Virus record (IMG/VR): IMGVR_UViG_3300030329_006583
Span: 203,119 to 267,118 of that record
Length of the DNA stretch: 64,000 bases
Direction: 5' to 3' (one strand)
The position numbers and the translations under genes are program-made. The notes below the pieces were generated by a model. That model had not been told where the DNA came from, did no database searches, and worked only from the letters and a program-made list of their open reading frames with translations. Each line of letters begins with the position of its first letter. Positions within the stretch are counted from its first letter, which is position 1. Shown one piece after another: positions 1-64,000 of the stretch.

Positions 1-436
1 TTTTGCCTGACTCAGCACCGGTACGCATACCCAATGATTCATCCTCTTTATCATCATATCCCTGGTGGCCTTCTTCCATATCGTCCTCTGCCAGGTTTTC
101 TTCAACCAATTGGCGAATTCGTTGGCGTAAAGCGGCCTGCTTATTTAATTTCGCTTTTTCTTCTTTTACTATTTGGCGCAGCTGCCTCCTACCCAAGGCT
201 CGGCCTCGGCGGCGACGAGACTCATGTTTTTCTCTTTCATGTTCCAGCTCTTCTTCGTGAGCGCGCTCCATCTCTTCCCGATCATCCTTAATGTCTTTCT
301 CAAGATTATCAATATGATCCTTGTCATCATCAATGTTTTTACGAAGATTATCCAGCTCATCACTGATGCTATCCTCGGCAAGGCGCCGAACTTCTTCCTT
401 TACGATTTTTCTCAATTGTCTCTTTGTGATTCTCAT
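1..436 (-). CDS. Tagged acidic/coiled-coil protein, 3'-truncated by the window edge (MRITKRQLRKIVKEE...)
   Basis: Hand-translated from ATG at 436, open to base 1; three tag-like helices (RQLRKIVKEE, RQLRQIVKEE, LRQRIRQLVEE); not in the ORF track. Confidence 0.8.
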   Translation of the reverse strand, partial: MRITKRQLRKIVKEEVRRLAEDSISDELDNLRKNIDDDKDHIDNLEKDIKDDREEMERAHEEELEHEREKHESRRRRGRALGRRQLRQIVKEEKAKLNKQAALRQRIRQLVEENLAEDDMEEGHQGYDDKEDESLGMRTGAESGK

Positions 437-726
437 CCTCTCATTCTCCTTGCCATTCCCAGCTGTTGTCCCACATTTTGCGCATCAACAGTATCCCCTT
501 GATCCAAATCCTGTTGGCGCTGTTGTGTTAATTTCTTAACTTGATCCGCCGAGGCTTGTTCCTCGTCGACATCATCTCCACTTAATGAAGTATCCATTCC
601 CATGTCACCCACGGCAAGAAAACCTTCATCATCATCACTTTTCTCCTGGGGGGCTGTATAACCCACAACCTGTTCCCGCAGAATCTCCCTTATTACATTT
701 CGCAATCTGTACTCTGTAACTCTCAT
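433..726 (-). CDS. Small tagged hypothetical protein
   Basis: N-term MRVTEYRLRNVIREILRE; ATGA overlaps with neighbours. Confidence 0.75.
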   Translation of the reverse strand: MRVTEYRLRNVIREILREQVVGYTAPQEKSDDDEGFLAVGDMGMDTSLSGDDVDEEQASADQVKKLTQQRQQDLDQGDTVDAQNVGQQLGMARRMRG

Positions 727-1034
727 GCAGTTGTCACCCTACCTATTAACATCATACTGTCACCCTCCGTATCGCCACCTATAATTACGGAGCGTATCTT
801 TTGGCACAATCCCTTTACCCATTCTTTCAAACCCAATCGTTTTGTGGGTACCGGAATTTGCATACATTGTTTGGTATAGGCTTTCATAATAAAACGGGCG
901 GCCAAACGAGAACCATATTTTTTAGCAATTACATGAACAATTTGTTGGGTTTTTGGGTTTAACTCAACAAACATCTCACGTAATTCTGACCTGGTTGGCA
1001 ATTGCCTGTTTTTCATTTTATTCACCGTAATCAC
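723..1034 (-). CDS. Hypothetical protein
   Basis: ORF tiles between neighbours; probable start at MKNRQ. Confidence 0.6.
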   Translation of the reverse strand: MITVNKMKNRQLPTRSELREMFVELNPKTQQIVHVIAKKYGSRLAARFIMKAYTKQCMQIPVPTKRLGLKEWVKGLCQKIRSVIIGGDTEGDSMMLIGRVTTA

Positions 1035-1269
1035 TTATCAACTCGCTGGCATTTTGTTTGCGGGCCCTATCTGCTGCGGCTTGTAAAAAATCAGCCATAG
1101 TAATACCAGCTAACGCCGGTGCTTGTTCCACCGAGATGTCATCGCGTACTAGTCGAATGGCCTCATCTAAATACATGTGGAAAATATCGGTAACATGATC
1201 CCGAGCTGCCTCAGTGTTAAATTGTTCATGAATTATTTTTTGAAGTTGTTTACGAGTAATTTTCATCAT
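1018..1269 (-). CDS. Small tagged hypothetical protein
   Basis: N-term MKITRKQLQKIIHE; GAGG RBS upstream. Confidence 0.75.
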   Translation of the reverse strand: MMKITRKQLQKIIHEQFNTEAARDHVTDIFHMYLDEAIRLVRDDISVEQAPALAGITMADFLQAAADRARKQNASELISDYGE

Positions 1270-1436
1270 TTTAACCTCAGTTTTTCACGCTACATGTGAC
1301 CGGCTAAAACGATATTCAGGTATGCCAGTCTCATTTTATTTTAACGTGGGCGCAGACTCACTATCCCACCGGTTTAATACCACCAATTTAAATATAACAA
1401 AAGGTGACATTAATGCCACCCTTTATTCAATAAAAA

Positions 1437-1544
1437 TTATTGCCCTGTAATCTTCTTAAGCTGGGCCATACACCATTTTAGGCCAACCCATGCAAAAGGG
1501 GCCACCACGGAACCCACAAGGGCACCCCACATAAACTCTGTCAT
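1437..1544 (-). CDS. 35-aa single-TM membrane peptide (MTEFMWGALVGSVVAPFAWVGLKWCMAQLKKITGQ)
   Basis: Hand-translated; GGAGG RBS upstream; below the ORF-track cutoff. Confidence 0.6.
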   Translation of the reverse strand: MTEFMWGALVGSVVAPFAWVGLKWCMAQLKKITGQ

Positions 1545-1610
1545 AATACACCTCCTACCTAATATTACAAATAATATTTAAAACATAAATATCAAAATTA
1601 CAATTCTTTA

Positions 1611-2441
1611 TTACGCCGGCTTACCAAACCCATCTTCACTTGCATTAACAATGTGGTGATTGAGTTCATAGGCATGATTTAATATTTCATCCGCATATCT
1701 CTCTATGCGGTTCACCAAAGATACGGGAACACCGCGTTCAAATAATCCGGTTTTCCCCAATCTCTCTACCACCGCATCTGTTACATCATTGACCCGACGT
1801 GAATGTAACATATCGGATTCTAAATTTTCCTTTAATAAACCCTTTATGACACTTCGCAATAAGGATTCATTTTGACTATCTTCTACAACCTCCAATATAG
1901 CCCTCCAGTGACTTGGGCTAATACCGGAAGGTATTCCACCACTTGCAGATTGTAAAGCCATGAGTGCATCCCCGTATTTCTTTATTTGCCGTGGACTGGG
2001 ATTGCTGAGAAGGTTGTGCAACATATCTGCCAATTTTACCTTTAGCGATGCCGAATCTCCCAATAAGGACAATACATAATCCTGATACGGCACATTCTTT
2101 TCATGGGTCAATTGACGTACCACACGTAATGCCTCCCGCCCGGATTGCACATCCCCGAATGAAGCGGTGATCATTGAGCTCAGATCCTCTGAGGATTTTA
2201 TATTCCCTAATTCAATTGCATCTTCGAGGGTATCATGTAAAAGAGCAATTGCGCATAGTGTTTGATCCTCTGGGTAGTATTTTTCTATTATCTTAGCAAC
2301 GGCCATGGGATGCTCAATATAGGGTTCCCCACTGCGCCTAGTTTGTCCTAGGTGTGCTAGCTGTGCCGTTGCCATGGCATCATCAACATCGGCGCTAGCC
2401 ATACCACAAATTTCACTAATATATTGGCGCAATAGTTTCAT
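1611..2441 (-). CDS. HD-domain (p)ppGpp hydrolase-like protein (RelA/SpoT small alarmone hydrolase, Mesh1-like) with tag
   Basis: AHLGQTRRSGEPYIEHP, ALLHDTLED, VKLADMLHN; tag at N-term and after the domain. Confidence 0.85.
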   Translation of the reverse strand: MKLLRQYISEICGMASADVDDAMATAQLAHLGQTRRSGEPYIEHPMAVAKIIEKYYPEDQTLCAIALLHDTLEDAIELGNIKSSEDLSSMITASFGDVQSGREALRVVRQLTHEKNVPYQDYVLSLLGDSASLKVKLADMLHNLLSNPSPRQIKKYGDALMALQSASGGIPSGISPSHWRAILEVVEDSQNESLLRSVIKGLLKENLESDMLHSRRVNDVTDAVVERLGKTGLFERGVPVSLVNRIERYADEILNHAYELNHHIVNASEDGFGKPA

Positions 2442-3463
2442 CCTTCAATCTCCGGTATACCTGTTATCCTGTGACCGGGTCGGACCCCATTCCTTTTAAA
2501 CCAACCGCGGTTCATCTCCAATGCGCATCGGGCAGGGCCATTCGAATAAGTATGTTCCTCCGTGAAGGGTTCCATGTCCTCAATGTTTAAAATATACCCA
2601 TCATCATCCGTATACGCAATAGACAAGGGGAGAGGTGTGTTCCTCATCCAGAAAGATCTTTGATTAGAATCTGGAAAAACAAACAGCATCCCGCTATCTT
2701 CCCCCATCCCGCGACGGAACATTAGGCCCTGTTGACGAGTGGCAGGGGTTGAAGCAATCTCAGTATCGACCTGTATGCCATTTACCATCACCCCCTCAGA
2801 CAATGTTGTAGTTGTTTTGGTTGCGTACCTGACCTCACCCTCATAGATGAACTCATCAACCTGATTAAACCCCAACCCCTGCGCTTCTCCCAATATCTCA
2901 ACTTCAGCCATGCACTCATTTCGAGCACCACCCACCAAATCAGCGCCATTCCACTTTGGTAATTCATCTTCTAAATCGGGAACCCAAAAACCATAGTCTT
3001 CAAGCTCGTCAAACAGAAGCTCGCTAACACCAATCGCTTCTACGTCTTCTTCTTCCAGCTCCTGGATATCTCGGATGTCTTTATCAATCATGTACTTAAC
3101 AATCTCTACAATCGATGATCGATCAAAACACACACTTGAATCCATCACGTCTCGAAAGAAACCGTAGCCCTTATCGAAGAAAGTTGATTTTGATAGCAAT
3201 TCATCGTATGTCTCTTCATCCCAATCCAACTTTTCAAAGTAAAAGTCTTTCAAGGCAGACTCTGATATCATACCGAGCGTGTCTTCACCGTTATAAAGAA
3301 ATAGCACACGGGAATAATTCTCTGCTGCCTCACGAAGCATATCACCGATATCAAAAGGAGTGTTGCTTTCGTACTCAGGCTGGATATCTACTACGACAAG
3401 ACTGCCTTTCGATCCCTGCTCTTGCTCTAGCAATACCCTTATGTATTCGCGGAGTAGTTTCAT
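2438..3463 (-). CDS. Tagged fusion: isochorismatase/cysteine-hydrolase-like domain plus C-terminal DUF192
   Basis: LVVVDIQPEY...VGGARNEC; EIASTPATRQQGLMFR...GMLFVF...FWMRNTPLPLSIAY...ALEMN. Confidence 0.7.
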   Translation of the reverse strand: MKLLREYIRVLLEQEQGSKGSLVVVDIQPEYESNTPFDIGDMLREAAENYSRVLFLYNGEDTLGMISESALKDFYFEKLDWDEETYDELLSKSTFFDKGYGFFRDVMDSSVCFDRSSIVEIVKYMIDKDIRDIQELEEEDVEAIGVSELLFDELEDYGFWVPDLEDELPKWNGADLVGGARNECMAEVEILGEAQGLGFNQVDEFIYEGEVRYATKTTTTLSEGVMVNGIQVDTEIASTPATRQQGLMFRRGMGEDSGMLFVFPDSNQRSFWMRNTPLPLSIAYTDDDGYILNIEDMEPFTEEHTYSNGPARCALEMNRGWFKRNGVRPGHRITGIPEIEG

Positions 3464-3903
3464 TTTTCTGGAACCCCCAATAGCTTTTCACATTCATCAG
3501 CCAAAATACTCAATTTTAGGGCGGTCAACCTGACATGTTCAATGAAACCCCTTTGGTGAAATGTTTTCCATGCCTGGTGATTATCTGATTTCATGCGGTC
3601 AAAAATCTTATCGATACCAAGGGCATTACACAAAGAAAAGGAAAACTGAAATGCTGCCTCGCTGTAATCTTCATCCCTAAGTGCCAACAGACCTTTCTCT
3701 GCCGATCTTTTTACTTCACCATATAAAAGTGATACACATTCTGGATTATTTTTAATTTCGCAGGTAAGATTAGGCGAACATGCCCTGTACTCTAGTTCTC
3801 CAAAATACTCGATGGTTACCTGCGTATTGCCTTCCAGGTAATTAGTTTTGGGAGTGCAGGAACAAAAAAGTAGCAACAGCGTTATTAGTAAAGCCCTTAT
3901 CAT
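3460..3903 (-). CDS. Putative lipoprotein
   Basis: Hydrophobic N-term followed by LFCSC lipobox-like sequence. Confidence 0.55.
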   Translation of the reverse strand: MIRALLITLLLLFCSCTPKTNYLEGNTQVTIEYFGELEYRACSPNLTCEIKNNPECVSLLYGEVKRSAEKGLLALRDEDYSEAAFQFSFSLCNALGIDKIFDRMKSDNHQAWKTFHQRGFIEHVRLTALKLSILADECEKLLGVPEK

Positions 3904-3930
3904 CTATTAATCCTCCCTGCCAGTGGGTTT

Positions 3931-4284
3931 TCACCATGGCCCGTGTTGACCCGTCTTCAAACAGTTAACCACCGTTTCCTCGGCAGTATATTCCCGTCGG
4001 ATTTCGGGCTGGAACATGTCATAATAAATATCACGTGGAATTCCTTCTGGCTTGGTATAACTTGACTGCCAGTCAAACACAGTGTCACCTTTCTCCACCC
4101 ACGCATGATCCACAGTTTCCCCAGAGAACTTATCAGTGACCTGCCCATGCACCACCTTAAACTTGGAAAGATCGCTGAATTCTTCATCTGTGGTACCCTG
4201 GGCCATCTTTATTGCGTGTGGATAGCATTGGCCGATTGCTTTTTCCACTAGTAAGGCTCTTATGTACTCACGCAATAGATTCAC
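3931..4284 (-). CDS. Tagged protein, possible transglutaminase/papain-like Cys-His-Glu fold
   Basis: GQCYPHA...VVHG...HAWVE; N-term MNLLREYIRALLVE. Confidence 0.55.
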   Translation of the reverse strand: MNLLREYIRALLVEKAIGQCYPHAIKMAQGTTDEEFSDLSKFKVVHGQVTDKFSGETVDHAWVEKGDTVFDWQSSYTKPEGIPRDIYYDMFQPEIRREYTAEETVVNCLKTGQHGPW

Positions 4285-4889
4285 TTTATCACCCCGGCCG
4301 AAGCAAAATCTACAATGTTAATCCCCAGCCCTTCGGTTTCTTCAGACACAACAGACATCAAGTTATCCGGAACCATTATCTCCTTAATTGACCAATTGTC
4401 AACCAAGGCTTCGTTAGCAGAACCAGGAATAAAATCTTTGGAATCAAGAACAAGAAAACCGGGTGACAACAACTCATCCATGTCATGATAGGTACCTTTG
4501 TTTACCCCAGAAGACTGTGCCCTATGTTCTCCTCCTACCCTAGCCGCCGTGGACCCATATCCCGTATTTAGATCCTCATTTGATAATAGGGTTATCCTTC
4601 CATCGATAACCAACCCGACCATAGAAAGCTCATAGCTTTCTGGGTTTATCTGCCCTGGCAAATAAGCTCGAACACTCAATTCATTTCTGGAACCTACGTT
4701 AATTGTTTGCATTAATTTTTGTGGCCTAACCCAATGAACTGTTACTAGCGAGTCAAGAAACTGTTGGTCAGCATTCTTTGCGTAATACTGCTTTATTTCC
4801 CGACCGGTTTTTAGAGCTAACAAATCACGCTCATCTGCTTCGGCAGTTTCGACCAACAATTCCCTTATATATTCACGTAGTAATTTCAT
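4281..4889 (-). CDS. Tagged hypothetical protein
   Basis: N-term MKLLREYIRELLVE. Confidence 0.75.
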   Translation of the reverse strand: MKLLREYIRELLVETAEADERDLLALKTGREIKQYYAKNADQQFLDSLVTVHWVRPQKLMQTINVGSRNELSVRAYLPGQINPESYELSMVGLVIDGRITLLSNEDLNTGYGSTAARVGGEHRAQSSGVNKGTYHDMDELLSPGFLVLDSKDFIPGSANEALVDNWSIKEIMVPDNLMSVVSEETEGLGINIVDFASAGVIK

Positions 4890-5173
4890 TTCTTGCCCCT
4901 GATCTTAACCCATGTGCCCCACATTAACGGAACAGCTAACCAATGCAAGCATAATAACCATGCTGCAGGAGCACCGGCATAAAAAGATGGATGAACTGTC
5001 TTTCCCAAGAATATGAAGAGAGCGGGAAACCCAACGTCTTCAATAATTTCCCACAACAAGAATATGACAACGAATGCCAGACCGTTCTCTTTGAGAAAGC
5101 CTTTTAATTTCTCAATAGAAAAATGCTCAAATTTATGAACTAGGCGATCTTTTGTCCACTGAAATAACTTCAT
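4886..5173 (-). CDS. Small membrane protein
   Basis: Two hydrophobic segments. Confidence 0.65.
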   Translation of the reverse strand: MKLFQWTKDRLVHKFEHFSIEKLKGFLKENGLAFVVIFLLWEIIEDVGFPALFIFLGKTVHPSFYAGAPAAWLLCLHWLAVPLMWGTWVKIRGKK

Positions 5174-6021
5174 TAATAATATTTTGCCCCCATAACATTA
5201 ACATCAGGATACTGCTTTTCCATCTTTTCTTTCAGATGGCCTATCGCGGGGGTCATCATCTTCCCAAAGTCAATAATGCTAGCAGGCTTTGCATACATGC
5301 TGAAAAACTTGTCAACAAGCCGGGTCGCTACTTTTTGGCCACCTTTATCTCCCCGGGTTTTCATATAATCAATATACCAGTAATCCGGCCCTCGTTGGTG
5401 ATAATCTAAAAACCCGATGATGCAAACGTCGCTCACCCCTGGGATTATCTCATCTAGCACTGGTTTTTTAAGTTTTCTTCTGCCACCCTTTGTACGTTTT
5501 CGCCACCTTTCAATTTCTGCGAAATAGTGATCATGAGGCCTCGGGGGATCTGTGACAGAAGAATCACATAAGGCCAAACGTTTCACATTGCCAGAACTGT
5601 GATATTGGAGCGGAGAATCAACTTCACGGAACTCAATTCCCTCTGTCAAAATTCCCCTGACAACTTGACGTACAGACTCTTTCGCATGGGGTGTATCGTT
5701 AATCGTTTTAAGCTTGGCCATGTCAACACCAGAAATGCCGGTCAGATCAGCAATCAGATCATCTATGGTATAACCATCACCTCGCTCAAACCGAACCACC
5801 AGATCGGCCATCTGCTTTCCTTCAGGTGCAGGACGAAGCGAAGCATCCTGGCGCACCGTTATCACATCCGGCAGTCCCCGAATCTTTGTGAGAATGTGTT
5901 CCATGGTAGGCTTATCAGGAGAATCAATGCTGACTCGCACTGTTACGGAGAGATCATCTAACACTGGTTCAGCAGCCGTTTGTTCCAATAAGCCCCTTAT
6001 GTACTCGCGTAGTAGTTTCAT
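5173..6021 (-). CDS. Tagged two-domain protein: ACT-like domain plus GNAT acetyltransferase-like domain
   Basis: ILTKIRGLPDVITVR; WYIDYMKTRGDKGGQKVATRLV (acetyl-CoA motif A-like); tag at N-term and between domains. Confidence 0.6.
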   Translation of the reverse strand: MKLLREYIRGLLEQTAAEPVLDDLSVTVRVSIDSPDKPTMEHILTKIRGLPDVITVRQDASLRPAPEGKQMADLVVRFERGDGYTIDDLIADLTGISGVDMAKLKTINDTPHAKESVRQVVRGILTEGIEFREVDSPLQYHSSGNVKRLALCDSSVTDPPRPHDHYFAEIERWRKRTKGGRRKLKKPVLDEIIPGVSDVCIIGFLDYHQRGPDYWYIDYMKTRGDKGGQKVATRLVDKFFSMYAKPASIIDFGKMMTPAIGHLKEKMEKQYPDVNVMGAKYY

Positions 6022-7100
6022 TACCATTCCCCCGCTTGTTTGGCCCTGGTACGCATGTGTTCCGGAGTCAATGTGTTAGGAAATGTCTTAACTACATCGA
6101 CTGCACCCTTCGATAAAAAGATCGCCTGCTGTGGTTCATTTTTGTGAATCAAGCCGGTACTGCGATCATAAAAGGCGTCCATACCGATCCCTCTCAATAT
6201 GGCGTTCCACTTTCCAATAGGGGCAGCTGCCTTATCACCGGCACCTGGACTCCCACCTGCTATCATCTTTGTCAATAGCCATATGAGATCAATAGGCCTC
6301 TTTCGGGCTTTCTTTTGTGCCTCTTCATATATGGCAGAATTTCTCATGATCGCCGTTATGGGATTAATTCCTTGGGCCACAGCCTCCTCTACCTTCTGCA
6401 CCTCATCTTCAAATGAGGTACCTGATAAACCAAATCTCTCCACGGTTTCCTGTGTATACAATTGTTTCATCGCATCATATTGCTCTGAAAGTGTGAACTC
6501 AGGTGACGTCACCAAATTTGCTCCTGCGCTGGTTTTTAATATTGAAATGAAAGGTTGTTGTGTAGCAAAAGGCAATCGTTCAGAACCTTTAGGCGAAGTA
6601 AGTTGTTGAACTGTTTTGGGAAAGAGGGGGTAAGCATAAATTCCGGCGGGTGTGTTATAATCAGAGCCGGGGTTGACACCCACCTTATTAATGGCTGTGA
6701 AAGTAATATAATATTCCGGCTTTTCCGATGAATTCCCATCGGCATATGATTGCAATTCATTTTCAAGGGTAGGAAGTTCCACACCTTCTTTATCGGCACG
6801 ACGGGCCTCAGCCAATGTCATTTGTATATACTTGCGCAAGAGCTTCTCATTCATCTTTCCTGTCATCCTCTCCAACATGTCCATGGCCTCTTCCCTGGTT
6901 ACAAAGTAATCACCCTCAATGGTGTAGGGTTTCTCTGAGCCATCAGGTAGAATATAACCTGTACCCACATAAAACCCGTTGGAATTTTGCATCACCTGTA
7001 ATTCTGTGGGACCAAATCCTGGCCGGTGCGGCTTGGGCGACCCTGCCTTTTGAAGTAAAGAATTTCTAAACCACTTAATTTGAAAACCCTTTGGCCACAT
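6021..7100 (-). CDS. Two-part hypothetical protein with internal tag (MNEKLLRKYIQMTLAE)
   Basis: Long ORF; C-terminal part has YNTPAGIYAYPL and GLIHKNEPQQA motifs. Confidence 0.7.
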   Translation of the reverse strand: MWPKGFQIKWFRNSLLQKAGSPKPHRPGFGPTELQVMQNSNGFYVGTGYILPDGSEKPYTIEGDYFVTREEAMDMLERMTGKMNEKLLRKYIQMTLAEARRADKEGVELPTLENELQSYADGNSSEKPEYYITFTAINKVGVNPGSDYNTPAGIYAYPLFPKTVQQLTSPKGSERLPFATQQPFISILKTSAGANLVTSPEFTLSEQYDAMKQLYTQETVERFGLSGTSFEDEVQKVEEAVAQGINPITAIMRNSAIYEEAQKKARKRPIDLIWLLTKMIAGGSPGAGDKAAAPIGKWNAILRGIGMDAFYDRSTGLIHKNEPQQAIFLSKGAVDVVKTFPNTLTPEHMRTRAKQAGEW

Positions 7101-7113
7101 AACCTATCCTTCC

Positions 7114-7449
7114 TTACGCAGAAAAAGACGTTCCACACCCACATGTGGAAGTAGCATTGGGGTTACTAAATTCAAACCCGCTTCCGTTCAGCCCACCTGA
7201 CCAATCCAGAACGGTGCCAATCAAAAATAAGTAGCTCTTTTTGTCTACATATAACTTAATTCCGCTCTCAGACGTGTATACCTTATCACCTTCTTGAATC
7301 TCAGTTTCCAATTCCAAGTTATAAGACAAACCTGCACAACCCCCACCTTGTACACCCACCCTTATTCCGTTAGCAGTAGAATTTTCACGTTCCATGATCT
7401 TACGAATCTGTGTTTCTGCATCCGGTGTTATCTCAATGGTTGGTTTCAT
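7114..7449 (-). CDS. iscA: A-type Fe-S carrier protein (IscA/HesB)
   Basis: GVQGGGCAGLSY...NPNATSTCGCGTSF. Confidence 0.95.
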   Translation of the reverse strand: MKPTIEITPDAETQIRKIMERENSTANGIRVGVQGGGCAGLSYNLELETEIQEGDKVYTSESGIKLYVDKKSYLFLIGTVLDWSGGLNGSGFEFSNPNATSTCGCGTSFSA

Positions 7450-7822
7450 TCTTTTCTCTCCAATCTTTGATTGCAGCCTTGATGGCATCCTCCGCCAACA
7501 CGGAACAATGAATCTTGATGGGTGGCAAATTCAATTCCTCGACAATCTCCACGTTTCTTATCTTTTCGGCATTGTCAACTGTCATTCCCTTTACCCACTC
7601 GGTCGCCAGTGAACTAGCGGCAATCGCACTCCCACAACCAAAAGTCTTGAATTTGGCATCTTCAACAATGCCTTCATCATTTACCTTGATTTGCAATTTC
7701 ATAACATCACCACATTCAGGAGCACCGACCAAACCGGTGCCCACTGTAGTGTCTGTTTTATCCATTGATCCAACGTTCCTGGGATTTTTGTAATGTTCAA
7801 GCACTTTATCTGAGTATGCCAT
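7433..7822 (-). CDS. iscU: Fe-S scaffold protein IscU
   Basis: YSDKVLEHYKNPRNVG, GAPECGD, FKTFGCGSAIA, LPPIKIHCS. Confidence 0.97.
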   Translation of the reverse strand: MAYSDKVLEHYKNPRNVGSMDKTDTTVGTGLVGAPECGDVMKLQIKVNDEGIVEDAKFKTFGCGSAIAASSLATEWVKGMTVDNAEKIRNVEIVEELNLPPIKIHCSVLAEDAIKAAIKDWREKNETNH

Positions 7823-7824
7823 TT

Positions 7825-8184
7825 TTAGCTCTTGAGTTTTCTACCTGGTCTTGTTGCATGCTCATGTGTTTTTGATGCTGCCGCTTCAACCATTCTGGCG
7901 GGCACGTTCTTGAGCGTTTTCTTGCCGAACACAATATCATAATGGCCAATGGCACCGTTCCTGTCAAGACTATGCCACACAATTTTACCCACCCTTTTAG
8001 CCGGGATCCCATATGCCTCCTGCAAAGCTGAAGACTTCAGCTTACCATGTGTCAGTCACGTGTGCCCGATCAATTCTTCCTCTTCGGGATCCAACTCCGC
8101 TTGTTCCATACCTGACCCGAATGGTGCAGCTTTCTTCAATTCTTCTTTAATAATTTGCCTAAGTTGTCTCTTCGTAATTTTCAT
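7825..8184 (-). CDS. Tagged 119-aa His-rich protein with in-frame UGA at codon 43; candidate selenoprotein
   Basis: MKITKRQLRQIIKEE...LIGHT-TGA-LTHGKLKSSALQEAYG... is in frame with the track ORF 7825..8025; hairpin follows the UGA. Confidence 0.7.
8025..8043 (-). promoter_or_regulatory. SECIS-like stem-loop AAGCUGAA-GUC-UUCAGCUU, 12 nt after the UGA (8056-8058)
   Basis: Perfect 8-bp inverted repeat; apical GU at +24/+25 counting the U of UGA as +1. Confidence 0.6.
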
Positions 8185-8525
8185 AACTTATATTTTCTCC
8201 ATGCATATGCAGGGCGATATTTTAAATAATGTTCATCATATTGGTTGGTGTATGCCTCTCGTTCAAATCTTATGGATTTATATGCATCAATAAAATTTTT
8301 ATATTTCCATAGTGATATTATAAAATCAAAAAGATATATCAAATAAAAACCAACGATGGCAGTCTCAAATTGTTGACGAATATGGATCATTTCATGTCGT
8401 AATATTGTTTTATTACCTTCCCCTCTCACAAAGATAAATGGAAAAAGTGCAATTGCTTCGACATTAAATGCCCAACTAAATAGGCGCGGAATGCGACTGT
8501 GTTTAAAAATAAATGGTATCACCAT
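8181..8525 (-). CDS. Small zinc-metallopeptidase-like protein
   Basis: ILRHEMIHIRQQ (HExxH) and FEREAY. Confidence 0.7.
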   Translation of the reverse strand: MVIPFIFKHSRIPRLFSWAFNVEAIALFPFIFVRGEGNKTILRHEMIHIRQQFETAIVGFYLIYLFDFIISLWKYKNFIDAYKSIRFEREAYTNQYDEHYLKYRPAYAWRKYKL

Positions 8526-8586
8526 TTTTCTCCCATACCAAATCTATAGATTTAATTATGGTTGTAATGGTAATCTATATCAGAAA

Positions 8587-9624
8587 TCACTTAGAATAAT
8601 TAATGTGAGTAGAACTTTCAATTGCACCATTAGGTGTCTGGCGAATGAATTGGGCCCGGGCATGAAGATGTGAAATGGAATTAGCACCGGTATAAGAAAG
8701 ACCTGAACGAATACCCACGGAAATTGTTTGTACAATATCGGCCAAAGGACCTTTCATTGGGATTATTGTGGCTACCCCTTCAATAGAATTAGCGCGTCCC
8801 CGCCAATCATATTGTGCCTCGACAGACGCCATACCCCGATAGGCTTTATATGCAGTGCGCACCGAATGACCATCCACTACCTCAGATTTCTCAATAACAG
8901 CGCCCGGAGATTCAGGGGTACCGGCCAACATAGAGCCTAACATCACACAATCAGCTCCGGCAGCCAAGGCCTTCACAATATCGCCACTATTCCTAATACC
9001 TCCGTCAGCAATAAGCAGGACATTAGCATCAGCGCTAGCACAATCCATAACTGATTGCAAAGTTGGCATGCCGTGACCGGTTTGAATACGAGTGCTACAT
9101 ATCGATCCTCCGCCAATGCCAATCCTGACGCTATCTGCACCCCAATCGGCCAAATCCTCTACCGCTGTGCGGCTAGCCACATTTCCTGCCATGATGTGCA
9201 CCTTAGATCCTAAAACCTCCCTCAATTTAAGGAGGGCACGTTTCATGCGCACATGATGACCGTGAGCAACATCAACACAAATCACCTTAGCACCATAGCT
9301 AACGAGAGCCCCAGCACGAGAAACATAATCTCCTGTTACCCCTACCGCAGCCCCACATATTGCCCCACTAGCCACAATTTTTTTCACCATATCAAATTGT
9401 GTTTGTGGGCTATTATATCGATGTACAATACCGAGTCCCCCCAACCTACTGATTTCGACTGCCGTATCCACACCTGTTACAGTGTCCATGGGGCTTGAAA
9501 TAATAGGTAATTTCAAAACGCCAACCTTGGGAATTTCTACACTAAGATCCACCTCTGTCCGGCTCTCAATAGCTGAATACTGGGGGGCTAAAAGAACATC
9601 GTCAAAACAAACTGTTTCCCTCAT
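8587..9624 (-). CDS. guaB: IMP dehydrogenase/GMP reductase family protein without CBS domains
   Basis: [43 protein letters not shown]. Confidence 0.85.
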
Positions 9625-9640
9625 TATATAACCTCATGTT

Positions 9641-9718
9641 TGGTGGGCCCTCTGGGATTCGAACCCAGAACTGACGGTTTATGAGACCGGCGCTCTAACC
9701 TGATTGAGCTAAGGGCCC
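9641..9718 (-). tRNA. tRNA with CAU anticodon, most likely tRNA-Ile2 (lysidine substrate)
   Basis: GGGCCCTTAGCTCAATCAGGTTAGAGCG-CCGGT-CTCATAA-ACCG...GGTTCGAATCC...AGGGCCCACCA; C4:G69 and C5:G68 pairs; encoded CCA; adjacent to tilS. Confidence 0.9.
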
Positions 9719-9729
9719 GCATTACAAAT

Positions 9730-10359
9730 CTAAACAGCAACTGCCTCTTTTATAAAAAAAACAGAATTTTCTTCCATTATTTTTTTTGCCAATACCTTCC
9801 GCATACCCGGATTAACATGTAATGCGTGGGGCATCATATTGTGTCGAATAAAATTTCTCATGTATCGCGTATCATCATTGGACACATCTTCCACATAAGG
9901 AACCCCTTTACGATCACACCAAGCATGCAACACACTCTTCGGGGTGGTCAAAAAAGGGCGAATAACATTTTGATTAGAATAAGGGGTGAGTGCCGGTTTG
10001 CCATGAAGGGATGAAAACAACCACCATTCACACACATCATCCAGGTGATGGGCTGTTACCACAGGGGTTTTCAACCCATGCAAAAATGCATATCTTTCAT
10101 CCCGCCAATATTCTTCCCAGCTTTGCGATCCCACCTTCTTCATGGAAGTAGATCCTGTAATCAGCTTGAGGTTATGCGATTCACAATAATCTTGTACAAA
10201 ACTTTGGGCGTAGCCAGAATGGGGGGTATTATGATTAAAATAGGCCACTTCAATTTCACGGCCGCCGCGGCGGAGAAAATCCAGTGCCGCCATCGAATCC
10301 ACCCCGCCTGAACAGGCCATTACGATCTTTTTAGGTACCTGGTTTAACAGCCTAATCAT
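9730..10359 (-). CDS. tilS: tRNA(Ile)-lysidine synthase, catalytic domain only (209 aa)
   Basis: SGGVDS PP-loop, RY, TAHHLDD, IRPFL, DVSNDDTRYMRNFIRH. Confidence 0.9.
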   Translation of the reverse strand: MIRLLNQVPKKIVMACSGGVDSMAALDFLRRGGREIEVAYFNHNTPHSGYAQSFVQDYCESHNLKLITGSTSMKKVGSQSWEEYWRDERYAFLHGLKTPVVTAHHLDDVCEWWLFSSLHGKPALTPYSNQNVIRPFLTTPKSVLHAWCDRKGVPYVEDVSNDDTRYMRNFIRHNMMPHALHVNPGMRKVLAKKIMEENSVFFIKEAVAV

Positions 10360-10368
10360 GACAAATCA

Positions 10369-10397
10369 ATTATATTCACATTTTTGATTGAGTACAA
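10369..10397 (-). promoter_or_regulatory. Sigma70-type promoter TTGTAC-N17-TATAAT; near-leaderless tilS transcript
   Basis: Exact 17-nt spacer; -10 box about 10 nt from the ATG. Confidence 0.55.
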
Positions 10398-10662
10398 CGA
10401 TTTAATAAAAATACTTATATGCATGGACCCAACGTTAATTATACTCACCTTCGGAAGCATTGTGGGATGTTTTTCCCTAGGGTTTAGTTTGGGAACCTAC
10501 CTCGAAAGAAAACGCATAATTTCTCAGTATGAATGGGATTTAAATATTATGGAACGCCTAAGCAGAATTGAGGATACAGTATCCGAATTTGAAGAATACG
10601 AAGAAAACGAATTAGATGGAATCAAATTAATTCGCATTCAATTTAATCGAACCGAAGATTAA
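10384..10662 (+). CDS. Small membrane-anchored protein (probable start MDPTL)
   Basis: One of the few plus-strand ORFs in otherwise intergenic space; N-terminal TM. Confidence 0.6.
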   Translation: MIEYNDLIKILICMDPTLIILTFGSIVGCFSLGFSLGTYLERKRIISQYEWDLNIMERLSRIEDTVSEFEEYEENELDGIKLIRIQFNRTED

Positions 10663-10668
10663 AAAATT

Positions 10669-10692
10669 AAGGCACCTCTAACCCCGTGCCTT
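10669..10692 (-). terminator. Probable intrinsic terminator between convergent genes
   Basis: AAGGCAC...GTGCCTT stem followed by AATTTTT on the minus strand. Confidence 0.45.
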
Positions 10693-10708
10693 CCTGCGGT
10701 TATATCAC

Positions 10709-11071
10709 CTATTCAGAATCAACAGCGGGTGTAGTCTCACTGTTCTTGTTCTCAATAGCCTTAATAGTACTGTCATCACCAGTAACGTCACTAGTACCAG
10801 GTGTGCCTTCTTTGATGGTATTAACCTGAGGCGTGGTGGTGCCCGTTGTAGGTGTAGTCTCACCAGTAACCTGGGGTGTTGTAGTGGTGGGGGGTGTCGT
10901 TGGTGTAGTCGTTGTTGTCTCCGTTACCGTATCCGTGGTGGTTGTAGCCGCCGCAGAAGGTTCAGGGGCTTTGTTCACCAAACCGTCAAAAGCACCAAAA
11001 AAATACAAAGCAACCAAAGACGCCCCAATTAAAATAAGCGTCAATTTATTTTCTTTAATAAAGTTTTTCAT
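10709..11071 (-). CDS. Membrane-anchored Thr/Pro-rich protein
   Basis: N-term TM followed by TTTTPTTPPTTTTP tract. Confidence 0.75.
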   Translation of the reverse strand: MKNFIKENKLTLILIGASLVALYFFGAFDGLVNKAPEPSAAATTTTDTVTETTTTTPTTPPTTTTPQVTGETTPTTGTTTPQVNTIKEGTPGTSDVTGDDSTIKAIENKNSETTPAVDSE

Positions 11072-11431
11072 TTATTCTTCCTCCTCTTCTTCATCAGATT
11101 CATCTCCATCCTCAGAAGCTTCATTTTCGTCAATATCGCCGGATTCCTGATCGTCACCTGCTGCATCAACTGCCTCTTCTTCCTCGGTTGATTCCTCGGA
11201 ATCAACTTCCTCTTCAGCAGATTCCTCCGCAACGTCTCCTTCCGTTTCCATCACATCTCCGGAATCATCCGCCACGTCACCGGTGGCATCTTCATCCTCA
11301 ACTTGTGGGGTGATAGATTCCTCAACAGAAACAGTCTCCTCATCACACTCACAACCAATAGTCGTGAATACAAGACCAAGCGCAAATACGCTAATTAACA
11401 TGCACATTAGTGCGAATAAACGATTCATCAA
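11072..11431 (-). CDS. Secreted/membrane-anchored highly acidic protein
   Basis: Signal-like N-term, IGCEC, then D/E-rich tail. Confidence 0.7.
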   Translation of the reverse strand: MMNRLFALMCMLISVFALGLVFTTIGCECDEETVSVEESITPQVEDEDATGDVADDSGDVMETEGDVAEESAEEEVDSEESTEEEEAVDAAGDDQESGDIDENEASEDGDESDEEEEEE

Positions 11432-11488
11432 AAACCTCCTTACAGATTCTATTGTATTTTTGAATCTAGAGATTATATATCACATCCC

Positions 11489-12103
11489 TTATTTGTTTAA
11501 ATCCAATTCCATACCTTCGGAAGCCAATTGGTGTGAATGAAACGTAAGGATTGTTTCTTCCCGGGTTTTAAATTCCTCTATGCGATTAATCGCCTCTTTT
11601 GCGCGGGTTTTTTCAGCTTTTATCTTATTACGTAATTCTTCTACAAATTGTGAATTATAAGAGTGCAACAAGATTATATCACCATATGCACAAAATTTAA
11701 CTTGAAGGGATGATTTATGATAAGAGGCATTGAGTGATGGGAAAAGAAAGAGTTCACCTAACTGTTTGGCTTCTGGTGTGCTGTTAGCATATACATAACC
11801 CAACCTTAAATACCCCCAACTAACCGTTATTTCATATATCCCCTCCCCTCCGTTCCGTACCAAATTGGTAACCGGTTCCTCCAACCGCCCCCACAAGCGC
11901 GTTAAGCGCCGGGTCAGTGTGGCTTTACGTCGGCCAAGAGAATACCGGGATTTCCCATCAAAAAAACGATGCAAAAGATAAGATTGAACCTGAATCTCTG
12001 AATGGAGATTTAAACCAAAGAGGGTTTTGGCATCATACTCATGACGCGGCGCCTTCCGAAGAAGATCATCAACTATTCGATCTCGCTCTTTATCCCTCAG
12101 CAT
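11489..12103 (-). CDS. Hypothetical protein
   Basis: 204-aa ORF in the operon. Confidence 0.7.
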   Translation of the reverse strand: MLRDKERDRIVDDLLRKAPRHEYDAKTLFGLNLHSEIQVQSYLLHRFFDGKSRYSLGRRKATLTRRLTRLWGRLEEPVTNLVRNGGEGIYEITVSWGYLRLGYVYANSTPEAKQLGELFLFPSLNASYHKSSLQVKFCAYGDIILLHSYNSQFVEELRNKIKAEKTRAKEAINRIEEFKTREETILTFHSHQLASEGMELDLNK

Positions 12104-12114
12104 TCATTTGCACG

Positions 12115-12954
12115 CTACCTTCTCTTGCGAATGTCCTTAACATTCACCTCTTCCACATCTCCATTTACCAACAGATCTTGCACCACTGCGCCGTTCTTTT
12201 CATTCACACGTGGTTCCGAAACCACAATGGCAGCTGGACGATTACCTGCCCAAATATTCCTGTAACGCATAGAACCGACTGGATGTTTTCCGTCTGTAAG
12301 TTCTCGCAAAGGCCCCTTGGCACCCTCCAAGACCTTGTTGCAAGACCATTCATCAATTCGCGGCTCATCAGGCAACGGATAATCAGATGGGTTTGGTGCA
12401 CCCGCTTCAGCCATCACCAATTGATGTGCCTCATTACGAACACTCCATTCCAGCCATGTCGATACAGTTCGTAGAGCCTTTGCCGTTCCCCCACGGTGAG
12501 CAAAATAATAGGCCCCCTTGTGAGAAAGAATAGAAGCTGCGGCTTGAAGAAGCGGGATATCCGACGGGCGGAACTTACCATTCTGCCTGATATGTTCCGC
12601 CTCCTTCAGCATCGCATCGAGAAAGTCCTTTTGTTTCCCTGAAAGTTCATTGCCACGAACAACATTCCCTGCAAAATCTTGGAGAACTGAAACTCGATGT
12701 TGCATACCATCCAGGGCAGCTGCATCTTGAATTTCCTTAAGGAGTTTAGGATCACCTTGCGGTTGAGGGGCCCCGTCTTCGATGAGGTTATCCAGCCAGT
12801 TGCGCTGTTTCTTGCTAAGGCCTTTGCCTCTTTCAAGGCGAGAAATCATATCACGGACAAAGCGCATACGATAATCATTAGCCAATCCAACACTAGAACA
12901 TGCCTCTAAAAGCTGAACTGATTGTGAAAGCCTAAGTTCTCTAGATTTCCTCAT
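12115..12954 (-). CDS. Hypothetical protein with repeated 'LSxKQ' helical module
   Basis: GKGLSKKQRNWL and GNELSGKQKDFL; GGAGG RBS. Confidence 0.75.
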   Translation of the reverse strand: MRKSRELRLSQSVQLLEACSSVGLANDYRMRFVRDMISRLERGKGLSKKQRNWLDNLIEDGAPQPQGDPKLLKEIQDAAALDGMQHRVSVLQDFAGNVVRGNELSGKQKDFLDAMLKEAEHIRQNGKFRPSDIPLLQAAASILSHKGAYYFAHRGGTAKALRTVSTWLEWSVRNEAHQLVMAEAGAPNPSDYPLPDEPRIDEWSCNKVLEGAKGPLRELTDGKHPVGSMRYRNIWAGNRPAAIVVSEPRVNEKNGAVVQDLLVNGDVEEVNVKDIRKRR

Positions 12955-12986
12955 AGAATCGCCTCCTTTTCCTTCCTGACAATTCT

Positions 12987-13016
12987 ATTATAACTATATC
13001 TCGAACTTTTTGCACG
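12987..13016 (-). promoter_or_regulatory. Promoter CGTGCAA-N17-TATAAT
   Basis: Member of the recurrent motif. Confidence 0.65.
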
Positions 13017-13027
13017 CCATCAAGCGT

Positions 13028-13255
13028 TTATTTTGTTTTTTGTTTGAGCTTTTTTTTATTCTTTTTTGATGGTTTTGGGTTAGTCGGGGGTTTGCGAACC
13101 TTGATATTGAAATCACCGTCGGCGGTTTTTTTCACCTTCACTTCCCACGTTGGGTTTTGCTCTATTAATGAATTACGAGCAGCATCAGCCTTGGCATAAT
13201 TTGTGAATGTTTTTACAACGTCCCATGGTTTTCCATGAATCATATTTTCACTCAT
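13028..13255 (-). CDS. Small basic hypothetical protein
   Basis: ORF with GGAG RBS. Confidence 0.65.
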   Translation of the reverse strand: MSENMIHGKPWDVVKTFTNYAKADAARNSLIEQNPTWEVKVKKTADGDFNIKVRKPPTNPKPSKKNKKKLKQKTK

Positions 13256-13257
13256 TA

Positions 13258-13428
13258 CTATCTCCTCCCTTGACCACGTCGTTTTTTACGATAAGTCCCC
13301 GAAGGACGTGATCCACCAGGGCCACCACCCTTGTGACCATGTTTACTAAATTTTCCGTTACCAATACGGGTTTTTTTAGGACCATTACTATTAAGCTTGT
13401 TTTTATTGGATGATACTTTTCTTGCCAC
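13258..13428 (-). CDS. 56-aa very basic Gly/Lys/Arg-rich peptide ending YRKKRRGQGRR
   Basis: Hand-translated from GTG at 13428; fills the gap exactly; not in the track. Confidence 0.6.
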   Translation of the reverse strand: MARKVSSNKNKLNSNGPKKTRIGNGKFSKHGHKGGGPGGSRPSGTYRKKRRGQGRR

Positions 13429-13429
13429 C

Positions 13430-13672
13430 TTATTCCTCCATGGTGGGTGTTAGTAAGGGTGATTCACTTACCAGGTTTCTCAAAAATTTGTTCTCATTCA
13501 TCAATTCTTCATTACGTTGATAAAGACTCTTTATTCGTATTTTGTATTCTATTTCATCTCGCACAATTTCTGTCAATTCACGTGTACGTTCATCCATCAA
13601 CGTTTTTAATCTTTCATTTTCACGAATTAATGCCTCAAGTTTTTCTTCCATCTTTTCAAAGGGCGCTGACAT
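13430..13672 (-). CDS. Coiled-coil protein
   Basis: Heptad pattern; GGAGG RBS. Confidence 0.65.
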   Translation of the reverse strand: MSAPFEKMEEKLEALIRENERLKTLMDERTRELTEIVRDEIEYKIRIKSLYQRNEELMNENKFLRNLVSESPLLTPTMEE

Positions 13673-13686
13673 ATAAACCTCCTACA

Positions 13687-14721
13687 TTATACACTTTGTT
13701 GATACAACCGTAAAGCCTCAATTTGACGTTCATTTAAATTTTGAGGAATAACAATTTCCACCTTTGTTAAGTGATCGCCTCGCCTTCCTTTGTGATCCTC
13801 TATCCCTTTACCTTTCATTCTCAAAATGGAATTAGGTTGAGTGCCGGCCGGAACATTAATATCCGTCAGGCCATGTACTGTCTTCACCTTAGTCATTCCC
13901 CCTAGGGTTGCAGTAACCATATCTACATGTAATACATTAAGCACATTAAGACCATCCCTACCATAATACGGTGATTGTTGAATTCTGACGTATACGTTCA
14001 AATCACCAGGTGGCATTACGGATTGGGTGCTTTCGCCTTTTCCTTTAATTTGAACCACATCACCATCATCAATCCCCTTCGGAATTTGAATCTCAATGCC
14101 TTCCTTATTTACAACCTTCCCTTTACCGGTACAACTTTGGCACTTTTCTTTTATTGTTTTCCCATGCCCGCCACAAGATGGACATGTGGTAGTAACACTA
14201 AAAAACCCTTGCTGCCCAATCACCTGCCCTCGGCCTCCGCATGTAATGCATGTTTGCGGCAATGTACCAGGTTTACAGCCGGAACCAGAACAAGTAACAC
14301 AATTAACATAACGTTCAAGTTCTAGAGTGCGTACACAACCTTTAACCGCCTCATCAAAAGACAACGGAATTTCTACGTCAATATTGCGATTGCGCTGGAC
14401 GCGATGAGTTTGTCTTCCAAAGAAATCACCGAAAATACTACCAAATTGATCAAAGATATCCCCAAATCCCGCAGAGGTGGCCCCAAATCCATCAAAATTA
14501 AACGCATCATGTCCACCAGCGTCATATTGTGCACGTTTCTCCGGATCACTTAATACCGCATATGCTTCACTAATTTCCTTAAACTTTTCTTCTGCCTTAA
14601 TATTATCTGGGTTTTTATCTGGATGATATGTAACGGCAAGTTTACGATAAGCTTTTTTGATTTCTGCCCCGGTGGCATTTTCACTTACCCCTAACAAGGT
14701 GTAATAATCTTTTTTTGACAT
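13687..14721 (-). CDS. dnaJ: Class A DnaJ chaperone
   Basis: J domain with HPD, G/F region, four CxxCxGxG repeats. Confidence 0.95.
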
Positions 14722-14724
14722 GGA

Positions 14725-16194
14725 TTATTCCGATCTTCTCTTAAACTCTTTCATTAATTTTTCCGCCTGCTCCTCATATTCTGCGAGATTTGCCCAAGAT
14801 TTATCAGGGGAAAGCATACTTTCATCAATTCCATTAAATTTTACCGGAATTTTCAAACCTGTATAAGGATGAAGTTGATAATCTGCTTTTTTTAATGTTC
14901 CATCATGAATACCGGCTATTATCTTTCGAGTTACATCGATGGGCATACGATGGCCTATCCCATACCCGCCACCGGTCCACCCTGTATTAACAAGCCAACA
15001 ATCTACTTTATGCTTCTCAATTTTTCCCTTTAATAAGTGTGCATATTCCTGAGGAAACCGGGGCATAAATGGTGCGCCGTAACAATAGGAAAAAGTTGCC
15101 TCCGGTTCTTTCACCCCTGCCTCGGTGCCAGCCACCTTGGCCGTATACCCCAGAAGAAAGTGTTGTACAGCTTCCTCGGGAGTAAGCTTGGAAACCGGGG
15201 GTAGAATCCCAAAGGCATCACATGTTAACATTACAACATTGGCTGGATGTCCAGCGGCACCAGTTTTACTGGAATTACTAATATATTCAATTGGGTAAGA
15301 TGCACGTGTGTTCTCTGTGAGTGTTGCATCATTAAAATCTGGGGTTCTATCATCATGAAGGATAACGTTCTCTAGAATGGCACCGTGCCTTTGGCAGGCA
15401 TTCCAGATTTGTGGTTCAGCTTTCGCGTCAAGCCGAATCACCTTGGCATAACAACCGCCTTCAAAATTATAAAGACCTGTGTCCGACCAAGAGTGTTCAT
15501 CATCCCCAATCAATACCCGATCTTCCTCCGACGAAAGTGTTGTCTTACCTGTCCCAGACAGTCCAAAAAATATTGCCGGAGCCCCTCCATCCTCTGCGGT
15601 GTTCACAGAACAATGCATGGGCAGAATTCCTTTTGCCGGCAGAAGAAAATTCAGAACAGTGAATACGCTTTTCTTAATTTCCCCGGCATAATAAGTACCG
15701 CTAATCAATATTTCTTGTTCTTGAAATGAAATGAGAACCATAGGATCTGAGGTAAAGGTCGGTGCGGCATAAATCGTCCATTCATCTTCTTGCCCTGTTA
15801 ACATGTGTTCAATCAATTCGGGCCTAACAAACATATTCCTTGCAAATATACTGTGCCACAATAATGTTGTATTGACTTTAAGCCTCAAAGTGTTTGCAGG
15901 ATCACGATTGGCGTAAAGCGTTTGTGTATATATTCCGGTTTCCCCCGCTTTTGCAAGGTGCTCTTTCATCCTATCACGGGTATACAGAAATTCGTGATGG
16001 GTAATACTTTGATTGGCATCCCAATTAATTTTTCCTTGCGTAATGGAATCACACACAATAGATTTTGCCTTAGGTGAACGACCCGTGCAATCGCCGGTAG
16101 CGGTGACCAAGGCACCACCCCCAGATTCATTAGCTTCCCCCAATTGGAGGGACATCCGTGTTAATTCTTTTAATGAAAATTCATCTAATAACAT
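14725..16194 (-). CDS. pckA: ATP-dependent PEP carboxykinase
   Basis: TGRSPK, YAGEIKK, MHCS, FFGLSGTGKTTLS, IGDDEH, NFEGGCYAK. Confidence 0.95.
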   Translation of the reverse strand: MLLDEFSLKELTRMSLQLGEANESGGGALVTATGDCTGRSPKAKSIVCDSITQGKINWDANQSITHHEFLYTRDRMKEHLAKAGETGIYTQTLYANRDPANTLRLKVNTTLLWHSIFARNMFVRPELIEHMLTGQEDEWTIYAAPTFTSDPMVLISFQEQEILISGTYYAGEIKKSVFTVLNFLLPAKGILPMHCSVNTAEDGGAPAIFFGLSGTGKTTLSSEEDRVLIGDDEHSWSDTGLYNFEGGCYAKVIRLDAKAEPQIWNACQRHGAILENVILHDDRTPDFNDATLTENTRASYPIEYISNSSKTGAAGHPANVVMLTCDAFGILPPVSKLTPEEAVQHFLLGYTAKVAGTEAGVKEPEATFSYCYGAPFMPRFPQEYAHLLKGKIEKHKVDCWLVNTGWTGGGYGIGHRMPIDVTRKIIAGIHDGTLKKADYQLHPYTGLKIPVKFNGIDESMLSPDKSWANLAEYEEQAEKLMKEFKRRSE

Positions 16195-16205
16195 TTATAC
16201 TTCCT

Positions 16206-17129
16206 TTAAGCGGCGGCAATTAAGTGTTTAAAATCTTCAAGGTATTTAAACAACGCCTGTTCTTTGGCTTTACATTCTAACACCACATCCAAATCTAACC
16301 CCAAATCTTGAAAAGGTTCATAATAATATGTAGAATGTGTACATGCAGGAACTTTGGGATCCTCGTATTTTTTCTTGGAATTAGAATGATGACATGTAGG
16401 TGTCACATCCCCCCAAGTTGAAGCCGCCATATGAAGAGCCTCAGAATAAGACTGATCTTGTGGACCTAATTGAAAGTGGTGTGAATCAAATACAATAGGA
16501 ATGCCGACTCGGCGGTATACGCCATCATATAATTGTTTAGTAGAAAACATGTTTCGTTTGTCATCATTCTCAACGGTTAACCTCCTTTGAGTTGTGGGTT
16601 GTAGCAATTCAAAATTTTTGCAAAAGCGAGCCAAAGCAGAGGCACGATCTCCATAGGCACCACCAACATGAATGTTAATCTTGGAATTATGATCAGCAGG
16701 CATGCCTAACATGTCCATAATAATAGCATGATTGTCTAATTCCCTAAGGGCATTATCTACCACGTGTTTTTTAGGGCTGGCGAGGACACAAAATTGACCG
16801 GGGTGAAAAGACAATCGCTGACCACTATGATGAGCCATGCGGCCGGTGGATGCCAACACTTTACGGATCTCCGATATATCCGGTAAATCATCGAAGCGAT
16901 ATTCTGACATCCACGGAAAGAGGCACGAACTAATGCGAAATACGCCTACGTTGTGTTCATTATTCCATTCCACAATTCGCTGAAGTGATTTTACATTGCT
17001 TAATGCAATTTCACTAGCGTAAGGCAAACCCTTGGCCAACCATGTCCTTTTAATCATTCCGCGGTTGGCGCTAATCTTTTCTTTTTTTTGTAGGGTCATA
17101 TTAATACAGGCATATCCGAATCGGGTCAT
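16206..17129 (-). CDS. uvsE: UV damage endonuclease
   Basis: GYACIN, FRISS, SFHPGQF, VENDD, VFDSHH, ECKAKEQA. Confidence 0.93.
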   Translation of the reverse strand: MTRFGYACINMTLQKKEKISANRGMIKRTWLAKGLPYASEIALSNVKSLQRIVEWNNEHNVGVFRISSCLFPWMSEYRFDDLPDISEIRKVLASTGRMAHHSGQRLSFHPGQFCVLASPKKHVVDNALRELDNHAIIMDMLGMPADHNSKINIHVGGAYGDRASALARFCKNFELLQPTTQRRLTVENDDKRNMFSTKQLYDGVYRRVGIPIVFDSHHFQLGPQDQSYSEALHMAASTWGDVTPTCHHSNSKKKYEDPKVPACTHSTYYYEPFQDLGLDLDVVLECKAKEQALFKYLEDFKHLIAAA

Positions 17130-17153
17130 ACATCACTCCTAAAGTTTTGTATA

Positions 17154-17184
17154 ATTCTATAATAGAAATGCCAAAATTTACACG
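17154..17184 (-). promoter_or_regulatory. Promoter CGTGTAA-N18-TAGAAT
   Basis: Recurrent motif upstream of uvsE. Confidence 0.55.
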
Positions 17185-17202
17185 CAAATTATGAAATTAA
17201 TT

Positions 17203-17679
17203 TTAACCCAGGCCCTGGAATCCATTGGAACCTGTGAGCATCTGCCGTATGGGATTTGACGGAACGGTTGTTAAACCCGCTATAACGTGAATCGTCGCCG
17301 CACCACCATAACCTCCGTCACGGAAAAAAACCCCGCTGGCCTTTACCTCATACGGGCCGGCATAGGTACCTCCCTCAAACACCTTTATGTAATTACGATT
17401 AGAACCGGTGAGATTGTAGCCTGGGTTGGGGGTTGTGACCCCGGCGGTGGCACTTGAACCATGTGTACCATTTGCGGTAAAACCCATCAAAATAGGCGCA
17501 GTTCCACCAACTCCATGCTGTGCCACGTAGATCCATCGCGATACAAAAGGGAAGTGAAAATGGATGAAAGGATTAGAACCATCGAGCTCACCAGTAAGCG
17601 AGGAACTCACGTATGGAATCCCGGATAACTGGTACTCTTGCACGTTGTTGTGATCATTTGCAGGCCAATTTAAACTCAT
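17203..17679 (-). CDS. Beta-rich hypothetical protein, paralog of 17684..18124
   Basis: MSLNW..NHN..YQ.SGIP.V.SS...FPFV.RWI...LTGSNGFQG.G shared. Confidence 0.8.
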   Translation of the reverse strand: MSLNWPANDHNNVQEYQLSGIPYVSSSLTGELDGSNPFIHFHFPFVSRWIYVAQHGVGGTAPILMGFTANGTHGSSATAGVTTPNPGYNLTGSNRNYIKVFEGGTYAGPYEVKASGVFFRDGGYGGAATIHVIAGLTTVPSNPIRQMLTGSNGFQGLG

Positions 17680-17683
17680 TTAA

Positions 17684-18124
17684 TCACCCAATTCCCTGGA
17701 AACCGTTTGAGCCCGTAAGCAATCGCCTCAAAGGATCGGCTGGAACATTTGTTAAGCCCGCTATTACCTGAACGGTGCTGGCGCCGCCTTCACCTTGGAA
17801 ATAAAGATCTGTGCAACGTACCTCTATGGGTCCCAAGGATTTCCCGGCATCGACCACCGCGTAATTCATGTTTGAACCCGTGGGACTGTAAGCGCCTAGG
17901 TTTGCAGCCAGAATACCGTTTGCGGTAAACGACATTTTAAACCCATTACCTTGTTCAGTACATACCACTTGAATCCAGCGTGTAACAAATGGGAATCTTA
18001 TATGAACCAAATCACCGGCACCGGCAGTCACCTCATTATCTAGCGATGAGGTAACAAACGGAATTCCTGACTGTTGATATGCTGGCACATAATTATGATT
18101 GTTTCCAGCCCAATTTAAACTCAT
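17684..18124 (-). CDS. Beta-rich hypothetical protein, paralog of 17203..17679
   Basis: Same conserved blocks. Confidence 0.8.
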   Translation of the reverse strand: MSLNWAGNNHNYVPAYQQSGIPFVTSSLDNEVTAGAGDLVHIRFPFVTRWIQVVCTEQGNGFKMSFTANGILAANLGAYSPTGSNMNYAVVDAGKSLGPIEVRCTDLYFQGEGGASTVQVIAGLTNVPADPLRRLLTGSNGFQGIG

Positions 18125-18174
18125 CTTTATCTCTCCATGGAAGCATTATCAGGTTATAATTAGTACCCTACTTA

Positions 18175-18378
18175 TTATTTTATCATTCCTAACTTTCGTA
18201 AATAGTCTCTTATTTTATTACGATACTTTTCTTCCATTCCGGGTTGGTCTAACATGAGATTATTTTCATCAGCCTGTTCATAAGGGGAACTTAATTCATG
18301 ACGTACCGATTCCCTGACAAAACGGCGTAAATGTTTCATTTTTAATCGTATTTTTTTATTCGGCACAGGCATTCTCAT
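18175..18378 (-). CDS. Small tagged protein
   Basis: LKMKHLRRFVRESV. Confidence 0.6.
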   Translation of the reverse strand: MRMPVPNKKIRLKMKHLRRFVRESVRHELSSPYEQADENNLMLDQPGMEEKYRNKIRDYLRKLGMIK

Positions 18379-20497
18379 CCAAAATTTCTAGAAGATTTTC
18401 ATACATGGTGGCCGCAGATTGTGTTAATTCATACCACTTACCACCAAACTGTGTTAAAGGTTCCCACCCTGTCAATTCACCATTCCACTTTTGGGCATTT
18501 TTTAATGTTTCCGGAGTGAAGGTATAAATTTTAAGATCAACTGTACCCTGAATGGTTTGCAGTATCTCTGATTGAGTTAACCCATATCCCATGTTAACAC
18601 CGCCCAAATCCTTGTACAAATAACTTTGTCCCTCTTCGTCTGTAAAAACAATAACTACCCTTTTTGCATCATCTCGCCAATTAATGATAAATTGATCAAG
18701 CGGAGGCTGAGAATCCACGGTTTGCATGGTGCTGTTCCATGTCAAAGACGATAAAGGCCACGGTAATGAAGCAGCGGAACACAAATTATGAATTGCTAAG
18801 TAAACAGCATCATACAACATTTCCACACCACCGTTCAAAGAATTGGGATCAAGCACCGACAATTGTGCCATAAATTGTGAAAATTCTGTAAGTGGACTGA
18901 TCAACTGAAGATATTCAATTGGGCTCCACGCGCCTTGTTGCGGTGGCACCGTTGGCCCAACCACTAACCCCCATTTAATTACTTCTTCATCGCTATAATT
19001 TGTAGCAAACATGTTTAGTGCGGTCATGACAGCTTCAATCTCAATATTCATTGAACCAGACCAATCGATAATAAAAAGAATATCGGTATCCTCCATTTCC
19101 TTTCCATCATCTATAATGCCGTCACAATTATCATCAGTGCCATTACATGCATCCTGATCTGCCGGCACAACCTCATCTAAACAGAGGTTTGGTACAAAAA
19201 GTTCCTCCCCCGCCTCAGTCGTATAATTATTGCCCCACTCACCTTGATGACATATGAGATGACCCGGTTCACATATTCCCACAAACAATGTCTCAGGAGG
19301 ACCGGTATAACAGGCTTCTATAAGATCTTCATCAACCAATTGATTGCAATTATCGTCGTGATTATTGCACATTTCATCTTCAACAAACCCCTTAAACGGA
19401 TCACAATTTGGGGCCGGGGGTTTTTCCCAATAACATTGGGCGTAACACTGGGTCTGTATTATTTCCACACAATCTTCATCTACACATTCACATGTTTTAT
19501 ACCCACCCCCGCATTCTAAGGGTGATTCAAAACACGGAAAAAGAACGCCAACAAGATCAATCGTACATAAACAATCCAAGCCTTCATCAATCAATCCATC
19601 ACAATTATCATCAAACCCATTGCAAATTTCTTCAAAAGGTTGTTTGGCGGAACACCCAATCCAGTTACCATTGACACAAAATTCCAGACCATCCCCACAT
19701 ACAGTGGAACAAGGTTGTATGAGATCTTCATCAATCAGCCCATCGCAGTCATCATCAAATCCATTACAAACATCTTCTGGCACCGGACCACATTGACCAC
19801 ATACGTTAAGTTGATCTTCATCCACTAAACCGTCGCAGTCGTTGTCTTTGTAATCACAAATTTCCTCTTCCGGATCAGGCCCTATGCAGATTTCCATGCC
19901 ATCAACACAAATCAAGTCACCTAACCCACACGGAGTTTCACAAGGAACAATTAAAATATCTTCATCAATTTCCCCATCACAATCATTGTCTAGGTTGTCA
20001 CATATTTCATCAAAACATGGATTACAATCTGAATATTTCCAAACCCCTTTTTCACACCACTTCTGCTGGCTCCCTTGTTGATCATCCACCAAACACTCAA
20101 TAATTTCCACAGTATCATTTGAAGGATCACATTCTAATTTTTCCTCGCAAGGACCTAACTCAATAATTTGAGGAGGATCCTTACAAATATCTGTAACCAA
20201 TTTAAATTGCCATACTGCGTCTAAAGGTGGGCAGAAATACCATTCCTCCTGATAACAATCTTGCATATATTGAAACTCTAAATTAGGTATAGTTGCAGAA
20301 TTAGCCAAGGGGGGTAAATCCTTTATCTTTTCAGCAATTTCTTCAAATGTATATACAGGAGTTTCATCACCAGTATCATTCACAAATTCACCATAACCGG
20401 GGGATTTATCTGAGCAGGCGACAAAAAATAAAAGAATCAGCAATAAGCATAATGTGCTAACAAGAAAGGTTATAATTGAATTGAAGATATGTTCCAT
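18356..20497 (-). CDS. Lipoprotein with Cys/Asp-rich MopE-like metal-binding repeats and C-terminal vWA domain
   Basis: FVAC lipobox; six ExCxxxDxxCDGxxDE repeats; DILFIIDWSGS MIDAS, VIVFTDE. Confidence 0.85.
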   Translation of the reverse strand: MEHIFNSIITFLVSTLCLLLILLFFVACSDKSPGYGEFVNDTGDETPVYTFEEIAEKIKDLPPLANSATIPNLEFQYMQDCYQEEWYFCPPLDAVWQFKLVTDICKDPPQIIELGPCEEKLECDPSNDTVEIIECLVDDQQGSQQKWCEKGVWKYSDCNPCFDEICDNLDNDCDGEIDEDILIVPCETPCGLGDLICVDGMEICIGPDPEEEICDYKDNDCDGLVDEDQLNVCGQCGPVPEDVCNGFDDDCDGLIDEDLIQPCSTVCGDGLEFCVNGNWIGCSAKQPFEEICNGFDDNCDGLIDEGLDCLCTIDLVGVLFPCFESPLECGGGYKTCECVDEDCVEIIQTQCYAQCYWEKPPAPNCDPFKGFVEDEMCNNHDDNCNQLVDEDLIEACYTGPPETLFVGICEPGHLICHQGEWGNNYTTEAGEELFVPNLCLDEVVPADQDACNGTDDNCDGIIDDGKEMEDTDILFIIDWSGSMNIEIEAVMTALNMFATNYSDEEVIKWGLVVGPTVPPQQGAWSPIEYLQLISPLTEFSQFMAQLSVLDPNSLNGGVEMLYDAVYLAIHNLCSAASLPWPLSSLTWNSTMQTVDSQPPLDQFIINWRDDAKRVVIVFTDEEGQSYLYKDLGGVNMGYGLTQSEILQTIQGTVDLKIYTFTPETLKNAQKWNGELTGWEPLTQFGGKWYELTQSAATMYENLLEILDENACAE
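19106..20008 (-). repeat. Six intragenic ExCN/DxxDD(D/N)CDGxIDE repeats
   Basis: EICDNLDNDCDGEIDE, EICDYKDNDCDGLVDE, DVCNGFDDDCDGLIDE, EICNGFDDNCDGLIDE, EMCNNHDDNCNQLVDE, DACNGTDDNCDGIIDD. Confidence 0.85.
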
Positions 20498-20531
20498 TTC
20501 CCCACATTAGATTGCTATGTTCATAAACATA

Positions 20532-20560
20532 ACTATAGCAGTTGCTGGGGTACTTTTCAA
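20532..20560 (-). promoter_or_regulatory. Canonical-like sigma70 promoter TTGAAA-N17-TATAGT with extended -10 TG
   Basis: Upstream of the vWA lipoprotein gene. Confidence 0.5.
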
Positions 20561-20581
20561 ATTTAATTTAGAACATTAAGA

Positions 20582-20833
20582 TTAATCGGTAATTATTTCT
20601 AGCTTGGAGCACTTGGCGGGACCAAAAAAACAACACTTTCCACAATTCACACAATAATTGCCTATCTCTTCCATGGTGTTAATTTGTAATTGTTCCTCCA
20701 TGGTGCGAAGGCGTTCTTTTTTAGTGTCAATAAAAATACAATCTACAAAAAGTTGATTGGCGCCATTCCACGGATATTGGCGGCATGTCTCCGGTCTTTC
20801 TTTGTAAATAGAACAAATAAATTTCATTAGCAA
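20582..20833 (-). CDS. Cys-rich YkgJ/CxxCxxCC-like protein with permuted motif order
   Basis: CSIYKERPETCRQYP at the N-term, YCVNCGKCC at the C-term. Confidence 0.7.
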   Translation of the reverse strand: MLMKFICSIYKERPETCRQYPWNGANQLFVDCIFIDTKKERLRTMEEQLQINTMEEIGNYCVNCGKCCFFGPAKCSKLEIITD

Positions 20834-21204
20834 AGTTTGGCTAGCTCTTCACGAATCAATTTCCTCAATTCTTTAGTGTTGAGCTTTTTATTCTCCATCA
20901 AACCAGGTGAACCTGGGCGAACTCCCATGGGATCCCACTCACCTTCTCGTTGATAAAGGTACTGATCCGTAATTCTATTTCTCTCGTTTTTCATCCAATA
21001 CGCGATCTTATTGGCTTGATCATAATCCAAATCATGCTCAATTACCAGATCCCCAAATGTCATTGTGTTTAAAATCTCGTATTCTTCCTTAGTTAAAGGT
21101 GCAGATGATAGTGACTTTTGGATTGCTGCAGCCAGCAATTCTTCGTCTGTCGCCTCTGTTAATATACGCTTGCTCATATTACGCTCCTGATAGTGACGTA
21201 CCAA
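20827..21204 (-). CDS. Hypothetical protein with C-terminal tag
   Basis: ENKKLNTKELRKLIREEL; probable start MSKRILTE. Confidence 0.7.
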   Translation of the reverse strand: MVRHYQERNMSKRILTEATDEELLAAAIQKSLSSAPLTKEEYEILNTMTFGDLVIEHDLDYDQANKIAYWMKNERNRITDQYLYQREGEWDPMGVRPGSPGLMENKKLNTKELRKLIREELAKLC

Positions 21205-21268
21205 TAAATATACATATGCCCCGCAATATTATATACCACGGGGCAACTCAACGTTAATTAAGCATTTA

Positions 21269-21571
21269 TTAATTGGTCAAATCCAACATATCATAAACCA
21301 ATTTAGCCCGATGTAGGTAATGAGAGTACCTCAGATCATCTTTTGATAAACCAACCCCGCACTGGCGACTCAGGTTTTCGAAAACCTCCGGGGAACTTGA
21401 GTGATAGCGCAATGCCTTTCTCCATAATTTTCGAAATTTACGACGAACTCGATTCAGGTCTTCCGGAGGTAAACTCTCAAATCCGGCGTCCAGAACATCA
21501 CGGGGCCAGCCGTAAGGAACGATTCCTTTCTCAATCATTTTTATCAAAATTAGAGTTTCATTGGTTCGCAA
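21269..21571 (-). CDS. Hypothetical protein
   Basis: ORF with GGAGGG RBS and a promoter upstream. Confidence 0.65.
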   Translation of the reverse strand: MRTNETLILIKMIEKGIVPYGWPRDVLDAGFESLPPEDLNRVRRKFRKLWRKALRYHSSSPEVFENLSRQCGVGLSKDDLRYSHYLHRAKLVYDMLDLTN

Positions 21572-21592
21572 TTTTCCCTCCCTGGAGTGTAT

Positions 21593-21623
21593 ATTATATT
21601 ATTCCTGTGATGGCTTTTGCACG
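21593..21623 (-). promoter_or_regulatory. Promoter CGTGCAA-N18-TATAAT
   Basis: Recurrent motif. Confidence 0.6.
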
Positions 21624-21647
21624 TATGATTATTGATAAAGCAAACAT

Positions 21648-21725
<78 letters not shown>

Positions 21726-21730
21726 GGACA

Positions 21731-22033
21731 TTATTGGGAAAATTTTAAAACACGATAACAAGTATCTAATTGATTTTTTAACTGGCGAGAATGATCCACA
21801 ACATGTTCACGATTAACTGCGCGGACATCATAGAAAATCCCTTTAGTAGGGGTAATATAATTCGGCAACAAATCCTCTACCGCCTCCTTGCTCTCTGCCA
21901 ACAAATACCGAATATGACTATGGTAACGACGGTTGTGAGGGTAAACAGCTGAATCTAATTTATAGATCTCATAAATGCCAACACCCTCATTTGTATCCGG
22001 ATTCATGAACGAAAAAGATAACTGTTGAGCCAT
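21731..22033 (-). CDS. Hypothetical protein
   Basis: ORF with GGAGG RBS. Confidence 0.65.
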   Translation of the reverse strand: MAQQLSFSFMNPDTNEGVGIYEIYKLDSAVYPHNRRYHSHIRYLLAESKEAVEDLLPNYITPTKGIFYDVRAVNREHVVDHSRQLKNQLDTCYRVLKFSQ

Positions 22034-22084
22034 GACGCCCTCCTTTACTTTAATTTATCCACCAAAATCATTAATTGTATAACC

Positions 22085-22843
22085 TCATTCTTCATCACCT
22101 AAATATTCCGCTAGAGTTTGATCAACTATATCCTGCGTAACACCTGCAATTTTTAAGGACAAAGCATGGGTCTTCAGTGCACTAGCCATTAATTCACGAT
22201 CACCTTTGGCGCGCCCCCATATCCATAACGTTGTGTGTTGTGCATTCATAATCTCCAACCGCAACTCCTCGGTGTTTTGTCTAATATAATCTATTACGCC
22301 TTGCGTCTCTGAAGCTTCAAACCTATTTAATTCAATGTCTAAATCTACCGCCATATCCAAAAGGGCGGCTGTATTTTTTTCTTTATAAAAAGATTTAGCG
22401 TCCACAAACCTTTGGGTTACCTCCTCTTCACTCAATGGGTGTTGCATTGAGCCGCTGGTGTATAACAGTTTATCCGGATGGGTTTTTACAGCGATATCGC
22501 GATAGAGTTGTTTCATCCATTTAGGGAATTCTTCCATAGAATCTGCAAGTTCTTTCTCTTCACTTTCGCTGGATTCTGTTTCTGCTTCATGGGTAGTGGG
22601 AGGACAATGTGGTTTTTCTTGTGATTCAGGTATACCTTCGTGCTCTTCGGGCGGAGATGATGATGTCGCCTCTTTACAACGGCGCAAAAGAATCTCTAGG
22701 GCACCTCGGATGTCATCATTATACATCTTTAAAAGATTGTATGAATCCTCCTTTTCATCCCTATAATATCTCCACGCCCTCAAAGAGCGGCGTAAATCTA
22801 TCTGTAATTCCAACTCTTCATTACGTGACATGCATGGCTCCAC
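22085..22843 (-). CDS. Protein with internal J-domain-like segment
   Basis: MKQLYRDIAVKTHPDK; directly downstream of dnaK. Confidence 0.65.
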   Translation of the reverse strand: MEPCMSRNEELELQIDLRRSLRAWRYYRDEKEDSYNLLKMYNDDIRGALEILLRRCKEATSSSPPEEHEGIPESQEKPHCPPTTHEAETESSESEEKELADSMEEFPKWMKQLYRDIAVKTHPDKLLYTSGSMQHPLSEEEVTQRFVDAKSFYKEKNTAALLDMAVDLDIELNRFEASETQGVIDYIRQNTEELRLEIMNAQHTTLWIWGRAKGDRELMASALKTHALSLKIAGVTQDIVDQTLAEYLGDEE

Positions 22844-22883
22844 CTTATGGTATATCTAAATAGGTGGTAAAGCCGAGAGTAGA

Positions 22884-22907
22884 TCGGCCGGCCCGAAGGC
22901 CGGCCGA
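22884..22907 (-). terminator. GC-rich 10-bp hairpin with C(UUCG)G tetraloop immediately after the dnaK stop
   Basis: TCGGCCGGCC-TTCG-GGCCGGCCGA; no U-tract, so it may be an mRNA-stabilising stem. Confidence 0.6.
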
Positions 22908-22911
22908 ATAA

Positions 22912-24807
22912 TTAAACATCAGTAATTTCTGGCTCAGGGGAACCCGGGTTTGGATCCGTGGGATTAACGTCTTCCGGACTGACGGGGGCTGATGCCGCCA
23001 TTTTTTCATAAGCAATTTTTGCCACATTCTGAACACATGCATTTAACGCATTATAAGCATCATCAACCTCTTGGCGTGTTTCAGATGTTAAAGCGCTTTT
23101 GGCACTTTCAGCGGCAGTTACCAACGCCTCAATATCAGCTTCATCCAAACTTTCCGCCATGTTTTCCTTCATTTTAAAAGCCTGGTGAACTAGGGAATCT
23201 AATTTATTTCTAGATTCAATCATCTCACGTTTTTTCTGATCTTCAGCTTCGTATTTGGTGGCCTCCTTGATTTTTTCTTCAATCTCCTCGGGGTTTAGGC
23301 CCGTAGAATCTGTAATAACAATACTTTGATCCTTACCGGTGGCCTTGTCGCTGGCAGACACTGTCAAAATACCATTAGCATCAATATCAAAGGTTACTTC
23401 AATTTGTGGTACACCTCTCGGTGCAGGTGGAATTCCATCCAATGTAAATTTGCCCAGTGTACGATTATCACCCGCCATCTGCCTTTCACCCTGAAGTACA
23501 TGTACCTCGACTGTTGATTGACCATCTGCTGCGGTAGAAAATATTTCCTGCTTTTTAGCCGGAATTGTAGTATTACGCTCAATGAGCCGAGTACACACAC
23601 CGCCCATCGTTTCAATCCCCAAAGATAAAGGGGTAACATCCAACAACAGGATGTCTTTTACATCCCCACTCAGCACGCCTCCCTGAACCGCGGCGCCCAA
23701 AGCAACTACCTCATCCGGATTAACACCTTGTGACGGAGACTTTCCAAAAAATTCCTCCACCTTTTTAACCACCAAGGGAATCCGTGTAGAACCACCAACC
23801 AACAAAATCTGATCAATATCTGTTGATTTCTTACCGGCGTCCTTAAGTGCCTGCTTACAAGATTTAAAAGTCTTATCAATCACGCCCTCAATCAATTGTT
23901 CGAATTTAGAACGCGTCAAATTCATCACCAAGTGTTTGGGCCCATTAGCGTCAGCAGTCAAAAATGGCAAATTAATATCAGCTGTCATAGCCGAGCTTAA
24001 TTCCACCTTTGCCTTTTCGGCAGTTTCACGAATACGTTGCAAAGCCATTTTATCCTCTGCAACATCTACCCCTGTTTCCTTCTTAAATTCCGCAATCATA
24101 TAATCAATGAGAGCCTCATCAACGTTATCACCGCCTAGGTATGTATCCCCTGAAGTTGACAGTACTTCCACGACATCTCCGGAAACATCCAAAACTGACA
24201 CATCAAAAGTACCACCACCAAAATCATAAACCACTACCACTTGTTCTGTATTGGTGCCGAGACCATAAGCCAAAGCAGCGGCAGTGGGTTCATTAATAAT
24301 TCTCTTGACATCTAGGCCCGCAATCGTACCTGCATCCTTGGTCGCCTGTCGTTGGGAATCATTAAAATAGGCAGGAACTGTAATTACGGCTTCTGTAATT
24401 TTCTCCCCCAGGTAATTCTCAGCAGATCGCTTTAATTTTTGTAGCACTTTGGCTGAAATTTCTGGTGGTGTGAACGCCTTGTCTCCCACGGTGATGTTAA
24501 CGCCACCCTTCTTACCTGCACTAACATTATACGCAACCTTGCCGGCAACGTCTGATACTTCATTGAATTTAGATCCAATGAATCTTTTCGCAGAATAAAT
24601 CGTCTGTTCCGGTTTGACAACAGCTTGTCGGCGTGCGGTGACACCAACCAAAATATCGTCATCATTAAAAGATACCACAGAAGGTGTTGTGCGAGAACCT
24701 TCCTCGTTCACCATCACAACAGGTTGTTCTCCTTCCATAACCGCCACGCAGCTGTTAGTAGTCCCCAAATCAATACCAATAATTTTACCCATGATCTCTT
24801 CCTCCAT
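22912..24807 (-). CDS. dnaK: Hsp70 chaperone
   Basis: [32 protein letters not shown]. Confidence 0.97.
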
Positions 24808-24888
24808 TCATTTCCACGGTAAAGTTTTTTCTTACAATGTCAATATAGTCATCGATGTGTCGTTGAACACCCTTGCAATGCATTTTTT

Positions 24889-25521
24889 TCATTTTTTTCT
24901 TTTTTTTCTTTTTTTCTTACGTTTACCCGGGCCATGTGTTAGGCGGGTATCCATTGGTTCTCGTTCAATTTTTGGCCTTGCGATCTTACGCAATGGCGGC
25001 CTTAATGTCCTATAAATTTTTTTCTTTAATTCTTGTCTGGCACGTTTTCCCAACCTATCAATGAACACATAACCATCTAGATGATCACACTCATGTTGTA
25101 AGGCACCGCTAAAAGGCCAACCCACCAACATTTCGTGTGAAGTGCCTCCCATGTCGCAATACCTTAATTTTACATGACTCTTACGACGGACTGTGCCACT
25201 ATACCTTGGTACTGATAGGCAGCTTTCTCGCCACATCATATCATCACCGTTCAGTTCCAATTCCGGATTAATCAACACAAAAATATTTTCATCTCTTTCA
25301 TAAGGTGATGGGTTGGCAAAAGAAAACGAAGAACAATTAAGAATTATTACGCGTTCTAGAACACCAATCTGTGGTGCTGCTAACCCAGCACCATTAACTA
25401 CGTTAAGGGTATCATACATGTCACCCACTAATTTCACCAAGGTTTCATCAAAACAAACCACCGGTTTGCTTTTCTCCTTAAGCCCGGGATGAGGCCATTG
25501 TAGTATTTTACGATATGCCAT
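24889..25521 (-). CDS. def: Peptide deformylase with basic C-terminal extension
   Basis: GAGLAAPQIG, ESCLS, QHECDHLDG. Confidence 0.93.
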   Translation of the reverse strand: MAYRKILQWPHPGLKEKSKPVVCFDETLVKLVGDMYDTLNVVNGAGLAAPQIGVLERVIILNCSSFSFANPSPYERDENIFVLINPELELNGDDMMWRESCLSVPRYSGTVRRKSHVKLRYCDMGGTSHEMLVGWPFSGALQHECDHLDGYVFIDRLGKRARQELKKKIYRTLRPPLRKIARPKIEREPMDTRLTHGPGKRKKKRKKRKK

Positions 25522-25530
25522 GAATGATTA

Positions 25531-25785
25531 TTAAGAAATTGTGATTTTAGCAGAAACTGCTTCAAACATTTGATCCAACTGGTATTCTGAATCACCTAAT
25601 TTGGATCTGATTTTAGCAATTTGAACAGCGGCCTTAAATGCCTTAATATCCAACCTCTCCTTATATTCATCAAATAAATTCTTCTTATCATCTTGAAGGG
25701 TTTTCATTTCATTCTCAAGAACAACGAGCCTCTCTATTAATTCTTTTACATTGTTATCCATCGTTTGTATTCCCTGTTTTTGCAA
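25531..25785 (-). CDS. GapR/DUF2312/T4 DsbA-like dsDNA-binding protein
   Basis: LIERLVVLENEMKTLQDDKKNLFDEYKERLDIKAFKAAV pattern. Confidence 0.6.
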   Translation of the reverse strand: MQKQGIQTMDNNVKELIERLVVLENEMKTLQDDKKNLFDEYKERLDIKAFKAAVQIAKIRSKLGDSEYQLDQMFEAVSAKITIS

Positions 25786-26152
25786 ATTGATCCTGCCATG
25801 CGAGTAAAAGATTGTCCTTTACCAAGACCGACCAACACTCCAATTCACGCACCTGGTCCACCCCTTGCCGTTCCACCAACACCCCACGTAATTCATCACC
25901 AACATTTACATATGGTGAATCATTAATAGAACTGGTTTTGACTTTCAGATATTTACCTGGAATTAGCTTTACTAAATTCCCTGCCACTGCATCATGATTT
26001 TGATTTTTCATTTTTCTTTGCAGCACTCTTTTTACGAGAAGATTTCTTTTTAGTTGCAACAGATTTCTTGGGCTTGGAACTGTCGCCCTTTGATTCCTGA
26101 ACCCCTGTGGAATTTGGAGCAACATTTTTTTTATCATCCGGAGACATGCCAA
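25754..26152 (-). CDS. Hypothetical protein (probable start MKNQNH)
   Basis: Tiles between neighbours. Confidence 0.5.
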   Translation of the reverse strand: MACLRMIKKMLLQIPQGFRNQRATVPSPRNLLQLKRNLLVKRVLQRKMKNQNHDAVAGNLVKLIPGKYLKVKTSSINDSPYVNVGDELRGVLVERQGVDQVRELECWSVLVKDNLLLAWQDQFAKTGNTNDG

Positions 26153-26336
26153 GCTTATTCAAGGCATCATTAAACTCATCTTCTGAAGGTGGGTTAACAC
26201 CCTTTATTTTCAAAAATTTTACAAAATTTTCAAATTCAAACATAGAATTTTTTAAAATAACCCGAGATAATGGCATTCCTATTCTACGCAACCATGATTG
26301 TAGATCCATCACTATCCTCCTTATGTGGTCCCGCAT
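25992..26336 (-). CDS. Hypothetical protein with Lys-rich tail
   Basis: ORF; basic C-terminus. Confidence 0.55.
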   Translation of the reverse strand: MRDHIRRIVMDLQSWLRRIGMPLSRVILKNSMFEFENFVKFLKIKGVNPPSEDEFNDALNKLGMSPDDKKNVAPNSTGVQESKGDSSKPKKSVATKKKSSRKKSAAKKNEKSKS

Positions 26337-26610
26337 TCATATCATTAAACATTTCAATCATACTTTCTTGAAACCTGGGATCACGTGCTGTTTTGTCTAT
26401 TTGATTAATATCGGTGACGCCATATAATTCACATAATGGACTTGCCAGTTTTTTCATAGCTCGCAGAAAAACATTTCTTGCAGTTGCATGATTCATTTTA
26501 TGACCGCGCTCTGTCATGATTTCTGCGATTGTACGGTAATCATTACCATCATACTCAGAAGAAACTGTGGCATAACCACCTTCACTCTTAAATCCTTTAG
26601 GCATGCTCAT
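26284..26610 (-). CDS. Putative HTH protein coupled to the sigma gene
   Basis: DYRTIAEIM...NHATARNV; overlaps the sigma stop. Confidence 0.55.
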   Translation of the reverse strand: MSMPKGFKSEGGYATVSSEYDGNDYRTIAEIMTERGHKMNHATARNVFLRAMKKLASPLCELYGVTDINQIDKTARDPRFQESMIEMFNDMNAGPHKEDSDGSTIMVA

Positions 26611-27389
26611 TGAATCATCTCCTTGGTTTGTTGATTTAATTTTAGAAAATCCTTTTCATTCACCACAAAATCCGAACGAGACTCAGGGGTTGAAATACCA
26701 AACCTTAAACGAATCACCTGTTCTTCCCTGTGACTCAAGCTTTTTAAGGCCTCCTTGAGCAATCGTGATACCTTTTCTCCGTCCAGCAAAGACTCAACGT
26801 TAGGCGTATCCAAATCTGGAATCACCTCCCGCAAAGTCCTGCTACCGGAATCACCGCTGTTTTTATAATTGATCGGTCGATCAAGGGAAACGGGGGATGT
26901 TGCACATGTAGAAATATTTTTAAGCATTTTCAATGTAACGCCAACCAAATCGGCAACTTCTTCTTGGGATGGTTGTACACCGAATTCCTTATAATATTCT
27001 TCCTGCGCTTGCTTTATTTTCCACAACAGATTACGCGTATATGAAGGTAGTTTTACAGAAGTCGATTGTGAAGTGACATGACGCCGAACAGCCTGCTTTA
27101 TCCACCAACAGGCATATGTTGAAAACTTAAAACCCCTTCGCCAATCGTAACGATCAACCGCTTTCATCAATCCAATGTTAGACTCCTGAATTAAATCTTC
27201 TAAATCACAACCTTTGTCTTGATATTTTTTAGCAATACTGATGGCCAATCGAATATTAGCCCTCACCATATGATCACGCGCCCGAGTATCCCCTTTTTCA
27301 ATGCGCTGAGATAATTCAATTTCTTGTTCACGGGTCAATAGGGATGTTTTTGACACATCTTTGAAAAAACTTTCCAAACTATTTTGCAT
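26607..27389 (-). CDS. Sigma70-family (RpoD/RpoS-like) sigma factor lacking region 1.1 and with a divergent region 4.2
   Basis: ANIRLAISIAKKY, DLIQESNIGLMKAVDRYD, FSTYACWWIKQAV, REEQVIRLRFGI. Confidence 0.92.
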   Translation of the reverse strand: MQNSLESFFKDVSKTSLLTREQEIELSQRIEKGDTRARDHMVRANIRLAISIAKKYQDKGCDLEDLIQESNIGLMKAVDRYDWRRGFKFSTYACWWIKQAVRRHVTSQSTSVKLPSYTRNLLWKIKQAQEEYYKEFGVQPSQEEVADLVGVTLKMLKNISTCATSPVSLDRPINYKNSGDSGSRTLREVIPDLDTPNVESLLDGEKVSRLLKEALKSLSHREEQVIRLRFGISTPESRSDFVVNEKDFLKLNQQTKEMIQ

Positions 27390-27428
27390 TTACTATCCTT
27401 TGATTAGTTGATTGATGTACCAAAAACG

Positions 27429-27626
27429 TTATCTTGCTCGCGACTGCCTCAATTGCCATTCACGTTGAAGATAACAATAATCCATCTCCAGAGCCTTATT
27501 TTCATTATTTTTCCGCCCACCTTCAACAATCTGAGTTTTATAACTCATCATAAGCTGTTTTACCTCTGAATCGCTCAAGGCATTAATTACATCACGAGAA
27601 AGACAACGATTATATGACTTAGACAT
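27429..27626 (-). CDS. Small hypothetical protein
   Basis: ORF with GGAG RBS. Confidence 0.6.
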   Translation of the reverse strand: MSKSYNRCLSRDVINALSDSEVKQLMMSYKTQIVEGGRKNNENKALEMDYCYLQREWQLRQSRAR

Positions 27627-27695
27627 TTAAACTCTCCTATTAAAGTATGATAATTGCCTTACAAAAATTATACACCCACTCAAAAAAGTACAAAA

Positions 27696-29306
27696 TTATG
27701 TTAAAATTTCTTCATCATCCACAATGGCACAACCCACAGAAAGTAACATCCTCGCAACTGATGATGCATTTTCCAAGGCTGTTCTCACAACCTTTACGGG
27801 ATCAATGATTCCTGTTTCAAACATATTTACCCACTCCCCGGTGGCCGCATTATATCCACTATTATAACTTGTTTTTATTGCCTTTTGCACGACAATTTCT
27901 GAACTTCCTCCAGAATTATCTACAATTTGTTTAAGCGGGGCGCAACATGCTTTGGAAACAATGTCAATGCCTACTTTAAAATCCTCTGATTCCTTAACAG
28001 ATTTGCGATTTTTTTTCAAACTGGATGATGCACGAACTAACGCCATACCACCCCCTGATACCACGCCTTCTTCGGAGGCAGCCTGGGTGGCGTGTAACGC
28101 ATCTTCTACGCGATCTTTTCTCTCCAGCAATTCTACCTCGGTAGGTGCACCCACACGAAGAACAGCAACCCCACCTGCCAAGCGTTGAATTCTTCTCGCC
28201 AAAGCCTCTCTTTCACCCGGGTCAAGGGTCATATCCTCTAAAATAGATTTTACCTCACACAATGCCTGTTTCCGAGATTCTTCACTGCCCCCTACGCCCA
28301 CAAACACAGTGCGATGTTTATAACACAAAACCTTCTTACATTTTCCTAAATCATTTAATTCGATTTTCTGTAATGACTCAGGATCAGCTGTCACCACTGG
28401 CTCACAATCCAACATTACCCCCATATCACGTATAGCAGCAACTCGAGATTCACCAAATTCCGGAGCTCGAATAGCACATACATTCAAAGTACCTTTCATT
28501 CGATTTAAAACCAGGCCTTGCAATGCCTCCCCATCCACATCATCTGCCACAATGAGTAGAGAACGCTGTTGGCGACTTACTTTTTCTAATATAGGCAGAA
28601 TCTCCTGTAAGGATGTAAGTTTCTTATTGATAAGCAAAACGGCGGGATTTTCCAAAACTGCTGCCATTTTATCCTGATCAGTCACAAAATAAGGGGAAAG
28701 AAAACCGCGATCTAATTCTAAACCCTCCACCACATCCAAGCTAGTTTGAAACCCCTTGGCTTCCTCCACAGTAATAATACCATCTTTCCCAACCTGTTTC
28801 ATGGCCGAAGCGATTAATTCACCAATGGAATCCTCTCCATTTGCTGAGATTGTACCTACCTGCGCAATTTCTTCCATGCTGGTAATGGGATTTGCCATTT
28901 CATGCAATTCACTAATAACATACTTTACCCCATATTCCATTCCCTTTTGAAGCTCTGCCGAAGAATAACCTGCAGCTAGCATCTTTAAACCTTCGGAAAA
29001 CATAGTCTGGGCAAGGACGGTAGCAGTTGTGGTACCATCCCCGGCAACATCCGCAGTGCGAGAAGAAGCTTCCTTCACCATCTGCACCCCTAAATTCCTA
29101 AACTTATCACGCAAATTAATGGATTTAGCAACTGTTACCCCATCCTTGGTCAAATGCGGCATCATTCCGGGGCGTTCAATAATAACATTCTGCCCTTTTG
29201 GCCCCATGGTAACCTTAACAGCATTGGCCAAAATATTGACCCCGTCAACCAATTCTGACCGGGCTGTTTCATCAAATTTTAAAGTTTTAAATTCTGTATC
29301 GTGCAT
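27696..29306 (-). CDS. groEL: Chaperonin GroEL (no GGM tail)
   Basis: TMGPKG, TKDGVTVAK, GDGTTTATVLA, GIIDPVKVVR. Confidence 0.95.
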   Translation of the reverse strand: MHDTEFKTLKFDETARSELVDGVNILANAVKVTMGPKGQNVIIERPGMMPHLTKDGVTVAKSINLRDKFRNLGVQMVKEASSRTADVAGDGTTTATVLAQTMFSEGLKMLAAGYSSAELQKGMEYGVKYVISELHEMANPITSMEEIAQVGTISANGEDSIGELIASAMKQVGKDGIITVEEAKGFQTSLDVVEGLELDRGFLSPYFVTDQDKMAAVLENPAVLLINKKLTSLQEILPILEKVSRQQRSLLIVADDVDGEALQGLVLNRMKGTLNVCAIRAPEFGESRVAAIRDMGVMLDCEPVVTADPESLQKIELNDLGKCKKVLCYKHRTVFVGVGGSEESRKQALCEVKSILEDMTLDPGEREALARRIQRLAGGVAVLRVGAPTEVELLERKDRVEDALHATQAASEEGVVSGGGMALVRASSSLKKNRKSVKESEDFKVGIDIVSKACCAPLKQIVDNSGGSSEIVVQKAIKTSYNSGYNAATGEWVNMFETGIIDPVKVVRTALENASSVARMLLSVGCAIVDDEEILT

Positions 29307-29491
29307 TATCCCTTCAACACCCTTTTATTTCCTTCGCTTAATAACCCACGAGTATCTAAAACCCTGCGTTCTTTTGTCACAACATTTTCAGCTACCACAA
29401 GATCACCCGATCTCAAAGCCACTTCATCCTGTTGCAACACACCCGCATTTCTCAATTTTATTAACTCATCACTAGTTAAAACATTTTCCAT
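29306..29491 (-). CDS. Small hypothetical protein
   Basis: Tiles between the exonuclease gene and groEL. Confidence 0.6.
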   Translation of the reverse strand: MENVLTSDELIKLRNAGVLQQDEVALRSGDLVVAENVVTKERRVLDTRGLLSEGNKRVLKG

Positions 29492-29492
29492 A

Positions 29493-30305
29493 TTAAACTC
29501 CCGCAGACTGTTCTAATCTTAGAAATGTCTGGTAAAATTTTACCCAAGATTTATCATTTGTAATTGAATCAAATCCAAAATCCTCAAATTTGCCCTTAAG
29601 AGATTCCCACTGCACCATAGGGGTTGAAACCTCAAATCCCCCCAACTCCTCACGCAAATCTGCAAAACCAATCAACGCCTGATTTCTCTCAAATATAAGG
29701 CGATTTTCGCCTTTTGCAAGTAGTTCCTGTAACTTTTCAGGCTCTTTCATCAATGCTTGGGCACGTTTATCACCAATCCCCTTAATCCCCTTGATGTTAT
29801 CGGCCCCGTCACCACGCAATGATTTCCATGTTACATAATCATACCCAGGATGATCTAATACCTTTTTTCGCACAGGATTGTAAATCTTGACATTGGCGTG
29901 AGTATTATATAGTTGTAGAAAATCTGTATCGCTAGAAACGACTATACAATTATCATTAGCATGTGTATATCTCACCAAATGACCCAAAACATCATCACAT
30001 TCATAATCGGGATGGCGTATTGTGGTAATTGGAAAATATTCTTCCATAAGGTTGATAATTGTTTTTTTCTGGCGTTGAAATGAATCGTCGTAAGTCCTGT
30101 CACGAGTGCCTTTATAATCGGGTGCCATTTCATATCTGTGTTTGGGATATCCTTCCAACACAAAATATGCTTTATCGGGATTAAATTTTTCAATCAAAGG
30201 CCGAAGGGAACGAAAAAAACCAAAGACAGTAGCATTATCCCCTTTCATAAACCCATAACGAGCACGATGAATGAGATTATACCCATCCAAAAACAAGACT
30301 TGCAT
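29493..30305 (-). CDS. 5'-3' exonuclease/flap endonuclease (PolI N-term, T4 RNase H-like)
   Basis: LDGYNL, YKGTR, ECDD, SSDTDFLQ, GDGADNIKGIKGIG. Confidence 0.92.
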   Translation of the reverse strand: MQVLFLDGYNLIHRARYGFMKGDNATVFGFFRSLRPLIEKFNPDKAYFVLEGYPKHRYEMAPDYKGTRDRTYDDSFQRQKKTIINLMEEYFPITTIRHPDYECDDVLGHLVRYTHANDNCIVVSSDTDFLQLYNTHANVKIYNPVRKKVLDHPGYDYVTWKSLRGDGADNIKGIKGIGDKRAQALMKEPEKLQELLAKGENRLIFERNQALIGFADLREELGGFEVSTPMVQWESLKGKFEDFGFDSITNDKSWVKFYQTFLRLEQSAGV

Positions 30306-30313
30306 TGACTCTC

Positions 30314-30772
30314 CTAATTCGTCACTTTTTTTTTATTTATAAAAACATTTTCACCAACTGAAACACCGTCCCCAATTTTAACATTTGCAACAGTGCCATC
30401 ATCCAATACAACTTTCACGGCTGTATCGTCACCTGATATTAACGGAGTTAGCTCTTCTGGGGTAGGGATGGGGTGTTCTGTTGGAAAATGTGTATGAGCC
30501 AACTCCACCGCTTGTTGGGTCATTTCGGTAATGGCGATATCGGCATTTTGGCGCAATTGTGCCTGAACTTCGTCAATAGTGGAATATATTTCGGAACCCA
30601 ATCTACCCAAATCTATAGATTCATCCCTTCCTGGAACATTTACCAGATATTGAATAGACTCACCATCAACAGATCTGCGAACAATTTGCTCTACTATTTT
30701 AACCGGTATGACGCGTTGTTTTTTAGTAAAAATAACGTAAACGACTTGCCCAACTTGATACATAAATCTCAC
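30314..30772 (-). CDS. Hypothetical protein
   Basis: ORF. Confidence 0.65.
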   Translation of the reverse strand: MRFMYQVGQVVYVIFTKKQRVIPVKIVEQIVRRSVDGESIQYLVNVPGRDESIDLGRLGSEIYSTIDEVQAQLRQNADIAITEMTQQAVELAHTHFPTEHPIPTPEELTPLISGDDTAVKVVLDDGTVANVKIGDGVSVGENVFINKKKVTN

Positions 30773-30819
30773 CTTCCTGGATAATATTATCTAGAAAGAC
30801 GAACATTTATAAAATAATA

Positions 30820-31152
30820 TTACATAAACCCGGGACCGGCAAAGCCTAATGTAGGTTGCCATTTTTTAGATGGGGTTTGGGTTGCCTGTGGCTGAGAGGG
30901 CCTCTGGAATCCAGGACCGGCAAAACCCATCGTGGTCGACAGATTGCCGTTAGCGAAACCGGTGTTAATTTGCTGCGCCTTTTGTTCGCGCAAATAAGCC
31001 GCTATTTCCTCCCGGATGATGCGCCGGATCTTCTCCTCAGCCAACAGGTCTTGAGTGGACTCAGTTACAACTTGCGGGGTGGATTCCACCATGACGTCAT
31101 TCTGAGATTTAATTCCTGACAAGACTTGCATACGTTCAACATTATATTTCAT
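30820..31152 (-). CDS. Tagged small protein with duplicated GFAGPGF motif
   Basis: ERMQVLSGI; EEKIRRIIREEI; MGFAGPGF and LGFAGPGF. Confidence 0.7.
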   Translation of the reverse strand: MKYNVERMQVLSGIKSQNDVMVESTPQVVTESTQDLLAEEKIRRIIREEIAAYLREQKAQQINTGFANGNLSTTMGFAGPGFQRPSQPQATQTPSKKWQPTLGFAGPGFM

Positions 31153-31188
31153 GTCGTTTCTCCTTACAAACCATATATATCACGTTCT

Positions 31189-31842
31189 TTAAGAAATTGA
31201 TTCCAATTCAAAACTATATTTTGTTGGAGAATGCACCCAATATTGGATACGTTCCCTGAGCTTTTGTTTTTGTTTCTCTGTTTTGGCATGTTGCAACTTA
31301 ATCCTTAGCTTATTCAGGTTAATATCATTGATATTAATTGCCTCCCCCACCAAAACACTGCATTTCTGCATACCCCTGTGCTTAGCCATGGCTACTTTCC
31401 CCCGGGAACCATTGGATACCTCCCGAAAATCCTCGGTTGTGAGATCCTTAAAATGAAGCACGGCAAACTTCATGAAATCTATGTCAGCAATAATATAAAG
31501 ATAATCCAGCGAACCTTTTTGATGAAGGGTTTGATAATCAGATTGAAAACTAATTGCCCCACCTTTATGACGACTAGTTAACTTACATTCCAATTCTTTA
31601 TCAATAGAAGGGATTACAATATCAGGTTGTCCGGTTCTCCCATCCTCATGTGCATCCGGATAGTGTTCCTTAAGAGCCTGGGCAAAGAATGCCTCCTGAG
31701 CCTGTGACATTACAATATTACGCCTGCCAAGATTATCCAAAAGATCCATGTTGTGACGTTCATATAACGACACCGCCTCTTGGTGAAAATTTTTCATTTT
31801 AGTCAAAGCTGATAGTGCCATTTCCCGTGTAACATAACCCAT
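31189..31842 (-). CDS. PD-(D/E)xK restriction-like nuclease
   Basis: GQPDIVIPSIDKELECKLT. Confidence 0.55.
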   Translation of the reverse strand: MGYVTREMALSALTKMKNFHQEAVSLYERHNMDLLDNLGRRNIVMSQAQEAFFAQALKEHYPDAHEDGRTGQPDIVIPSIDKELECKLTSRHKGGAISFQSDYQTLHQKGSLDYLYIIADIDFMKFAVLHFKDLTTEDFREVSNGSRGKVAMAKHRGMQKCSVLVGEAININDINLNKLRIKLQHAKTEKQKQKLRERIQYWVHSPTKYSFELESIS

Positions 31843-31867
31843 CTAGACCTCCGTTGTAGACCTAAAA

Positions 31868-31897
31868 ATTATACCACATATGGGGCATAATTACACG
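31868..31897 (-). promoter_or_regulatory. Promoter CGTGTAA-N17-TATAAT (TG extended -10)
   Basis: Recurrent motif. Confidence 0.65.
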
Positions 31898-31908
31898 GGA
31901 ATAACGAA

Positions 31909-32265
31909 TTATTTTTGAGGATTATAACCTAGCTTTTCTCGAACAGATTGGGTAATTTCTTTACCTTTTGCAGCTGCTTCAGCAAAGGGACCTAGGCCTA
32001 GAACCCACCGAACATTATCGTATTCTATCGGTGTCAGCCCCTTTTTTAAGGCATCCATATCACAATATTGATGCAAGGTAATTTCGGTGACAGGAAGATC
32101 TTCGCCTTGGGGGCCGGGTTCAATCTCACCTGTTTCCCTAGATTCAAAAACATATAAAACCTTTGGCATTTTCTCAGTATCAGGTACATTAATAAAAGGG
32201 ATCTTTGAAGTCAATCCCTCTTCCGACTCTTCATATAATATTTCCGGAACCCATTGTTCACTCAT
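31909..32265 (-). CDS. Hypothetical protein
   Basis: ORF with GGAGG RBS. Confidence 0.7.
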   Translation of the reverse strand: MSEQWVPEILYEESEEGLTSKIPFINVPDTEKMPKVLYVFESRETGEIEPGPQGEDLPVTEITLHQYCDMDALKKGLTPIEYDNVRWVLGLGPFAEAAAKGKEITQSVREKLGYNPQK

Positions 32266-32326
32266 AGATTAAATCCTCCTTACAACCTATTATTTTAAAA
32301 TTATCTTTTAATGTAAAAATTTTAAT

Positions 32327-32518
32327 TTAGTCGTGAAAATCTTCCGTATAAATGAAGGCAACCTTATTAATGACATAATGAATATCTCCCCGTGGGCCCC
32401 ACTTAAAAAATGGTATCATTCCACGTAACATCACACATATTCCGCTACCCATTAAAAACAGTCCCACCTTACAATGCAGTTTTAACTTTTTATAATATTC
32501 ATTCATGGGGATGCTCAT
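32327..32518 (-). CDS. Small hypothetical protein
   Basis: Overlaps the upstream stop. Confidence 0.5.
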   Translation of the reverse strand: MSIPMNEYYKKLKLHCKVGLFLMGSGICVMLRGMIPFFKWGPRGDIHYVINKVAFIYTEDFHD

Positions 32519-33738
32519 TTTTTCTTGAGATCATATGAATTTCTGAAATCATTTAAAACATCTAACAATGTTTTGCCTTGTGCTGTTTTGGCCAATGATC
32601 CCTCGTCAATCCCAAATTCTGCCTGTAAAGCCGCTAATTCTTCCTGTAACGATGATTGTAAATTCATCAGGGAATCCTGAAGTTGTTGACGCGTAGTATC
32701 TGTCGATTGTTGAAAGATTTTTTCAGCAGCGGATTTAAGTAATTCATCCTCATTAACATCGGGTAATGCCTCGTCGGGATTAAGTTTTTTACCTTCTTCT
32801 TGTGCTAGCGCCCTAATTAATTCATCTCGTTGTTCCGGATTACTTAAAAATTCCTTAGCGGATTTTTCCAGTGAAGAACGTAATGTATTTGGGTTTGCGC
32901 CCCCCAGATCCATGCCTGCCTTGGAAGCCTTTTGGAGCCCTTCTATATATTCATCCAGAGTTTTGCTATTCATCATTTCACCTATAAGTTGCCTTGAAGG
33001 CATATAAATTTCATCTAAATTTTCCAATGCATCCCTAAAACCCTCAAGGAGCTGATCAGAAGCATCCTTGAATTCGTCCAGGATACCCATTTCTTCCATC
33101 ACATCGATGATGTCAGATTGCGATATTGCACCCCCTTGTTCCAGCAAGAGATCGTTGGTTGGATAATAAGATTCTGCCACCCCAAAAAAGAACACTTTTT
33201 TTAGTGCATTAAATGCAGTTCCTATTAAACCGGTTGGATCCTTTATTTTATCTCCGCTCTCCGCGGATTCTTTTTCAGAAGGTTTACCAAATCCAGCCTC
33301 ACCAAAAAAATCTCTCACAGCATCTTTGGAATCCCAGCCTTGTTGAAGTGCCGACGCCGCCAAATACCCACCTGGATTCAATAAAAACGCTGCTAATTTA
33401 AGATCCTCTGTATCAGCGCCTAATTTTTGGCGCAAATCAGCATGTTCCTGTTTAAGGGTTTTCACCCTTTCCTTGTAATTGGTTCTTAATTCCTTTAATT
33501 TTTTAGGATCAATAGTAACCAAAACATCAAATAAAAATTTAGTGGAAGTTAGTACATCCTTAAACCCCAGCTTAGCTGCCTTGAATACATCGCTAAAAGG
33601 TTCAACAAAAATTTTACTAAATTCGCTGGTTGACATTGCAGCAAATTCATCTTCCCTCAACAGAACCTTGGCATCTGTTTCGTGTAAGATATTGCGAATA
33701 TATTTTCTTACCAACTTTTCCTGGGTAATTGCTTTCAT
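32515..33738 (-). CDS. Tagged alpha-helical protein, candidate internal virion protein
   Basis: QEKLVRKYIRNILHE...LLRE; internal LLLEQ. Confidence 0.75.
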   Translation of the reverse strand: MKAITQEKLVRKYIRNILHETDAKVLLREDEFAAMSTSEFSKIFVEPFSDVFKAAKLGFKDVLTSTKFLFDVLVTIDPKKLKELRTNYKERVKTLKQEHADLRQKLGADTEDLKLAAFLLNPGGYLAASALQQGWDSKDAVRDFFGEAGFGKPSEKESAESGDKIKDPTGLIGTAFNALKKVFFFGVAESYYPTNDLLLEQGGAISQSDIIDVMEEMGILDEFKDASDQLLEGFRDALENLDEIYMPSRQLIGEMMNSKTLDEYIEGLQKASKAGMDLGGANPNTLRSSLEKSAKEFLSNPEQRDELIRALAQEEGKKLNPDEALPDVNEDELLKSAAEKIFQQSTDTTRQQLQDSLMNLQSSLQEELAALQAEFGIDEGSLAKTAQGKTLLDVLNDFRNSYDLKKK

Positions 33739-33971
33739 TCAGGTAACCTCAATTTTTTCTTGGCTTCATTTTCATAATATTGTATCACCTCTCTTTCAAA
33801 CGCATTCAACACCTGCTTTTTTGTATAGGGATCGCGCGTTGAAAACAAGGTCCTCAATTTAGGTGACAATGATTTTAATAAATATTTCTTTACCATCATC
33901 CAATCATCAAAAAATAGTCGATGGGATATCATTATATCCAATTCTTTGATAACTTGTGATGGAATATCCAT
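33735..33971 (-). CDS. Hypothetical protein
   Basis: ORF. Confidence 0.6.
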   Translation of the reverse strand: MDIPSQVIKELDIMISHRLFFDDWMMVKKYLLKSLSPKLRTLFSTRDPYTKKQVLNAFEREVIQYYENEAKKKLRLPE

Positions 33972-34073
33972 AATAAATCCTTTCTCTAATAATATCTATG
34001 TTATAAGAAATTGAAAAACGTTTTTCAACGTTCATTTAAATAAGACGTAAATACACTTCTTAAAGGGGGAAAC

Positions 34074-34499
34074 ATGAGTGTAGGAGCAGTAGGAGCAGTA
34101 TCCAGTGGAGGCGGTGCAGCCGCAGCAGGGGCAGGACGCGTGTCTCATGGTGGTGGGGTTAGTAAAGCCGGGGCCAGTGCCGGGGTAACACCAGCAGGAA
34201 ATTCTGGTGGCAATAAATCCATATCAATGGGTGATGGAAACATGGTTGGGAATTCCCAAACACAAAACATTACCACACATAATCATTTCAACATGGGTTC
34301 TCAAGACTTTTGTGCCCTGCACAATATGTCCAATGGCAGTCAGGCCGGCGGTGTACAGGCCATGCAAGGTGGAGAGCAAATGTCAATGGAAGACATGATG
34401 AAGCTTATGATGATGATGATCATGATGAAGCTTATGGAAAAAATGATGGAAGCATTGGGCGGTGGCCAAGGCGGTGGAGCTGCAATGGCGGGTGGTTAG
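34074..34499 (+). CDS. Gly/Met-rich low-complexity protein
   Basis: Isolated plus-strand gene with purine-rich RBS; MMKLMMMMIMMKLMEKMM. Confidence 0.75.
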   Translation: MSVGAVGAVSSGGGAAAAGAGRVSHGGGVSKAGASAGVTPAGNSGGNKSISMGDGNMVGNSQTQNITTHNHFNMGSQDFCALHNMSNGSQAGGVQAMQGGEQMSMEDMMKLMMMMIMMKLMEKMMEALGGGQGGGAAMAGG

Positions 34500-34501
34500 A
34501 A

Positions 34502-35107
34502 TTAACCCATTATGATTTGCCGTACATAAGTTCTTAACATATTTTCTTGCATTCCGGGGCAAAGGATGTCACGCACATTCTTCACATCAACTCCGGCCGG
34601 CATTCCTTTCTGAAACGTATCTAGATCACAGATCTCTAAGGCATGGCGCATGGCAGTCCCCGAAATATCTGGGGTTCCCACCCCACGGGTGACGCTATCC
34701 GGATCGTCTTCTGCGACAAATATCACCTTGCCACTCTCATATAAATCTGGAAAATACCTTAGGCGATTAGAGGTAGGGTAGTTCAAGGCAGTGTCTTCCG
34801 GATCCGAATAGACCCTATAGACATCATCACCCAGGGCCTCGTTTGCCCTCTCTAGGGCACTGTAGACCTTTCGAACAGGGGAACCACCATACTCTATGGA
34901 AACATTACTCGGCATGATTGGCTCTAGCTCTTCTTTCCACACCTGTTCCATAGCGGAGCCTAGGATAGGAAGCTGGCCTTTGCGCTTACGATCTGAAATG
35001 GAAACGTATAGGATCACCTGATCATTTTCTTCTGCGGCCTTAACAACCAGCGCATGGTGACCGGCGTGATAGGGTTTCGCAGATACAGGAACCAATCCAA
35101 TTTTCAT
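34502..35107 (-). CDS. HIGH-motif nucleotidyltransferase (cytidylyltransferase/NMNAT-like) with C-terminal tag
   Basis: KPYHAGH, ISGTAMR; ends ENMLRTYVRQII. Confidence 0.8.
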   Translation of the reverse strand: MKIGLVPVSAKPYHAGHHALVVKAAEENDQVILYVSISDRKRKGQLPILGSAMEQVWKEELEPIMPSNVSIEYGGSPVRKVYSALERANEALGDDVYRVYSDPEDTALNYPTSNRLRYFPDLYESGKVIFVAEDDPDSVTRGVGTPDISGTAMRHALEICDLDTFQKGMPAGVDVKNVRDILCPGMQENMLRTYVRQIIMG

Positions 35108-35124
35108 TTAATTTTTCCTTTCAA

Positions 35125-35478
35125 TTAAAATGTATTCAATACCACATGCGCAAACAGGGTCTCAGTTTGAGGATCCCAATAAAATTGCTTAGGCCCACCG
35201 GGCATGCCGGGAGTCAATGATGAAAAGAAATGATCGGCTTGCTCTTGCGGCGGGAGACCTTTCTTAGACGACCACACCTCATGCTGATCCGGCTTATAAC
35301 TTGCCCGCGGGATATTCTGGGTCATTGCCCTAACCTCTTCCACTGTCCCAATCTTAACATCCATCTCTCTTCCGGATGGAGTTACAATCACAGTGGGGGC
35401 GCCCATGAGTTCTGCACTCTGCTCTCGCAAGAGTACTTCACCAATAATTTTCCTGAGTCGATTCTTTGTAATTTTCAC
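35125..35478 (-). CDS. Tagged hypothetical protein
   Basis: MKITKNRLRKIIGEVLLRE. Confidence 0.75.
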   Translation of the reverse strand: MKITKNRLRKIIGEVLLREQSAELMGAPTVIVTPSGREMDVKIGTVEEVRAMTQNIPRASYKPDQHEVWSSKKGLPPQEQADHFFSSLTPGMPGGPKQFYWDPQTETLFAHVVLNTF

Positions 35479-35481
35479 TTA

Positions 35482-36636
35482 TTACACCTTGATTCTATCA
35501 ATAATTTGGGGGGAGCTCATAGCGAGATCCTTGTATAATTTTTTCATGACAGCCTTGGAGATGTCTCCAATCTCTTGTTTGGTCGCCTTGTCCTTTAAGA
35601 TCTTCTTCACTTCATCCTGGATTGTCTTCACAAAGTTGGTACCCACCACCTTGTCAATCTCTTTTTTTGCTTGCTTACGGGCGATTTTCTCGATCTCTTT
35701 CTTATCGGTTTTGGTGAGCTCTTCAAATAATAAGGATTCACGTACTAATGCACCTATAATATCCTTAATCTCACTTATTTCAGGTGACGAAGTTGAAGAT
35801 AAAAATTGATACAAGCAAGCAAATGGATTGATCTTCCCAGCGCCCTCCATGGATTCCCCGGCCAAGGCTGAAAAAGAAGAATTAGGGGGATTAAAAGTTG
35901 TTATTTTTAATTCAGGTTGAATTTCATAAAACTGACTACGAGTCGAGACCCTGATCTTAAAATTTCCCGAACCAGCCACCATGGGAATGCTGGAATTTAA
36001 ACCACAGAATTCCAAGGCACCTTTAAGGCCCAAAGGATCTTGATCGCCAATTGTATAAAAATCATCCCCGGCCTGAAGATAGTGGGCAGCGGCCGCCTTA
36101 CCGATAAGATAATGCTGGGTTATAAGATTACCTACATCCACATTTTCTTCGTTAACAAAATAACGGCTCCCTCTTTCGTTAACGAAATTTCTCATCACCT
36201 CTAGAGGAACCGCCGCCGGATCCTTTAAGCCACCTTTGGTTGTGGGAATCTTGATAATGGTGTCCGGAGATACACCCATATATACCTTGAGGTCATCAAT
36301 AAATTGTGATGCAGTAGATGAATTATTCGCTAAATCCACAGCGGCATCTGCCACGGGTGATGTAGCATTAGAAGCCCAGGTCGAACCGTCATAATAAATT
36401 CGAGGATTGGCTAAGTTGTCTTTGTGGCCCATTTTAACTTCTACGTAAGTGGATCCCACTCCAGGAACCTCTACCAAAACATCCGGATATCTTACATCTC
36501 CGCCAGCTGCAGAAGCCTTAAATATTTCACGACCTGCATTATTAATTGCGCCGGCGACCTCGGCCTCAAAAGCATCAGAGGCTTTAGATTCCATTAATAG
36601 CACTTGAACCCATTTACGCAATAAACGATCATTCAT
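35482..36636 (-). CDS. Tagged PD-(D/E)xK nuclease-like protein with helical C-terminal domain
   Basis: FEAEVA...YPDVLV...YVEVKM; tag at N-term and before the tail. Confidence 0.6.
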   Translation of the reverse strand: MNDRLLRKWVQVLLMESKASDAFEAEVAGAINNAGREIFKASAAGGDVRYPDVLVEVPGVGSTYVEVKMGHKDNLANPRIYYDGSTWASNATSPVADAAVDLANNSSTASQFIDDLKVYMGVSPDTIIKIPTTKGGLKDPAAVPLEVMRNFVNERGSRYFVNEENVDVGNLITQHYLIGKAAAAHYLQAGDDFYTIGDQDPLGLKGALEFCGLNSSIPMVAGSGNFKIRVSTRSQFYEIQPELKITTFNPPNSSFSALAGESMEGAGKINPFACLYQFLSSTSSPEISEIKDIIGALVRESLLFEELTKTDKKEIEKIARKQAKKEIDKVVGTNFVKTIQDEVKKILKDKATKQEIGDISKAVMKKLYKDLAMSSPQIIDRIKV

Positions 36637-37922
36637 CCCATTCCACCCACAAATTCCCTTACATAATTACGGAGGAGCGACTCATTTTGACTCTTGGGAA
36701 TGCGCATTGCAGCACCGATGATCTGGTTGAGGGGTGCAAAGGCCCCTGTGAGCTTGTAAAGTGCCTTGCTTCCAGGAGGATGTTCGAACACGATCCCCTC
36801 CATGCTGGAAGTGATGTTCTCGGATGATCCCAATTTGCCCAACTGTTTCTCCAACATCTTGCGTCTATCATCAGCCTTGGCATCCCGCGCAGATGCAATC
36901 GCTTTCTTGGCGGATTCCAGCTCATCCTTAAGCCGATTCAATTCCTCGTCATGGCCACCGGTTAACGCCGAAGCCAATCCTGCCAACACCTCAACAGACA
37001 TATCATGAATAATTATCTCCACCGGAGACAAAATGGTACCCAAGGCTTTCATCGCATTGGCCTGAGTACCGAGGGCACTAATGCTTTTCTGCACGTCCTT
37101 CGGAAGATCTTTCTTGATATCAGCGATGGGAGGTAGGTCTTTGGATTCCATCCCTTGCCCAATCCCCATGATTCTCTTGATCAGCGTCTCTTGTTTGTGA
37201 ACCGGAATTGGCAGGTCTCCGACCAAACCCGTTCGTAGTTTTTCCTCAGCATAATCGCCCAGCGTCATGTTATCTGTAACGCCTAACCCATCAAGTCGAC
37301 TCGCAAGAGTATCATATAGCTCGGTACCGCTTAGGTCCTGCAGTTCTATCACCTGCGGACCAATCATCTTCCAGGTCTCATCATCCAGATCTACCTGGGA
37401 ATCATCAATGGCCTGCACAAGCTTACCGAACTCACCACCGTTCAATTGGACGTCAGCCAGTTTACCAGCTTCATCAAACTCCTGAAGGTTGTGCATGACG
37501 ATGTAGTCACCACCGTAATTGATGACATTGGGCTTACCCGTATAGATAATCTCAGCGTTGATGAAACGTTGACCGCCGGACTCAAAGATCTCTTCCAGCT
37601 CCATGGGACTCAGTCGACCCAATCCCCGTTCAATAGCTGCAAACCCATTCATAAAAGCGCCTTTTGCGGGATGACCTTCCCATTTGGCAGTGAACTCAGC
37701 GGGGTTCATCCCACCCTTGAGTAGATCACCCTTATTCCGAGCTGTTCGAATATTGCCTGTTTTGGGATCAATCTTAAACGCAAAGAAGATGTTTTGGCCA
37801 TCAACCTTTTCAACCACCGGCATATCACCCCTAATCACCTTTTGGAGCACACCTTTCAATTCCCCAAAGGTAATATCCAGGTTTTCTTGTAAATGATTTA
37901 GATGACCTGCTAGCGCTCCCAT
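36633..37922 (-). CDS. Ligase-like nucleotidyltransferase (KxDG, DUF6267-like) with C-terminal tag
   Basis: GHLNHL, VEKVDGQN, EGIVF...YKLTGAFAPLNQI; ends ESLLRNYVREFV. Confidence 0.7.
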   Translation of the reverse strand: MGALAGHLNHLQENLDITFGELKGVLQKVIRGDMPVVEKVDGQNIFFAFKIDPKTGNIRTARNKGDLLKGGMNPAEFTAKWEGHPAKGAFMNGFAAIERGLGRLSPMELEEIFESGGQRFINAEIIYTGKPNVINYGGDYIVMHNLQEFDEAGKLADVQLNGGEFGKLVQAIDDSQVDLDDETWKMIGPQVIELQDLSGTELYDTLASRLDGLGVTDNMTLGDYAEEKLRTGLVGDLPIPVHKQETLIKRIMGIGQGMESKDLPPIADIKKDLPKDVQKSISALGTQANAMKALGTILSPVEIIIHDMSVEVLAGLASALTGGHDEELNRLKDELESAKKAIASARDAKADDRRKMLEKQLGKLGSSENITSSMEGIVFEHPPGSKALYKLTGAFAPLNQIIGAAMRIPKSQNESLLRNYVREFVGGMG

Positions 37923-37945
37923 GTAACCTCCTATATTACATAGAT

Positions 37946-37974
37946 ATTATACCATATCTCATGTAATTTTGCAT
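37946..37974 (-). promoter_or_regulatory. Promoter ATGCAA-N17-TATAAT
   Basis: Variant of the recurrent motif. Confidence 0.55.
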
Positions 37975-38255
37975 TAAGGTTGTTCTATTTTTCTAGAAGC
38001 ACGTAATTGGCGCCGAAGGATTTTTAAAAGGCCATTATAATGTTCACGGGCGTCGGTCCTACCGGGGCAACAATCACGGTGGTGTTTGGCGTCTTCAATC
38101 CGGTGTTCCAAATCCAAGGTACATGCCTTAGTGCCAAAAGACACCATTTTGCCCGACATTGTAAGGTGTTTATCGGGGACCGCTAGTTTGGTAGGGGATT
38201 CCTGAAGAATTTGACGAATCATATGTCGCAATCTGATATTATCCATTATTTCCAT
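37974..38255 (-). CDS. Small tagged protein
   Basis: IRLRHMIRQILQE. Confidence 0.7.
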   Translation of the reverse strand: MEIMDNIRLRHMIRQILQESPTKLAVPDKHLTMSGKMVSFGTKACTLDLEHRIEDAKHHRDCCPGRTDAREHYNGLLKILRRQLRASRKIEQP

Positions 38256-38890
38256 AACTCCCGAATTTTCATACGAACCCCGGATTTATCTGCTGCTTCG
38301 CCCACCACGATGGGCATATCTTCGTCCCCTTCTTCTTCCTTTGTTTTTACAGTGGTTACCTTAATTTCCTCTGTCTCTTCTTCCCTTGAAGGTTTCTCGG
38401 TTGGTTTCATTTCAATGCCGGCCTTCCCGGGATCAAGGGCTAGTGTCCCAGGTTCACCATCTACCATCATATCTGCCAACCCGGCCAGGAAAACATATAG
38501 CGATTGTTTCTCGGCTGTCGTCAATTGCTCGATGTAGGTAGTAAGAGCCTTTTTCACCTTGGCATCCTTAACTGATTTACCTGAGCGCATTAGATTTAAC
38601 ATTTTAAAAATATCGCCGGTTTGAGGATCTGCAATTTTTTCCTGGCCCGGTTTTGCGACGTCTGTAGTGGTGATTGTCTCCTCAGAGGTTTCTTCCTCCG
38701 TTTCTTCTTCAGCTTCATCGACATTTTTTTTCTGCGAATTATCATCTTGCTCGGCTGTTTGCTGTGCCAATTGTTTTTGACGAAGGCGTTCCAATGTGCC
38801 GGTATCTTCCATTGCTGCGTCCACAGCCTCACGTACAATATTACCCAAAAAATGTTCTAGATCTTTCACATTATTAAATACCCTAGACAT
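38246..38890 (-). CDS. Acidic hypothetical protein
   Basis: Start MSRVF; LEHFLGNIVREAV. Confidence 0.7.
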   Translation of the reverse strand: MSRVFNNVKDLEHFLGNIVREAVDAAMEDTGTLERLRQKQLAQQTAEQDDNSQKKNVDEAEEETEEETSEETITTTDVAKPGQEKIADPQTGDIFKMLNLMRSGKSVKDAKVKKALTTYIEQLTTAEKQSLYVFLAGLADMMVDGEPGTLALDPGKAGIEMKPTEKPSREEETEEIKVTTVKTKEEEGDEDMPIVVGEAADKSGVRMKIRELWK

Positions 38891-39069
38891 TATTTGCCCC
38901 CTCGCAACCACTTAATCCTATTCTGCCACCGCTCTGCATAAAGGCGGCGGTACTTTCTTTGCGGGGATTCTGTTGGTTCATTGGGTTGACGTGTATTTTT
39001 ATGACGTGATTCATTCTCTTTTTGAAGAATAGAATCCATAAATTTATCAAACTGAGATTTTTTACTCAC
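38890..39069 (-). CDS. 59-aa hypothetical protein
   Basis: Hand-translated GTG..TAA with GGAG RBS; TAATG overlap with the next gene. Confidence 0.55.
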   Translation of the reverse strand: MSKKSQFDKFMDSILQKENESRHKNTRQPNEPTESPQRKYRRLYAERWQNRIKWLRGGK

Positions 39070-39087
39070 TTGCTTCTCCTATTAATA

Positions 39088-39534
39088 TTACTTATCAATT
39101 TCGTGAGGAATTATCACCGAAACTTCAGCACAATGATTTTCATCATCAAACGATATTGTATAACCTATATCTGTATCCACCTGGCGAGAATCAACAACAT
39201 CATCATAAATGGTTTTGCAAACATACCCAGTTAACTTACCCGCTGATATCATTTTAATTGCCTGATCATCAGAGGCAACAATTGTAATAATTTGTTCTTT
39301 TGAATCCTTAATTAAGCCTTTAAGTGCACCAGCAATGACAACATCCCCAAACGTAAAATGACAGGTAAAATTAGAAACACCCCATACGTCGGGATCTTCC
39401 GCTAAATCAAAATCCACCATTCCTTCAAGGGAATCGCTGATTATTAAATTATCAGGATTTGATAATACCCTATCAAATTCTTGATCAATATTCTGTGTAG
39501 TGTCCTTCGAATTCAAAATTTTGCTCCGTAACAA
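39088..39534 (-). CDS. Hypothetical protein
   Basis: ORF. Confidence 0.6.
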   Translation of the reverse strand: MLRSKILNSKDTTQNIDQEFDRVLSNPDNLIISDSLEGMVDFDLAEDPDVWGVSNFTCHFTFGDVVIAGALKGLIKDSKEQIITIVASDDQAIKMISAGKLTGYVCKTIYDDVVDSRQVDTDIGYTISFDDENHCAEVSVIIPHEIDK

Positions 39535-39910
39535 TATTTTTCTTTATAGCATCAGCAGTTTGTGCATATTCCTTATCCAGCTCAGTAATGTCATCCACCT
39601 CGTGTGTATAAACTTCAATAATTACATCGGGATAATTAATGGTTATTTTTGCATGATGATTAAACTCTTCCTGGAAATCTAGGATATCACCAACAAATAA
39701 AGCCAATTCGCGCTGTGAATCGAAAACATATGTTTTCATTAAACGCCTGGGTGATTCTACTACACGCCAAGTAGCCTTATGTGGAATAACAGGCGATTTG
39801 TGATCCATATTTTTTAACTGGGGTAAAAGATCCACTAAACATGAATCATCGGAACCTTTTTCTTCCACGTCAAAATATTCACACATTAATTTTCGCAAAT
39901 TGGATTCCAT
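39485..39910 (-). CDS. Pterin-4a-carbinolamine dehydratase-like protein
   Basis: W..VESPRRLMKTYVF, NHHAKI, VYTH...ITELD. Confidence 0.8.
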   Translation of the reverse strand: MESNLRKLMCEYFDVEEKGSDDSCLVDLLPQLKNMDHKSPVIPHKATWRVVESPRRLMKTYVFDSQRELALFVGDILDFQEEFNHHAKITINYPDVIIEVYTHEVDDITELDKEYAQTADAIKKNIVTEQNFEFEGHYTEY

Positions 39911-41146
39911 TTATTCTTTCCCAAATTCATCCTGATGGGTTGCGGTTGCCTGTAATGCTTGTGCCAACACCTTCTTTCTTTTACTAGCCCCTGCTTTATT
40001 CCAGGCATCGTAAGCAGTTGAAATTAAATCACCTTCAACCTTTGCTAAATTTGAAAGTTTAGAAAAAGCCTGCAAAGCATTTTTTACAGCTTTTTCAGTT
40101 TGATTAACATCCATTTTTTCTGAAGCTGCATCTTTCATAATCTTATTTTTTAATTTTTCCGGATTTTTTGGTGTATCCCCAAAAACCTGGTGGAGTAGGG
40201 TTTGTTTGCTTCTTTTGGGCAGGCCCAATTTTTCAATTTCACTCTCCACACGTTTGCGTGTCGTTCTCAAAATATTTTGATATGCGGGTAATAAAAATCC
40301 TCCCACCAAAAAAAACCTAAATGAATCCAAAGCCTCAACCTCACCAGGCGCAGCCAAGAGGTCTGCCATATCATTTTTATCAATATACCCCTCGCCTTCT
40401 AGCATTTCAACAAACTCACTAATCGCAGTCTGCTTAATTGCATCCAACTCTGACTCATCAACATTTTCCATGGTAAAATTCAATCGACCAAGGATTCTCT
40501 CCAGGCTTTGTCTAACTCCACTAGCGGCGCTATAACCAAATTTGGTAGCAAGATCCTCTAGGCCCATCCCCTCTATTTGTTCCACCTGATCCAGTGTTAA
40601 GGATTCTTCTTCCTCCTCTTCCGGATCGAAGGTTTGATACCCTTTGCGAAATTCTTCGTATTCATTTTCATCAAAATCAATATCCATTTGTTCCAGAAGA
40701 ATTTTAAGGCTTTTTCTTAATTTCTCAATCTTGTGACTTTCATTGGTTTCCAATTCAACTACCTCTGCGTCGGTGACATCATCTGCAATTTCGGGATTTT
40801 CATGTTTTTCCACCGCGGAATCCAGTAAATCCTGCAAACGATTATAAAAATATTCAACCTGATCATTAGGAACACGCTGCCCGAGAGCGTCTGCAGCCAA
40901 ACCTAATTCAACCGGATTTGCCGGTATATATGTATCATCATCTACAGGTGGGAGATTAGCCGATAATTGTACCGCCATTTGTTCAGAAGGCAACACCGGG
41001 GTTTCGGGCGGTGAAGGTATATCAGCGGGCTCAAATTGTGTACCGGCACGTGAATTATCCACGTCGGTATAAGTGTTATACACGTCTTCAAATAAAACCC
41101 TTTTGAGATAATTCTCCAAAACGGCCTTCGTAATCTTAATACTCAT
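39911..41146 (-). CDS. Tagged acidic helical protein
   Basis: MSIKITKAVLENYLKRVLFE; internal LRKSLKILLEQ. Confidence 0.75.
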   Translation of the reverse strand: MSIKITKAVLENYLKRVLFEDVYNTYTDVDNSRAGTQFEPADIPSPPETPVLPSEQMAVQLSANLPPVDDDTYIPANPVELGLAADALGQRVPNDQVEYFYNRLQDLLDSAVEKHENPEIADDVTDAEVVELETNESHKIEKLRKSLKILLEQMDIDFDENEYEEFRKGYQTFDPEEEEEESLTLDQVEQIEGMGLEDLATKFGYSAASGVRQSLERILGRLNFTMENVDESELDAIKQTAISEFVEMLEGEGYIDKNDMADLLAAPGEVEALDSFRFFLVGGFLLPAYQNILRTTRKRVESEIEKLGLPKRSKQTLLHQVFGDTPKNPEKLKNKIMKDAASEKMDVNQTEKAVKNALQAFSKLSNLAKVEGDLISTAYDAWNKAGASKRKKVLAQALQATATHQDEFGKE

Positions 41147-41154
41147 CTCAACTC

Positions 41155-41637
41155 CTAATCTGCAACCTGCCCCAAGGCATAACCCGTGGCTATGGTCACT
41201 ACTATCCCACCAATCAACCCAACAGAAAACCAAAATTCACCAGATTCATACCATGGTGTAGGTTGAAATTTACTCTCCAAAAAACCAATTTGATCTTCCT
41301 TGATTTCCAGGATTTGATCATGTTTAAACTTTAGGGCATCCAGCTCCGCAATTTTTAGATCTAATTGCAATTTATGCTGAATAGATAATACCTCTAAAGC
41401 CTTATCCTTTTCAATCTTGCACTGTTTGTCTTTGTTTTCTAATTCAACCGCAAGATTGGCGGCTGCCTCAGTACTGAAAAGTGTACCTGCAAATGGGGCT
41501 TTTGCACCCTTTTGAATTGTAATTATTTTTTCACCCGGGGAATCTGCAAAAGCGGAAATGGGATAAATACATACAAAACCAATGAAAAAAAGGTTAGTGA
41601 AAAATGCTATCCATTTTATCATGATTATCTTTAACAT
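41155..41637 (-). CDS. Membrane protein with signal peptide, coiled coil and C-terminal TM
   Basis: SAFA signal end; C-term GLIGGIVVTIATG. Confidence 0.65.
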   Translation of the reverse strand: MLKIIMIKWIAFFTNLFFIGFVCIYPISAFADSPGEKIITIQKGAKAPFAGTLFSTEAAANLAVELENKDKQCKIEKDKALEVLSIQHKLQLDLKIAELDALKFKHDQILEIKEDQIGFLESKFQPTPWYESGEFWFSVGLIGGIVVTIATGYALGQVAD

Positions 41638-42743
41638 TAGTCATTTAACCCTGCCAGCCTGTGCCACCTTTCCAAAACAAGATCGTCGCGATTTTCCCGA
41701 CTTTCCTTTTGGGGATTGCCCAAAGCGTTTCCAATAGACGTCAGCATCGGGATTAACTCGTCGGCATTGCCGTCCACAATATGAACATTGTCATGTGTTA
41801 ATCCACCGCCGGTCCCAATATAGGCGCCTGACCATCGATGGTGACCGTCTAAAATTTCCCCAGCAGAGGTCACGAATGCACCACCCATATCACTCAAATC
41901 AGTATTACCCGTCCCCTGCAGAAATGCAAATAGCAATGACTTGCCAGCAAGAATATTACTTTGGGTAGGAATCATGGCAGAATTTGCAAGGGAACCTCCC
42001 ACTTTAACATCAATATTATCGTCCCCTTGATCACCGTCATATTTTCCTTTTGTCAAAAACGCAAGAGCCTTCCCTACCGGATCTGCACCGCCGCCGGGCA
42101 TTGCATTCATTCCATGCCGAGGATATTTATCTTCTCTTACTAATCCCTCTTCTTTCGGCTCGGGTTGTTTTCCTGCTTCAAATTCCTTCTTTTTTTCATC
42201 AGAAAGGGTATCCAACCAAGCATCCAAACCTTCTTTGTCGGCGGCATAACTTGCCTCAATATCCACGTTGAATTTACCCCCGGGCGTCAATGCATCCTTC
42301 ACCGCAGCGGCATCCTCACCCTCCAGGGCTGGCATATCTTTTTTTGCAGGCGCAGTGTTGGGCAGGGCAGCACCAACTTTTTCTATCCTATTTGTCAATG
42401 ATTCCTTGCCTACTGACTCTGCCCATTTCTTAATGGCATCAGCGCCGCCGGCTTTTGCAATCGCGCCATTAGCCCAACCTGTTGCATTCATCATCGCTTG
42501 AATCAACGGGGCATTCTCGTCTCCCGACACCAATTGTTCATATGCATCTGCACCACCAAGATCGGCAATATTTGTCTTCGTGGTAACATCAATAAATGCG
42601 GCGTCGTCGGTGGTATCCCCTTGTTCAAACAACAAGGTCGCCAGGTTTGGTGAATTGGTAGTTTTTAAATCTTTGGTTTCTTGCAAAATTAAATATCGTA
42701 ATTGAGCCGGTGTTAACTTTTTCATTCTTTTCTTCTGCTCCAC
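41637..42743 (-). CDS. Tagged protein with ParB/Srx-like domain
   Basis: IPTQS...ILDGHHRW; N-term LTPAQLRYLILQE; C-term ERWHRLAGL. Confidence 0.7.
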   Translation of the reverse strand: MEQKKRMKKLTPAQLRYLILQETKDLKTTNSPNLATLLFEQGDTTDDAAFIDVTTKTNIADLGGADAYEQLVSGDENAPLIQAMMNATGWANGAIAKAGGADAIKKWAESVGKESLTNRIEKVGAALPNTAPAKKDMPALEGEDAAAVKDALTPGGKFNVDIEASYAADKEGLDAWLDTLSDEKKKEFEAGKQPEPKEEGLVREDKYPRHGMNAMPGGGADPVGKALAFLTKGKYDGDQGDDNIDVKVGGSLANSAMIPTQSNILAGKSLLFAFLQGTGNTDLSDMGGAFVTSAGEILDGHHRWSGAYIGTGGGLTHDNVHIVDGNADELIPMLTSIGNALGNPQKESRENRDDLVLERWHRLAGLND

Positions 42744-42754
42744 TTTGGGGAAAT

Positions 42755-43165
42755 TTATCCCTCTCCTGTATATATATCAAATCCGGTCAGTTCCGACAAT
42801 TTGTTTGTTATCTCATCTGGGTTGTCTAAATTTTTTTCTATTATTTTTTTGACTTCCTGCTTTTTCTTTTCGGACAATTGTTTTTCCAAATCATCGTATT
42901 TCTTTTCTATCGCTGCGATCGCTTCCTGGTATTTTCTCTCTGCTTCTTCTTTCTTTTGTATCTCCATACGGTGGGCTTCCTCTATTATCCCTATCTCTTT
43001 TTCATAATCTTTTTTAATTCTATCTGTGATTTCGGAATAGTTAAAGTCGCGTCGAGCCACCAACCAAATCATTACAGGTATGGCTATCCCTAGAAATAAT
43101 TTCCAGTTTCTTTTACACCACGCCCAACATTTTTTACCTAATGAACTCAACGCTACCCAGGTCAT
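42755..43165 (-). CDS. N-anchored coiled-coil membrane protein (spanin-like architecture)
   Basis: TM followed by long E/K coiled coil. Confidence 0.5.
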   Translation of the reverse strand: MTWVALSSLGKKCWAWCKRNWKLFLGIAIPVMIWLVARRDFNYSEITDRIKKDYEKEIGIIEEAHRMEIQKKEEAERKYQEAIAAIEKKYDDLEKQLSEKKKQEVKKIIEKNLDNPDEITNKLSELTGFDIYTGEG

Positions 43166-43167
43166 CC

Positions 43168-43353
43168 TTATGCTCCATGTTTCCAGGCCATCACAGCATC
43201 GATGACACTTTGGCCACCAATATATACCACTGCAATCATACCCCATGTCTCAGAATCTAGATTGGAATAAGCCATCAAACCGGTGGCTGTCAGGAAGACC
43301 AAAAGCTTCCTGGAGATTAATTTTGCTAGCACCTTATCTAAAGCTGCCCTCAT
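43168..43353 (-). CDS. Two-TM holin-like protein
   Basis: SRKLLVFL...VYIGGQSVID. Confidence 0.5.
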   Translation of the reverse strand: MRAALDKVLAKLISRKLLVFLTATGLMAYSNLDSETWGMIAVVYIGGQSVIDAVMAWKHGA

Positions 43354-43378
43354 ATCATTACTCCTTTAGTGAAAGCGA

Positions 43379-43624
43379 TTACGCCTTACCGGCTAACCCT
43401 CGGCTAAAAATGCCGTGAAGAACACCCAAAGCAACCAGGCCGACAAGGCCCTCGCTACCGAGCGACTTTGTCAGCGCCACGATGCCACCGACCACGTCTA
43501 CTGGGAAAAATGGAACCGCAGCCCCAAAAAGAATTTGCAAAACCACCGCGAGGGCCAAAAGGCACACGCTAAGTTCCGTAAATGCTTTAACGCCATTTGT
43601 TACTTTTTCTAATGCACTCATCAC
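43379..43624 (-). CDS. Small membrane protein
   Basis: Mostly hydrophobic, 2-3 TM. Confidence 0.65.
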   Translation of the reverse strand: MMSALEKVTNGVKAFTELSVCLLALAVVLQILFGAAVPFFPVDVVGGIVALTKSLGSEGLVGLVALGVLHGIFSRGLAGKA

Positions 43625-43701
43625 TTTTCTCCTATGTTAACCTCCCATAATGGGAAGCGCAACTTACGTTGCAAGCGATGTTTATAATTATTAGGCACAG
43701 A

Positions 43702-43956
43702 TTAGTTTGGCAAGTTCTCATCCGGATCATCGTCACCCCTTATAAAATAGTCGTAAGGATCCGGTTCGGTAAGGCTTTTTAACACCTTATAAATTTCTGA
43801 CATGTCTGTGGTAAGCTCTGCGTTAGTAATTGCAAGATATCCCAAAACTGTATTTACTTCCTCTAATTTCTTTTCCAACAGCTCTACGCGCCTACCTATT
43901 TTGGTATAATCATGACTAACTGATTGCGATAAATGTGTAATTGCCTTTTCCTTCAT
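43702..43956 (-). CDS. Coiled-coil hypothetical protein
   Basis: ORF. Confidence 0.6.
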   Translation of the reverse strand: MKEKAITHLSQSVSHDYTKIGRRVELLEKKLEEVNTVLGYLAITNAELTTDMSEIYKVLKSLTEPDPYDYFIRGDDDPDENLPN

Positions 43957-43998
43957 ATTTCAAATATAACCAATAAAATATTATTTTTTAAGTTTTAA

Positions 43999-44280
43999 TT
44001 ATTCACCTGTTATCGGATTGGAATCCTCAATTACGCGAAATATAGATTCAGCGTCCGTCTGGGAAAATTTACGACCTGCTTTGGTTCTCTTGCGAAGCTG
44101 CATTTCTTCCAATGTTTTTTGCATGTGAGAATCACCCTCCACTATTTGTCGTGCCAATTCCTCAAATATCTCTTGCATCGATAGACCATGCCGAAAAGCA
44201 GTTATCTTGATTTCTGTATGTGTTTCTTTGGTTAGATTTATGTGAAGTGATTTTTTGGTCTCGAAATCACGATATGACAT
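43999..44280 (-). CDS. Ribbon-helix-helix DNA-binding protein
   Basis: KSLHINLTKETHTEIKITAFRHGLSMQEIF. Confidence 0.65.
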   Translation of the reverse strand: MSYRDFETKKSLHINLTKETHTEIKITAFRHGLSMQEIFEELARQIVEGDSHMQKTLEEMQLRKRTKAGRKFSQTDAESIFRVIEDSNPITGE

Positions 44281-44288
44281 TTAGTGTC

Positions 44289-44897
44289 CTATATCCCGCC
44301 TTCAGCTGCGATTGGGCTAGCCCCTACACCCATCGGATCCACTAAATCCTGAGGGATGTCTAGACTAATATCGTACCTGAGATCTAAAATATCCAACATC
44401 GCGGCTGCCTGCTCGGGCCCGTATTTGTCGGTGATATAATCTTCTGCTTTTTTTACAATTAACGCCTTCATATCCAGAAGTGAATCATAATTCTTGGCTA
44501 ACCTTGCTACGTCACCTGCAAATGTTTCCATATCAATTACCGGAATTTCCTCCTGTTCGTAAAGCACACGAACTATTGAGTATTTGTTGGCCTCATTTTG
44601 TGCCTGACCTTTGGCGGCATTGATAGCATCTGTCTCAAAATCCACAAAAAGGGCATTAAGTTCATCATCAACTGATTTACCCAAAGGTTCCACTTCATCC
44701 ACCCCTGGTTCTATTTGGGCCTCTTCCGCCTCAGCTTCAACTTCCGCTTCTGGGCCTTCTTCATCACCAGGTGTTTCTTCCGCATCTTCCTCAGTGGCTT
44801 CTTCAGTATCAGCCATATCGGCTTCTTCTTCTTGTTCCACAAGGAGCCTGAACTCTTCGTTTATTAGCTTTTTTAAATACTTTTTTGTCAATTTCAT
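44289..44897 (-). CDS. Tagged acidic protein
   Basis: MKLTKKYLKKLINEEFRLLVEQ. Confidence 0.75.
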   Translation of the reverse strand: MKLTKKYLKKLINEEFRLLVEQEEEADMADTEEATEEDAEETPGDEEGPEAEVEAEAEEAQIEPGVDEVEPLGKSVDDELNALFVDFETDAINAAKGQAQNEANKYSIVRVLYEQEEIPVIDMETFAGDVARLAKNYDSLLDMKALIVKKAEDYITDKYGPEQAAAMLDILDLRYDISLDIPQDLVDPMGVGASPIAAEGGI

Positions 44898-45592
44898 TTG
44901 ATTGCCTTCCCGATTTTTTCAGCCTTTTTAACCCTTTTCTCAATTACATCCCAATCTAATTCTTTCATCATAGCAAAAACATACGTCTTTCTGTCATTCA
45001 AATAATCACGATAATAAGAATTTTCCGAACAATCTAAAACAACAATTGGAAACGATGCAAAAGGAACATTAATATTATGCAGATCTACACACACATTAAT
45101 ATAACGTTGAAGAAAGGTATTATAGACAGTGACTGCCCACCCATTTCTAGATGACATAGCGCATGCAATAAAATCCTTTTGCCACGCATCAAAAGAACCA
45201 AAATCCCTCTCCAACCTTATAAAAGTAAGAGAATCCATTACTAATTGACTTTTGAGATCACTAATATTTTCAAAAAACAAAGCATTCAAAAATGAAGCAT
45301 TAAGATTGTAGGTTTCATCAATCTTCAAAGAACGAAATTCTGAATTATTGGCATTTGCATCTTCACGATTAACAACATCCAATTCAATACTAATACGATT
45401 AAGGGTATCTATGTATCCTTCAAGCAATTCAAAATGAGCACGTTTATTTTTTTCACTTAAAAATTCTGTAGCTAAATTATATCGTTTGGCTTGGGTAACA
45501 TATGCCTCCTTAATGGTGGCGTGTCCTTCTTTTTCTTCCAACCCCAACGTTTCCCTGATCGTTCTTTTTATTTCATCATCAGATATGCTCAT
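44894..45592 (-). CDS. Fe/Mn superoxide dismutase-fold protein with degenerate metal ligands
   Basis: RDFGSFDAWQKDF, GWA, LDCSENSYY in place of DxWEHAYY. Confidence 0.75.
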   Translation of the reverse strand: MSISDDEIKRTIRETLGLEEKEGHATIKEAYVTQAKRYNLATEFLSEKNKRAHFELLEGYIDTLNRISIELDVVNREDANANNSEFRSLKIDETYNLNASFLNALFFENISDLKSQLVMDSLTFIRLERDFGSFDAWQKDFIACAMSSRNGWAVTVYNTFLQRYINVCVDLHNINVPFASFPIVVLDCSENSYYRDYLNDRKTYVFAMMKELDWDVIEKRVKKAEKIGKAIK

Positions 45593-45593
45593 T

Positions 45594-46019
45594 TTATTTA
45601 ACCTCATATTCTTTTTCAAATTCTTCTTGATCCACCACAAACACCTCTTCATCAGGATCATCGGGTATTAATTCTGTTTGTATTTTATCTAAATTAATTA
45701 ATTCATCTTCACCTAATATTGCCGCAATTTTTTTATCACTGATCAAAGTATCCTCTTGATCGGGTGGGGGATCAAAACGGGGTTCATCAGGCAATCTTAA
45801 AACAATGTCAATTTTACCGGTCTCCGGATCTTCCAAAACATCATCCACAGTGTATTCATATTGAGAATCTTTATGCCTCACCTTTAAATCACGCGTTATA
45901 AGAATATTACCGTCGTCATCTATCACGTCAGATTCCCAAAGGGCTTCGTTTAAACGATCCTCGTAATAATTACGCAATAAATCAATTATAACATTTTCTG
46001 ATAAAATTTTATTTTTCAT
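45594..46019 (-). CDS. Hypothetical protein
   Basis: LLRNYYEDRLNE tag-like N-term. Confidence 0.7.
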   Translation of the reverse strand: MKNKILSENVIIDLLRNYYEDRLNEALWESDVIDDDGNILITRDLKVRHKDSQYEYTVDDVLEDPETGKIDIVLRLPDEPRFDPPPDQEDTLISDKKIAAILGEDELINLDKIQTELIPDDPDEEVFVVDQEEFEKEYEVK

Positions 46020-47130
46020 CCTTTAGTCCCGCCATTTTTAACCAACGACTATGCATGGTGTTATTATTGGAAATTAATGATTCTCTTAACACCCCTTTAA
46101 TCTCTGTGTAAGTATAAAATACCCCTTCAGAAAATACTGGTTTTCCAATAATCTGATTTAGTGCCCCGCCTAGGGCGCGCGTTTGGCTCTTCTTTTTAGA
46201 TTTAGCCTGATCCATTGCACCTTTGATATCTTTAAGGTTTTGACGAGTTAATGATATGCCGTCTCCCCCTGGGGGCGCTTCGGTAGCACCAGGTGAAGTT
46301 TCTGTGGCAATGTCTTTCATTTCATTGTCCAAACCGGCATCAGTAACAATGGCATCAATTGCTTGTACTGGATCGTCGTCGCCAGGCTGCGCGGCGTCAT
46401 CTAAATCTGTGGCTGCACTTTTCAAAAATGAATCTAATTCATCAGGTGTTAAAGTAAGCATTTCCTCCACAAACTGTTGCTGTTGTAATCCAAAACCAAT
46501 ATCACGGGTGGAGCCCAATCCCAGGCTACCTAACATGTTGGAAAAACCTTGTCCCAACCCACCGAAGACCCCTTTCGGTGCTTTCAGTTGTGCAATAATA
46601 GCCTTTTCAAAATCAGTCCTACTAGGGATTCCTGCAATATCTGCCGAGTATAGATCCAATAAGCCACCCAATGTTTTGTCACGATCTTCTTCATTGGTTG
46701 CAATTTTGGCACCAAGATCCCCTAATGCGCCTTGCACAGTTTGAAAGGCATTCGCAATCGAACCCTGTAAAATCTGCACATTTGCAAATAACTTCGAAAG
46801 TTGCTTCATGGGATCACCCAACAGGTTGGAAAGACTTATCCCCGTCTTTAATCGGTTTGCCGCAACTTCTTTTTTGGCGTTATTAAGAGCATCACGAAGA
46901 TTACCCATTTTTTGGGGGACCTTACCTAATATATCATCGAGGCTCTTCGTGGCCTTATCTGCAGCTGCATTCAAATCTGACACCACTGCATCAGCCTGAT
47001 TTGTTTGTTCCCATAACAATCCGGTCAATCGATGATTCTTAAATGATTCTTCAATCAACGCCTCTTGATCTGTTTGGTATTTTTCACATTTTAGCCATGC
47101 GTTTTCAATTAATCTTAAATACATCACCAT
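46009..47130 (-). CDS. Helical protein ending in RWLKMAGL, candidate internal virion protein
   Basis: C-term motif shared with 41637..42743. Confidence 0.7.
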   Translation of the reverse strand: MVMYLRLIENAWLKCEKYQTDQEALIEESFKNHRLTGLLWEQTNQADAVVSDLNAAADKATKSLDDILGKVPQKMGNLRDALNNAKKEVAANRLKTGISLSNLLGDPMKQLSKLFANVQILQGSIANAFQTVQGALGDLGAKIATNEEDRDKTLGGLLDLYSADIAGIPSRTDFEKAIIAQLKAPKGVFGGLGQGFSNMLGSLGLGSTRDIGFGLQQQQFVEEMLTLTPDELDSFLKSAATDLDDAAQPGDDDPVQAIDAIVTDAGLDNEMKDIATETSPGATEAPPGGDGISLTRQNLKDIKGAMDQAKSKKKSQTRALGGALNQIIGKPVFSEGVFYTYTEIKGVLRESLISNNNTMHSRWLKMAGLKDEK

Positions 47131-47162
47131 TCCCTGGGTAGATCACTATAATACATATTACG

Positions 47163-47687
47163 CTAAAGAGGAAGGTGATCGGTCTTTATGCCGGAATTAA
47201 TTAACAACTCCACCCCCGCTGTATCGCGATATTCATTTGCATAATACACCTCATTAATGCCGGCATTTATCATTGCTTTGGCACACATACGACACGGAGA
47301 CAAAGTAACATACATTTTTTTCTTTTTGTGCGTATTATAATCCATTTTTAGTAATGCATTAATTTCGGCATGAATCATTCCGGAATGACCGGGCTCAGTT
47401 GACTCTACCTCGTTTGGCCCGCCGGCATAATTCCCATTATACCCCACCGCTAAAACCTGAGTATTGTCACCGGAAACTACAATGGCACCCACTTGATTTC
47501 TAGGATCGTAAGAACGTCGACTGATGGAATTTGCAAATTCCATCCAAATTTCATCCCACGGAGGCCGGTGTTTAGTGCGCCGAGATGGCATTACTTTTTC
47601 TACCCCTTCCTTTAATTGCGCAGTTACCTCTGCCCTTAATTCCTCCGGAACGTATTGTTCTATTATTTCAAATATCTTTCCCAACAT
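47163..47687 (-). CDS. dCMP deaminase
   Basis: GYNG, HAEINA, TLSPCRMC. Confidence 0.9.
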   Translation of the reverse strand: MLGKIFEIIEQYVPEELRAEVTAQLKEGVEKVMPSRRTKHRPPWDEIWMEFANSISRRSYDPRNQVGAIVVSGDNTQVLAVGYNGNYAGGPNEVESTEPGHSGMIHAEINALLKMDYNTHKKKKMYVTLSPCRMCAKAMINAGINEVYYANEYRDTAGVELLINSGIKTDHLPL

Positions 47688-48243
47688 TATCTTCCTTTTG
47701 ATTTATAAAGGGGTAATGTTCCCAACACCTAGGTTCATAATATTCAGCACCACCCACTGTAATCTCATCCAATCCCTTCACTTTGTGGTGAGTATAATAA
47801 GCATCGCGCCCAGTGCGAGGGCACACAGCGGGACAAATTTCAATTTTGGTAGCCCAAGGCATCATATCCCTCACCTCCTCAAAAACTTTCCCAGCAGCTG
47901 ATAATTGTAAAGATGACACAACAACTGTCACCCCGGTTTGAAAAATCTTCAAAAGTGCGATAGCTGAGCCATCAATCATGAACGCTTCATCCACCCCTAC
48001 CACATCAGGTTTGTATTCGGTGACCGCATCCCAGATTTCCTTCCCGTTAGAAACCAACGTGGCAGGAAACGTAGTACCTGAATGTGTGCTTATCTCTTTT
48101 TCAGTGTATCTATCGTCCATCCTTGGTTTAAATGCCATTACGCGTAAATTTTGATATGTAAATCTCTCAAGTGACGCCAACATTCGGGTGGTTTTAGAAC
48201 CAAACATAGGCCCTGTAAAAATAATAAAACTAGGATCTCTCAA
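47668..48243 (-). CDS. tdk: Thymidine kinase
   Basis: GPMFGSKT, VDEAF, VGGAEYYEPRC. Confidence 0.9.
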   Translation of the reverse strand: MRDPSFIIFTGPMFGSKTTRMLASLERFTYQNLRVMAFKPRMDDRYTEKEISTHSGTTFPATLVSNGKEIWDAVTEYKPDVVGVDEAFMIDGSAIALLKIFQTGVTVVVSSLQLSAAGKVFEEVRDMMPWATKIEICPAVCPRTGRDAYYTHHKVKGLDEITVGGAEYYEPRCWEHYPFINQKEDNVGKDI

Positions 48244-49254
48244 TTAATTCTCCTCCAATCCCCACCACGCAAATGTTTTTTCCAAGCCGGCGGCCAAATT
48301 TGTCTGGGGTGTGTATCCCAATTTTTCTTGTGCCAACGATGTATCAGCCAGGGTCTTCATTACATCACCTGGGCGCCAAGGGGCATGTTTAATTTTAATA
48401 TCATTGAACTTATTTTTAAAAATCTCCAGAATTTCATTATTTGAACATGATTCACCATACCCTACATTAAACACATTACCGCATACGTCATCTTTTGTAG
48501 TCGCGGCCAAAATATTTGCATTGACCACATCATCAACAAAAACCATATCCCTCACTTGAGTACCGTCACCATCACTACGAAGGGGGAGATTATTTTTTGT
48601 AGCATGACACCACGCGCCAATTGCAGTAGAATAAGGGCTGTCGCCGTATTGGTGTGGCCCATAAACATTGAAATACCTCAAAGACACAATTTTCATCCCA
48701 TAAAGTTTATGAAACAACTCAGCAAAATATTCTCCGCACAACTTTTGTAACGCATAAGGTGATTGAGGATCTTTCTCCATTGTTTCCGGCGTAGGAAAAA
48801 TCTGGGCATCTCCATATACCGATGATGAACTTGAAAATATTACACGCCGAGTATTGCCAACTGACACCTGAAATAAGGCTATGGTTTTAAATAAATTTGT
48901 TTCTGTGGTGGCCACTGGATCATCCACGGAATGTTCCACCCGGGGAAGGGCCGCCATATGAAAAACATAATCGTATATTCCTGATTTTACCCTATTTAAC
49001 ACATTATCATGCGCAAAATCGCCGGTTATAACCAAAACTTGTGTGGGGTTGATTTCGTGTTTATCTTCATGCTCTTCCTCATAAAGATGTAATAAATCTG
49101 CATGGACTGTGCGAGGTTTAACGCTGTCCAAAAAATCTAAATATCCGTTGGACATATCATCAACTACGTCCACAGACCAACCTTTTTTATGCAGCCCAAG
49201 AACTAAGTTGCTGCCAATAAAACCACACCCACCTGTCACCAAACATTTAACCAT
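48244..49254 (-). CDS. NAD-dependent NDP-sugar epimerase/dehydratase (GalE/WbpP-like)
   Basis: TGGCGFIGS, SSSSVYG, YALQK, LRYFNVYGP. Confidence 0.9.
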   Translation of the reverse strand: MVKCLVTGGCGFIGSNLVLGLHKKGWSVDVVDDMSNGYLDFLDSVKPRTVHADLLHLYEEEHEDKHEINPTQVLVITGDFAHDNVLNRVKSGIYDYVFHMAALPRVEHSVDDPVATTETNLFKTIALFQVSVGNTRRVIFSSSSSVYGDAQIFPTPETMEKDPQSPYALQKLCGEYFAELFHKLYGMKIVSLRYFNVYGPHQYGDSPYSTAIGAWCHATKNNLPLRSDGDGTQVRDMVFVDDVVNANILAATTKDDVCGNVFNVGYGESCSNNEILEIFKNKFNDIKIKHAPWRPGDVMKTLADTSLAQEKLGYTPQTNLAAGLEKTFAWWGLEEN

Positions 49255-49264
49255 AATTTTCCCC

Positions 49265-50257
49265 TTATTCCAAAATATGATATCCCACAAAATTGGTGGA
49301 ATTTTGAACCGCAATCGAATCTTTTTCCAAGCCTAATTTTTTAAGCCGATGAGATACCAAAATTTTCCCCCAATCTTTCCAATATGAAACATCATCAATC
49401 TCAAGGCCATCAATTTCCTCGATTAACGCATTAATTTCTTCAACGTCATTCAATAAACGTAGATGTTTTTCAAATAACATCATTTCCTTAATCGGCATAT
49501 CCTTTGATAATGCCGGCATTTCACCGCGAGCCAATTGAAGCATTTTTGATTGACCTACTTCCTCGGAACGTAAAATATTCTCAACCATTTCAAAATGCCT
49601 TTCATAAATGTGAAGTGAATTACTGATATGTGTATATGTCCCTAACTCCACACCTAGTTCCAAAGCCAACATTTCTTGAAACATGGTAAATGCAGGAATA
49701 TCATAGGCAATCCCAAGTATCAAATCTGATGATCTCATATTAGTAATCATATGCAATTTTTCATCCCTGATCAAAAATTGCAAGGTGAGAGTACAAGGCA
49801 CATCCAGCTTTGCACTAACAGAATCCCATGGGCTCCGAATGTGAATGACGGCCCTCCTAGAATCTGGATCTTTCTTCAATTCATCAATAATGTATTCCCA
49901 CTGAATCAAGGAAAAATTAGCAATCCTGCCATGTGGTTTAAATATCCTGGCACCATATGCCGAATTAGCTGTCTTACCATCATCACTAATATTATTCCAA
50001 AATGACGAATAATTTGCGATCCACTCTGTTGAGTCATCCCCGGAAAGATACCACAATAACTCCGCAATCATATAATGCATTGAAAATTTACGTGGCCGAA
50101 CATAAGGAATTCTATTCCTTGGGTTTTTCAGCACAAACTTCACTGCCAATTTCTCTTTCACTTTTTGGCCACGGGGACTGGAAATATAATCAGGGGAATT
50201 GTAGACGTCATTTAACAAACTTAAATAACAATCGGTAAAATTATCAAAATTACGCAT
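49265..50257 (-). CDS. Thymidylate-synthase-fold dCMP-modifying enzyme (hydroxymethylase-like)
   Basis: ELLWY, DSRRAV, VPCT, MRSSDLILGIAYD (Asp at the specificity position), SLHIYE. Confidence 0.8.
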   Translation of the reverse strand: MRNFDNFTDCYLSLLNDVYNSPDYISSPRGQKVKEKLAVKFVLKNPRNRIPYVRPRKFSMHYMIAELLWYLSGDDSTEWIANYSSFWNNISDDGKTANSAYGARIFKPHGRIANFSLIQWEYIIDELKKDPDSRRAVIHIRSPWDSVSAKLDVPCTLTLQFLIRDEKLHMITNMRSSDLILGIAYDIPAFTMFQEMLALELGVELGTYTHISNSLHIYERHFEMVENILRSEEVGQSKMLQLARGEMPALSKDMPIKEMMLFEKHLRLLNDVEEINALIEEIDGLEIDDVSYWKDWGKILVSHRLKKLGLEKDSIAVQNSTNFVGYHILE

Positions 50258-51580
50258 TTAATTGTCCTCCTTCACTGATTTTTCAACAGATAAAAGTCTC
50301 ATTTTACGCAAAGCCGCAGTGGTTGTACGCTCATAACTACACCTTTTTTGAACGGCATTTCGCAAACCCCATTCATCATTAAATGTCACGGTACCAATTT
50401 CATCCTCTGAAGTATAACAGTTTTTTTGAGCATTGTCAATCAAATTATCCAAAACATTCACCACATCACTCAAATCCGGATTGGCAACATATGGATAGTT
50501 CACTTCATCTGCAATTAATTTATATTCATAATTGTCTACCCAAAGTGGTAAACACCCCAATTCAATGCATTCACGAGCCGCAGTGCCACCATAGCTATCG
50601 ACGTTATAAAGACCCACGGCAATATGTGATTTGCGTGCTACGTATCGATATTCATTTCTGGTAAATGTATCATCAATCAAATGAAGATAAGGTTGGCAAT
50701 ATTGTTGTAATTCTTTATTTGAAAATTTCTGTGAAGGATTGCCTGCAATTACCACAAAATCCTGCCTTTTTTCATAAAGTTGATTACACAATTCAAATAA
50801 AAATTTACCACAATTTGTATAATCAGAGCTCCTACCCATTCCACCCACACGATTAGGTACAAAAATCACAGTTTTATCAGCAGGTATTTCAAACCTAAGT
50901 TCATTGACATCAACATTTTTTGTGATTTCTTCCTTAGAATAACCATCATCCCATGGGGAAGATTTCTCTGCGATTTGTGTAACTAATTTATCCTTATGTT
51001 CTACAGCCAATGAATCCAAGAAAATATTCAATGCAGATTCACATTGCCAAAAATTATAGTCTGCTTTGTCAGCAGCCTCAATTTGCCCGCGCCATAATGA
51101 ACCCTCCAACGGAAATTTAGGTGCCGCAGGATTATCAATAAAATGAGAATGCACTGCAAAAAAGGGTTGATATCCCCCTTCCAGAAAAAACAAGGTTTTA
51201 AAATTCCTCAGCAACATGGGATCATTAATATACACATGAGAATAACGTAGTGAATTTTGGGTTTTATGCCCTTTTAAATTAAGCAAGATTGCCAGCGCTT
51301 CAAAATCAAAATCATAACGTGTGGCAAGAGCATTAGGAATGATTTTGTGCCTGAGATAATTAACCCTTGGGTTTATATTAATATCCGGATATAACTGTTC
51401 AGGCTGGGTTATGACCTGTTCACGCAACGGGCACATAATATCAATATGCAAATCTGGTACCAGATCTAACATTACCCTCACCCTTCCCATCACCATCTGC
51501 CAGCCGGAATCTGCCTCTAGAATAAATTTTCCATTAGAATCATAATTTGACAATTGGGTTTGAATCAATAGTTTTTTCAT
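50258..51580 (-). CDS. Putative GT-B glycosyltransferase
   Basis: VIFVPNR, DSYGGTAARECIELGCLP (resembles the GT4 ExFG..xxE motif); gene context. Confidence 0.6.
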   Translation of the reverse strand: MKKLLIQTQLSNYDSNGKFILEADSGWQMVMGRVRVMLDLVPDLHIDIMCPLREQVITQPEQLYPDININPRVNYLRHKIIPNALATRYDFDFEALAILLNLKGHKTQNSLRYSHVYINDPMLLRNFKTLFFLEGGYQPFFAVHSHFIDNPAAPKFPLEGSLWRGQIEAADKADYNFWQCESALNIFLDSLAVEHKDKLVTQIAEKSSPWDDGYSKEEITKNVDVNELRFEIPADKTVIFVPNRVGGMGRSSDYTNCGKFLFELCNQLYEKRQDFVVIAGNPSQKFSNKELQQYCQPYLHLIDDTFTRNEYRYVARKSHIAVGLYNVDSYGGTAARECIELGCLPLWVDNYEYKLIADEVNYPYVANPDLSDVVNVLDNLIDNAQKNCYTSEDEIGTVTFNDEWGLRNAVQKRCSYERTTTAALRKMRLLSVEKSVKEDN

Positions 51581-52107
51581 TTTTTACCTTTTAAAAATGC
51601 TGTAATTTCATCAATCTCTTGTTCTAAATCTTCACTATCAACATTCAAATAATAAATGTCGCATTGTGTCCATTTACCAAATTCAAAATAAAGCTTTGAT
51701 AATTTATTTAAATTTTCCTCTGTTAATAAATCGGGGCGATCTTCATCATATAAACCAGAATAATCAGATCTGAAACATACAATGATTTTGGTACCCAATG
51801 ATGCAAAATGTCGATCAGAATTTCTCACCGCTGATAAATCTGTTTCTCGATGAAAAAATTGAGAATATACCCACTCACAAGGATAGGCACGATCCAATAT
51901 CAAAGAATAGCCGGTTTGGCTTAGTAAATCCAACATACGTGGATCTGCATATCTCATTTCATTAATAAAGTTTTTTTCATTTCTAAATTTTGATTTTTCA
52001 TCACAAGCCTTAAAGGTTGGAATACCTAATCGGGAGGATAATTCATGCGCAATTTCTGTTTTTCCTGTTTTATCCGGACCACAAAAAATTATAAGTTGCT
52101 GTTCCAT
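51577..52107 (-). CDS. dNMP kinase (thymidylate-kinase-like)
   Basis: GPDKTGKT, ILDR. Confidence 0.8.
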   Translation of the reverse strand: MEQQLIIFCGPDKTGKTEIAHELSSRLGIPTFKACDEKSKFRNEKNFINEMRYADPRMLDLLSQTGYSLILDRAYPCEWVYSQFFHRETDLSAVRNSDRHFASLGTKIIVCFRSDYSGLYDEDRPDLLTEENLNKLSKLYFEFGKWTQCDIYYLNVDSEDLEQEIDEITAFLKGKK

Positions 52108-52155
52108 TTTAAAATCACCAATTAAAGATTAATAACCAGGTTTAAATTATTTAAA

Positions 52156-55100
52156 TTAAGTTAACAGTTGTTTAAATTTACCAAAATTAGTAGACATTCC
52201 AAATTCATTTTGATTGATCTCAGCAACACAAATTGAATAAGCCGGAACATCTGTTTTGCCATCCCAACCCCACATAAACATTTTTGAAACTTTCCCTGAT
52301 GATCCTGTAATCTCAAGCAAAAGATAGGGTCGTTTGTTTTTTGTCAATTTAGAATGTGCAGCCTTTACAACAAACCAATATAAATCTTTGCCGTGATATT
52401 CATCAATTGCTGCAATTTCTTTTTCAGCAAATTTTTGTTTAATTTGTTCCGGAATTAAAAGACTGGCGTCAAAACTACCAAGCAAAGAAGTACTCATCTC
52501 AGCCCTTTCCTTGGCACCCCATTCATCACACCTTTCTTCTTCCAGTATGGCCTGACGATAATTGTTAATCCCACGTTCAGGATCACTTTTTGTTCGCTTT
52601 CTTAAATCATTATAGTGATCAATCAAAACATGATGCATATGCTTATAACTGGAAAATTCTTTGTTATCTCCTACCACATCCATGGATTCAAAAGCGCCAA
52701 TTTTAATTAAATTTTCCAATGCGCGTTTATTAAATTTTGAATGCCTCCAAATTCCTTCTTCATCCCACAACATTTCCCTTATGTTTCGATAAGGTCTTTT
52801 TTCAACAATTTCATCAATTGCAGAAGATCCCACGCCTTTACAAGAAAGAAATGAAGGCATAAACTTCTTGCCGTCAAGGATAGTCCAACTATCTGTGGCA
52901 TAATTAACGTCAATAGGGATAATATCATATCCCAACGCCCTAACCTCTGAAAATGCTTTGGCACGCTTATCAGCATTTGATGACATGGATTCCAGGTATG
53001 CACAAAGCCATTCCTCTTCATAATACGTCATCAGCCATGCACAAAAATATGAATCCATTGCATAAGAAACAGCGTGACTCATATTAAAACCATACCCGGC
53101 AAAATAAAGAATCTTTTCGTAAAGATCACTAGCAACTGAATTTGGTACCCCGTTTTTAACGGCGCCTTCAACAAAACTGCTTTTTAATTCATTAGCCTTT
53201 TTAATTGCCGCTGCACCACCGGAGATGCTGCGTTTCATGATAGCCTTTCTGACTTTATCGCATTCATCCTTGGGAAAACCTGCGACTACATTAGCTAATT
53301 TCATTACCTGTTCTTGAAAAATAATCATCCCATACGTAGGCTCTAAAACCTCCTTAATCAACGGATGTTGGTAATCAATATTCTCAGGTTCCAGCTTGTT
53401 TTTAATGTATAATTTATGAACATTGGCCGCCAGAGGCCCTGGGCGATAAATAGAGGTAAGAGTAGCAATATCAATTAAATTACGAGGCTTTGCCTTCATA
53501 AATAGTCGCTGGGCACCCCTATTTGTTAATTGAAAGATTCCGCCCCACCTACCGGAATGATATACATACTCATACACCTGTGGGTCATCAAAATCTATCA
53601 CACTTGGTGCCATGTTTTCTTCGTACCATTTTCTTACATCTGCAAATGCCGGTTTATCTACACCGCAGTGCCTCTGCAAAATCAATTCAATGGCACGTTC
53701 TACAATGCGAAGTGTTTCCAAACCCAGGAGATCAAATTTAATCCAACCAAATTCTTCCAGGTGTTTAAAATTTGTACCTTCCACCCACGGCGTTTGGGTT
53801 TCACCTTTGGCCAAAATAAGAGGCATTCTTTGGGGAACATTCTCTGAAACAATAACCCCGCCTGCATGACGACCTAGCGCCTTGTTTTGCTTAAACAATA
53901 CTCCCATGGGATTAGCCACTTCCGGGTATTTATCAATGAATTTTTTAAATGATTCACTGTGTTTAATTGCATCTTCGTATTTTAACACAAAAAGATTCTT
54001 GTCTTCACCGTGTTTGGTAACAGCTTTACGAACATCCTGTTCCACCGTCCGGGTGGCTGCATTGGCTTCATCAAAAGGAATCCCATAAAATCTCGATATA
54101 TCTTTCACCAACGTCTTTAATTTAAATGTGTTATAATTGGAAATTGGAACAATGTTCTCACCCCCAAAATTATCTTTAAGCAAATCAATAAGCAAATCCC
54201 GATTGGAAATATCTGTGTCAATATCAGGATATTCTAAACGATACTTGCTCAAAAAACGTTCAAAAAGAAGGTTGTATTTAATAGGATCGACGTCGGTGAT
54301 ATAAAGAACATAATTAACCAGTGAACCCGCACCGGAACCGCGGCCTGGACCGATTAACATCCGATCTCGAGCAACATCCAAAATTGCTTTCATCGTTAAA
54401 AAGTAGGCACTAAATTTGCGTTCTTTAATAACCGCCAGTTCCATTTTTAACCGATCGATATATTCTGGCTCATCAGCTAACCCACGTTTTATGAGTCCCT
54501 CTTTACACGCCTCCAATAATGCTTTATCGGCAGTCAAACCCTCGGGAATAACATAAGAAGGCAATTTAGGACTTTGATCGGGGTGAATGTCCCCAATTTC
54601 TTCATACACAATATCATGAGTACGTTCAATTGCCCCATGAATTATGTTATCATCATAAAAATCATACTGTTTAGTTGTGTCTTGATAGGATTCCCAAACC
54701 TGATTGGCGTTTTTGGGATAAAGTTCACACTTTAAATCCTCTTTGGACTGAGGGAGTTTGGAAGGATCAAAATCACGATAATTAAGCCAGCCCAATTTTT
54801 TATAAAGTTCCCGCTCCTTCCAATGTTCAGGACGGGCATAATGAGAATCTGTGGTTACAACGAGCTGTTCCTGCAAACCGGCATTGTCTGCAAATTTCAT
54901 AATGGCCCTATTGACCAGGTGCTGTGCCGGTAATTGGTTGAATTGAAGCTCTAGTTTAACATTCCCACGACCCACTGAATGTTCCAGTTGTTCATAAGCA
55001 TTCCCTACCCCCAATAATACCTTTTCAAACAAATTCTTATCATCCAACAAACTGGCATGTAAATTATCAAATTCTACTTCCTGTAGGTGTTTAAAAACCT

Positions 55101-55758
55101 CATAACATAAGGGACCGCCCAAACATGCGGTAGAGATCATCAGGTGACCTCCCTTCGCCGCTTCTTTTAGCATCTTATAATCAACTCGAGGAAACCGATA
55201 AAACCCCTCCATGTACCCACGAGACACCAGGTGAAACAAGCGTTGAAGACCTTCCGACGTTTTTGGAAGCACCACCAGGTGGTGGCGGCGCTTAATTGGA
55301 TCATAAAACTTACCTGATTTAGTTTCCTCCTCGTTTTCAATTGTTAGGCTAGCTGCATCTGTAGAAATATCAAGGGTTTCATCATCACCATCTAATTTAG
55401 CAGTGAGGGGGGTAACTAATTTTTCCCGTTGGGCACGCAATACAGCTAGTGCATCAGTGTCACCTTTCTTTGCCGCTTTTTGAATTTCGTAATCAAGCTT
55501 CCATGCCTCAAGATCCGGATGAACATACATTTCACAACCAGGTACAAACTTAAAATTAGCACCGGCTTTATTCAATTTTTCCGCATGCAAATAAGCATGT
55601 GCAAAACTATTCATATGGCCATGGTTCGTCAAACACCACGCATCCATTCCATTTCCCCTCACAAAATCAATGTGTTCCTGAGGGTAATCCAACCCATCAA
55701 AAGTGGAAAATCCATCATGGGCATGCAGGCTTACAAAACGATTCGGTTCTCTACTCAT
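52156..55758 (-). CDS. dnaE: DNA polymerase III alpha subunit (family C)
   Basis: PHP HAHDGFS/TNHG/DSHY; GPGRGSGAGSLV; PDIDTD; KFDLLGL; YGFNMSHA. Confidence 0.95.
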   Translation of the reverse strand: MSREPNRFVSLHAHDGFSTFDGLDYPQEHIDFVRGNGMDAWCLTNHGHMNSFAHAYLHAEKLNKAGANFKFVPGCEMYVHPDLEAWKLDYEIQKAAKKGDTDALAVLRAQREKLVTPLTAKLDGDDETLDISTDAASLTIENEEETKSGKFYDPIKRRHHLVVLPKTSEGLQRLFHLVSRGYMEGFYRFPRVDYKMLKEAAKGGHLMISTACLGGPLCYEVFKHLQEVEFDNLHASLLDDKNLFEKVLLGVGNAYEQLEHSVGRGNVKLELQFNQLPAQHLVNRAIMKFADNAGLQEQLVVTTDSHYARPEHWKERELYKKLGWLNYRDFDPSKLPQSKEDLKCELYPKNANQVWESYQDTTKQYDFYDDNIIHGAIERTHDIVYEEIGDIHPDQSPKLPSYVIPEGLTADKALLEACKEGLIKRGLADEPEYIDRLKMELAVIKERKFSAYFLTMKAILDVARDRMLIGPGRGSGAGSLVNYVLYITDVDPIKYNLLFERFLSKYRLEYPDIDTDISNRDLLIDLLKDNFGGENIVPISNYNTFKLKTLVKDISRFYGIPFDEANAATRTVEQDVRKAVTKHGEDKNLFVLKYEDAIKHSESFKKFIDKYPEVANPMGVLFKQNKALGRHAGGVIVSENVPQRMPLILAKGETQTPWVEGTNFKHLEEFGWIKFDLLGLETLRIVERAIELILQRHCGVDKPAFADVRKWYEENMAPSVIDFDDPQVYEYVYHSGRWGGIFQLTNRGAQRLFMKAKPRNLIDIATLTSIYRPGPLAANVHKLYIKNKLEPENIDYQHPLIKEVLEPTYGMIIFQEQVMKLANVVAGFPKDECDKVRKAIMKRSISGGAAAIKKANELKSSFVEGAVKNGVPNSVASDLYEKILYFAGYGFNMSHAVSYAMDSYFCAWLMTYYEEEWLCAYLESMSSNADKRAKAFSEVRALGYDIIPIDVNYATDSWTILDGKKFMPSFLSCKGVGSSAIDEIVEKRPYRNIREMLWDEEGIWRHSKFNKRALENLIKIGAFESMDVVGDNKEFSSYKHMHHVLIDHYNDLRKRTKSDPERGINNYRQAILEEERCDEWGAKERAEMSTSLLGSFDASLLIPEQIKQKFAEKEIAAIDEYHGKDLYWFVVKAAHSKLTKNKRPYLLLEITGSSGKVSKMFMWGWDGKTDVPAYSICVAEINQNEFGMSTNFGKFKQLLT

Positions 55759-55788
55759 TCAAACTTACCTCTTCCGGAAAATAAAAAA

Positions 55789-55818
55789 GCACTCAATTGT
55801 ATTGTAACAATTGAGTGC
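55789..55818 (-). terminator. 12-bp perfect hairpin with T-tract; its loop is the -10 box of the dnaE promoter
   Basis: GCACTCAATTGT-TACAAT-ACAATTGAGTGC-TTTTTT. Confidence 0.7.
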
Positions 55819-55830
55819 CAAATTTACACG
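55801..55830 (-). promoter_or_regulatory. Promoter CGTGTAA-N17-TACAAT upstream of dnaE
   Basis: Recurrent motif with TG extended -10. Confidence 0.65.
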
Positions 55831-55847
55831 AATATTGATAAATTAAT

Positions 55848-56243
55848 CTATTTTTTTGTAGAAGTCCCAACAATATATTGCGCAATCTCTTCTTTGATTA
55901 TTTGACTCATGCGTTCTGGACTAATGCCTTCGCCAATTTTCACGCCGGTTCCTTCGGAAGATGCTTTATCAAGCGCCTTAGTGCCCAATGTTTCAGCATA
56001 ATTAAGCATTTTTTGAAAAGCAGGCACATCGTGTTGTGCCATGGCGATCAGTACCTGAAGGATTATGGCCATTTCATCATTAAATTTTACAGGAATATTG
56101 GCCACTAAGTCAGCGGCATCTGTTTTAAGGGCCTTTGTAAATTCTGCGTTTGTCAAACGAGCCTGATCATCTTGTTCCAATAAAAAACGTAATGCCAACT
56201 CTTCTTTTATGATTTTTCGCAATAATCTATTGTTTAGGTGCAT
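55848..56243 (-). CDS. Protein tagged at both ends
   Basis: NRLLRKIIKEEL..LLEQ and ERMSQIIKEEI. Confidence 0.75.
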   Translation of the reverse strand: MHLNNRLLRKIIKEELALRFLLEQDDQARLTNAEFTKALKTDAADLVANIPVKFNDEMAIILQVLIAMAQHDVPAFQKMLNYAETLGTKALDKASSEGTGVKIGEGISPERMSQIIKEEIAQYIVGTSTKK

Positions 56244-56286
56244 CTATAATCTCCTGCTTGGTAATTTTAATTATCCAATTCATTAA

Positions 56287-56673
56287 TTAATAACCATTAT
56301 CAAGCCGAGAATGAATAATATTATCCTTGGTTTTATAGGCATTAAAAAGCTCCGAGGCATCCACACCCACCAATACTAACACAGATAGAAAATAATTGAA
56401 AGCATCCACCATTTCCTCAACAAACTCGTCCCTATTGAATTCACCGTTTTGTGTATCACGGTGGGGTTTCCAGTTCTTCAGGTGTTGCAATGCCTCAAAC
56501 ATCTCCTCCACCCCTCTTAATGCCATATCTCGCACATGTTGCTGTGACTTTTTATCACCAACATTAATAGGCCATTCGGGATACTCACCAGGCTTGATTT
56601 GTTGTAATCTCTTCATAAATGCCTGGCGTAGTTCAAACATTTCATGAAGTGAATCAGTTTGGTTCATCTTCAC
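56287..56673 (-). CDS. All-alpha NTP pyrophosphatase (dimeric dUTPase/dCTPase, MazG superfamily)
   Basis: EEMFEA..LKNWKPH...EEMVDAF. Confidence 0.8.
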   Translation of the reverse strand: MKMNQTDSLHEMFELRQAFMKRLQQIKPGEYPEWPINVGDKKSQQHVRDMALRGVEEMFEALQHLKNWKPHRDTQNGEFNRDEFVEEMVDAFNYFLSVLVLVGVDASELFNAYKTKDNIIHSRLDNGY

Positions 56674-56878
56674 CTATACCCTCCAACATTGCCTCAATAT
56701 TGTTTTCAAATTGAGATTTATATTCCTCGGCCAGATAAATGGTGTCATCAGCCACCGTTAACCTCGCCTGCCTAAAATGATCTACCACATCTGTTCCAGA
56801 AATGATTGCCATTTGCACCAATTTCGCAATTTGACCAATCACCTCATCGGAAAGTTTTAAATTTGTATTATCACTCAT
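56654..56878 (-). CDS. Small hypothetical protein
   Basis: GGAG RBS; LSDEVIGQIAKLVQ. Confidence 0.65.
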   Translation of the reverse strand: MSDNTNLKLSDEVIGQIAKLVQMAIISGTDVVDHFRQARLTVADDTIYLAEEYKSQFENNIEAMLEGIGEDEPN

Positions 56879-56886
56879 TTTTTCTC

Positions 56887-57690
56887 CTATATTTGAATGG
56901 CAGGACACCAGTGGGTAGTCCTACCGTCTGCAGTTTGCTCCCTAATTACTTCATTTCCATCAGGATCTGTTTTTTGATTATATACCAAAAATTTCCTAGC
57001 GTATTCACCTTCTGATCCATCAAAATTTTTATAAGTTTTAATGGTAGCCCCACCACTCTCAAAACTTTCTCGCATCACTAATTGAATAGAACGATTAAGT
57101 GAAATTAATTCCTGGTCTGACATATCAATTACTCGACGATAGGGGCTGATTTTTGACAACCAAAGAGAATCTGCCTTTATGTAATTTCCCACCCCTGCAA
57201 CCACAGATTGATCCATCAATGCCTTTGTAATTTCCCACTTATTCTTTTTCCGCAATCTACCAATGAACATTTCATTATCTACATCAGTGGCTAACATATC
57301 TGGGCCTAGTGAGGTTAATTTTTCAATCAAGTTAAATTTCCCTCTGACAAATTTAATTGTGCCAAAATTACGTTGATCATTAAAATATACCATACCATCA
57401 TTTAAATGAAAACGCAAACGAGGGTGTTTAGTGACGACTTCGCTCCATCCCCCAGTCATCCCAAGCGTACACCATATAGAATATTCGTCATCCAATAACC
57501 AATACATAAATTTTCCATGGCATCCCGCACCGACGACCCTGATTGGAAATCTAGGGGCAATTATTTCAATGCCACTTGGTGGTTTTTTTTGATAACGCCC
57601 ATCTAAAATTTCAACAGCTTTTAGCGTACGCCCAGATACACGTTCCGCCAGTTGTTGTGCAATCCTTCTAACCTCTGGACCTTCAGGCAC
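56887..57690 (-). CDS. mutM: Fpg/Nei DNA glycosylase with zincless finger
   Basis: MPEGPEV, HGK, LGMTG, LMDQSVVAGVGNY, GRTTHWCP without four Cys. Confidence 0.88.
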   Translation of the reverse strand: MPEGPEVRRIAQQLAERVSGRTLKAVEILDGRYQKKPPSGIEIIAPRFPIRVVGAGCHGKFMYWLLDDEYSIWCTLGMTGGWSEVVTKHPRLRFHLNDGMVYFNDQRNFGTIKFVRGKFNLIEKLTSLGPDMLATDVDNEMFIGRLRKKNKWEITKALMDQSVVAGVGNYIKADSLWLSKISPYRRVIDMSDQELISLNRSIQLVMRESFESGGATIKTYKNFDGSEGEYARKFLVYNQKTDPDGNEVIREQTADGRTTHWCPAIQI

Positions 57691-58123
57691 GACCAGCCTC
57701 CATCAACCAATTATGGTAATCATTTAAAGCATGATCAGTAGGTTGTACATGTTCCCAATCACCTTTGCAAAATATTCGCCATGCATCATCGGCATACTTG
57801 CCACACCCATAAAGATCGGAGGCTGTCTCCCAATCGCCTGTTAAAAAACCTTTTGAGAATTTTTTCAAAGTATTAATCCGACGATTGTACATACCTAAAG
57901 GCTTAAGAATTTCTCGCAATCCCAATTCATCAGCATCTAAAATTGCTTGTGCATTTGGGTATTTTTTAAAAAACTCATCAATCATAGGATCTACTTGTTT
58001 ACGTGAAGTTTGATTCAACAATAAACAACATACCAGGATCTTCCACTGATCAGGCCAGTAATCCTCTTGTAATAATGCATGCGGTGATCTCGGTGGTTGC
58101 CAGTGCATCACTACCTCCTTCAC
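57683..58123 (-). CDS. MBD4-like HhH mismatch DNA glycosylase
   Basis: LLQE...WKILVCCLLLNQT, LKPLG, LYGCGKYADDAWRIF, DHALNDYHNWL. Confidence 0.8.
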   Translation of the reverse strand: MKEVVMHWQPPRSPHALLQEDYWPDQWKILVCCLLLNQTSRKQVDPMIDEFFKKYPNAQAILDADELGLREILKPLGMYNRRINTLKKFSKGFLTGDWETASDLYGCGKYADDAWRIFCKGDWEHVQPTDHALNDYHNWLMEAGRA

Positions 58124-58154
58124 AATAATAAAAAGAATAAAAATGGTGTATAAA

Positions 58155-58979
58155 TTATCGGTCCTGAATTCCTACAATTTTAACCGGGGTGGCAATATAT
58201 TCATTCCACAAGCTGGTCCTTACGCTTCCATCGCAACTATCCAGTTCATAACATATATTGTTGAGATCTTTACCGGGATATTCTAGCCGATACATATTGC
58301 ATGCACGCCGACCATTATCTAGTGCCATTGATTTAATGTCACTGCGAAAACCTGCACGGACATTACCGATAAATGTCACTAACACCGTGGATTCAGGACG
58401 AAAAAATTCTCGTTCCATAACTGTAAAAGCAGAAATATCAAATTCAGGACCTGATTCCAGGGATTTCATTAATCTATCCAATCCTTCAGGGGAAGTATAG
58501 TGGGATAGGAACTTAAGGTTATACGTGGAACCGTAAAGCTGTGTTGTATATACATCATCAAGCATCACATAAGGTTCCATATCTCCGCGTGAATAAAAAA
58601 ATGCAAATCTTAATTCTCTAATATCTGGGAAATAGTGGCCGTATTCATTTTCAAATGCCCACAACCTATGATTCACAAAATCTTCAATGAAATCCAAAAC
58701 ATTCTTTTTTGTTAATAATTCCCACCTATCGACTTCATCGCTAAGTTGGTATCCAAAAAACTGAGATATAAGACCTAGAAAATTCTCAAAATCTTCTGCA
58801 CTGCAGGAAACAGGATGTTTACAACTTAATTTTCCACCCCGGGAATCAAAGCCTAATCCTTGAAGTTCCAGGAGATACAGCGCCATTTCTTCCCATTCAC
58901 CCAATGTATGAAAAGACGAAGCTGGTTTCATGTATCCCCTAACTTTTGTTGATTCTTTCATAGTACCAATAACTATCAT
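58155..58979 (-). CDS. Hypothetical protein
   Basis: 274-aa ORF. Confidence 0.7.
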   Translation of the reverse strand: MIVIGTMKESTKVRGYMKPASSFHTLGEWEEMALYLLELQGLGFDSRGGKLSCKHPVSCSAEDFENFLGLISQFFGYQLSDEVDRWELLTKKNVLDFIEDFVNHRLWAFENEYGHYFPDIRELRFAFFYSRGDMEPYVMLDDVYTTQLYGSTYNLKFLSHYTSPEGLDRLMKSLESGPEFDISAFTVMEREFFRPESTVLVTFIGNVRAGFRSDIKSMALDNGRRACNMYRLEYPGKDLNNICYELDSCDGSVRTSLWNEYIATPVKIVGIQDR

Positions 58980-59710
58980 TCATCAGTTAAAGATGACCTA
59001 AGTTCCCTATATGCACCTACCGTAATGGGGAATAAATTTTCCGCAATACCCAACACGGCAATTGCCACCTGTTGAATTTCCCACTGCGCGCCTTCATGAA
59101 TGCGAAGATCAACGAATTTAAGAATATTGTTCAGGTTTGCCGTCCCGTAGTATTCGGTATACATATTTTGTGGAAGGACACCGCGGGCTTGTTCACGACA
59201 AACACCGGACTCCAAAAGTCGATCCAGGAGTTTAAGTGAGTTAACATGGTGTTTTCGAACTAATTCACTAGCCTCCGTTTCAACCAAACTCGCCATCAAC
59301 GGATGATCGATCTTGATGCTGGGATTAATCAATTTGTTAACAGATGCCTGCCTGTTGGATTCGCTCTGTTTCCTAAAAGCTTTAGGCTCATAGAATTCTA
59401 TGTTAAAATCTGTGTACCTTCTGCTAATTTCATTATAGGACCATGTCCTATGGCGCATATGCTGTTTGGAAATAAACAGAGGCACCTTAAAACGAAAAGT
59501 AATAGAACAATGTTCTAAAGTGCTGGTATGTTTGTGTTTAATAAGGTAATTGATCAATCTTTTGTCTTTTTCGTCAATATCTTCTTTATGTTTACCAAAA
59601 GAAACACGAGCGCTATTGACCACGGAAAGATCGCTACCAAGGTGATCAACCAATTCCACAAATCCGATTCCATCATCGTATAATTCTGTCCGTTCTTTGG
59701 GAAGTGTCAT
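58976..59710 (-). CDS. thyX: Flavin-dependent thymidylate synthase
   Basis: SARVSF, HTSTLEH, RHRTWSYNEISRRY, AQWEI. Confidence 0.95.
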   Translation of the reverse strand: MTLPKERTELYDDGIGFVELVDHLGSDLSVVNSARVSFGKHKEDIDEKDKRLINYLIKHKHTSTLEHCSITFRFKVPLFISKQHMRHRTWSYNEISRRYTDFNIEFYEPKAFRKQSESNRQASVNKLINPSIKIDHPLMASLVETEASELVRKHHVNSLKLLDRLLESGVCREQARGVLPQNMYTEYYGTANLNNILKFVDLRIHEGAQWEIQQVAIAVLGIAENLFPITVGAYRELRSSLTDE

Positions 59711-59711
59711 T

Positions 59712-60602
59712 TTAACATCCTATTATAAATACATCGCTAAGATCTAAAGCATTATCGCCAATTTTACCATGAGGCCAAGATTTTCTATCTAACACCTCTA
59801 AATAAAGGTGACAAGGTATTTTTTTCTTAAATCTGTTGCGAAAAGTTTCCTTAATTTTTATATAAGGTTTATCCCATTTTCTCACCAAGATGTGCTGATC
59901 AATGATTGTCTTCCCTAAACATCCTTTCCATGCTAAATCAAACCAACTCCCATAACTAGCATCTGACCAAACCACTAGTTCGGGTTTTAATTTGCATATA
60001 TCCCCGGCACGACTTGCACTGGTGAGTGCAGAACCGCCGGCAGAATGGCCAACAAAAATCCAACGAATTTTTTCTATTTTTTTATTATGAACCTGAATAG
60101 ACCATTTTTCCAATCGTGCATGCACCGCATTTATATAATGTTGAAGAGAACCTGGTTTTTTCCACACCTGTTTTTGACGACCCCTGGGGGTTTGTGTATT
60201 AACTGACCAAGGCATTTCCGGAATTGCAATTGCAAAAGACCCGTTTTCTGACGCGGCTTTATTTAATTGGGGGATTATTCTTTTTTGAAACGTTTTATCA
60301 CTAAAACCCCCCAAACCATGAAACCAAACGATTACTGTAATATCTTCCGGTATTGATTCATTAGAAACCAATAAAACTGAATCCCTCCACCCATTACGAT
60401 GCTTAAAATCACGAGCGTCTTCAGAGGGATTTTGAAATAGCCATGTAGTAAAAGAAAACTCGGCTGACGGTAGTGCATTCAACCAACGCGTGACTGTTTG
60501 CGAATAAACGTTAGGTTCAATGAACACATCATCCGCAAATGTTTGAAGTGGCATAAACACAACCAGCACACATATGAGCCACTTAATCATTACGATAAAC
60601 AC
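59712..60602 (-). CDS. Secreted alpha/beta-hydrolase-fold protein
   Basis: Signal peptide; WFHG; GHSAGG. Confidence 0.65.
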   Translation of the reverse strand: MFIVMIKWLICVLVVFMPLQTFADDVFIEPNVYSQTVTRWLNALPSAEFSFTTWLFQNPSEDARDFKHRNGWRDSVLLVSNESIPEDITVIVWFHGLGGFSDKTFQKRIIPQLNKAASENGSFAIAIPEMPWSVNTQTPRGRQKQVWKKPGSLQHYINAVHARLEKWSIQVHNKKIEKIRWIFVGHSAGGSALTSASRAGDICKLKPELVVWSDASYGSWFDLAWKGCLGKTIIDQHILVRKWDKPYIKIKETFRNRFKKKIPCHLYLEVLDRKSWPHGKIGDNALDLSDVFIIGC

Positions 60603-61222
60603 ATTCCCAAATCGTCTTCTGTAATGAGGGTATAAGTAAATTTATTTCCATATACATCAGCAGAAAAATGACATGTTTCCATGAATTCATAGAAATCTTT
60701 GCTACTCTGAAAAACTTGGCATCCGGCGCTTACCCCACCGGTGTATTCTCTTTCGTCGGATCCCCAATGTCGATGAATGTTGATGCCATACATTCCTTCA
60801 TGAATCTTACCGGTATAATCGGGTTTACGATCACGGTTATCATCCCGCCAAATCTTCACCTTGCCCAAACGTTGACATAATGCCGTGTACTTTCTTTTGC
60901 CACCATGGGTATCTATCTTGTATACACCGCGATATTGGTTTGGTACCAAAATGGCTGTACCACCTTTCACAATGGGCCGGCGAAGGATGCGAGTCCCAGG
61001 CTCGGTGGTAATAATATAACTATCCACCACCCATTCCCCACTCACCCGATAAATAACGTTCATGAAATCATCAAATTTATCAGCATTACCTGAATGATTG
61101 CGAATACCAATAATATTGATATTGTAATCACCGTTCTCAAAAAACGCATACCCCTTTTTGTTCAAGGTATCCTTAAATTGACCAGCAATATTTCTTGCCT
61201 GTAAACCTGTAAAACGTGCCAT
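60590..61222 (-). CDS. YkuD/L,D-transpeptidase-like protein, possible endolysin
   Basis: GINIHR...SAGCQV. Confidence 0.6.
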   Translation of the reverse strand: MARFTGLQARNIAGQFKDTLNKKGYAFFENGDYNINIIGIRNHSGNADKFDDFMNVIYRVSGEWVVDSYIITTEPGTRILRRPIVKGGTAILVPNQYRGVYKIDTHGGKRKYTALCQRLGKVKIWRDDNRDRKPDYTGKIHEGMYGINIHRHWGSDEREYTGGVSAGCQVFQSSKDFYEFMETCHFSADVYGNKFTYTLITEDDLGMCLS

Positions 61223-61231
61223 TACATTCCT

Positions 61232-62476
61232 TTAAAATTGTTCCGCTTCCGTAGAATCTTCCAATGCCAATGTAGAACTCTCACCGGAAGATATCACCTG
61301 AGAAACTGCATCAAAATAACCGGTTCCAACCTCTCGTTGATGGCGATGTGCCGTGTACCCCAATTCCTCCGCAGCGAATTCAGCGTCCTGCAAATCAGCA
61401 TACGCAGACATATCCCTATCATTATAATCGAGTGCAAGCTGAAACATGTGATGATTAAGATTATGAAAACCGGCCAGCGTAATAAATTGAAATTTATAAC
61501 CCATTTTTCCCAATTCACTTTGAAACTTAGCGATTGTTTTGTTATCTAGATTTTTCCTCCAGTTGAAACTCGGGGAACAGTTATAGGCCAATAATTTACC
61601 TGGGAATTTTTTATGAATTGCATCAGCAAACCTCTGGGCTTCTTCCAGATCGGGGGTACTAGTTTCACACCATAAAAGATCTGCATAAGGTGCATATTGC
61701 AGCCCCCTAGAAATTGCCATGTCAATCCCACCGGTAATTCTATGAAAACCCTCAGGTGTTCGTTTAGAATCTGTGATAAATTCCTTATCTGTTTCATCAA
61801 TATCTGATGTTAATAATTTGGCACTATTGGCATCGGTTCTTGCAATTATAACGGTGTCTGTACCCATCACATCACTAGCTAGGCGTGCCGCAATAAGCTT
61901 TTTTACAAACTCAGATGCCGGTACCAAAACCTTTCCCCCTAAATGCCCGCATTTTTTGGCGGAAGAAAGTTGATCTTCAAAGTGTACACCGGCGGCACCA
62001 GCGCGGATCATTGATTTCATTAATTCAAACACATTTAATGAACCCCCAAATCCTGCCTCTGCATCTGCAACAATTGGGGCATACCAATCACGTGATGCCG
62101 TCCCTTTGTTTTCATTCCACTCAATCTGATCAGCCCGACGAAGAGAATTATTAATTTTTTGCACCAACATTGGAACGCTGTGTACTGCATACAGGCTTTG
62201 ATCGGGATACATTTCATGAGAATCATTTGCATCGGCAGCCACCTGCCAACCCGAACAATAGATGGCAGGGGTACCGGCTTTTACCATTTGCATCGCCTGA
62301 TTACCGGTGACTGCACCCATCGCATGCACATAATCCATTTCATTCATTAGCCGTCGCAACGTCGCCGCCGTTCTTTTAGCCAATGTGTGTTCCTCTGCAA
62401 GTGAACCCCTCAGGAGTTCAACATCACGTTCAGTGTAAGGTCTTTTAATATCATCAGTCAATTTACAGTTCCTCAT
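61232..62476 (-). CDS. aceA: Isocitrate lyase
   Basis: [47 protein letters not shown]. Confidence 0.97.
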
Positions 62477-63992
62477 AAAGTCTTGTTGTCAAGAAATCTT
62501 CCATTTTATCCTGAAAACAAAAGGACGATAGCAATTCCACTTCCTCTGGTTCCATATCGCTTAATAGTTCATCAATTATATCTTGAACTAGTTTTTTAGA
62601 AACAACTGTCCCATTAGATAATGTAACGTTGTATGTTAACCATTGCCAAATTTGTGCCCGTGATATCTCAGCCGTAGCTGCATCTTCCATTAGGTTGTTA
62701 ATGGGAACACAACCATTGCCTTCCAGCCAGGCGTTAAGATATTCAAACATTACTGCCAAATTTTTCTTCAATCCGCTCAAAGTGCATGTACCCTTTGGCA
62801 GGCACAACAAATCACGACCACCAATTGATGCATTGGTAATATGAGGGATATCAATTTGATTAGCATCCGGCATGTGTTCATCAAATATCTCTTTCGCAAG
62901 AGGTATCAACCCGGGATGGGCTACCCACGTACCATCATGACCACTCAAAACCTCGCGCAATTTATCGTTTTTAACCTTTTCCATGGCTTTGTGATTTGCC
63001 TGAGGTGCATTTTTAATGGGAATCTGTGCCGCCATCCCTCCCATTGCATGCACTCGACGACGATGGCATGTTTGAATCAACAATTGCGAATAACAACTCA
63101 TAAAATGTTGATTCATTCCCACCTGATCCCGATCAGGCATTATCATCTTAGGATTATTCCGAAATGTTTTAATAAAACTAAAAATATAATCCCATCTCCC
63201 ACAGTTCAGCCCAGCAGTATGGTTTCTGAGCTCATATATAATTTCATTCATTTGAAATACAGCGGGAAGTGTTTCAATTAAACATGTTACCTTTGTGGTT
63301 CCCACCTCGATACCTACGTATTCTTCAGAATATGTAATAATCTCGTTCCACAAACGAGCCTCTAAATAATGTTCCATTTTCGGAAGATAAAAATAAGGTG
63401 CGCTTGATCTATTTGCAAGTTCTTGTGCGTTATGAAAGAAATAAAGACCAAAATCAAACAACATGGCTGGAATGGGTTTTTTATTATATGTTACATTATT
63501 TTCTTTTAGGTGAAAACCCCGCGGGCGAACAAATAATATAGCTGGGTTCTCCCCTAGCTTGTAAAATTTACCTGTTTTGGGATTGGTATATGTAATTGTA
63601 CGCCTAACTGCATCATACAAATTCCTTTGACCATTCACACAATTCTTCCACGTTGGAGAATTAGAATCTTCAAAATCAGCCATAAATACATTGGCCCCAG
63701 AATTAAGGGCATTAATAATCATTTTTCTATCAACAGGTCCTGTGATTTCAACCCTGCGATCCTGAAGCTCTTGAGGAATAGGATCTGCAACCCAATCCCC
63801 TTCACGAACATCCAACGTAGTAGAAACAAAATCAGGCATATCACCTAAATCATATTTTCTTTGTGCCGTTTCTCTTTTCTTCAGTGCTGCCTCTATGCGA
63901 GGACCAAATTTCTCCACTAAGGATGATAAAAATTCCAATGCATCATATGAGAATATTAACGTATCACTTTTTACATCTTTTACTTCTAGCAA
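62463..63992 (-). CDS. aceB: Malate synthase A (start may lie just beyond the window)
   Basis: [46 protein letters not shown]. Confidence 0.95.
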
Positions 63993-64000
63993 TTTTATAC

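What the first reader, a model, noticed from the sequence alone, without database searches (positions are those of the whole stretch)
47163..59710. Cytosine hypermodification pathway with its own sugar epimerase: possibly a new glycosylated base
Seen, in order after dnaE: dNMP kinase, GT-B-like protein, ThyA-fold enzyme, NDP-sugar epimerase, tdk, dCMP deaminase; upstream are an all-alpha dNTPase and thyX. Established: the ThyA specificity residue is Asn for dUMP and Asp for dCMP (T4 gp42); here it is Asp (RSSD...GIAYD), and ThyX can supply dTMP. Inference: hm/h-dCMP synthesis, dCTP removal, and glycosylation with an epimerised sugar (Gal/GalNAc-type) rather than glucose, replicated by a family C polymerase.
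Basis: partly seen in the sequence, partly recalled or inferred. Interest (0 to 1): 0.72.

Follow-up and report, generated by a model that had tools for sequence, protein, structure and literature searches.

The report
Swappable hydroxymethylcytosine sugar-decoration cassette
An uncultured marine huge phage carries a complete T4-style gene set for replacing cytosine with 5-hydroxymethylcytosine, next to an uncharacterised glycosyltransferase and a sugar 4-epimerase that most likely decorate that base, in a slot where related phages carry other decorating enzymes.

Summary
On the minus strand, tightly packed: thyX, two DNA glycosylases, a gp56-like NTP pyrophosphatase, dnaE, a P-loop kinase, a 440-aa GT-B protein, a ThyA homolog, an SDR 4-epimerase, tdk and dCMP deaminase.

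The ThyA homolog has the dCMP hydroxymethylase signature (Cys146, Asp143, Asp169, Asp177, Ser167, Arg126). It lacks the D169N mark of 5-hydroxy-dCMP synthases and the Ala/Lys pair of CMP-preferring MilA.

The 440-aa protein folds as a GT4-like retaining glycosyltransferase (BshA Z 28; T4 alpha-GT Z 19). It has no Pfam match and no detectable homolog in cultured phages.

In 91 related loci the cassette is conserved. The slot beside the hydroxymethylase holds one of three things: this GT, a T4 beta-glucosyltransferase-like GT, or a carbamoyltransferase of the domain type shown experimentally to act on 5hmC. The occupant changes at least 8 times on the hydroxymethylase tree. That is strong comparative evidence that the window's GT decorates hmC.

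The epimerase is GalE/WbpP-like, with Thr at the gatekeeper position. Some relatives add a UDP-galactopyranose mutase, which favours a Gal-type sugar. The sugar remains unproven.

Verdict: a new variant of a known kind of system.

The parts
58976..59710 (-). thyX, flavin-dependent thymidylate synthase. Supplies dTMP, so the ThyA-fold enzyme is free for another role.
   Evidence: PF02511 Thy1, E 5.3e-50, 170 bits against a cut-off of 24.8.
56287..56673 (-). All-alpha NTP pyrophosphatase (MazG/dUTPase_2-like). Candidate dCTPase, the counterpart of T4 gp56.
   Evidence: phrog_12184 nucleotide pyrophosphohydrolase 1.1e-17 and phrog_173 4.6e-13. Weak PF08761 and PF01503 matches, both below their cut-offs. 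BLASTP to T4 gp56: the last 42 residues are 40% identical, pairwise E 2e-8, and both proteins end in DNGY.
55788..55819 (-). Terminator-like hairpin (13-bp stem followed by a T run) just upstream of dnaE. Possible boundary of a transcription unit.
   Evidence: Pattern scan only. Terminator-like sites in the region: 14 found, 9.8 expected.
52156..55758 (-). dnaE, family C replicative DNA polymerase alpha subunit.
   Evidence: PF07733 1.6e-55, PF17657 2e-38, PF02811 1e-20, PF14579 1e-9. About 29% identity to DnaE-like polymerases of cultured phages.
51577..52107 (-). P-loop nucleoside/nucleotide kinase. Candidate dNMP kinase for hm-dCMP, the role of T4 gp1.
   Evidence: phrog_761 'thymidylate kinase' 2.4e-8. 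AAA_28 matched by 16 of 17 family members, all weakly. A family profile finds deoxyguanosine kinase 2jaq at E 2.8e-5 and SPbeta YorR at 0.003. A homolog was detected in 82 of the 91 related loci. Its stop overlaps the start of the GT gene by 4 nt.
50258..51580 (-). GT-I: 440-aa GT-B-fold, GT4-like (retaining-type) glycosyltransferase. Proposed 5hmC-DNA glycosyltransferase.
   Evidence: No match in Pfam, PHROGs or NCBIfam. AF2 model pLDDT 90.7, pTM 0.88. VIA-align: BshA Z 28, MshA 26.6, PglA 25.7, phage HY126 glycosyltransferase 21.3, T4 alpha-GT with DNA 19.4. At least 433 homologs, all metagenomic, many on contigs up to 351 kb. None found in cultured phages by tblastn. It occupies the same slot as BGT-like GTs or carbamoyltransferases in relatives.
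49265..50257 (-). ThyA-fold enzyme, predicted dCMP 5-hydroxymethylase (long, MilA / phage G gp319-like form).
   Evidence: PF00303 6e-36. Best PDB match is MilA CMP hydroxymethylase, 3e-47, aligned over residues 3-304. In E. coli numbering it has E58, Y94, R126, R127, D143, C146, T147, R166, S167, D169, D177, H207 and Y209.
48244..49254 (-). SDR UDP-hexose 4-epimerase (GalE/WbpP/WbgU-like). Proposed supplier of UDP-Gal or UDP-GalNAc.
   Evidence: PF01370 9.5e-46. Best NCBIfam model is galE, 168 bits, below its cut-off of 262. PDB matches: TmGalE 6e-48, 6wjb, 6dnt, WbgU 9e-44, WbpP 1e-41. S124, Y149, K153 and N179 are kept, and Thr sits at the position of GalE Tyr299. Adjacent to the hydroxymethylase in 31/33 and 55/58 related loci.
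47668..48243 (-). tdk, thymidine kinase.
   Evidence: PF00265 2.8e-32. phrog_592 4e-27.
47163..47687 (-). dCMP deaminase. Makes dUMP for ThyX and lowers the dCMP pool.
   Evidence: PF00383 3.3e-21. phrog_174 dCMP deaminase 2.8e-45.
56887..58123 (-). No role in the pathway has been shown.
   Evidence: PF06831 2.8e-17, PF01149 5.9e-17, PF21025 1.3e-9, PF00730 3.6e-11.

Best explanation
The window holds a T4-style pre-replicative pathway that replaces cytosine with 5-hydroxymethylcytosine (hmC), followed by a decoration step.

Proposed steps:
1. The ThyA-fold enzyme converts dCMP to 5-hm-dCMP, using methylene-tetrahydrofolate and water.
2. The adjacent P-loop kinase, together with host NDP kinase, raises it to the triphosphate.
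3. The gp56-like NTP pyrophosphatase and the dCMP deaminase deplete dCTP and dCMP.
4. ThyX and tdk supply dTMP.
5. The phage DnaE polymerase incorporates hm-dCTP.
6. After replication, the 440-aa GT4-like glycosyltransferase (GT-I) transfers a sugar from a UDP-sugar to the hydroxymethyl group. The linkage is probably alpha, because its structural relatives are retaining enzymes.
7. The donor is most likely UDP-galactose or UDP-GalNAc, made from the host's UDP-Glc or UDP-GlcNAc by the adjacent 4-epimerase.

Shown from sequence, fold and comparative genomics: the gene set and its order, the active-site residues, the GT-B fold, and the conserved cassette with a swappable decorating slot.

Inferred: every enzyme activity, DNA as the acceptor, the identity and linkage of the sugar, and how completely cytosine is replaced.
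For: (1) Hydroxymethylase signature.
- The window enzyme has D143, C146, D169, D177, S167 and R126.
- Controls in the same alignments behave as published: E. coli ThyA L143/D169/N177; SPO1 dUMP hydroxymethylase D/D/N; T4 gp42 D/D/D; RB69 5-hydroxy-dCMP synthase E/N/D. The criteria come from PMC13326640 and PMC5175136.
- T at position 147 matches the residue class that PMC8670742 found associated with modified contigs.

(2) All 34 ThyA homologs extracted next to a GT-I homolog carry the same signature, although they fall into three sequence types: long MilA-like, short T4 gp42-like, and a third type.

(3) GT-I is a confident GT-B/GT4-like model. The same fold class includes two solved phage glycosyltransferases: T4 alpha-GT bound to DNA (Z 19.4) and the phage HY126 GT (Z 21.3).

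(4) Slot logic, from 91 cassette loci.
- The position beside the kinase and hydroxymethylase holds GT-I, GT-II, or a 588-aa carbamoyltransferase with a 217-aa partner. GT-I and GT-II never occur together.
- GT-II is about 345 aa. Its profile's only PDB hit is T4 DNA beta-glucosyltransferase (E 4e-10), and the top Foldseek hit of its model is T4 BGT (6e-11).
- A carbamoyltransferase found next to a TS homolog was shown experimentally to be a 5hmC carbamoyltransferase (PMC8670742).
- The occupant changes at least 8 times on a tree of 47 long-form hydroxymethylases. The window's enzyme is sister (SH-aLRT 98) to that of L040, which carries GT-II.

(5) Epimerase.
- Catalytic S/Y/K/N are kept, and Thr sits at the gatekeeper position in 82 of 87 aligned sequences (the cassette epimerases with the window's own, plus E. 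coli GalE as reference).
- One GT-II subgroup (about 22 loci) adds a UDP-galactopyranose mutase next to it, and that enzyme needs UDP-Gal.

(6) The NTPase aligns with the C-terminus of T4 gp56.

(7) The genes are packed like an operon.

(8) Cultured Bacillus phage G has a 33%-identical long-form enzyme with D143/D177, close to a true T4 alpha-GT homolog, a kinase, a deaminase and DnaE.
Against: - There is no chemical evidence. The phage is uncultured, and short-read contigs say nothing about base modification.
- GT-I shows no detectable sequence similarity to T4 alpha-GT, to phage G gp313 or to GT-II. Its nearest structures act on small molecules or lipids (BshA, MshA, PimA, PglA).
- The epimerase remains next to the hydroxymethylase in the six carbamoyltransferase-class cassettes, which have no recognised GT. 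It is absent from two GT-I loci, L034 and L035. It is therefore not strictly coupled to GT-I.
- The genome has a separate glycan island with seven GT-family matches, three more SDR enzymes and its own UDP-galactopyranose mutase, any of which could use UDP-Gal.
- The kinase and NTPase assignments rest on weak matches, below the curated cut-offs.
- The D143 and D169 rules are empirical correlations drawn from a modest number of tested enzymes.
Confidence: 0.55

Rival explanations
1. hmC is made and GT-I glycosylates it in DNA, but with an ordinary host sugar (glucose or GlcNAc). The base would then be of an already known type. In this reading the adjacent epimerase only balances UDP-sugar pools or feeds the phage's separate glycan island.
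For: - T4 and the reconstituted metagenomic clusters use host UDP-Glc or HexNAc donors (PMC13326640; bioRxiv 2023.12.21.572611).
- The epimerase persists in cassettes with no recognised GT and is missing from two GT-I loci.
- The genome's own UDP-galactopyranose mutase lies in the glycan island, not in the cassette.
- The best structural matches of GT-I, BshA and MshA, use UDP-GlcNAc.
Against: - The epimerase sits beside the hydroxymethylase in 86 of 91 loci, whatever else varies.
- In about 22 loci a UDP-galactopyranose mutase sits in the cassette between the hydroxymethylase and a BGT-like GT. That makes sense only if a Gal-derived donor is used on DNA there.
Confidence: 0.22
2. The GT-B protein and the epimerase do not act on DNA. 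They glycosylate something else (virion proteins, a host surface polymer or a small molecule) and merely sit within the nucleotide-metabolism module. The DNA would then carry plain hmC.
For: - The nearest solved structures are small-molecule and lipid glycosyltransferases.
- The top viral structural matches include actinophage glycosyltransferases.
- There is no sequence similarity to known DNA glycosyltransferases.
- The phage clearly invests in other glycans, as the island at 94-120 kb shows.
Against: - GT-I was found only inside the hmC cassette. Every related locus with enough flank has a D177 ThyA homolog within a few kb.
- It is mutually exclusive, in one slot, with a T4 BGT homolog and with a carbamoyltransferase of the domain type that was shown to act on 5hmC in one enzyme.
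- Its nearest relative by hydroxymethylase (L040) has the BGT-like enzyme in that slot.
Confidence: 0.13
3. The ThyA homolog makes a different product: 5-methyl-dCMP (as proposed for XP12-type phages), 5-hydroxy-dCMP (RB69 type), hm-CMP for a nucleoside-antibiotic-like metabolite (MilA type), or ordinary dTMP.
For: - The best PDB match is MilA, a CMP hydroxymethylase.
- The 5-hydroxy-dCMP synthase of Rhizobium phage RL38JI also gives MilA as its best structural match, so the long form of the family is functionally mixed.
- The residue rules are correlative.
Against: - Asp177 argues against dUMP as the substrate.
- Asp143, rather than a hydrophobic residue, argues against simple methylation.
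- Asp169, rather than Asn, argues against the flavin-type hydroxylase, while the RB69 control does show Asn.
- Ser167 and Arg126, rather than MilA's Ala176 and Lys133, argue for a deoxyribo substrate.
- T4 gp42-like short enzymes replace it in the same slot in relatives.
- ThyX is present to make dTMP.
Confidence: 0.07

Closest known systems
T-even phage hmC glucosylation system: T4 gp42 dCMP hydroxymethylase, gp1 dNMP kinase, gp56 dCTPase, cd dCMP deaminase, alpha- and beta-glucosyltransferases
   Same: The same logic and the same set of roles. These are a D143/D169/D177 ThyA-fold enzyme, a nucleotide kinase, an all-alpha NTPase whose C-terminus aligns with gp56, a dCMP deaminase, tdk, and a GT-B-fold transferase beside the hydroxymethylase. 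In T4, b-gt is adjacent to gene 42. Relatives of this phage carry a true BGT homolog in the slot.
   Different: - The replicase is DnaE (family C), not a family B polymerase.
- dTMP comes from ThyX, not from a ThyA-type td.
- The hydroxymethylase is the long MilA-like form. Its short T4 gp42-like counterparts in relatives are 28-30% identical to it.
- The GT has no sequence similarity to AGT and none to the BGT-like GT-II family that stands in for BGT here. It is closer in structure to bacterial GT4 enzymes.
- The cassette carries its own UDP-sugar 4-epimerase, which T4 lacks.
Glycosylated 5-hydroxycytosine systems of RB69, DLP3 and Rhizobium phage RL38JI (Lee et al., NAR 2026, PMC13326640)
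   Same: A ThyA homolog, a dNMP kinase, phage-encoded sugar-nucleotide enzymes and GT-B-type DNA glycosyltransferases are clustered together. RL38JI uses galactose and a phage UDP-galactopyranose mutase, as one subgroup of this cassette appears to. The GT of phage HY126, a phage whose ThyA homolog is a flavin-dependent cytosine hydroxylase, is a structural match of GT-I (Z 21.3).
   Different: Those enzymes carry D169N and make 5-hydroxy-dCMP with a flavin. The window enzyme, and all 34 cassette enzymes checked, keep Asp169. The sugar would therefore hang on a hydroxymethyl group, not directly on C5-O.
Metagenomic GT-containing cytosine hypermodification clusters (Pyle et al., bioRxiv 2023.12.21.572611)
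   Same: That survey reports GT-B-fold phage enzymes that resemble BshA, MshA and T4 BGT. They are often next to thymidylate-synthase homologs, with dCMP deaminase, and sometimes with epimerases nearby. This locus fits that general class.
   Different: The enzymes tested there belong to methyltransferase/TET (post-replicative) clusters, and their donors came from the E. coli metabolome. Whether the GT-I family was among their hits could not be checked. The constant cassette with three alternative decorating modules is not described in the sections I read.
5hmC carbamoyltransferase clusters (Yang et al., eLife 2021, PMC8670742)
   Same: That study found carbamoyltransferase domains co-occurring with TS homologs on modified-DNA contigs, where Asp177 predominates. 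It also found them co-occurring with a PRA-PH/MazG-like NTPase and dCMP deaminase domains. Six relatives of this cassette have exactly that arrangement.
   Different: In the window the carbamoyltransferase is replaced by GT-I. The window's genome does encode a carbamoyltransferase, but in the distant glycan island.
MilA, CMP 5-hydroxymethylase of mildiomycin biosynthesis (PDB 5jnh, 5b6d)
   Same: The best solved-structure relative (3e-47), aligned over almost the full length including part of the C-terminal extension. Asp is present at the positions equivalent to 143 and 177.
   Different: MilA's ribose-preference residues, Ala176 and Lys133, are Ser and Arg here, as in enzymes that use dCMP or dUMP. 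The context is a phage replication module, not an antibiotic cluster.
Bacillus phage G cluster gp313-gp329
   Same: A cultured huge phage with a 33%-identical long-form D143/D177 enzyme (gp319), a kinase (gp315), a dCMP deaminase (gp317) and a DnaE-like polymerase (gp329), all within 12 kb.
   Different: Its glycosyltransferase, gp313, is a genuine T4 alpha-GT homolog (E 3e-18), and no epimerase is annotated in the stretch. I found no paper on its DNA chemistry.

Membership tests
dCMP 5-hydroxymethylase (ThyA-fold; T4 gp42 / MilA type) | ThyA fold with the catalytic Cys146 and the conserved E58, Y94, R166, H207 and Y209. | tested here: met
   PF00303 at 124 bits against a cut-off of 24.3. All of these residues are present.
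dCMP 5-hydroxymethylase (ThyA-fold; T4 gp42 / MilA type) | Asp instead of Asn at position 177, which gives cytosine specificity. | tested here: met
   GIAYD aligns to LPFNI of E. coli. T4 gp42 has D and SPO1 gp29 has N.
dCMP 5-hydroxymethylase (ThyA-fold; T4 gp42 / MilA type) | An acidic residue at position 143, which admits water and gives a hydroxymethyl rather than a methyl product. | tested here: met
   KLDVPC has D at position 143, as in T4, SPO1 and phage G. E. coli has L. The criterion comes from PMC13326640.
dCMP 5-hydroxymethylase (ThyA-fold; T4 gp42 / MilA type) | Formation of 5hm-dCMP from dCMP and methylene-THF. | not testable with these tools
   This needs an enzyme assay, or in vivo LC-MS.
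5-hydroxy-dCMP synthase (RB69 gp48 / DLP3 gp80 type) | Asn at position 169 (D169N). | tested here: not met
   The window has RSSD, so D169. The RB69 gp48 control shows RSQN in the same alignment. All 34 cassette enzymes checked have D169.
CMP-preferring hydroxymethylase (MilA/BcmA) | Ala at TS position 167 and Lys at TS position 126 (MilA A176 and K133). | tested here: not met
   The window has Ser (MRSSD) and Arg (DSRR), where MilA has MRAND and DSKR. The criterion comes from PMC5175136.
GT-B fold, GT4-like retaining glycosyltransferases | Two Rossmann-like domains that superpose on GT4 enzymes over most of their length. | tested here: met
   pLDDT 90.7. BshA Z 28.0 with 351 residues aligned, MshA 26.6, PimA 25.9, PglA 25.8.
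GT-B fold, GT4-like retaining glycosyltransferases | A match to a curated GT1/GT4 sequence model. | tested here: not met
   No family in Pfam, PHROGs or NCBIfam at E 0.01 or below. The family's invariant residues include G246-G247-x-G249 and D328-x-Y-G-G-T-x-x-R-E337 in the C-terminal half. These resemble donor-binding motifs, but I did not map them onto the structure.
T4 alpha-glucosyltransferase family (AGT) | Sequence homology to AGT. | tested here: not met
   hhalign of the GT-I profile against T4 a-gt gives probability 0.4%, and against the AGT homolog phage G gp313 0.8%. The fold is shared (1y6f, Z 19.4).
T4 beta-glucosyltransferase family (BGT) | Sequence homology to BGT. | tested here: not met
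   GT-I against the BGT-like GT-II profile gives probability 0.1%. By contrast GT-II of the relatives does match BGT: E 4e-10 and top Foldseek hit.
DNA (hmC) glycosyltransferase, in the functional sense | Transfers a sugar to the 5-hydroxymethyl group of cytosine in DNA. | not testable with these tools
   There is only contextual evidence, from slot exchange with BGT-like and carbamoyltransferase genes. The attempt to model the protein with DNA was not run by the tool.
UDP-hexose 4-epimerase (GalE / WbpP / WbgU, extended SDR) | GxxGxxG NAD-binding site and the catalytic Ser124, Tyr149 and Lys153 (E. coli GalE numbering). | tested here: met
   TGGCGFIGS, SSSSSVYG and SPYALQK are present. The S/Y/K/N/T pattern is kept in 82 of 87 aligned sequences, the cassette epimerases plus the E. 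coli GalE reference.
UDP-hexose 4-epimerase (GalE / WbpP / WbgU, extended SDR) | Reaches the curated equivalog score for GalE. | tested here: not met
   TIGR01179 galE is the best model, but at 168.3 bits against a cut-off of 262.3. It is filed as GalE-like, with substrate unresolved.
UDP-hexose 4-epimerase (GalE / WbpP / WbgU, extended SDR) | Gatekeeper residue: Tyr299 in E. coli GalE (non-acetylated substrates only), and a small residue in enzymes that accept UDP-HexNAc. | tested here: inconclusive
   Thr aligns with Tyr299 of E. coli GalE and with Ser of TmGalE, 6wjb, 6dnt and WbgU. That permits acetylated or non-acetylated substrates. Reading the residue as a specificity rule rests on my own knowledge of the literature.
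T4 gp56-type dCTPase / all-alpha NTP pyrophosphatase | Homology to gp56 or the dUTPase_2/MazG superfamily. | tested here: inconclusive
   The C-terminal 42 residues are 40% identical to T4 gp56 (pairwise E 2e-8). phrog_12184 gives 1e-17. PF08761 reaches 20.8 bits against a cut-off of 22.9, and PF01503 17.5 against 21.3. Substrate unknown.
dNMP kinase (role of T4 gp1) | P-loop nucleotide kinase that phosphorylates hm-dCMP. | tested here: inconclusive
   The family's invariant residues include G10-x-D12-x-x-G15-K16, a P-loop-like motif, and D72-R73. The family profile finds deoxyguanosine kinase at 2.8e-5. Pfam matches are only weak. A direct comparison with T4 gp1 was not made.
ThyX flavin-dependent thymidylate synthase | Match to the Thy1 family above its cut-off. 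| tested here: met
   170.3 bits against a cut-off of 24.8.

The most novel reading that the evidence does not exclude
A widespread lineage of marine and freshwater huge phages with DnaE replicases treats hmC as a chemical handle. These phages exchange the decorating module (a GT4-like retaining GT, a BGT-like inverting GT with or without UDP-galactofuranose supply, or a carbamoyltransferase) within an otherwise constant cassette. In this particular phage the product would be alpha-galactosyl- or alpha-GalNAc-hydroxymethylcytosine, made by a glycosyltransferase family unrelated in sequence to any known DNA glycosyltransferase. As far as I could find, that base has not been described.
Probability: 0.35. 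Interest if true: 0.75.

Novelty: new variant of a known kind. Interest (0 to 1): 0.58.

Why it matters
Hypermodified bases decide whether a phage survives restriction enzymes, CRISPR nucleases and other DNA-targeting defences. They have also supplied tools such as T4 BGT for 5hmC mapping.

This locus would add three things:
- a large, uncharacterised GT-B family (at least 433 members, no Pfam model) as a candidate DNA glycosyltransferase;
- a phage-encoded 4-epimerase that may widen the sugar repertoire on hmC to galactose or GalNAc;
- a natural 'plug-in' slot in which three chemically different hmC decorations replace one another repeatedly among close relatives.

The slot gives a ready-made comparative system for asking why phages diversify the same base. 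It also points to abundant modified DNA in marine huge phages. Such DNA can bias sequencing and the recovery of these phages from viromes.

Tried and rejected
- Megablast of the cassette against 50,697 phage records found no match. tblastn of GT-I against the same records found none either. There is therefore no cultured close relative to lean on.
- Profile comparisons of GT-I with T4 alpha-GT, phage G gp313 and GT-II showed no similarity.
- Complex prediction of GT-I with a 24-bp duplex was counted by the tool but not folded. It is no evidence either way.
- Isoelectric points of GT-I and GT-II against T4 AGT and BGT were uninformative, since T4 AGT is itself acidic.
- The sigma-70 promoter scan was not above the shuffled expectation (51 found, 45.5 expected), so no promoter is claimed.
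- The 274-aa protein between thyX and the glycosylases matched nothing in Pfam, PHROGs, NCBIfam or the ESM Atlas.
- Read laying on Logan contigs only showed that the stretch is assembled identically in two runs. Contigs carry no information on modification.
- Literature searches for galactosylated hmC in phage DNA and for the DNA chemistry of phage G found nothing relevant.
- I considered that the SDR might act on the nucleotide itself, for example by oxidising the hydroxymethyl group. I rejected this because the enzyme keeps the GalE catalytic set and the R-x-G-D stretch, which aligns with REGD of E. coli GalE and with the same stretch in GalE-type epimerases of the PDB. From my own knowledge, that stretch is part of the UDP-binding region of GalE.
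- Counting caveat. The 91 loci come from two searches. Five contigs were hit by both, and several loci are near-identical, so the counts are loci, not independent lineages. The second search was seeded with the long-form hydroxymethylase only.

Full report
**What the window is**

The window is the last 64 kb of a 267,118-bp IMG/VR virus record, estimated 78% complete. The DNA comes from marine metagenomes. Nearly all genes lie on the minus strand. No cultured phage is similar at the DNA level.

**The observation**

Read in the direction of transcription:
- thyX (59710-58976)
- a 274-aa unknown
- an HhH-GPD glycosylase and an Fpg/Nei glycosylase (58123-56887)
- an all-alpha NTP pyrophosphatase (56673-56287)
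- a 131-aa ORF
- a terminator-like hairpin (55819-55788)
- dnaE (55758-52156)
- a P-loop kinase (52107-51577)
- a 440-aa protein with no family match (51580-50258)
- a ThyA homolog (50257-49265)
- an SDR epimerase, most likely starting at the ATG at 49254
- tdk (48243-47668)
- dCMP deaminase (47687-47163)

From the kinase onward the genes abut or overlap. The stretch is assembled without a single difference in the contigs of two sequencing runs, which may include the source sample.

**The ThyA-fold enzyme**

Its best solved relative is MilA, a CMP 5-hydroxymethylase (3e-47, aligned over residues 3-304). Ordinary thymidylate synthases score 1e-26 or worse, and T4 gp42 scores 7.5e-15.

I applied published residue criteria, in E. 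coli numbering:
- Position 177: Asn for uracil, Asp for cytosine.
- Position 143: hydrophobic for methyl, acidic for hydroxymethyl.
- Position 169: Asp for folate chemistry, Asn for the flavin-dependent 5-hydroxy-dCMP synthases (PMC13326640).
- MilA Ala176/Lys133 for CMP, against Ser/Arg for deoxynucleotides (PMC5175136).

The window enzyme reads D143, C146, T147, S167, D169, D177 and R126.

The controls in my own alignments behave as published:

| Enzyme | 143 | 169 | 177 |
|---|---|---|---|
| E. coli ThyA | L | D | N |
| SPO1 dUMP hydroxymethylase | D | D | N |
| T4 gp42 | D | D | D |
| RB69 gp48 (5-hydroxy-dCMP synthase) | E | N | D |

The enzyme is therefore predicted to make 5-hydroxymethyl-dCMP. 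It should not make dTMP, 5-methyl-dCMP, 5-hydroxy-dCMP or hm-CMP. This is inference from residues, not an assay.

**The rest of the nucleotide pathway**

- ThyX (170 bits), tdk and dCMP deaminase are clear family members.
- The 128-aa NTPase matches phage NTP-pyrophosphohydrolase families (1e-17). Its last 42 residues are 40% identical to the C-terminus of T4 gp56 dCTPase, and both proteins end in DNGY (pairwise E 2e-8). The Pfam matches are below their cut-offs.
- The P-loop protein is only weakly assignable. A profile of 17 family members finds deoxyguanosine kinase at 2.8e-5. It is nevertheless conserved in the cassette.

Together these cover the roles of T4 gp42, gp1, gp56, cd, td and tk.

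**The 440-aa protein (GT-I)**

It matches nothing in Pfam, PHROGs or NCBIfam. It has at least 433 homologs, all from metagenomes and many on contigs of 100-350 kb. No homolog was detected in cultured phages.

A model built from 34 family members is confident (pLDDT 90.7) and is a GT-B fold. Its structural matches, by Z score:
- BshA, 28
- MshA, 26.6
- PimA and PglA, about 26
- phage HY126 glycosyltransferase, 21.3
- T4 alpha-glucosyltransferase bound to DNA, 19.4

The nearest relatives are retaining GT4 enzymes. Profile comparisons with T4 alpha-GT, with the phage G AGT homolog and with the BGT-like family described below find no sequence similarity.

**Comparative genomics, the main new evidence**

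*Search from GT-I.* Searching IMG/VR, ENA and Logan with GT-I gave 33 loci. Each with enough flank shows DnaE, kinase, GT-I, an epimerase (31 of 33), a ThyA homolog, tdk, dCMP deaminase and a superoxide dismutase. The ThyA homologs fall into three sequence types: long as here, short T4 gp42-like, and a third type. All 34 extracted carry the same hydroxymethylase signature.

*Reverse search from the hydroxymethylase.* Searching with the long-form hydroxymethylase gave 58 cassette loci:
- 55 have the epimerase beside the hydroxymethylase.
- Only 8 have GT-I.
- About 41 have a different protein of about 345 aa in the slot (GT-II).

*GT-II is T4 BGT-like.* Its profile has a single hit in the PDB, T4 DNA beta-glucosyltransferase (E 4e-10). 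Its AF2 model (pLDDT 92.9) has T4 BGT as the top Foldseek hit (6e-11).

*The third class.* Six loci have neither GT. They carry instead a 588-aa carbamoyltransferase with a 217-aa partner. Yang et al. found carbamoyltransferase genes next to TS homologs on modified-DNA contigs, together with PRA-PH-type NTPase and dCMP deaminase domains. They purified one such enzyme and showed it to be a 5hmC carbamoyltransferase (PMC8670742).

*Pattern.*
- GT-I and GT-II never co-occur in the 91 loci.
- On a tree of 47 long-form hydroxymethylases the occupant of the slot changes at least 8 times. Shuffled labels need 14.6 changes on average, and none of 200 shuffles needs as few as 8.
- The window's enzyme is sister, with SH-aLRT 98, to that of L040, which carries GT-II.

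A slot that alternates between a T4 BGT homolog, a carbamoyltransferase of the 5hmC-modifying kind and GT-I is best explained if GT-I also decorates hmC. This is still contextual evidence.

**The epimerase and the sugar**

The enzyme is an extended SDR. Its best models and structures are UDP-hexose 4-epimerases: galE is the best NCBIfam model but falls below its cut-off, and the PDB matches are TmGalE, 6wjb, 6dnt, WbgU and WbpP.

The catalytic Ser, Tyr and Lys are present. The position of E. coli GalE Tyr299 is Thr, aligned with Ser of the other structures. The same pattern holds in 82 of the 87 aligned sequences: the cassette epimerases, the window's own, and E. coli GalE as reference. From my own knowledge, a small residue there goes with enzymes that accept N-acetylated substrates. 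Several of the top structures are UDP-GlcNAc/GalNAc 4-epimerases. I did not verify that from the entries' titles.

Independent support for a galactose-type donor comes from about 22 GT-II loci. There a UDP-galactopyranose mutase (PF03275, 1e-76) sits in the cassette beside the hydroxymethylase. The same pairing was proposed for Rhizobium phage RL38JI.

Evidence against a simple epimerase-to-GT-I coupling:
- The epimerase is also present in the carbamoyltransferase-class cassettes.
- Two GT-I loci lack it.
- The genome has a separate glycan island that could use UDP-Gal.

The sugar is therefore the weakest link.

**Comparison with what is known**

- The logic is that of T-even phages.
- The clustering with sugar-nucleotide enzymes resembles the RB69, DLP3 and RL38JI 5-hydroxycytosine systems.
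- GT-B enzymes next to thymidylate-synthase homologs, with deaminases and sometimes epimerases, were noted in a metagenomic survey (bioRxiv 2023.12.21.572611).
- Cultured Bacillus phage G has a similar module with a true AGT homolog.

What differs here:
- the GT family, which is unrelated in sequence to AGT or BGT and is uncharacterised;
- the constant 4-epimerase;
- the DnaE/ThyX background;
- the three-way swappable slot.

I found no report of galactosyl- or GalNAc-hmC in phage DNA. I file the finding as a new variant of a known kind.

**Confidence**

| Claim | Confidence |
|---|---|
| The phage makes hm-dCMP and incorporates hmC | about 0.85 |
| GT-I decorates hmC in DNA | about 0.65-0.7 |
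| The transferred sugar is the epimerised one (Gal or GalNAc) | about 0.45 |
| The whole statement together | 0.55 |

Noticed in passing
G000:C1:94000-120000 (outside the window; loci L120 and L121): A glycan-biosynthesis island of about 25 kb. It encodes UDP-glucose dehydrogenase, a PseB-like dehydratase, a DegT aminotransferase, a formyltransferase, an RmlD-like reductase and a UDP-galactopyranose mutase (52% identical to the one in relatives' cassettes). It also encodes a carbamoyltransferase, a PfkB kinase, and GT9-like, GT1 and GT2 transferases. It looks like O-antigen or capsule-type sugar chemistry. Its target (virion, host surface, or extension of a DNA glycan) is unknown.
   Followed up: partly
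window 61232-63992, 14725-16194, 22912-24807, 27696-29306, 44894-45661: The phage encodes isocitrate lyase and malate synthase (a complete glyoxylate shunt) and an ATP-dependent PEP carboxykinase. It also encodes DnaK, a GroEL-type chaperonin and a protein with an Fe/Mn superoxide dismutase C-terminal domain. Glyoxylate shunt plus PEPCK is a route from acetyl units to sugar phosphates, which could feed sugar-nucleotide demand. That link is speculation.
   Followed up: no
window 56887-58123: An Fpg/Nei-type and an HhH-GPD-type DNA glycosylase gene sit between thyX and the NTPase, inside the nucleotide module. Homologs are also near the cassette in the relative L037. Whether they repair phage DNA or act on unmodified (host) DNA is unknown.
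   Followed up: no
L040:7951-8985, L042:12168-13220, L057:5253-6278, L074:8432-9487 and about 37 further loci: A family of about 345-aa T4 beta-glucosyltransferase homologs (GT-II) in huge-phage contigs. Its subgroups are accompanied by a UDP-galactopyranose mutase (for example L042:11017-12129), or by a second SDR with a 260-aa protein (L057:6286-8061). This suggests several different sugars on hmC within one phage lineage.
   Followed up: partly
L049, L055, L063, L064, L080, L091 (for example L063:3843-10004): These are cassettes with a carbamoyltransferase, a 217-aa unknown protein and (in four) an ATP-grasp protein, and with no recognisable GT. They still keep the 4-epimerase beside the hydroxymethylase, and some also have a second SDR. 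Why a sugar epimerase is kept there is unexplained. The 217-aa protein might be an unrecognised transferase, or the carbamoyl group might go onto a sugar.
   Followed up: partly
L002:12331-13101, L016, L028, L034 compared with window 49265-50257: Three ThyA-fold sequence types occupy the same position of the cassette in different relatives. The short T4 gp42-like type is only about 30% identical to the window's long form. All carry the identical active-site signature, so the hydroxymethylase itself has been exchanged as well.
   Followed up: partly
L008 (Bacillus phage G, 227463-240422): Phage G encodes a D143/D177 long-form ThyA homolog (gp319), a full-length T4 alpha-GT homolog (gp313), a kinase, a dCMP deaminase and a DnaE-like polymerase within 12 kb. 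It is predicted to carry glucosylated hmC. I found no publication on its DNA chemistry in the library searched.
   Followed up: partly
window 48244-49254: The epimerase has about 20 extra residues between the NAD-binding glycine motif and the H-x-A-A motif, compared with E. coli GalE. The spacing is 91 residues against 72 in E. coli GalE, and 66-67 in the epimerases of L002 and L057. The insert is shared with L009, L040 and L042.
   Followed up: no

What the first reader, a model, noticed from the sequence alone, without database searches (positions are those of the whole stretch)
61232..63992. Complete glyoxylate shunt (aceB-aceA) plus pckA in a phage-like genome
Seen: intact malate synthase and isocitrate lyase with catalytic motifs, overlapping as an operon and flanked by phage-type genes; ATP-PEPCK lies at 14725..16194. 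Established: together these convert acetyl-CoA to PEP for gluconeogenesis. Inference: redirects host lipid/acetate carbon to ribose and NDP-sugars for dNTPs and DNA glycosylation, an unusually complete auxiliary pathway.
Basis: partly seen in the sequence, partly recalled or inferred. Interest (0 to 1): 0.68.

Follow-up and report, generated by a model that had tools for sequence, protein, structure and literature searches.

The report
Phage-borne glyoxylate shunt plus PEPCK
A closed, roughly 267-kb marine jumbo phage genome carries intact malate synthase, isocitrate lyase and PEP carboxykinase genes, but phage aceB-aceA operons have been described before, so this is a well-documented new example and not a new kind of thing.

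Summary
Window 62463..63992(-) encodes malate synthase A and 61232..62461/62476(-) encodes isocitrate lyase. Both score above NCBIfam equivalog cut-offs and keep their catalytic motifs. ATP-PEPCK lies at 14725..16194(-). The contig is viral and not chimeric. It carries a T4-type capsid gene, portal, terminase, sheath and baseplate genes. Its ends overlap by 98 bp, giving a 267,018-bp unit, and an independent k127 assembly is exactly 267,018+127 bp. Beyond the window end lie ClpP, RNR and DnaB. That same order, DnaB-ClpP-aceB-aceA (with an RNR match between DnaB and ClpP where one was scored), recurs in 15 other IMG/VR contigs. Thirty viral contigs carry both genes. Composition matches the phage (|z|<1), and dN/dS within phage lineages is about 0.07. 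The phage has no malate dehydrogenase, citrate synthase, aconitase or GlpX, so host enzymes must close the route. The fate of the carbon is inferred only. Phage aceBA operons were already reported (Nishimura 2017; Hurwitz 2013; a 2025 huge-phage preprint). The modest new point is the link to pck: two large aceBA phage genomes also carry pckA, and one further contig has aceB-aceA-pck contiguous.

The parts
62463..63992 (-). aceB, malate synthase A (509 aa). TTG start at 63992. Its Shine-Dalgarno sequence (AAGAGG) overlaps the stop codon of the upstream ClpP gene, which lies across the contig junction.
   Evidence: Pfam MS_N/MS_TIM-barrel/MS_C. TIGR01344 710.3 bits against a cut-off of 594.5. 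PDB 3cux and 3cuz. Motifs. Junction sequence.
61232..62461 (-). aceA, isocitrate lyase (409 aa from the TTG at 62461 with SD GAGGA). The alternative ATG at 62476 gives 414 aa and a 14-nt overlap with aceB.
   Evidence: Pfam ICL 327 bits. NF011645 716.5 bits against a cut-off of 562. PDB 6lrp 603 bits, with the KKCGH loop. Start-site reading.
14725..16194 (-). pckA, ATP-dependent PEP carboxykinase (489 aa, a compact form), flanked by UvdE (16206..17129) and DnaJ (13687..14721).
   Evidence: PEPCK_ATP 592 bits. NF006820 639.8 bits against a cut-off of 636. P-loop, IGDDEH and YAGEIKK motifs. The same UvdE-pckA-DnaJ order appears in independent Tara assemblies.
63903..64000 (.). Terminal overlap. 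The last 98 bases of the contig equal contig bases 3..100. The assembly therefore closes on itself (267,018-bp unit), and aceB's upstream neighbours are at the contig start.
   Evidence: A k127 contig of 267,145 bp = 267,018+127. Logan contigs run 8.3 kb and 155.7 kb past the window end. The ClpP-aceB junction is conserved in 15 relatives.
60590..61222 (-). Gene directly downstream of aceA (210 aa, 9-nt spacer). Phage family phrog_3000, function unknown.
59712..60602 (-). Unknown 296-aa protein. It is conserved downstream of aceBA in five related viral loci.
58976..59710 (-). ThyX, flavin-dependent thymidylate synthase. It is part of the nucleotide-metabolism neighbourhood in which aceBA sits.
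   Evidence: Pfam Thy1 170 bits. ThyX lies downstream of aceBA in the two relative contigs where a syntenic match was scored (L018; L063/L064).
52156..55758 (-). DnaE-type DNA polymerase III alpha (1200 aa), the phage replicase 5.5 kb downstream of aceA.
   Evidence: phrog_405 741 bits. At most 30% identity to cultured phage DnaE proteins.

Best explanation
These are genuine phage auxiliary metabolic genes that have long resided in phage genomes. The window is the last 64 kb of a closed 267,018-bp genome of a marine (Tara Oceans) myovirus-type jumbo phage. In that genome ClpP, aceB, aceA and the following genes are packed 1 to 11 nt apart on one strand, inside the replication and nucleotide-metabolism block (DnaB, RNR, ThyX, DnaE). 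The proposed mechanism is inferred from the known chemistry of the families. During infection, phage isocitrate lyase diverts host isocitrate away from the two CO2-releasing TCA steps and produces succinate and glyoxylate. Phage malate synthase A condenses glyoxylate with a second acetyl-CoA to give malate. Host malate dehydrogenase or quinone oxidoreductase, which the phage does not encode, makes oxaloacetate. Phage ATP-PEPCK converts that to PEP. Host gluconeogenesis and the pentose-phosphate pathway then supply sugar phosphates for nucleotides and for the phage's own NDP-sugar enzymes. The net effect is a carbon-conserving, C2-fuelled infected cell in a nutrient-poor ocean host. What is shown: gene identity, intactness, viral residence, conservation and purifying selection. 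What is inferred: expression during infection, the direction of flux and the fate of the carbon.
For: Identity and intactness.

Viral genome: gp23-family capsid gene at 215 bits; portal, TerL and two tail-sheath genes; baseplate wedge; S77 prohead protease, gp32 and T4 baseplate; 309 of 339 called ORFs on one strand; no integrase.

Closure and continuity: a 98-bp end overlap; an independent 267,145-bp k127 contig, and five contigs over 0.2 Mb that carry the identical PckA; Logan contigs of two runs cross the window end with 0 differences, and a third, independent study tiles 58001..63483 at 100% identity.

Not foreign DNA: GC, GC3, synonymous codon use and tetranucleotide composition of aceA, aceB and pckA all lie within 1 sd of the genome's genes.

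Conservation: 54 IMG/VR contigs carry ICL and/or MS. Thirty carry both, 29 of them as adjacent aceB-then-aceA, and 15 have the same DnaB...ClpP upstream order.

Selection: dN/dS median is 0.065 for ICL (21 pairs) and 0.067 for MS (5 pairs).

Phylogeny: the window's ICL sits in an all-viral clade of 9 (support 100). All 29 viral MS sequences fall on one side of a branch (SH-aLRT 86).

Link to PEPCK: a 201.6-kb aceBA phage contig also carries pckA (54% identity). Another viral contig has aceB, aceA, a divergent 612-aa PEPCK_ATP and DnaK contiguous.

A sink for sugars: phosphomannomutase, GDP-mannose dehydratase, UDP-glucose dehydrogenase, epimerases, aminotransferase and glycosyltransferases are in the same genome.
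Against: There is no expression evidence. No listed RNA run held the sequence. The pathway is not self-contained: no Ldh/Mdh-family enzyme, citrate synthase, aconitase or GlpX was found. pckA is 46 kb from aceBA in this genome. pckA and aceBA also occur independently: a 284-kb phage rated complete by CheckV has pckA but no aceBA, and a 95%-complete 172-kb phage has ICL alone. The three genes are therefore not an obligate unit. The host is unknown, so it cannot be said whether the phage adds a pathway or boosts an existing one. The gluconeogenic fate of the carbon cannot be told apart from a redox or stress-relief role using sequence alone.
Confidence: 0.6

Rival explanations
1. The enzymes are functional, but their benefit is redox, stress or iron economy and not gluconeogenesis. 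The bypass lowers NADH and ROS production and the demand on iron-rich respiratory complexes, which keeps a stressed, nutrient- or iron-limited host alive long enough to finish the infection. On this view PEPCK is an independent anaplerotic or cataplerotic valve.
For: The genome is rich in genes that protect the cell against stress. These include Fe/Mn superoxide dismutase, Fpg, UvdE, an HhH-GPD glycosylase, DnaK, DnaJ, a GroEL-like protein, Hsp20, FKBP, ClpP, the PrkA/DUF444/SpoVR starvation module and PhoH. aceBA and pckA are unlinked in this genome and occur separately in other phages. Hurwitz et al. proposed an energy or starvation role for virome aceAB (PMC4053976).
Against: A contiguous aceB-aceA-pck cluster exists in another viral contig. 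pckA co-occurs with aceBA in both of the phage contigs over 200 kb that carry aceBA. Both facts fit a C2-to-PEP route better. The genome's many NDP-sugar enzymes need hexose phosphates.
Confidence: 0.22
2. Lysogenic or pseudolysogenic host-fitness genes. This is the reading Nishimura et al. gave for their 179-kb aceBA virus: aceBA would be expressed from a resident phage to help the host grow on C2 compounds.
For: It was proposed for the first complete aceBA viral genome, which also carried LPS and capsule genes, as this genome does (PMC5332604).
Against: There is no tyrosine integrase (positive control 14 of 14). The gene set is that of a large T4-like virulent phage with its own replisome, RNR, sigma factor and tRNAs. 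aceBA sits among replication genes, 1 to 11 nt from its neighbours and on the same strand, which is not a moron-like arrangement.
Confidence: 0.06
3. The enzymes handle other substrates. Malate synthase would assimilate or detoxify glyoxylate derived from the glycolate that is abundant in seawater, and/or the ICL would act as a methylisocitrate lyase in propionate detoxification. Neither would run a true glyoxylate cycle.
For: ICL-only phages are more common than phages with both genes: 21 of the 54 contigs here, including a 95%-complete genome, and 98 ICL against 22 MS in the preprint. The two enzymes can therefore be useful separately. From outside knowledge, not tested here: some ICLs (M. 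tuberculosis Icl1) also cleave methylisocitrate.
Against: The protein scores as an isocitrate lyase equivalog (716.5 bits) and far below the methylisocitrate lyase cut-offs (108 against 354). Strict aceB-then-aceA adjacency in 29 of 30 contigs that carry both argues that the two act together.
Confidence: 0.08
4. Artefact: a host fragment mis-joined to a phage contig, or a cellular contig mislabelled as viral.
For: IMG/VR labels the record 'linear', and CheckV estimates only 78% completeness. At least one other IMG/VR record class, the 'provirus' records L026 and L027, has an ICL that nests inside Oxalobacteraceae and is probably host DNA.
Against: The circle is closed. Three or more independent assemblies, from at least two studies, run through the region and past the contig end. 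Composition is that of the phage. The junctions on both sides recur in many other viral contigs. Hallmark virion genes lie on the same molecule.
Confidence: 0.02

Closest known systems
aceBA operon of the complete marine viral genome TARA_ERS478052_N000008 (179 kb; Nishimura et al. 2017, mSphere, PMC5332604)
   Same: It is also a Tara Oceans genome: a large phage with T4-like structural genes, adjacent aceB and aceA, many LPS, capsule and NDP-sugar genes, and an unknown host.
   Different: This genome is 267 kb, not 179 kb. It also carries pckA, which that paper's aceBA section (the only part read here) does not mention. No zeta-toxin or other lysogeny hint was looked for beyond the integrase search, which was negative. 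I could not compare the two sequences directly because that genome was not retrievable here.
Isocitrate lyase and malate synthase genes of huge phages (Huge Phage Genome Collection preprint, 10.1101/2025.02.27.640493)
   Same: ICL is much commoner than MS (98 against 22). The two genes are adjacent in 20 genomes. MS carriers come from marine, soil and plant-related habitats. The counts in IMG/VR here show the same pattern.
   Different: In the passages read, that work reports the genes from structure clustering. It gives no synteny, selection, phylogeny or PEPCK link. Whether this particular genome is in that collection is unknown.
aceAB reads in Pacific Ocean viromes (Hurwitz, Hallam and Sullivan 2013, Genome Biol, PMC4053976)
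   Same: Same gene pair and same marine viral setting. Several related IMG/VR contigs found here share a narrow block of IMG dataset numbers (33000251xx). I suspect these are marine virome datasets but could not check.
   Different: Those were unassembled gene families with no genome context. Here the genes sit on a closed genome.
Enterobacterial aceBAK operon
   Same: Same aceB-then-aceA order, both genes on one strand with translational coupling. The enzymes are orthologous: 61.7% (ICL) and 48.5% (MS) identity to Salmonella.
   Different: No aceK follows aceA. The next ORFs have no Pfam family. No IclR-type regulator appeared in the family scans. The operon is embedded between a ClpP-like gene and phage genes. 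Both genes use TTG starts.
TCA, glyoxylate and gluconeogenesis genes of giant eukaryotic viruses (Mimiviridae; reviewed in eLife 2022, PMC9270025)
   Same: Viral ICL, MS and PEPCK have all been reported there, with transcripts in ocean metatranscriptomes. The concept of viruses rewiring host central carbon metabolism is the same.
   Different: Those are Nucleocytoviricota, which infect protists. This is a tailed bacteriophage with bacterial-type ribosome-binding sites, DnaE polymerase and a tmRNA. The acquisitions were presumably independent; this was not tested.
Phage C48C1 (OQ984149, filed under Kyanoviridae, 156 kb)
   Same: In the INPHARED collection it is the only complete, named phage genome (not a contaminated record or fragment) with a full-length ICL: 56% identity, annotated 'hypothetical protein'.
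   Different: It has ICL alone, with no MS hit. Its ICL belongs to a separate, deeper all-viral clade of 11 members.

Membership tests
Isocitrate lyase (EC 4.1.3.1; NCBIfam NF011645 / TIGR01346; Pfam PF00463) | Whole-protein score above the curated equivalog cut-off | tested here: met
   NF011645 716.5 bits against 562. TIGR01346 537.1 against 275.9. Methylisocitrate lyase models score far below their cut-offs.
Isocitrate lyase (EC 4.1.3.1; NCBIfam NF011645 / TIGR01346; Pfam PF00463) | Catalytic loop K-K-C-G-H with the active-site cysteine, plus the acidic metal-binding motifs | tested here: met
   KKCGH at 174-178, DAEAGFGG at 138-145 and FEDQ at 166-169 all align with solved ICLs. The roles of the residues come from outside knowledge.
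Isocitrate lyase (EC 4.1.3.1; NCBIfam NF011645 / TIGR01346; Pfam PF00463) | Cleaves isocitrate to succinate and glyoxylate | not testable with these tools
   An enzyme assay is needed.
Malate synthase A (EC 2.3.3.9; TIGR01344) | Whole-protein score above the equivalog cut-off, with the A-type and not the G-type architecture | tested here: met
   TIGR01344 710.3 bits against 594.5. The malate synthase G model scores 35.6 against 565. MS_N, TIM-barrel and MS_C domains are present.
Malate synthase A (EC 2.3.3.9; TIGR01344) | Catalytic Asp and Arg, and the Mg-binding Glu and Asp | tested here: met
   [11 protein letters not shown] at 435-445, RPRGFHL at 156-162, LIETL at 238-242 and NCGRWDY at 263-269 are conserved against 3cux and 3cuz. 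Which residue plays which role is recalled from the literature, not tested here.
ATP-dependent PEP carboxykinase (EC 4.1.1.49; Pfam PF01293; NCBIfam PRK09344 models, TIGR00224) | Score above curated cut-offs | tested here: inconclusive
   Pfam scores 592 bits against 26.5. The subfamily models NF006820 (639.8 against 636) and NF006821 (414 against 369) pass. The equivalog models TIGR00224 (534.6 against 590) and NF006822 (642 against 806) do not. This is a compact 489-aa form with many unnamed marine relatives.
ATP-dependent PEP carboxykinase (EC 4.1.1.49; Pfam PF01293; NCBIfam PRK09344 models, TIGR00224) | Kinase-1a P-loop, kinase-2 metal site and the PEPCK-specific motif | tested here: met
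   GLSGTGKTT at 211-219, IGDDEH at 229-234 and YAGEIKK at 169-175.
Phage auxiliary metabolic gene (aceBA operon of marine phages) | Encoded on a molecule that also carries virion hallmark genes, without an assembly break | tested here: met
   gp23 capsid gene, portal, TerL, sheath and baseplate on the same closed contig. Continuity is shown.
Phage auxiliary metabolic gene (aceBA operon of marine phages) | Conserved in related viral genomes under purifying selection, with phage-like composition | tested here: met
   30 viral contigs carry both genes, 15 of them with identical upstream synteny. dN/dS is about 0.07. Composition is within 1 sd of the genome.
Phage auxiliary metabolic gene (aceBA operon of marine phages) | Expressed during infection and alters host metabolism | not testable with these tools
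   No RNA run held the sequence. The host is unknown.
Enterobacterial-type aceBAK operon | aceK (isocitrate dehydrogenase kinase/phosphatase) following aceA | tested here: not met
   The ORFs downstream of aceA (60590..61222 and 59712..60602) have no Pfam or NCBIfam family. The first matches only the unknown phage family phrog_3000.
   Ldh_1_N, Citrate_synt, Aconitase and FBPase_glpX are absent from the whole 267-kb genome, while the control genomes ring. None appears in the Pfam scans of 144 further ORFs. Malate:quinone oxidoreductase was not searched for specifically.

The most novel reading that the evidence does not exclude
Marine jumbo phages repeatedly assemble a three-enzyme 'C2-to-PEP' module, with PEPCKs of at least two different types recruited next to or alongside aceB and aceA. 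The three genes are contiguous in one viral contig and co-resident in two genomes over 200 kb. If so, these phages turn their hosts into gluconeogenic, acetate- or lipid-burning infected cells that feed phage nucleotide and NDP-sugar synthesis. The module would be a selected functional unit, not three independent auxiliary genes.
Probability: 0.3. Interest if true: 0.55.

Novelty: new member of a known kind. Interest (0 to 1): 0.35.

Why it matters
The finding gives a closed, well-contextualised reference genome for phage-encoded glyoxylate-shunt genes. It shows that the gene pair is an old, conserved and selected module sitting in the replication and nucleotide block of a whole lineage of marine jumbo phages. 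It also adds a testable link to PEPCK. If the enzymes are expressed, infection by such phages would change how much carbon from C2 compounds and lipids is respired and how much is retained. That matters for models of carbon flow through infected cells in the ocean. It is not a new concept: viral aceBA has been known since 2013 and 2017.

Tried and rejected
(1) Sigma-70 promoter and intrinsic-terminator scans around aceBA and across the junction found no more sites than shuffled sequence. With spacers of 1 to 11 nt there is no room for dedicated signals, so the transcription unit could not be delimited.

(2) A single-sequence pattern scan of IMG/VR for pckA found nothing. A two-sequence alignment was needed, and it found 7 contigs.

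(3) Donor inference failed. The closest cellular ICLs are all about 67-73% identical and spread over Bacillota, Myxococcota, Gemmatimonadota and Burkholderiales. The backbone of the ICL tree is unresolved. The cellular sample was chosen by similarity to the query, so it is biased. The nearest named PEPCKs are Methylobacterium at about 51% identity, which is too distant to name a donor.

(4) The host was not identified.

(5) No expression evidence was obtained. The one RNA run from a sample that holds the phage had none of its words.

(6) dN/dS for the window's own genes against their nearest relatives could not be computed because synonymous sites are saturated (pS 0.77-0.90). Closer pairs within the viral clades were used instead.

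(7) IMG/VR's 'linear' label and CheckV's 78% completeness estimate were considered and rejected as evidence that the genome is incomplete.

(8) The large exhaustive protein search, structure prediction and complex prediction were not used. Sequence similarity to solved enzymes already settles identity.
Full report
OBSERVATION. Almost every sizeable ORF in the window is on the minus strand. The ORF at 62463..63992(-) encodes a 509-aa protein with the three malate synthase domains: MS_N, a TIM barrel at 358 bits, and MS_C. The ORF at 61232..62476(-) encodes an isocitrate lyase (Pfam ICL, 327 bits). NCBIfam places both above curated equivalog cut-offs: isocitrate lyase NF011645 at 716.5 against 562, and malate synthase A TIGR01344 at 710.3 against 594.5. 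The G-type synthase and methylisocitrate lyase models score far below theirs. Both proteins align end to end with solved enzymes: ICL 6lrp at 603 bits, MSA 3cux at 580 and 3cuz at 527. The motifs are in place. ICL has KKCGH at 174-178 and [10 protein letters not shown] has [19 protein letters not shown] and [11 protein letters not shown]. The ORF at 14725..16194(-) is an ATP-type PEPCK (592 bits) with the P-loop GLSGTGKTT, IGDDEH and YAGEIKK. It passes two NCBIfam subfamily models but falls below the TIGR00224 equivalog cut-off. It is a compact 489-aa form.

The 14-nt overlap between aceB and aceA exists only if aceA starts at the ATG at 62476. The TTG at 62461 has a GAGGA Shine-Dalgarno sequence 8 nt upstream and is the start used in the database's 409-aa gene call. 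It lies 1 nt after the aceB stop codon. Either way the two genes are translationally coupled.

IS THE CONTIG VIRAL, WHOLE AND CONTINUOUS? The window is the last 64 kb of a 267,118-bp IMG/VR record. IMG/VR labels the record 'linear' and CheckV rates it 78% complete. However, contig bases 3..100 are identical to the last 98 bases; only the first two bases differ. The assembly therefore closes on itself with a unit of 267,018 bp. An independent ENA assembly of a Tara Oceans run (k127) carries the identical PckA on a contig of 267,145 bp. That length is exactly 267,018+127, the signature of a circular path in a k-mer graph. Five contigs longer than 0.2 Mb carry this protein. Logan contigs of two runs cover window 58001..64000 with no differences and run on for 8.3 kb and 155.7 kb past the window end. 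A third run, from a different study, tiles 58001..63483 at 100% identity.

The same molecule carries a full set of virion and replication genes:
- a gp23-family major capsid gene at 215 bits;
- portal, large terminase and two tail-sheath paralogues;
- baseplate wedge;
- S77 prohead protease, gp32, T4 baseplate protein and RecA;
- RNR, DnaB and SbcC;
- a DnaE-type polymerase;
- a tmRNA and seven tRNAs.

Of 339 called ORFs, 309 are on one strand. No tyrosine integrase was found. This is a large myovirus-type phage from marine metagenomes.

WHAT FLANKS THE GENES. Across the junction, the gene immediately upstream of aceB is a ClpP-like protease (contig 104..706). Its stop codon lies 11 nt before the aceB TTG and overlaps aceB's AAGAGG ribosome-binding site. 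Further upstream come the RNR large subunit and DnaB. Downstream of aceA, after 9 nt, lie in order:
- a phrog_3000 protein of unknown function;
- an unknown 296-aa protein;
- ThyX;
- an HhH-GPD glycosylase;
- the DnaE polymerase.

aceBA therefore sits inside the replication and nucleotide-metabolism block.

RELATIVES. Pattern scans of IMG/VR found 41 viral loci with ICL (58-87% identity) and 29 with MS (52-61%). I ran all genes of this genome against those loci. The loci represent 54 distinct contigs: 51 with ICL, 33 with MS and 30 with both. In 29 of the 30, aceB is followed directly by aceA. In 15 the upstream order DnaB...ClpP-aceB-aceA is the same as here. That recurrence independently confirms the junction inferred from the end overlap. 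At least four other genomic contexts also occur, so the pair has moved between phage backbones.

ICL without MS is common. It occurs in 21 contigs, including a 172-kb genome rated 95% complete. Phage C48C1, the only complete, named phage genome in INPHARED with a full-length ICL, also lacks MS.

COMPOSITION, SELECTION AND PHYLOGENY. For aceA, aceB and pckA, the GC content, GC3 and synonymous codon usage all lie within 1 sd of the genome's 142 genes of 200 aa or more. The tetranucleotide profiles of the 3-kb windows that hold them are closer to the genome average than the typical window. Within viral lineages where synonymous sites are not saturated, dN/dS is 0.025-0.10 for ICL (median 0.065, 21 pairs) and 0.04-0.11 for MS (median 0.067, 5 pairs).

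In a maximum-likelihood tree of 43 viral and 80 cellular ICLs, the window's protein lies in an all-viral clade of nine (support 100). Other viral clades have 13, 11 and 4 members. The backbone is unresolved. One 'provirus' record nests inside Oxalobacteraceae and is probably host DNA. In the MS tree all 29 viral sequences fall on one side of a branch (SH-aLRT 86), on longer branches than in the ICL tree. The nearest named cellular ICLs are only 67-73% identical and are spread over several phyla. No donor can be named. The genes are old residents of phage genomes, not a recent capture from a host.

THE PEPCK LINK. I tested twenty aceBA- or ICL-bearing viral records for pckA. The 201.6-kb record IMGVR_UViG_3300020477_000013 has a 54%-identical copy about 18 kb from its aceBA. 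In IMGVR_UViG_3300009128_001408 the order is amidase, aceB, aceA, a divergent 612-aa PEPCK_ATP (160 bits), DnaK, all contiguous. Conversely, an alignment-based scan found pckA in only seven viral contigs. Five of these were tested and lack aceBA, among them a 284-kb genome that CheckV rates complete. The association is suggestive but not obligatory. The PckA here belongs to a set of unnamed, compact (about 480-490 aa) marine metagenomic proteins at 53-77% identity.

HOW COMPLETE IS THE PATHWAY? Whole-genome searches found no Ldh/Mdh-family protein, citrate synthase, aconitase or GlpX-type FBPase, while the control genomes rang. Pfam scans of 144 further ORFs revealed no other central-carbon enzyme. 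The phage therefore supplies the two bypass-specific enzymes and the exit step to PEP. The host must supply isocitrate, the oxidation of malate and the rest of gluconeogenesis.

The genome does hold many consumers of sugar phosphates: phosphomannomutase, GDP-mannose dehydratase, UDP-glucose dehydrogenase, UDP-galactopyranose mutase, several epimerases, a DegT aminotransferase, a carbamoyltransferase and glycosyltransferases. It also holds a stress and starvation set: superoxide dismutase, Fpg, UvdE, DnaK, DnaJ, a GroEL-like protein, Hsp20, PrkA/DUF444/SpoVR, PhoH and glutamine synthetase.

MOST LIKELY MECHANISM. The steps below follow from the established chemistry of the enzyme families and are inferred, not shown.
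1. Phage ICL diverts isocitrate from the decarboxylating TCA steps.
2. Phage MS adds a second acetyl-CoA to glyoxylate.
3. Host malate oxidation gives oxaloacetate.
4. Phage PEPCK gives PEP for gluconeogenesis and pentose phosphates.

This conserves C2-derived carbon for phage nucleotides and sugars. What is shown is that the genes are intact, phage-resident, conserved and under purifying selection. The main rival reading is that the bypass chiefly lowers NADH and ROS output and iron demand in a stressed host. Sequence alone cannot exclude it. A lysogenic-conversion role, proposed for the first aceBA virus, is unlikely here: there is no integrase, and the genes are embedded among replication genes. 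The chimera or cellular reading is effectively refuted.

COMPARISON WITH WHAT IS KNOWN.
- aceA and aceB were detected in Pacific Ocean viromes in 2013 (PMC4053976).
- An aceBA operon in a complete 179-kb Tara viral genome with T4-like structural genes and LPS/capsule genes was described in 2017 (PMC5332604).
- A 2025 preprint counts 98 ICL and 22 MS genes in huge phages, adjacent in 20 genomes.
- pckA appears in lists of viral auxiliary genes (PMC12448302).
- Giant eukaryotic viruses carry ICL, MS and PEPCK (PMC9270025).

This locus is therefore a new member of a known kind. In the papers I could search I did not find any description of the co-residence of pck with aceBA, or of the contiguous aceB-aceA-pck cluster. 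That absence rests on a limited library.

VERDICT. Interest is moderate to low (0.35). The most novel reading still open is a selected three-enzyme C2-to-PEP module in marine jumbo phages, with probability about 0.3.

Noticed in passing
window 63903-64000 and G000 contig 1-100: IMG/VR labels the record 'linear' and CheckV rates it 78% complete. However, the ends overlap by 98 bp (only the first 2 bases differ), and an independent k127 contig is exactly 267,018+127 bp. The genome is closed at 267,018 bp, so the database label understates it.
   Followed up: yes
L078:7039-14448 (IMGVR_UViG_3300009128_001408): Another viral contig carries amidase, aceB, aceA, a divergent 612-aa PEPCK_ATP (160 bits) and DnaK, all contiguous. 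A different PEPCK type has been recruited directly beside aceBA.
   Followed up: partly
window 49265-50257 (-), with 51577-52107 and 58976-59710: The ThyA-like protein's best solved relative is a MilA-type CMP 5-hydroxymethylase (164 bits, against 97 for a true thymidylate synthase). It scores below every NCBIfam TS cut-off. A ThyX and a thymidylate-kinase-like gene lie nearby. This suggests hydroxymethyl-pyrimidine (hypermodified) DNA.
   Followed up: partly
L004:721-4116 (G000 contig 721-4116, minus strand): The RNR large subunit is 1131 aa and has an HNH-endonuclease-like stretch at residues 394-481. This is probably an intein or a homing-endonuclease insertion. The best RNR match among relatives aligns over only about 530 aa.
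   Followed up: no
L010:4006-4405 (G000 contig about 124006-124405, minus strand): The phage encodes a tmRNA with tag peptide ANTDTYNDYALAA, plus seven tRNAs (Arg-CCT, Asn, Thr, Gln, His, Leu-TAA and others). These are possible clues to the host.
   Followed up: no
G000 contig 127777-132212 (L010:7777-12212): PrkA (660 aa) and SpoVR (434 aa) were located exactly. An adjacent ORF is presumed to be the DUF444 protein found in the Pfam scan. This is the bacterial yeaG/yeaH/ycgB-type starvation module, carried on a phage. Glutamine synthetase, PhoH, Hsp20, FKBP and SOD are also present.
   Followed up: partly
window 52156-55758 (-) and G000 contig 38553-40505: The replicase is a DnaE-type Pol III alpha with at most 30% identity to any cultured phage's DnaE. 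The capsid, prohead protease, gp32 and baseplate genes are T4-like. This is an unusual pairing of replication and structural modules.
   Followed up: no
window 13687-14721, 22912-24807, 27696-29306; L004:104-706: There is a full chaperone and protease set: DnaJ, DnaK (801 bits), a GroEL/thermosome-like Cpn60 (206 bits) and a ClpP-like protein. The ClpP-like gene sits directly upstream of aceB and is conserved there in 15 related contigs.
   Followed up: partly
L005:5939-12546 (G000 contig 25939-32546): Two adjacent tail-sheath paralogues of about 1,095 aa each, roughly twice the usual sheath length.
   Followed up: no
L026 and L027 (IMGVR_UViG_3300031417_000403 and 3300031420_000496, class 'provirus'): Their ICL nests inside the Oxalobacteraceae (Massilia) clade and has no MS beside it. 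It is probably host chromosome included in the provirus call, not a phage gene.
   Followed up: partly
G000 contig about 80-120 kb (members of alignment A1) and window 48244-49314: A very large NDP-sugar and polysaccharide gene set: Polysacc_synt_2, GDP-mannose dehydratase, DegT aminotransferase, UDP-galactopyranose mutase, UDP-glucose dehydrogenase, carbamoyltransferase, formyltransferase and several glycosyltransferases. This resembles the LPS/capsule genes noted in the 2017 aceBA virus.
   Followed up: no
ICL and MS trees: Between the same pairs of phage genomes, MS is much more diverged than ICL. Against L018, for example, identity is 61% for MS and 87% for ICL. dN/dS is nevertheless equally low in close pairs. 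MS appears intrinsically less constrained, or it may have been exchanged separately.
   Followed up: partly
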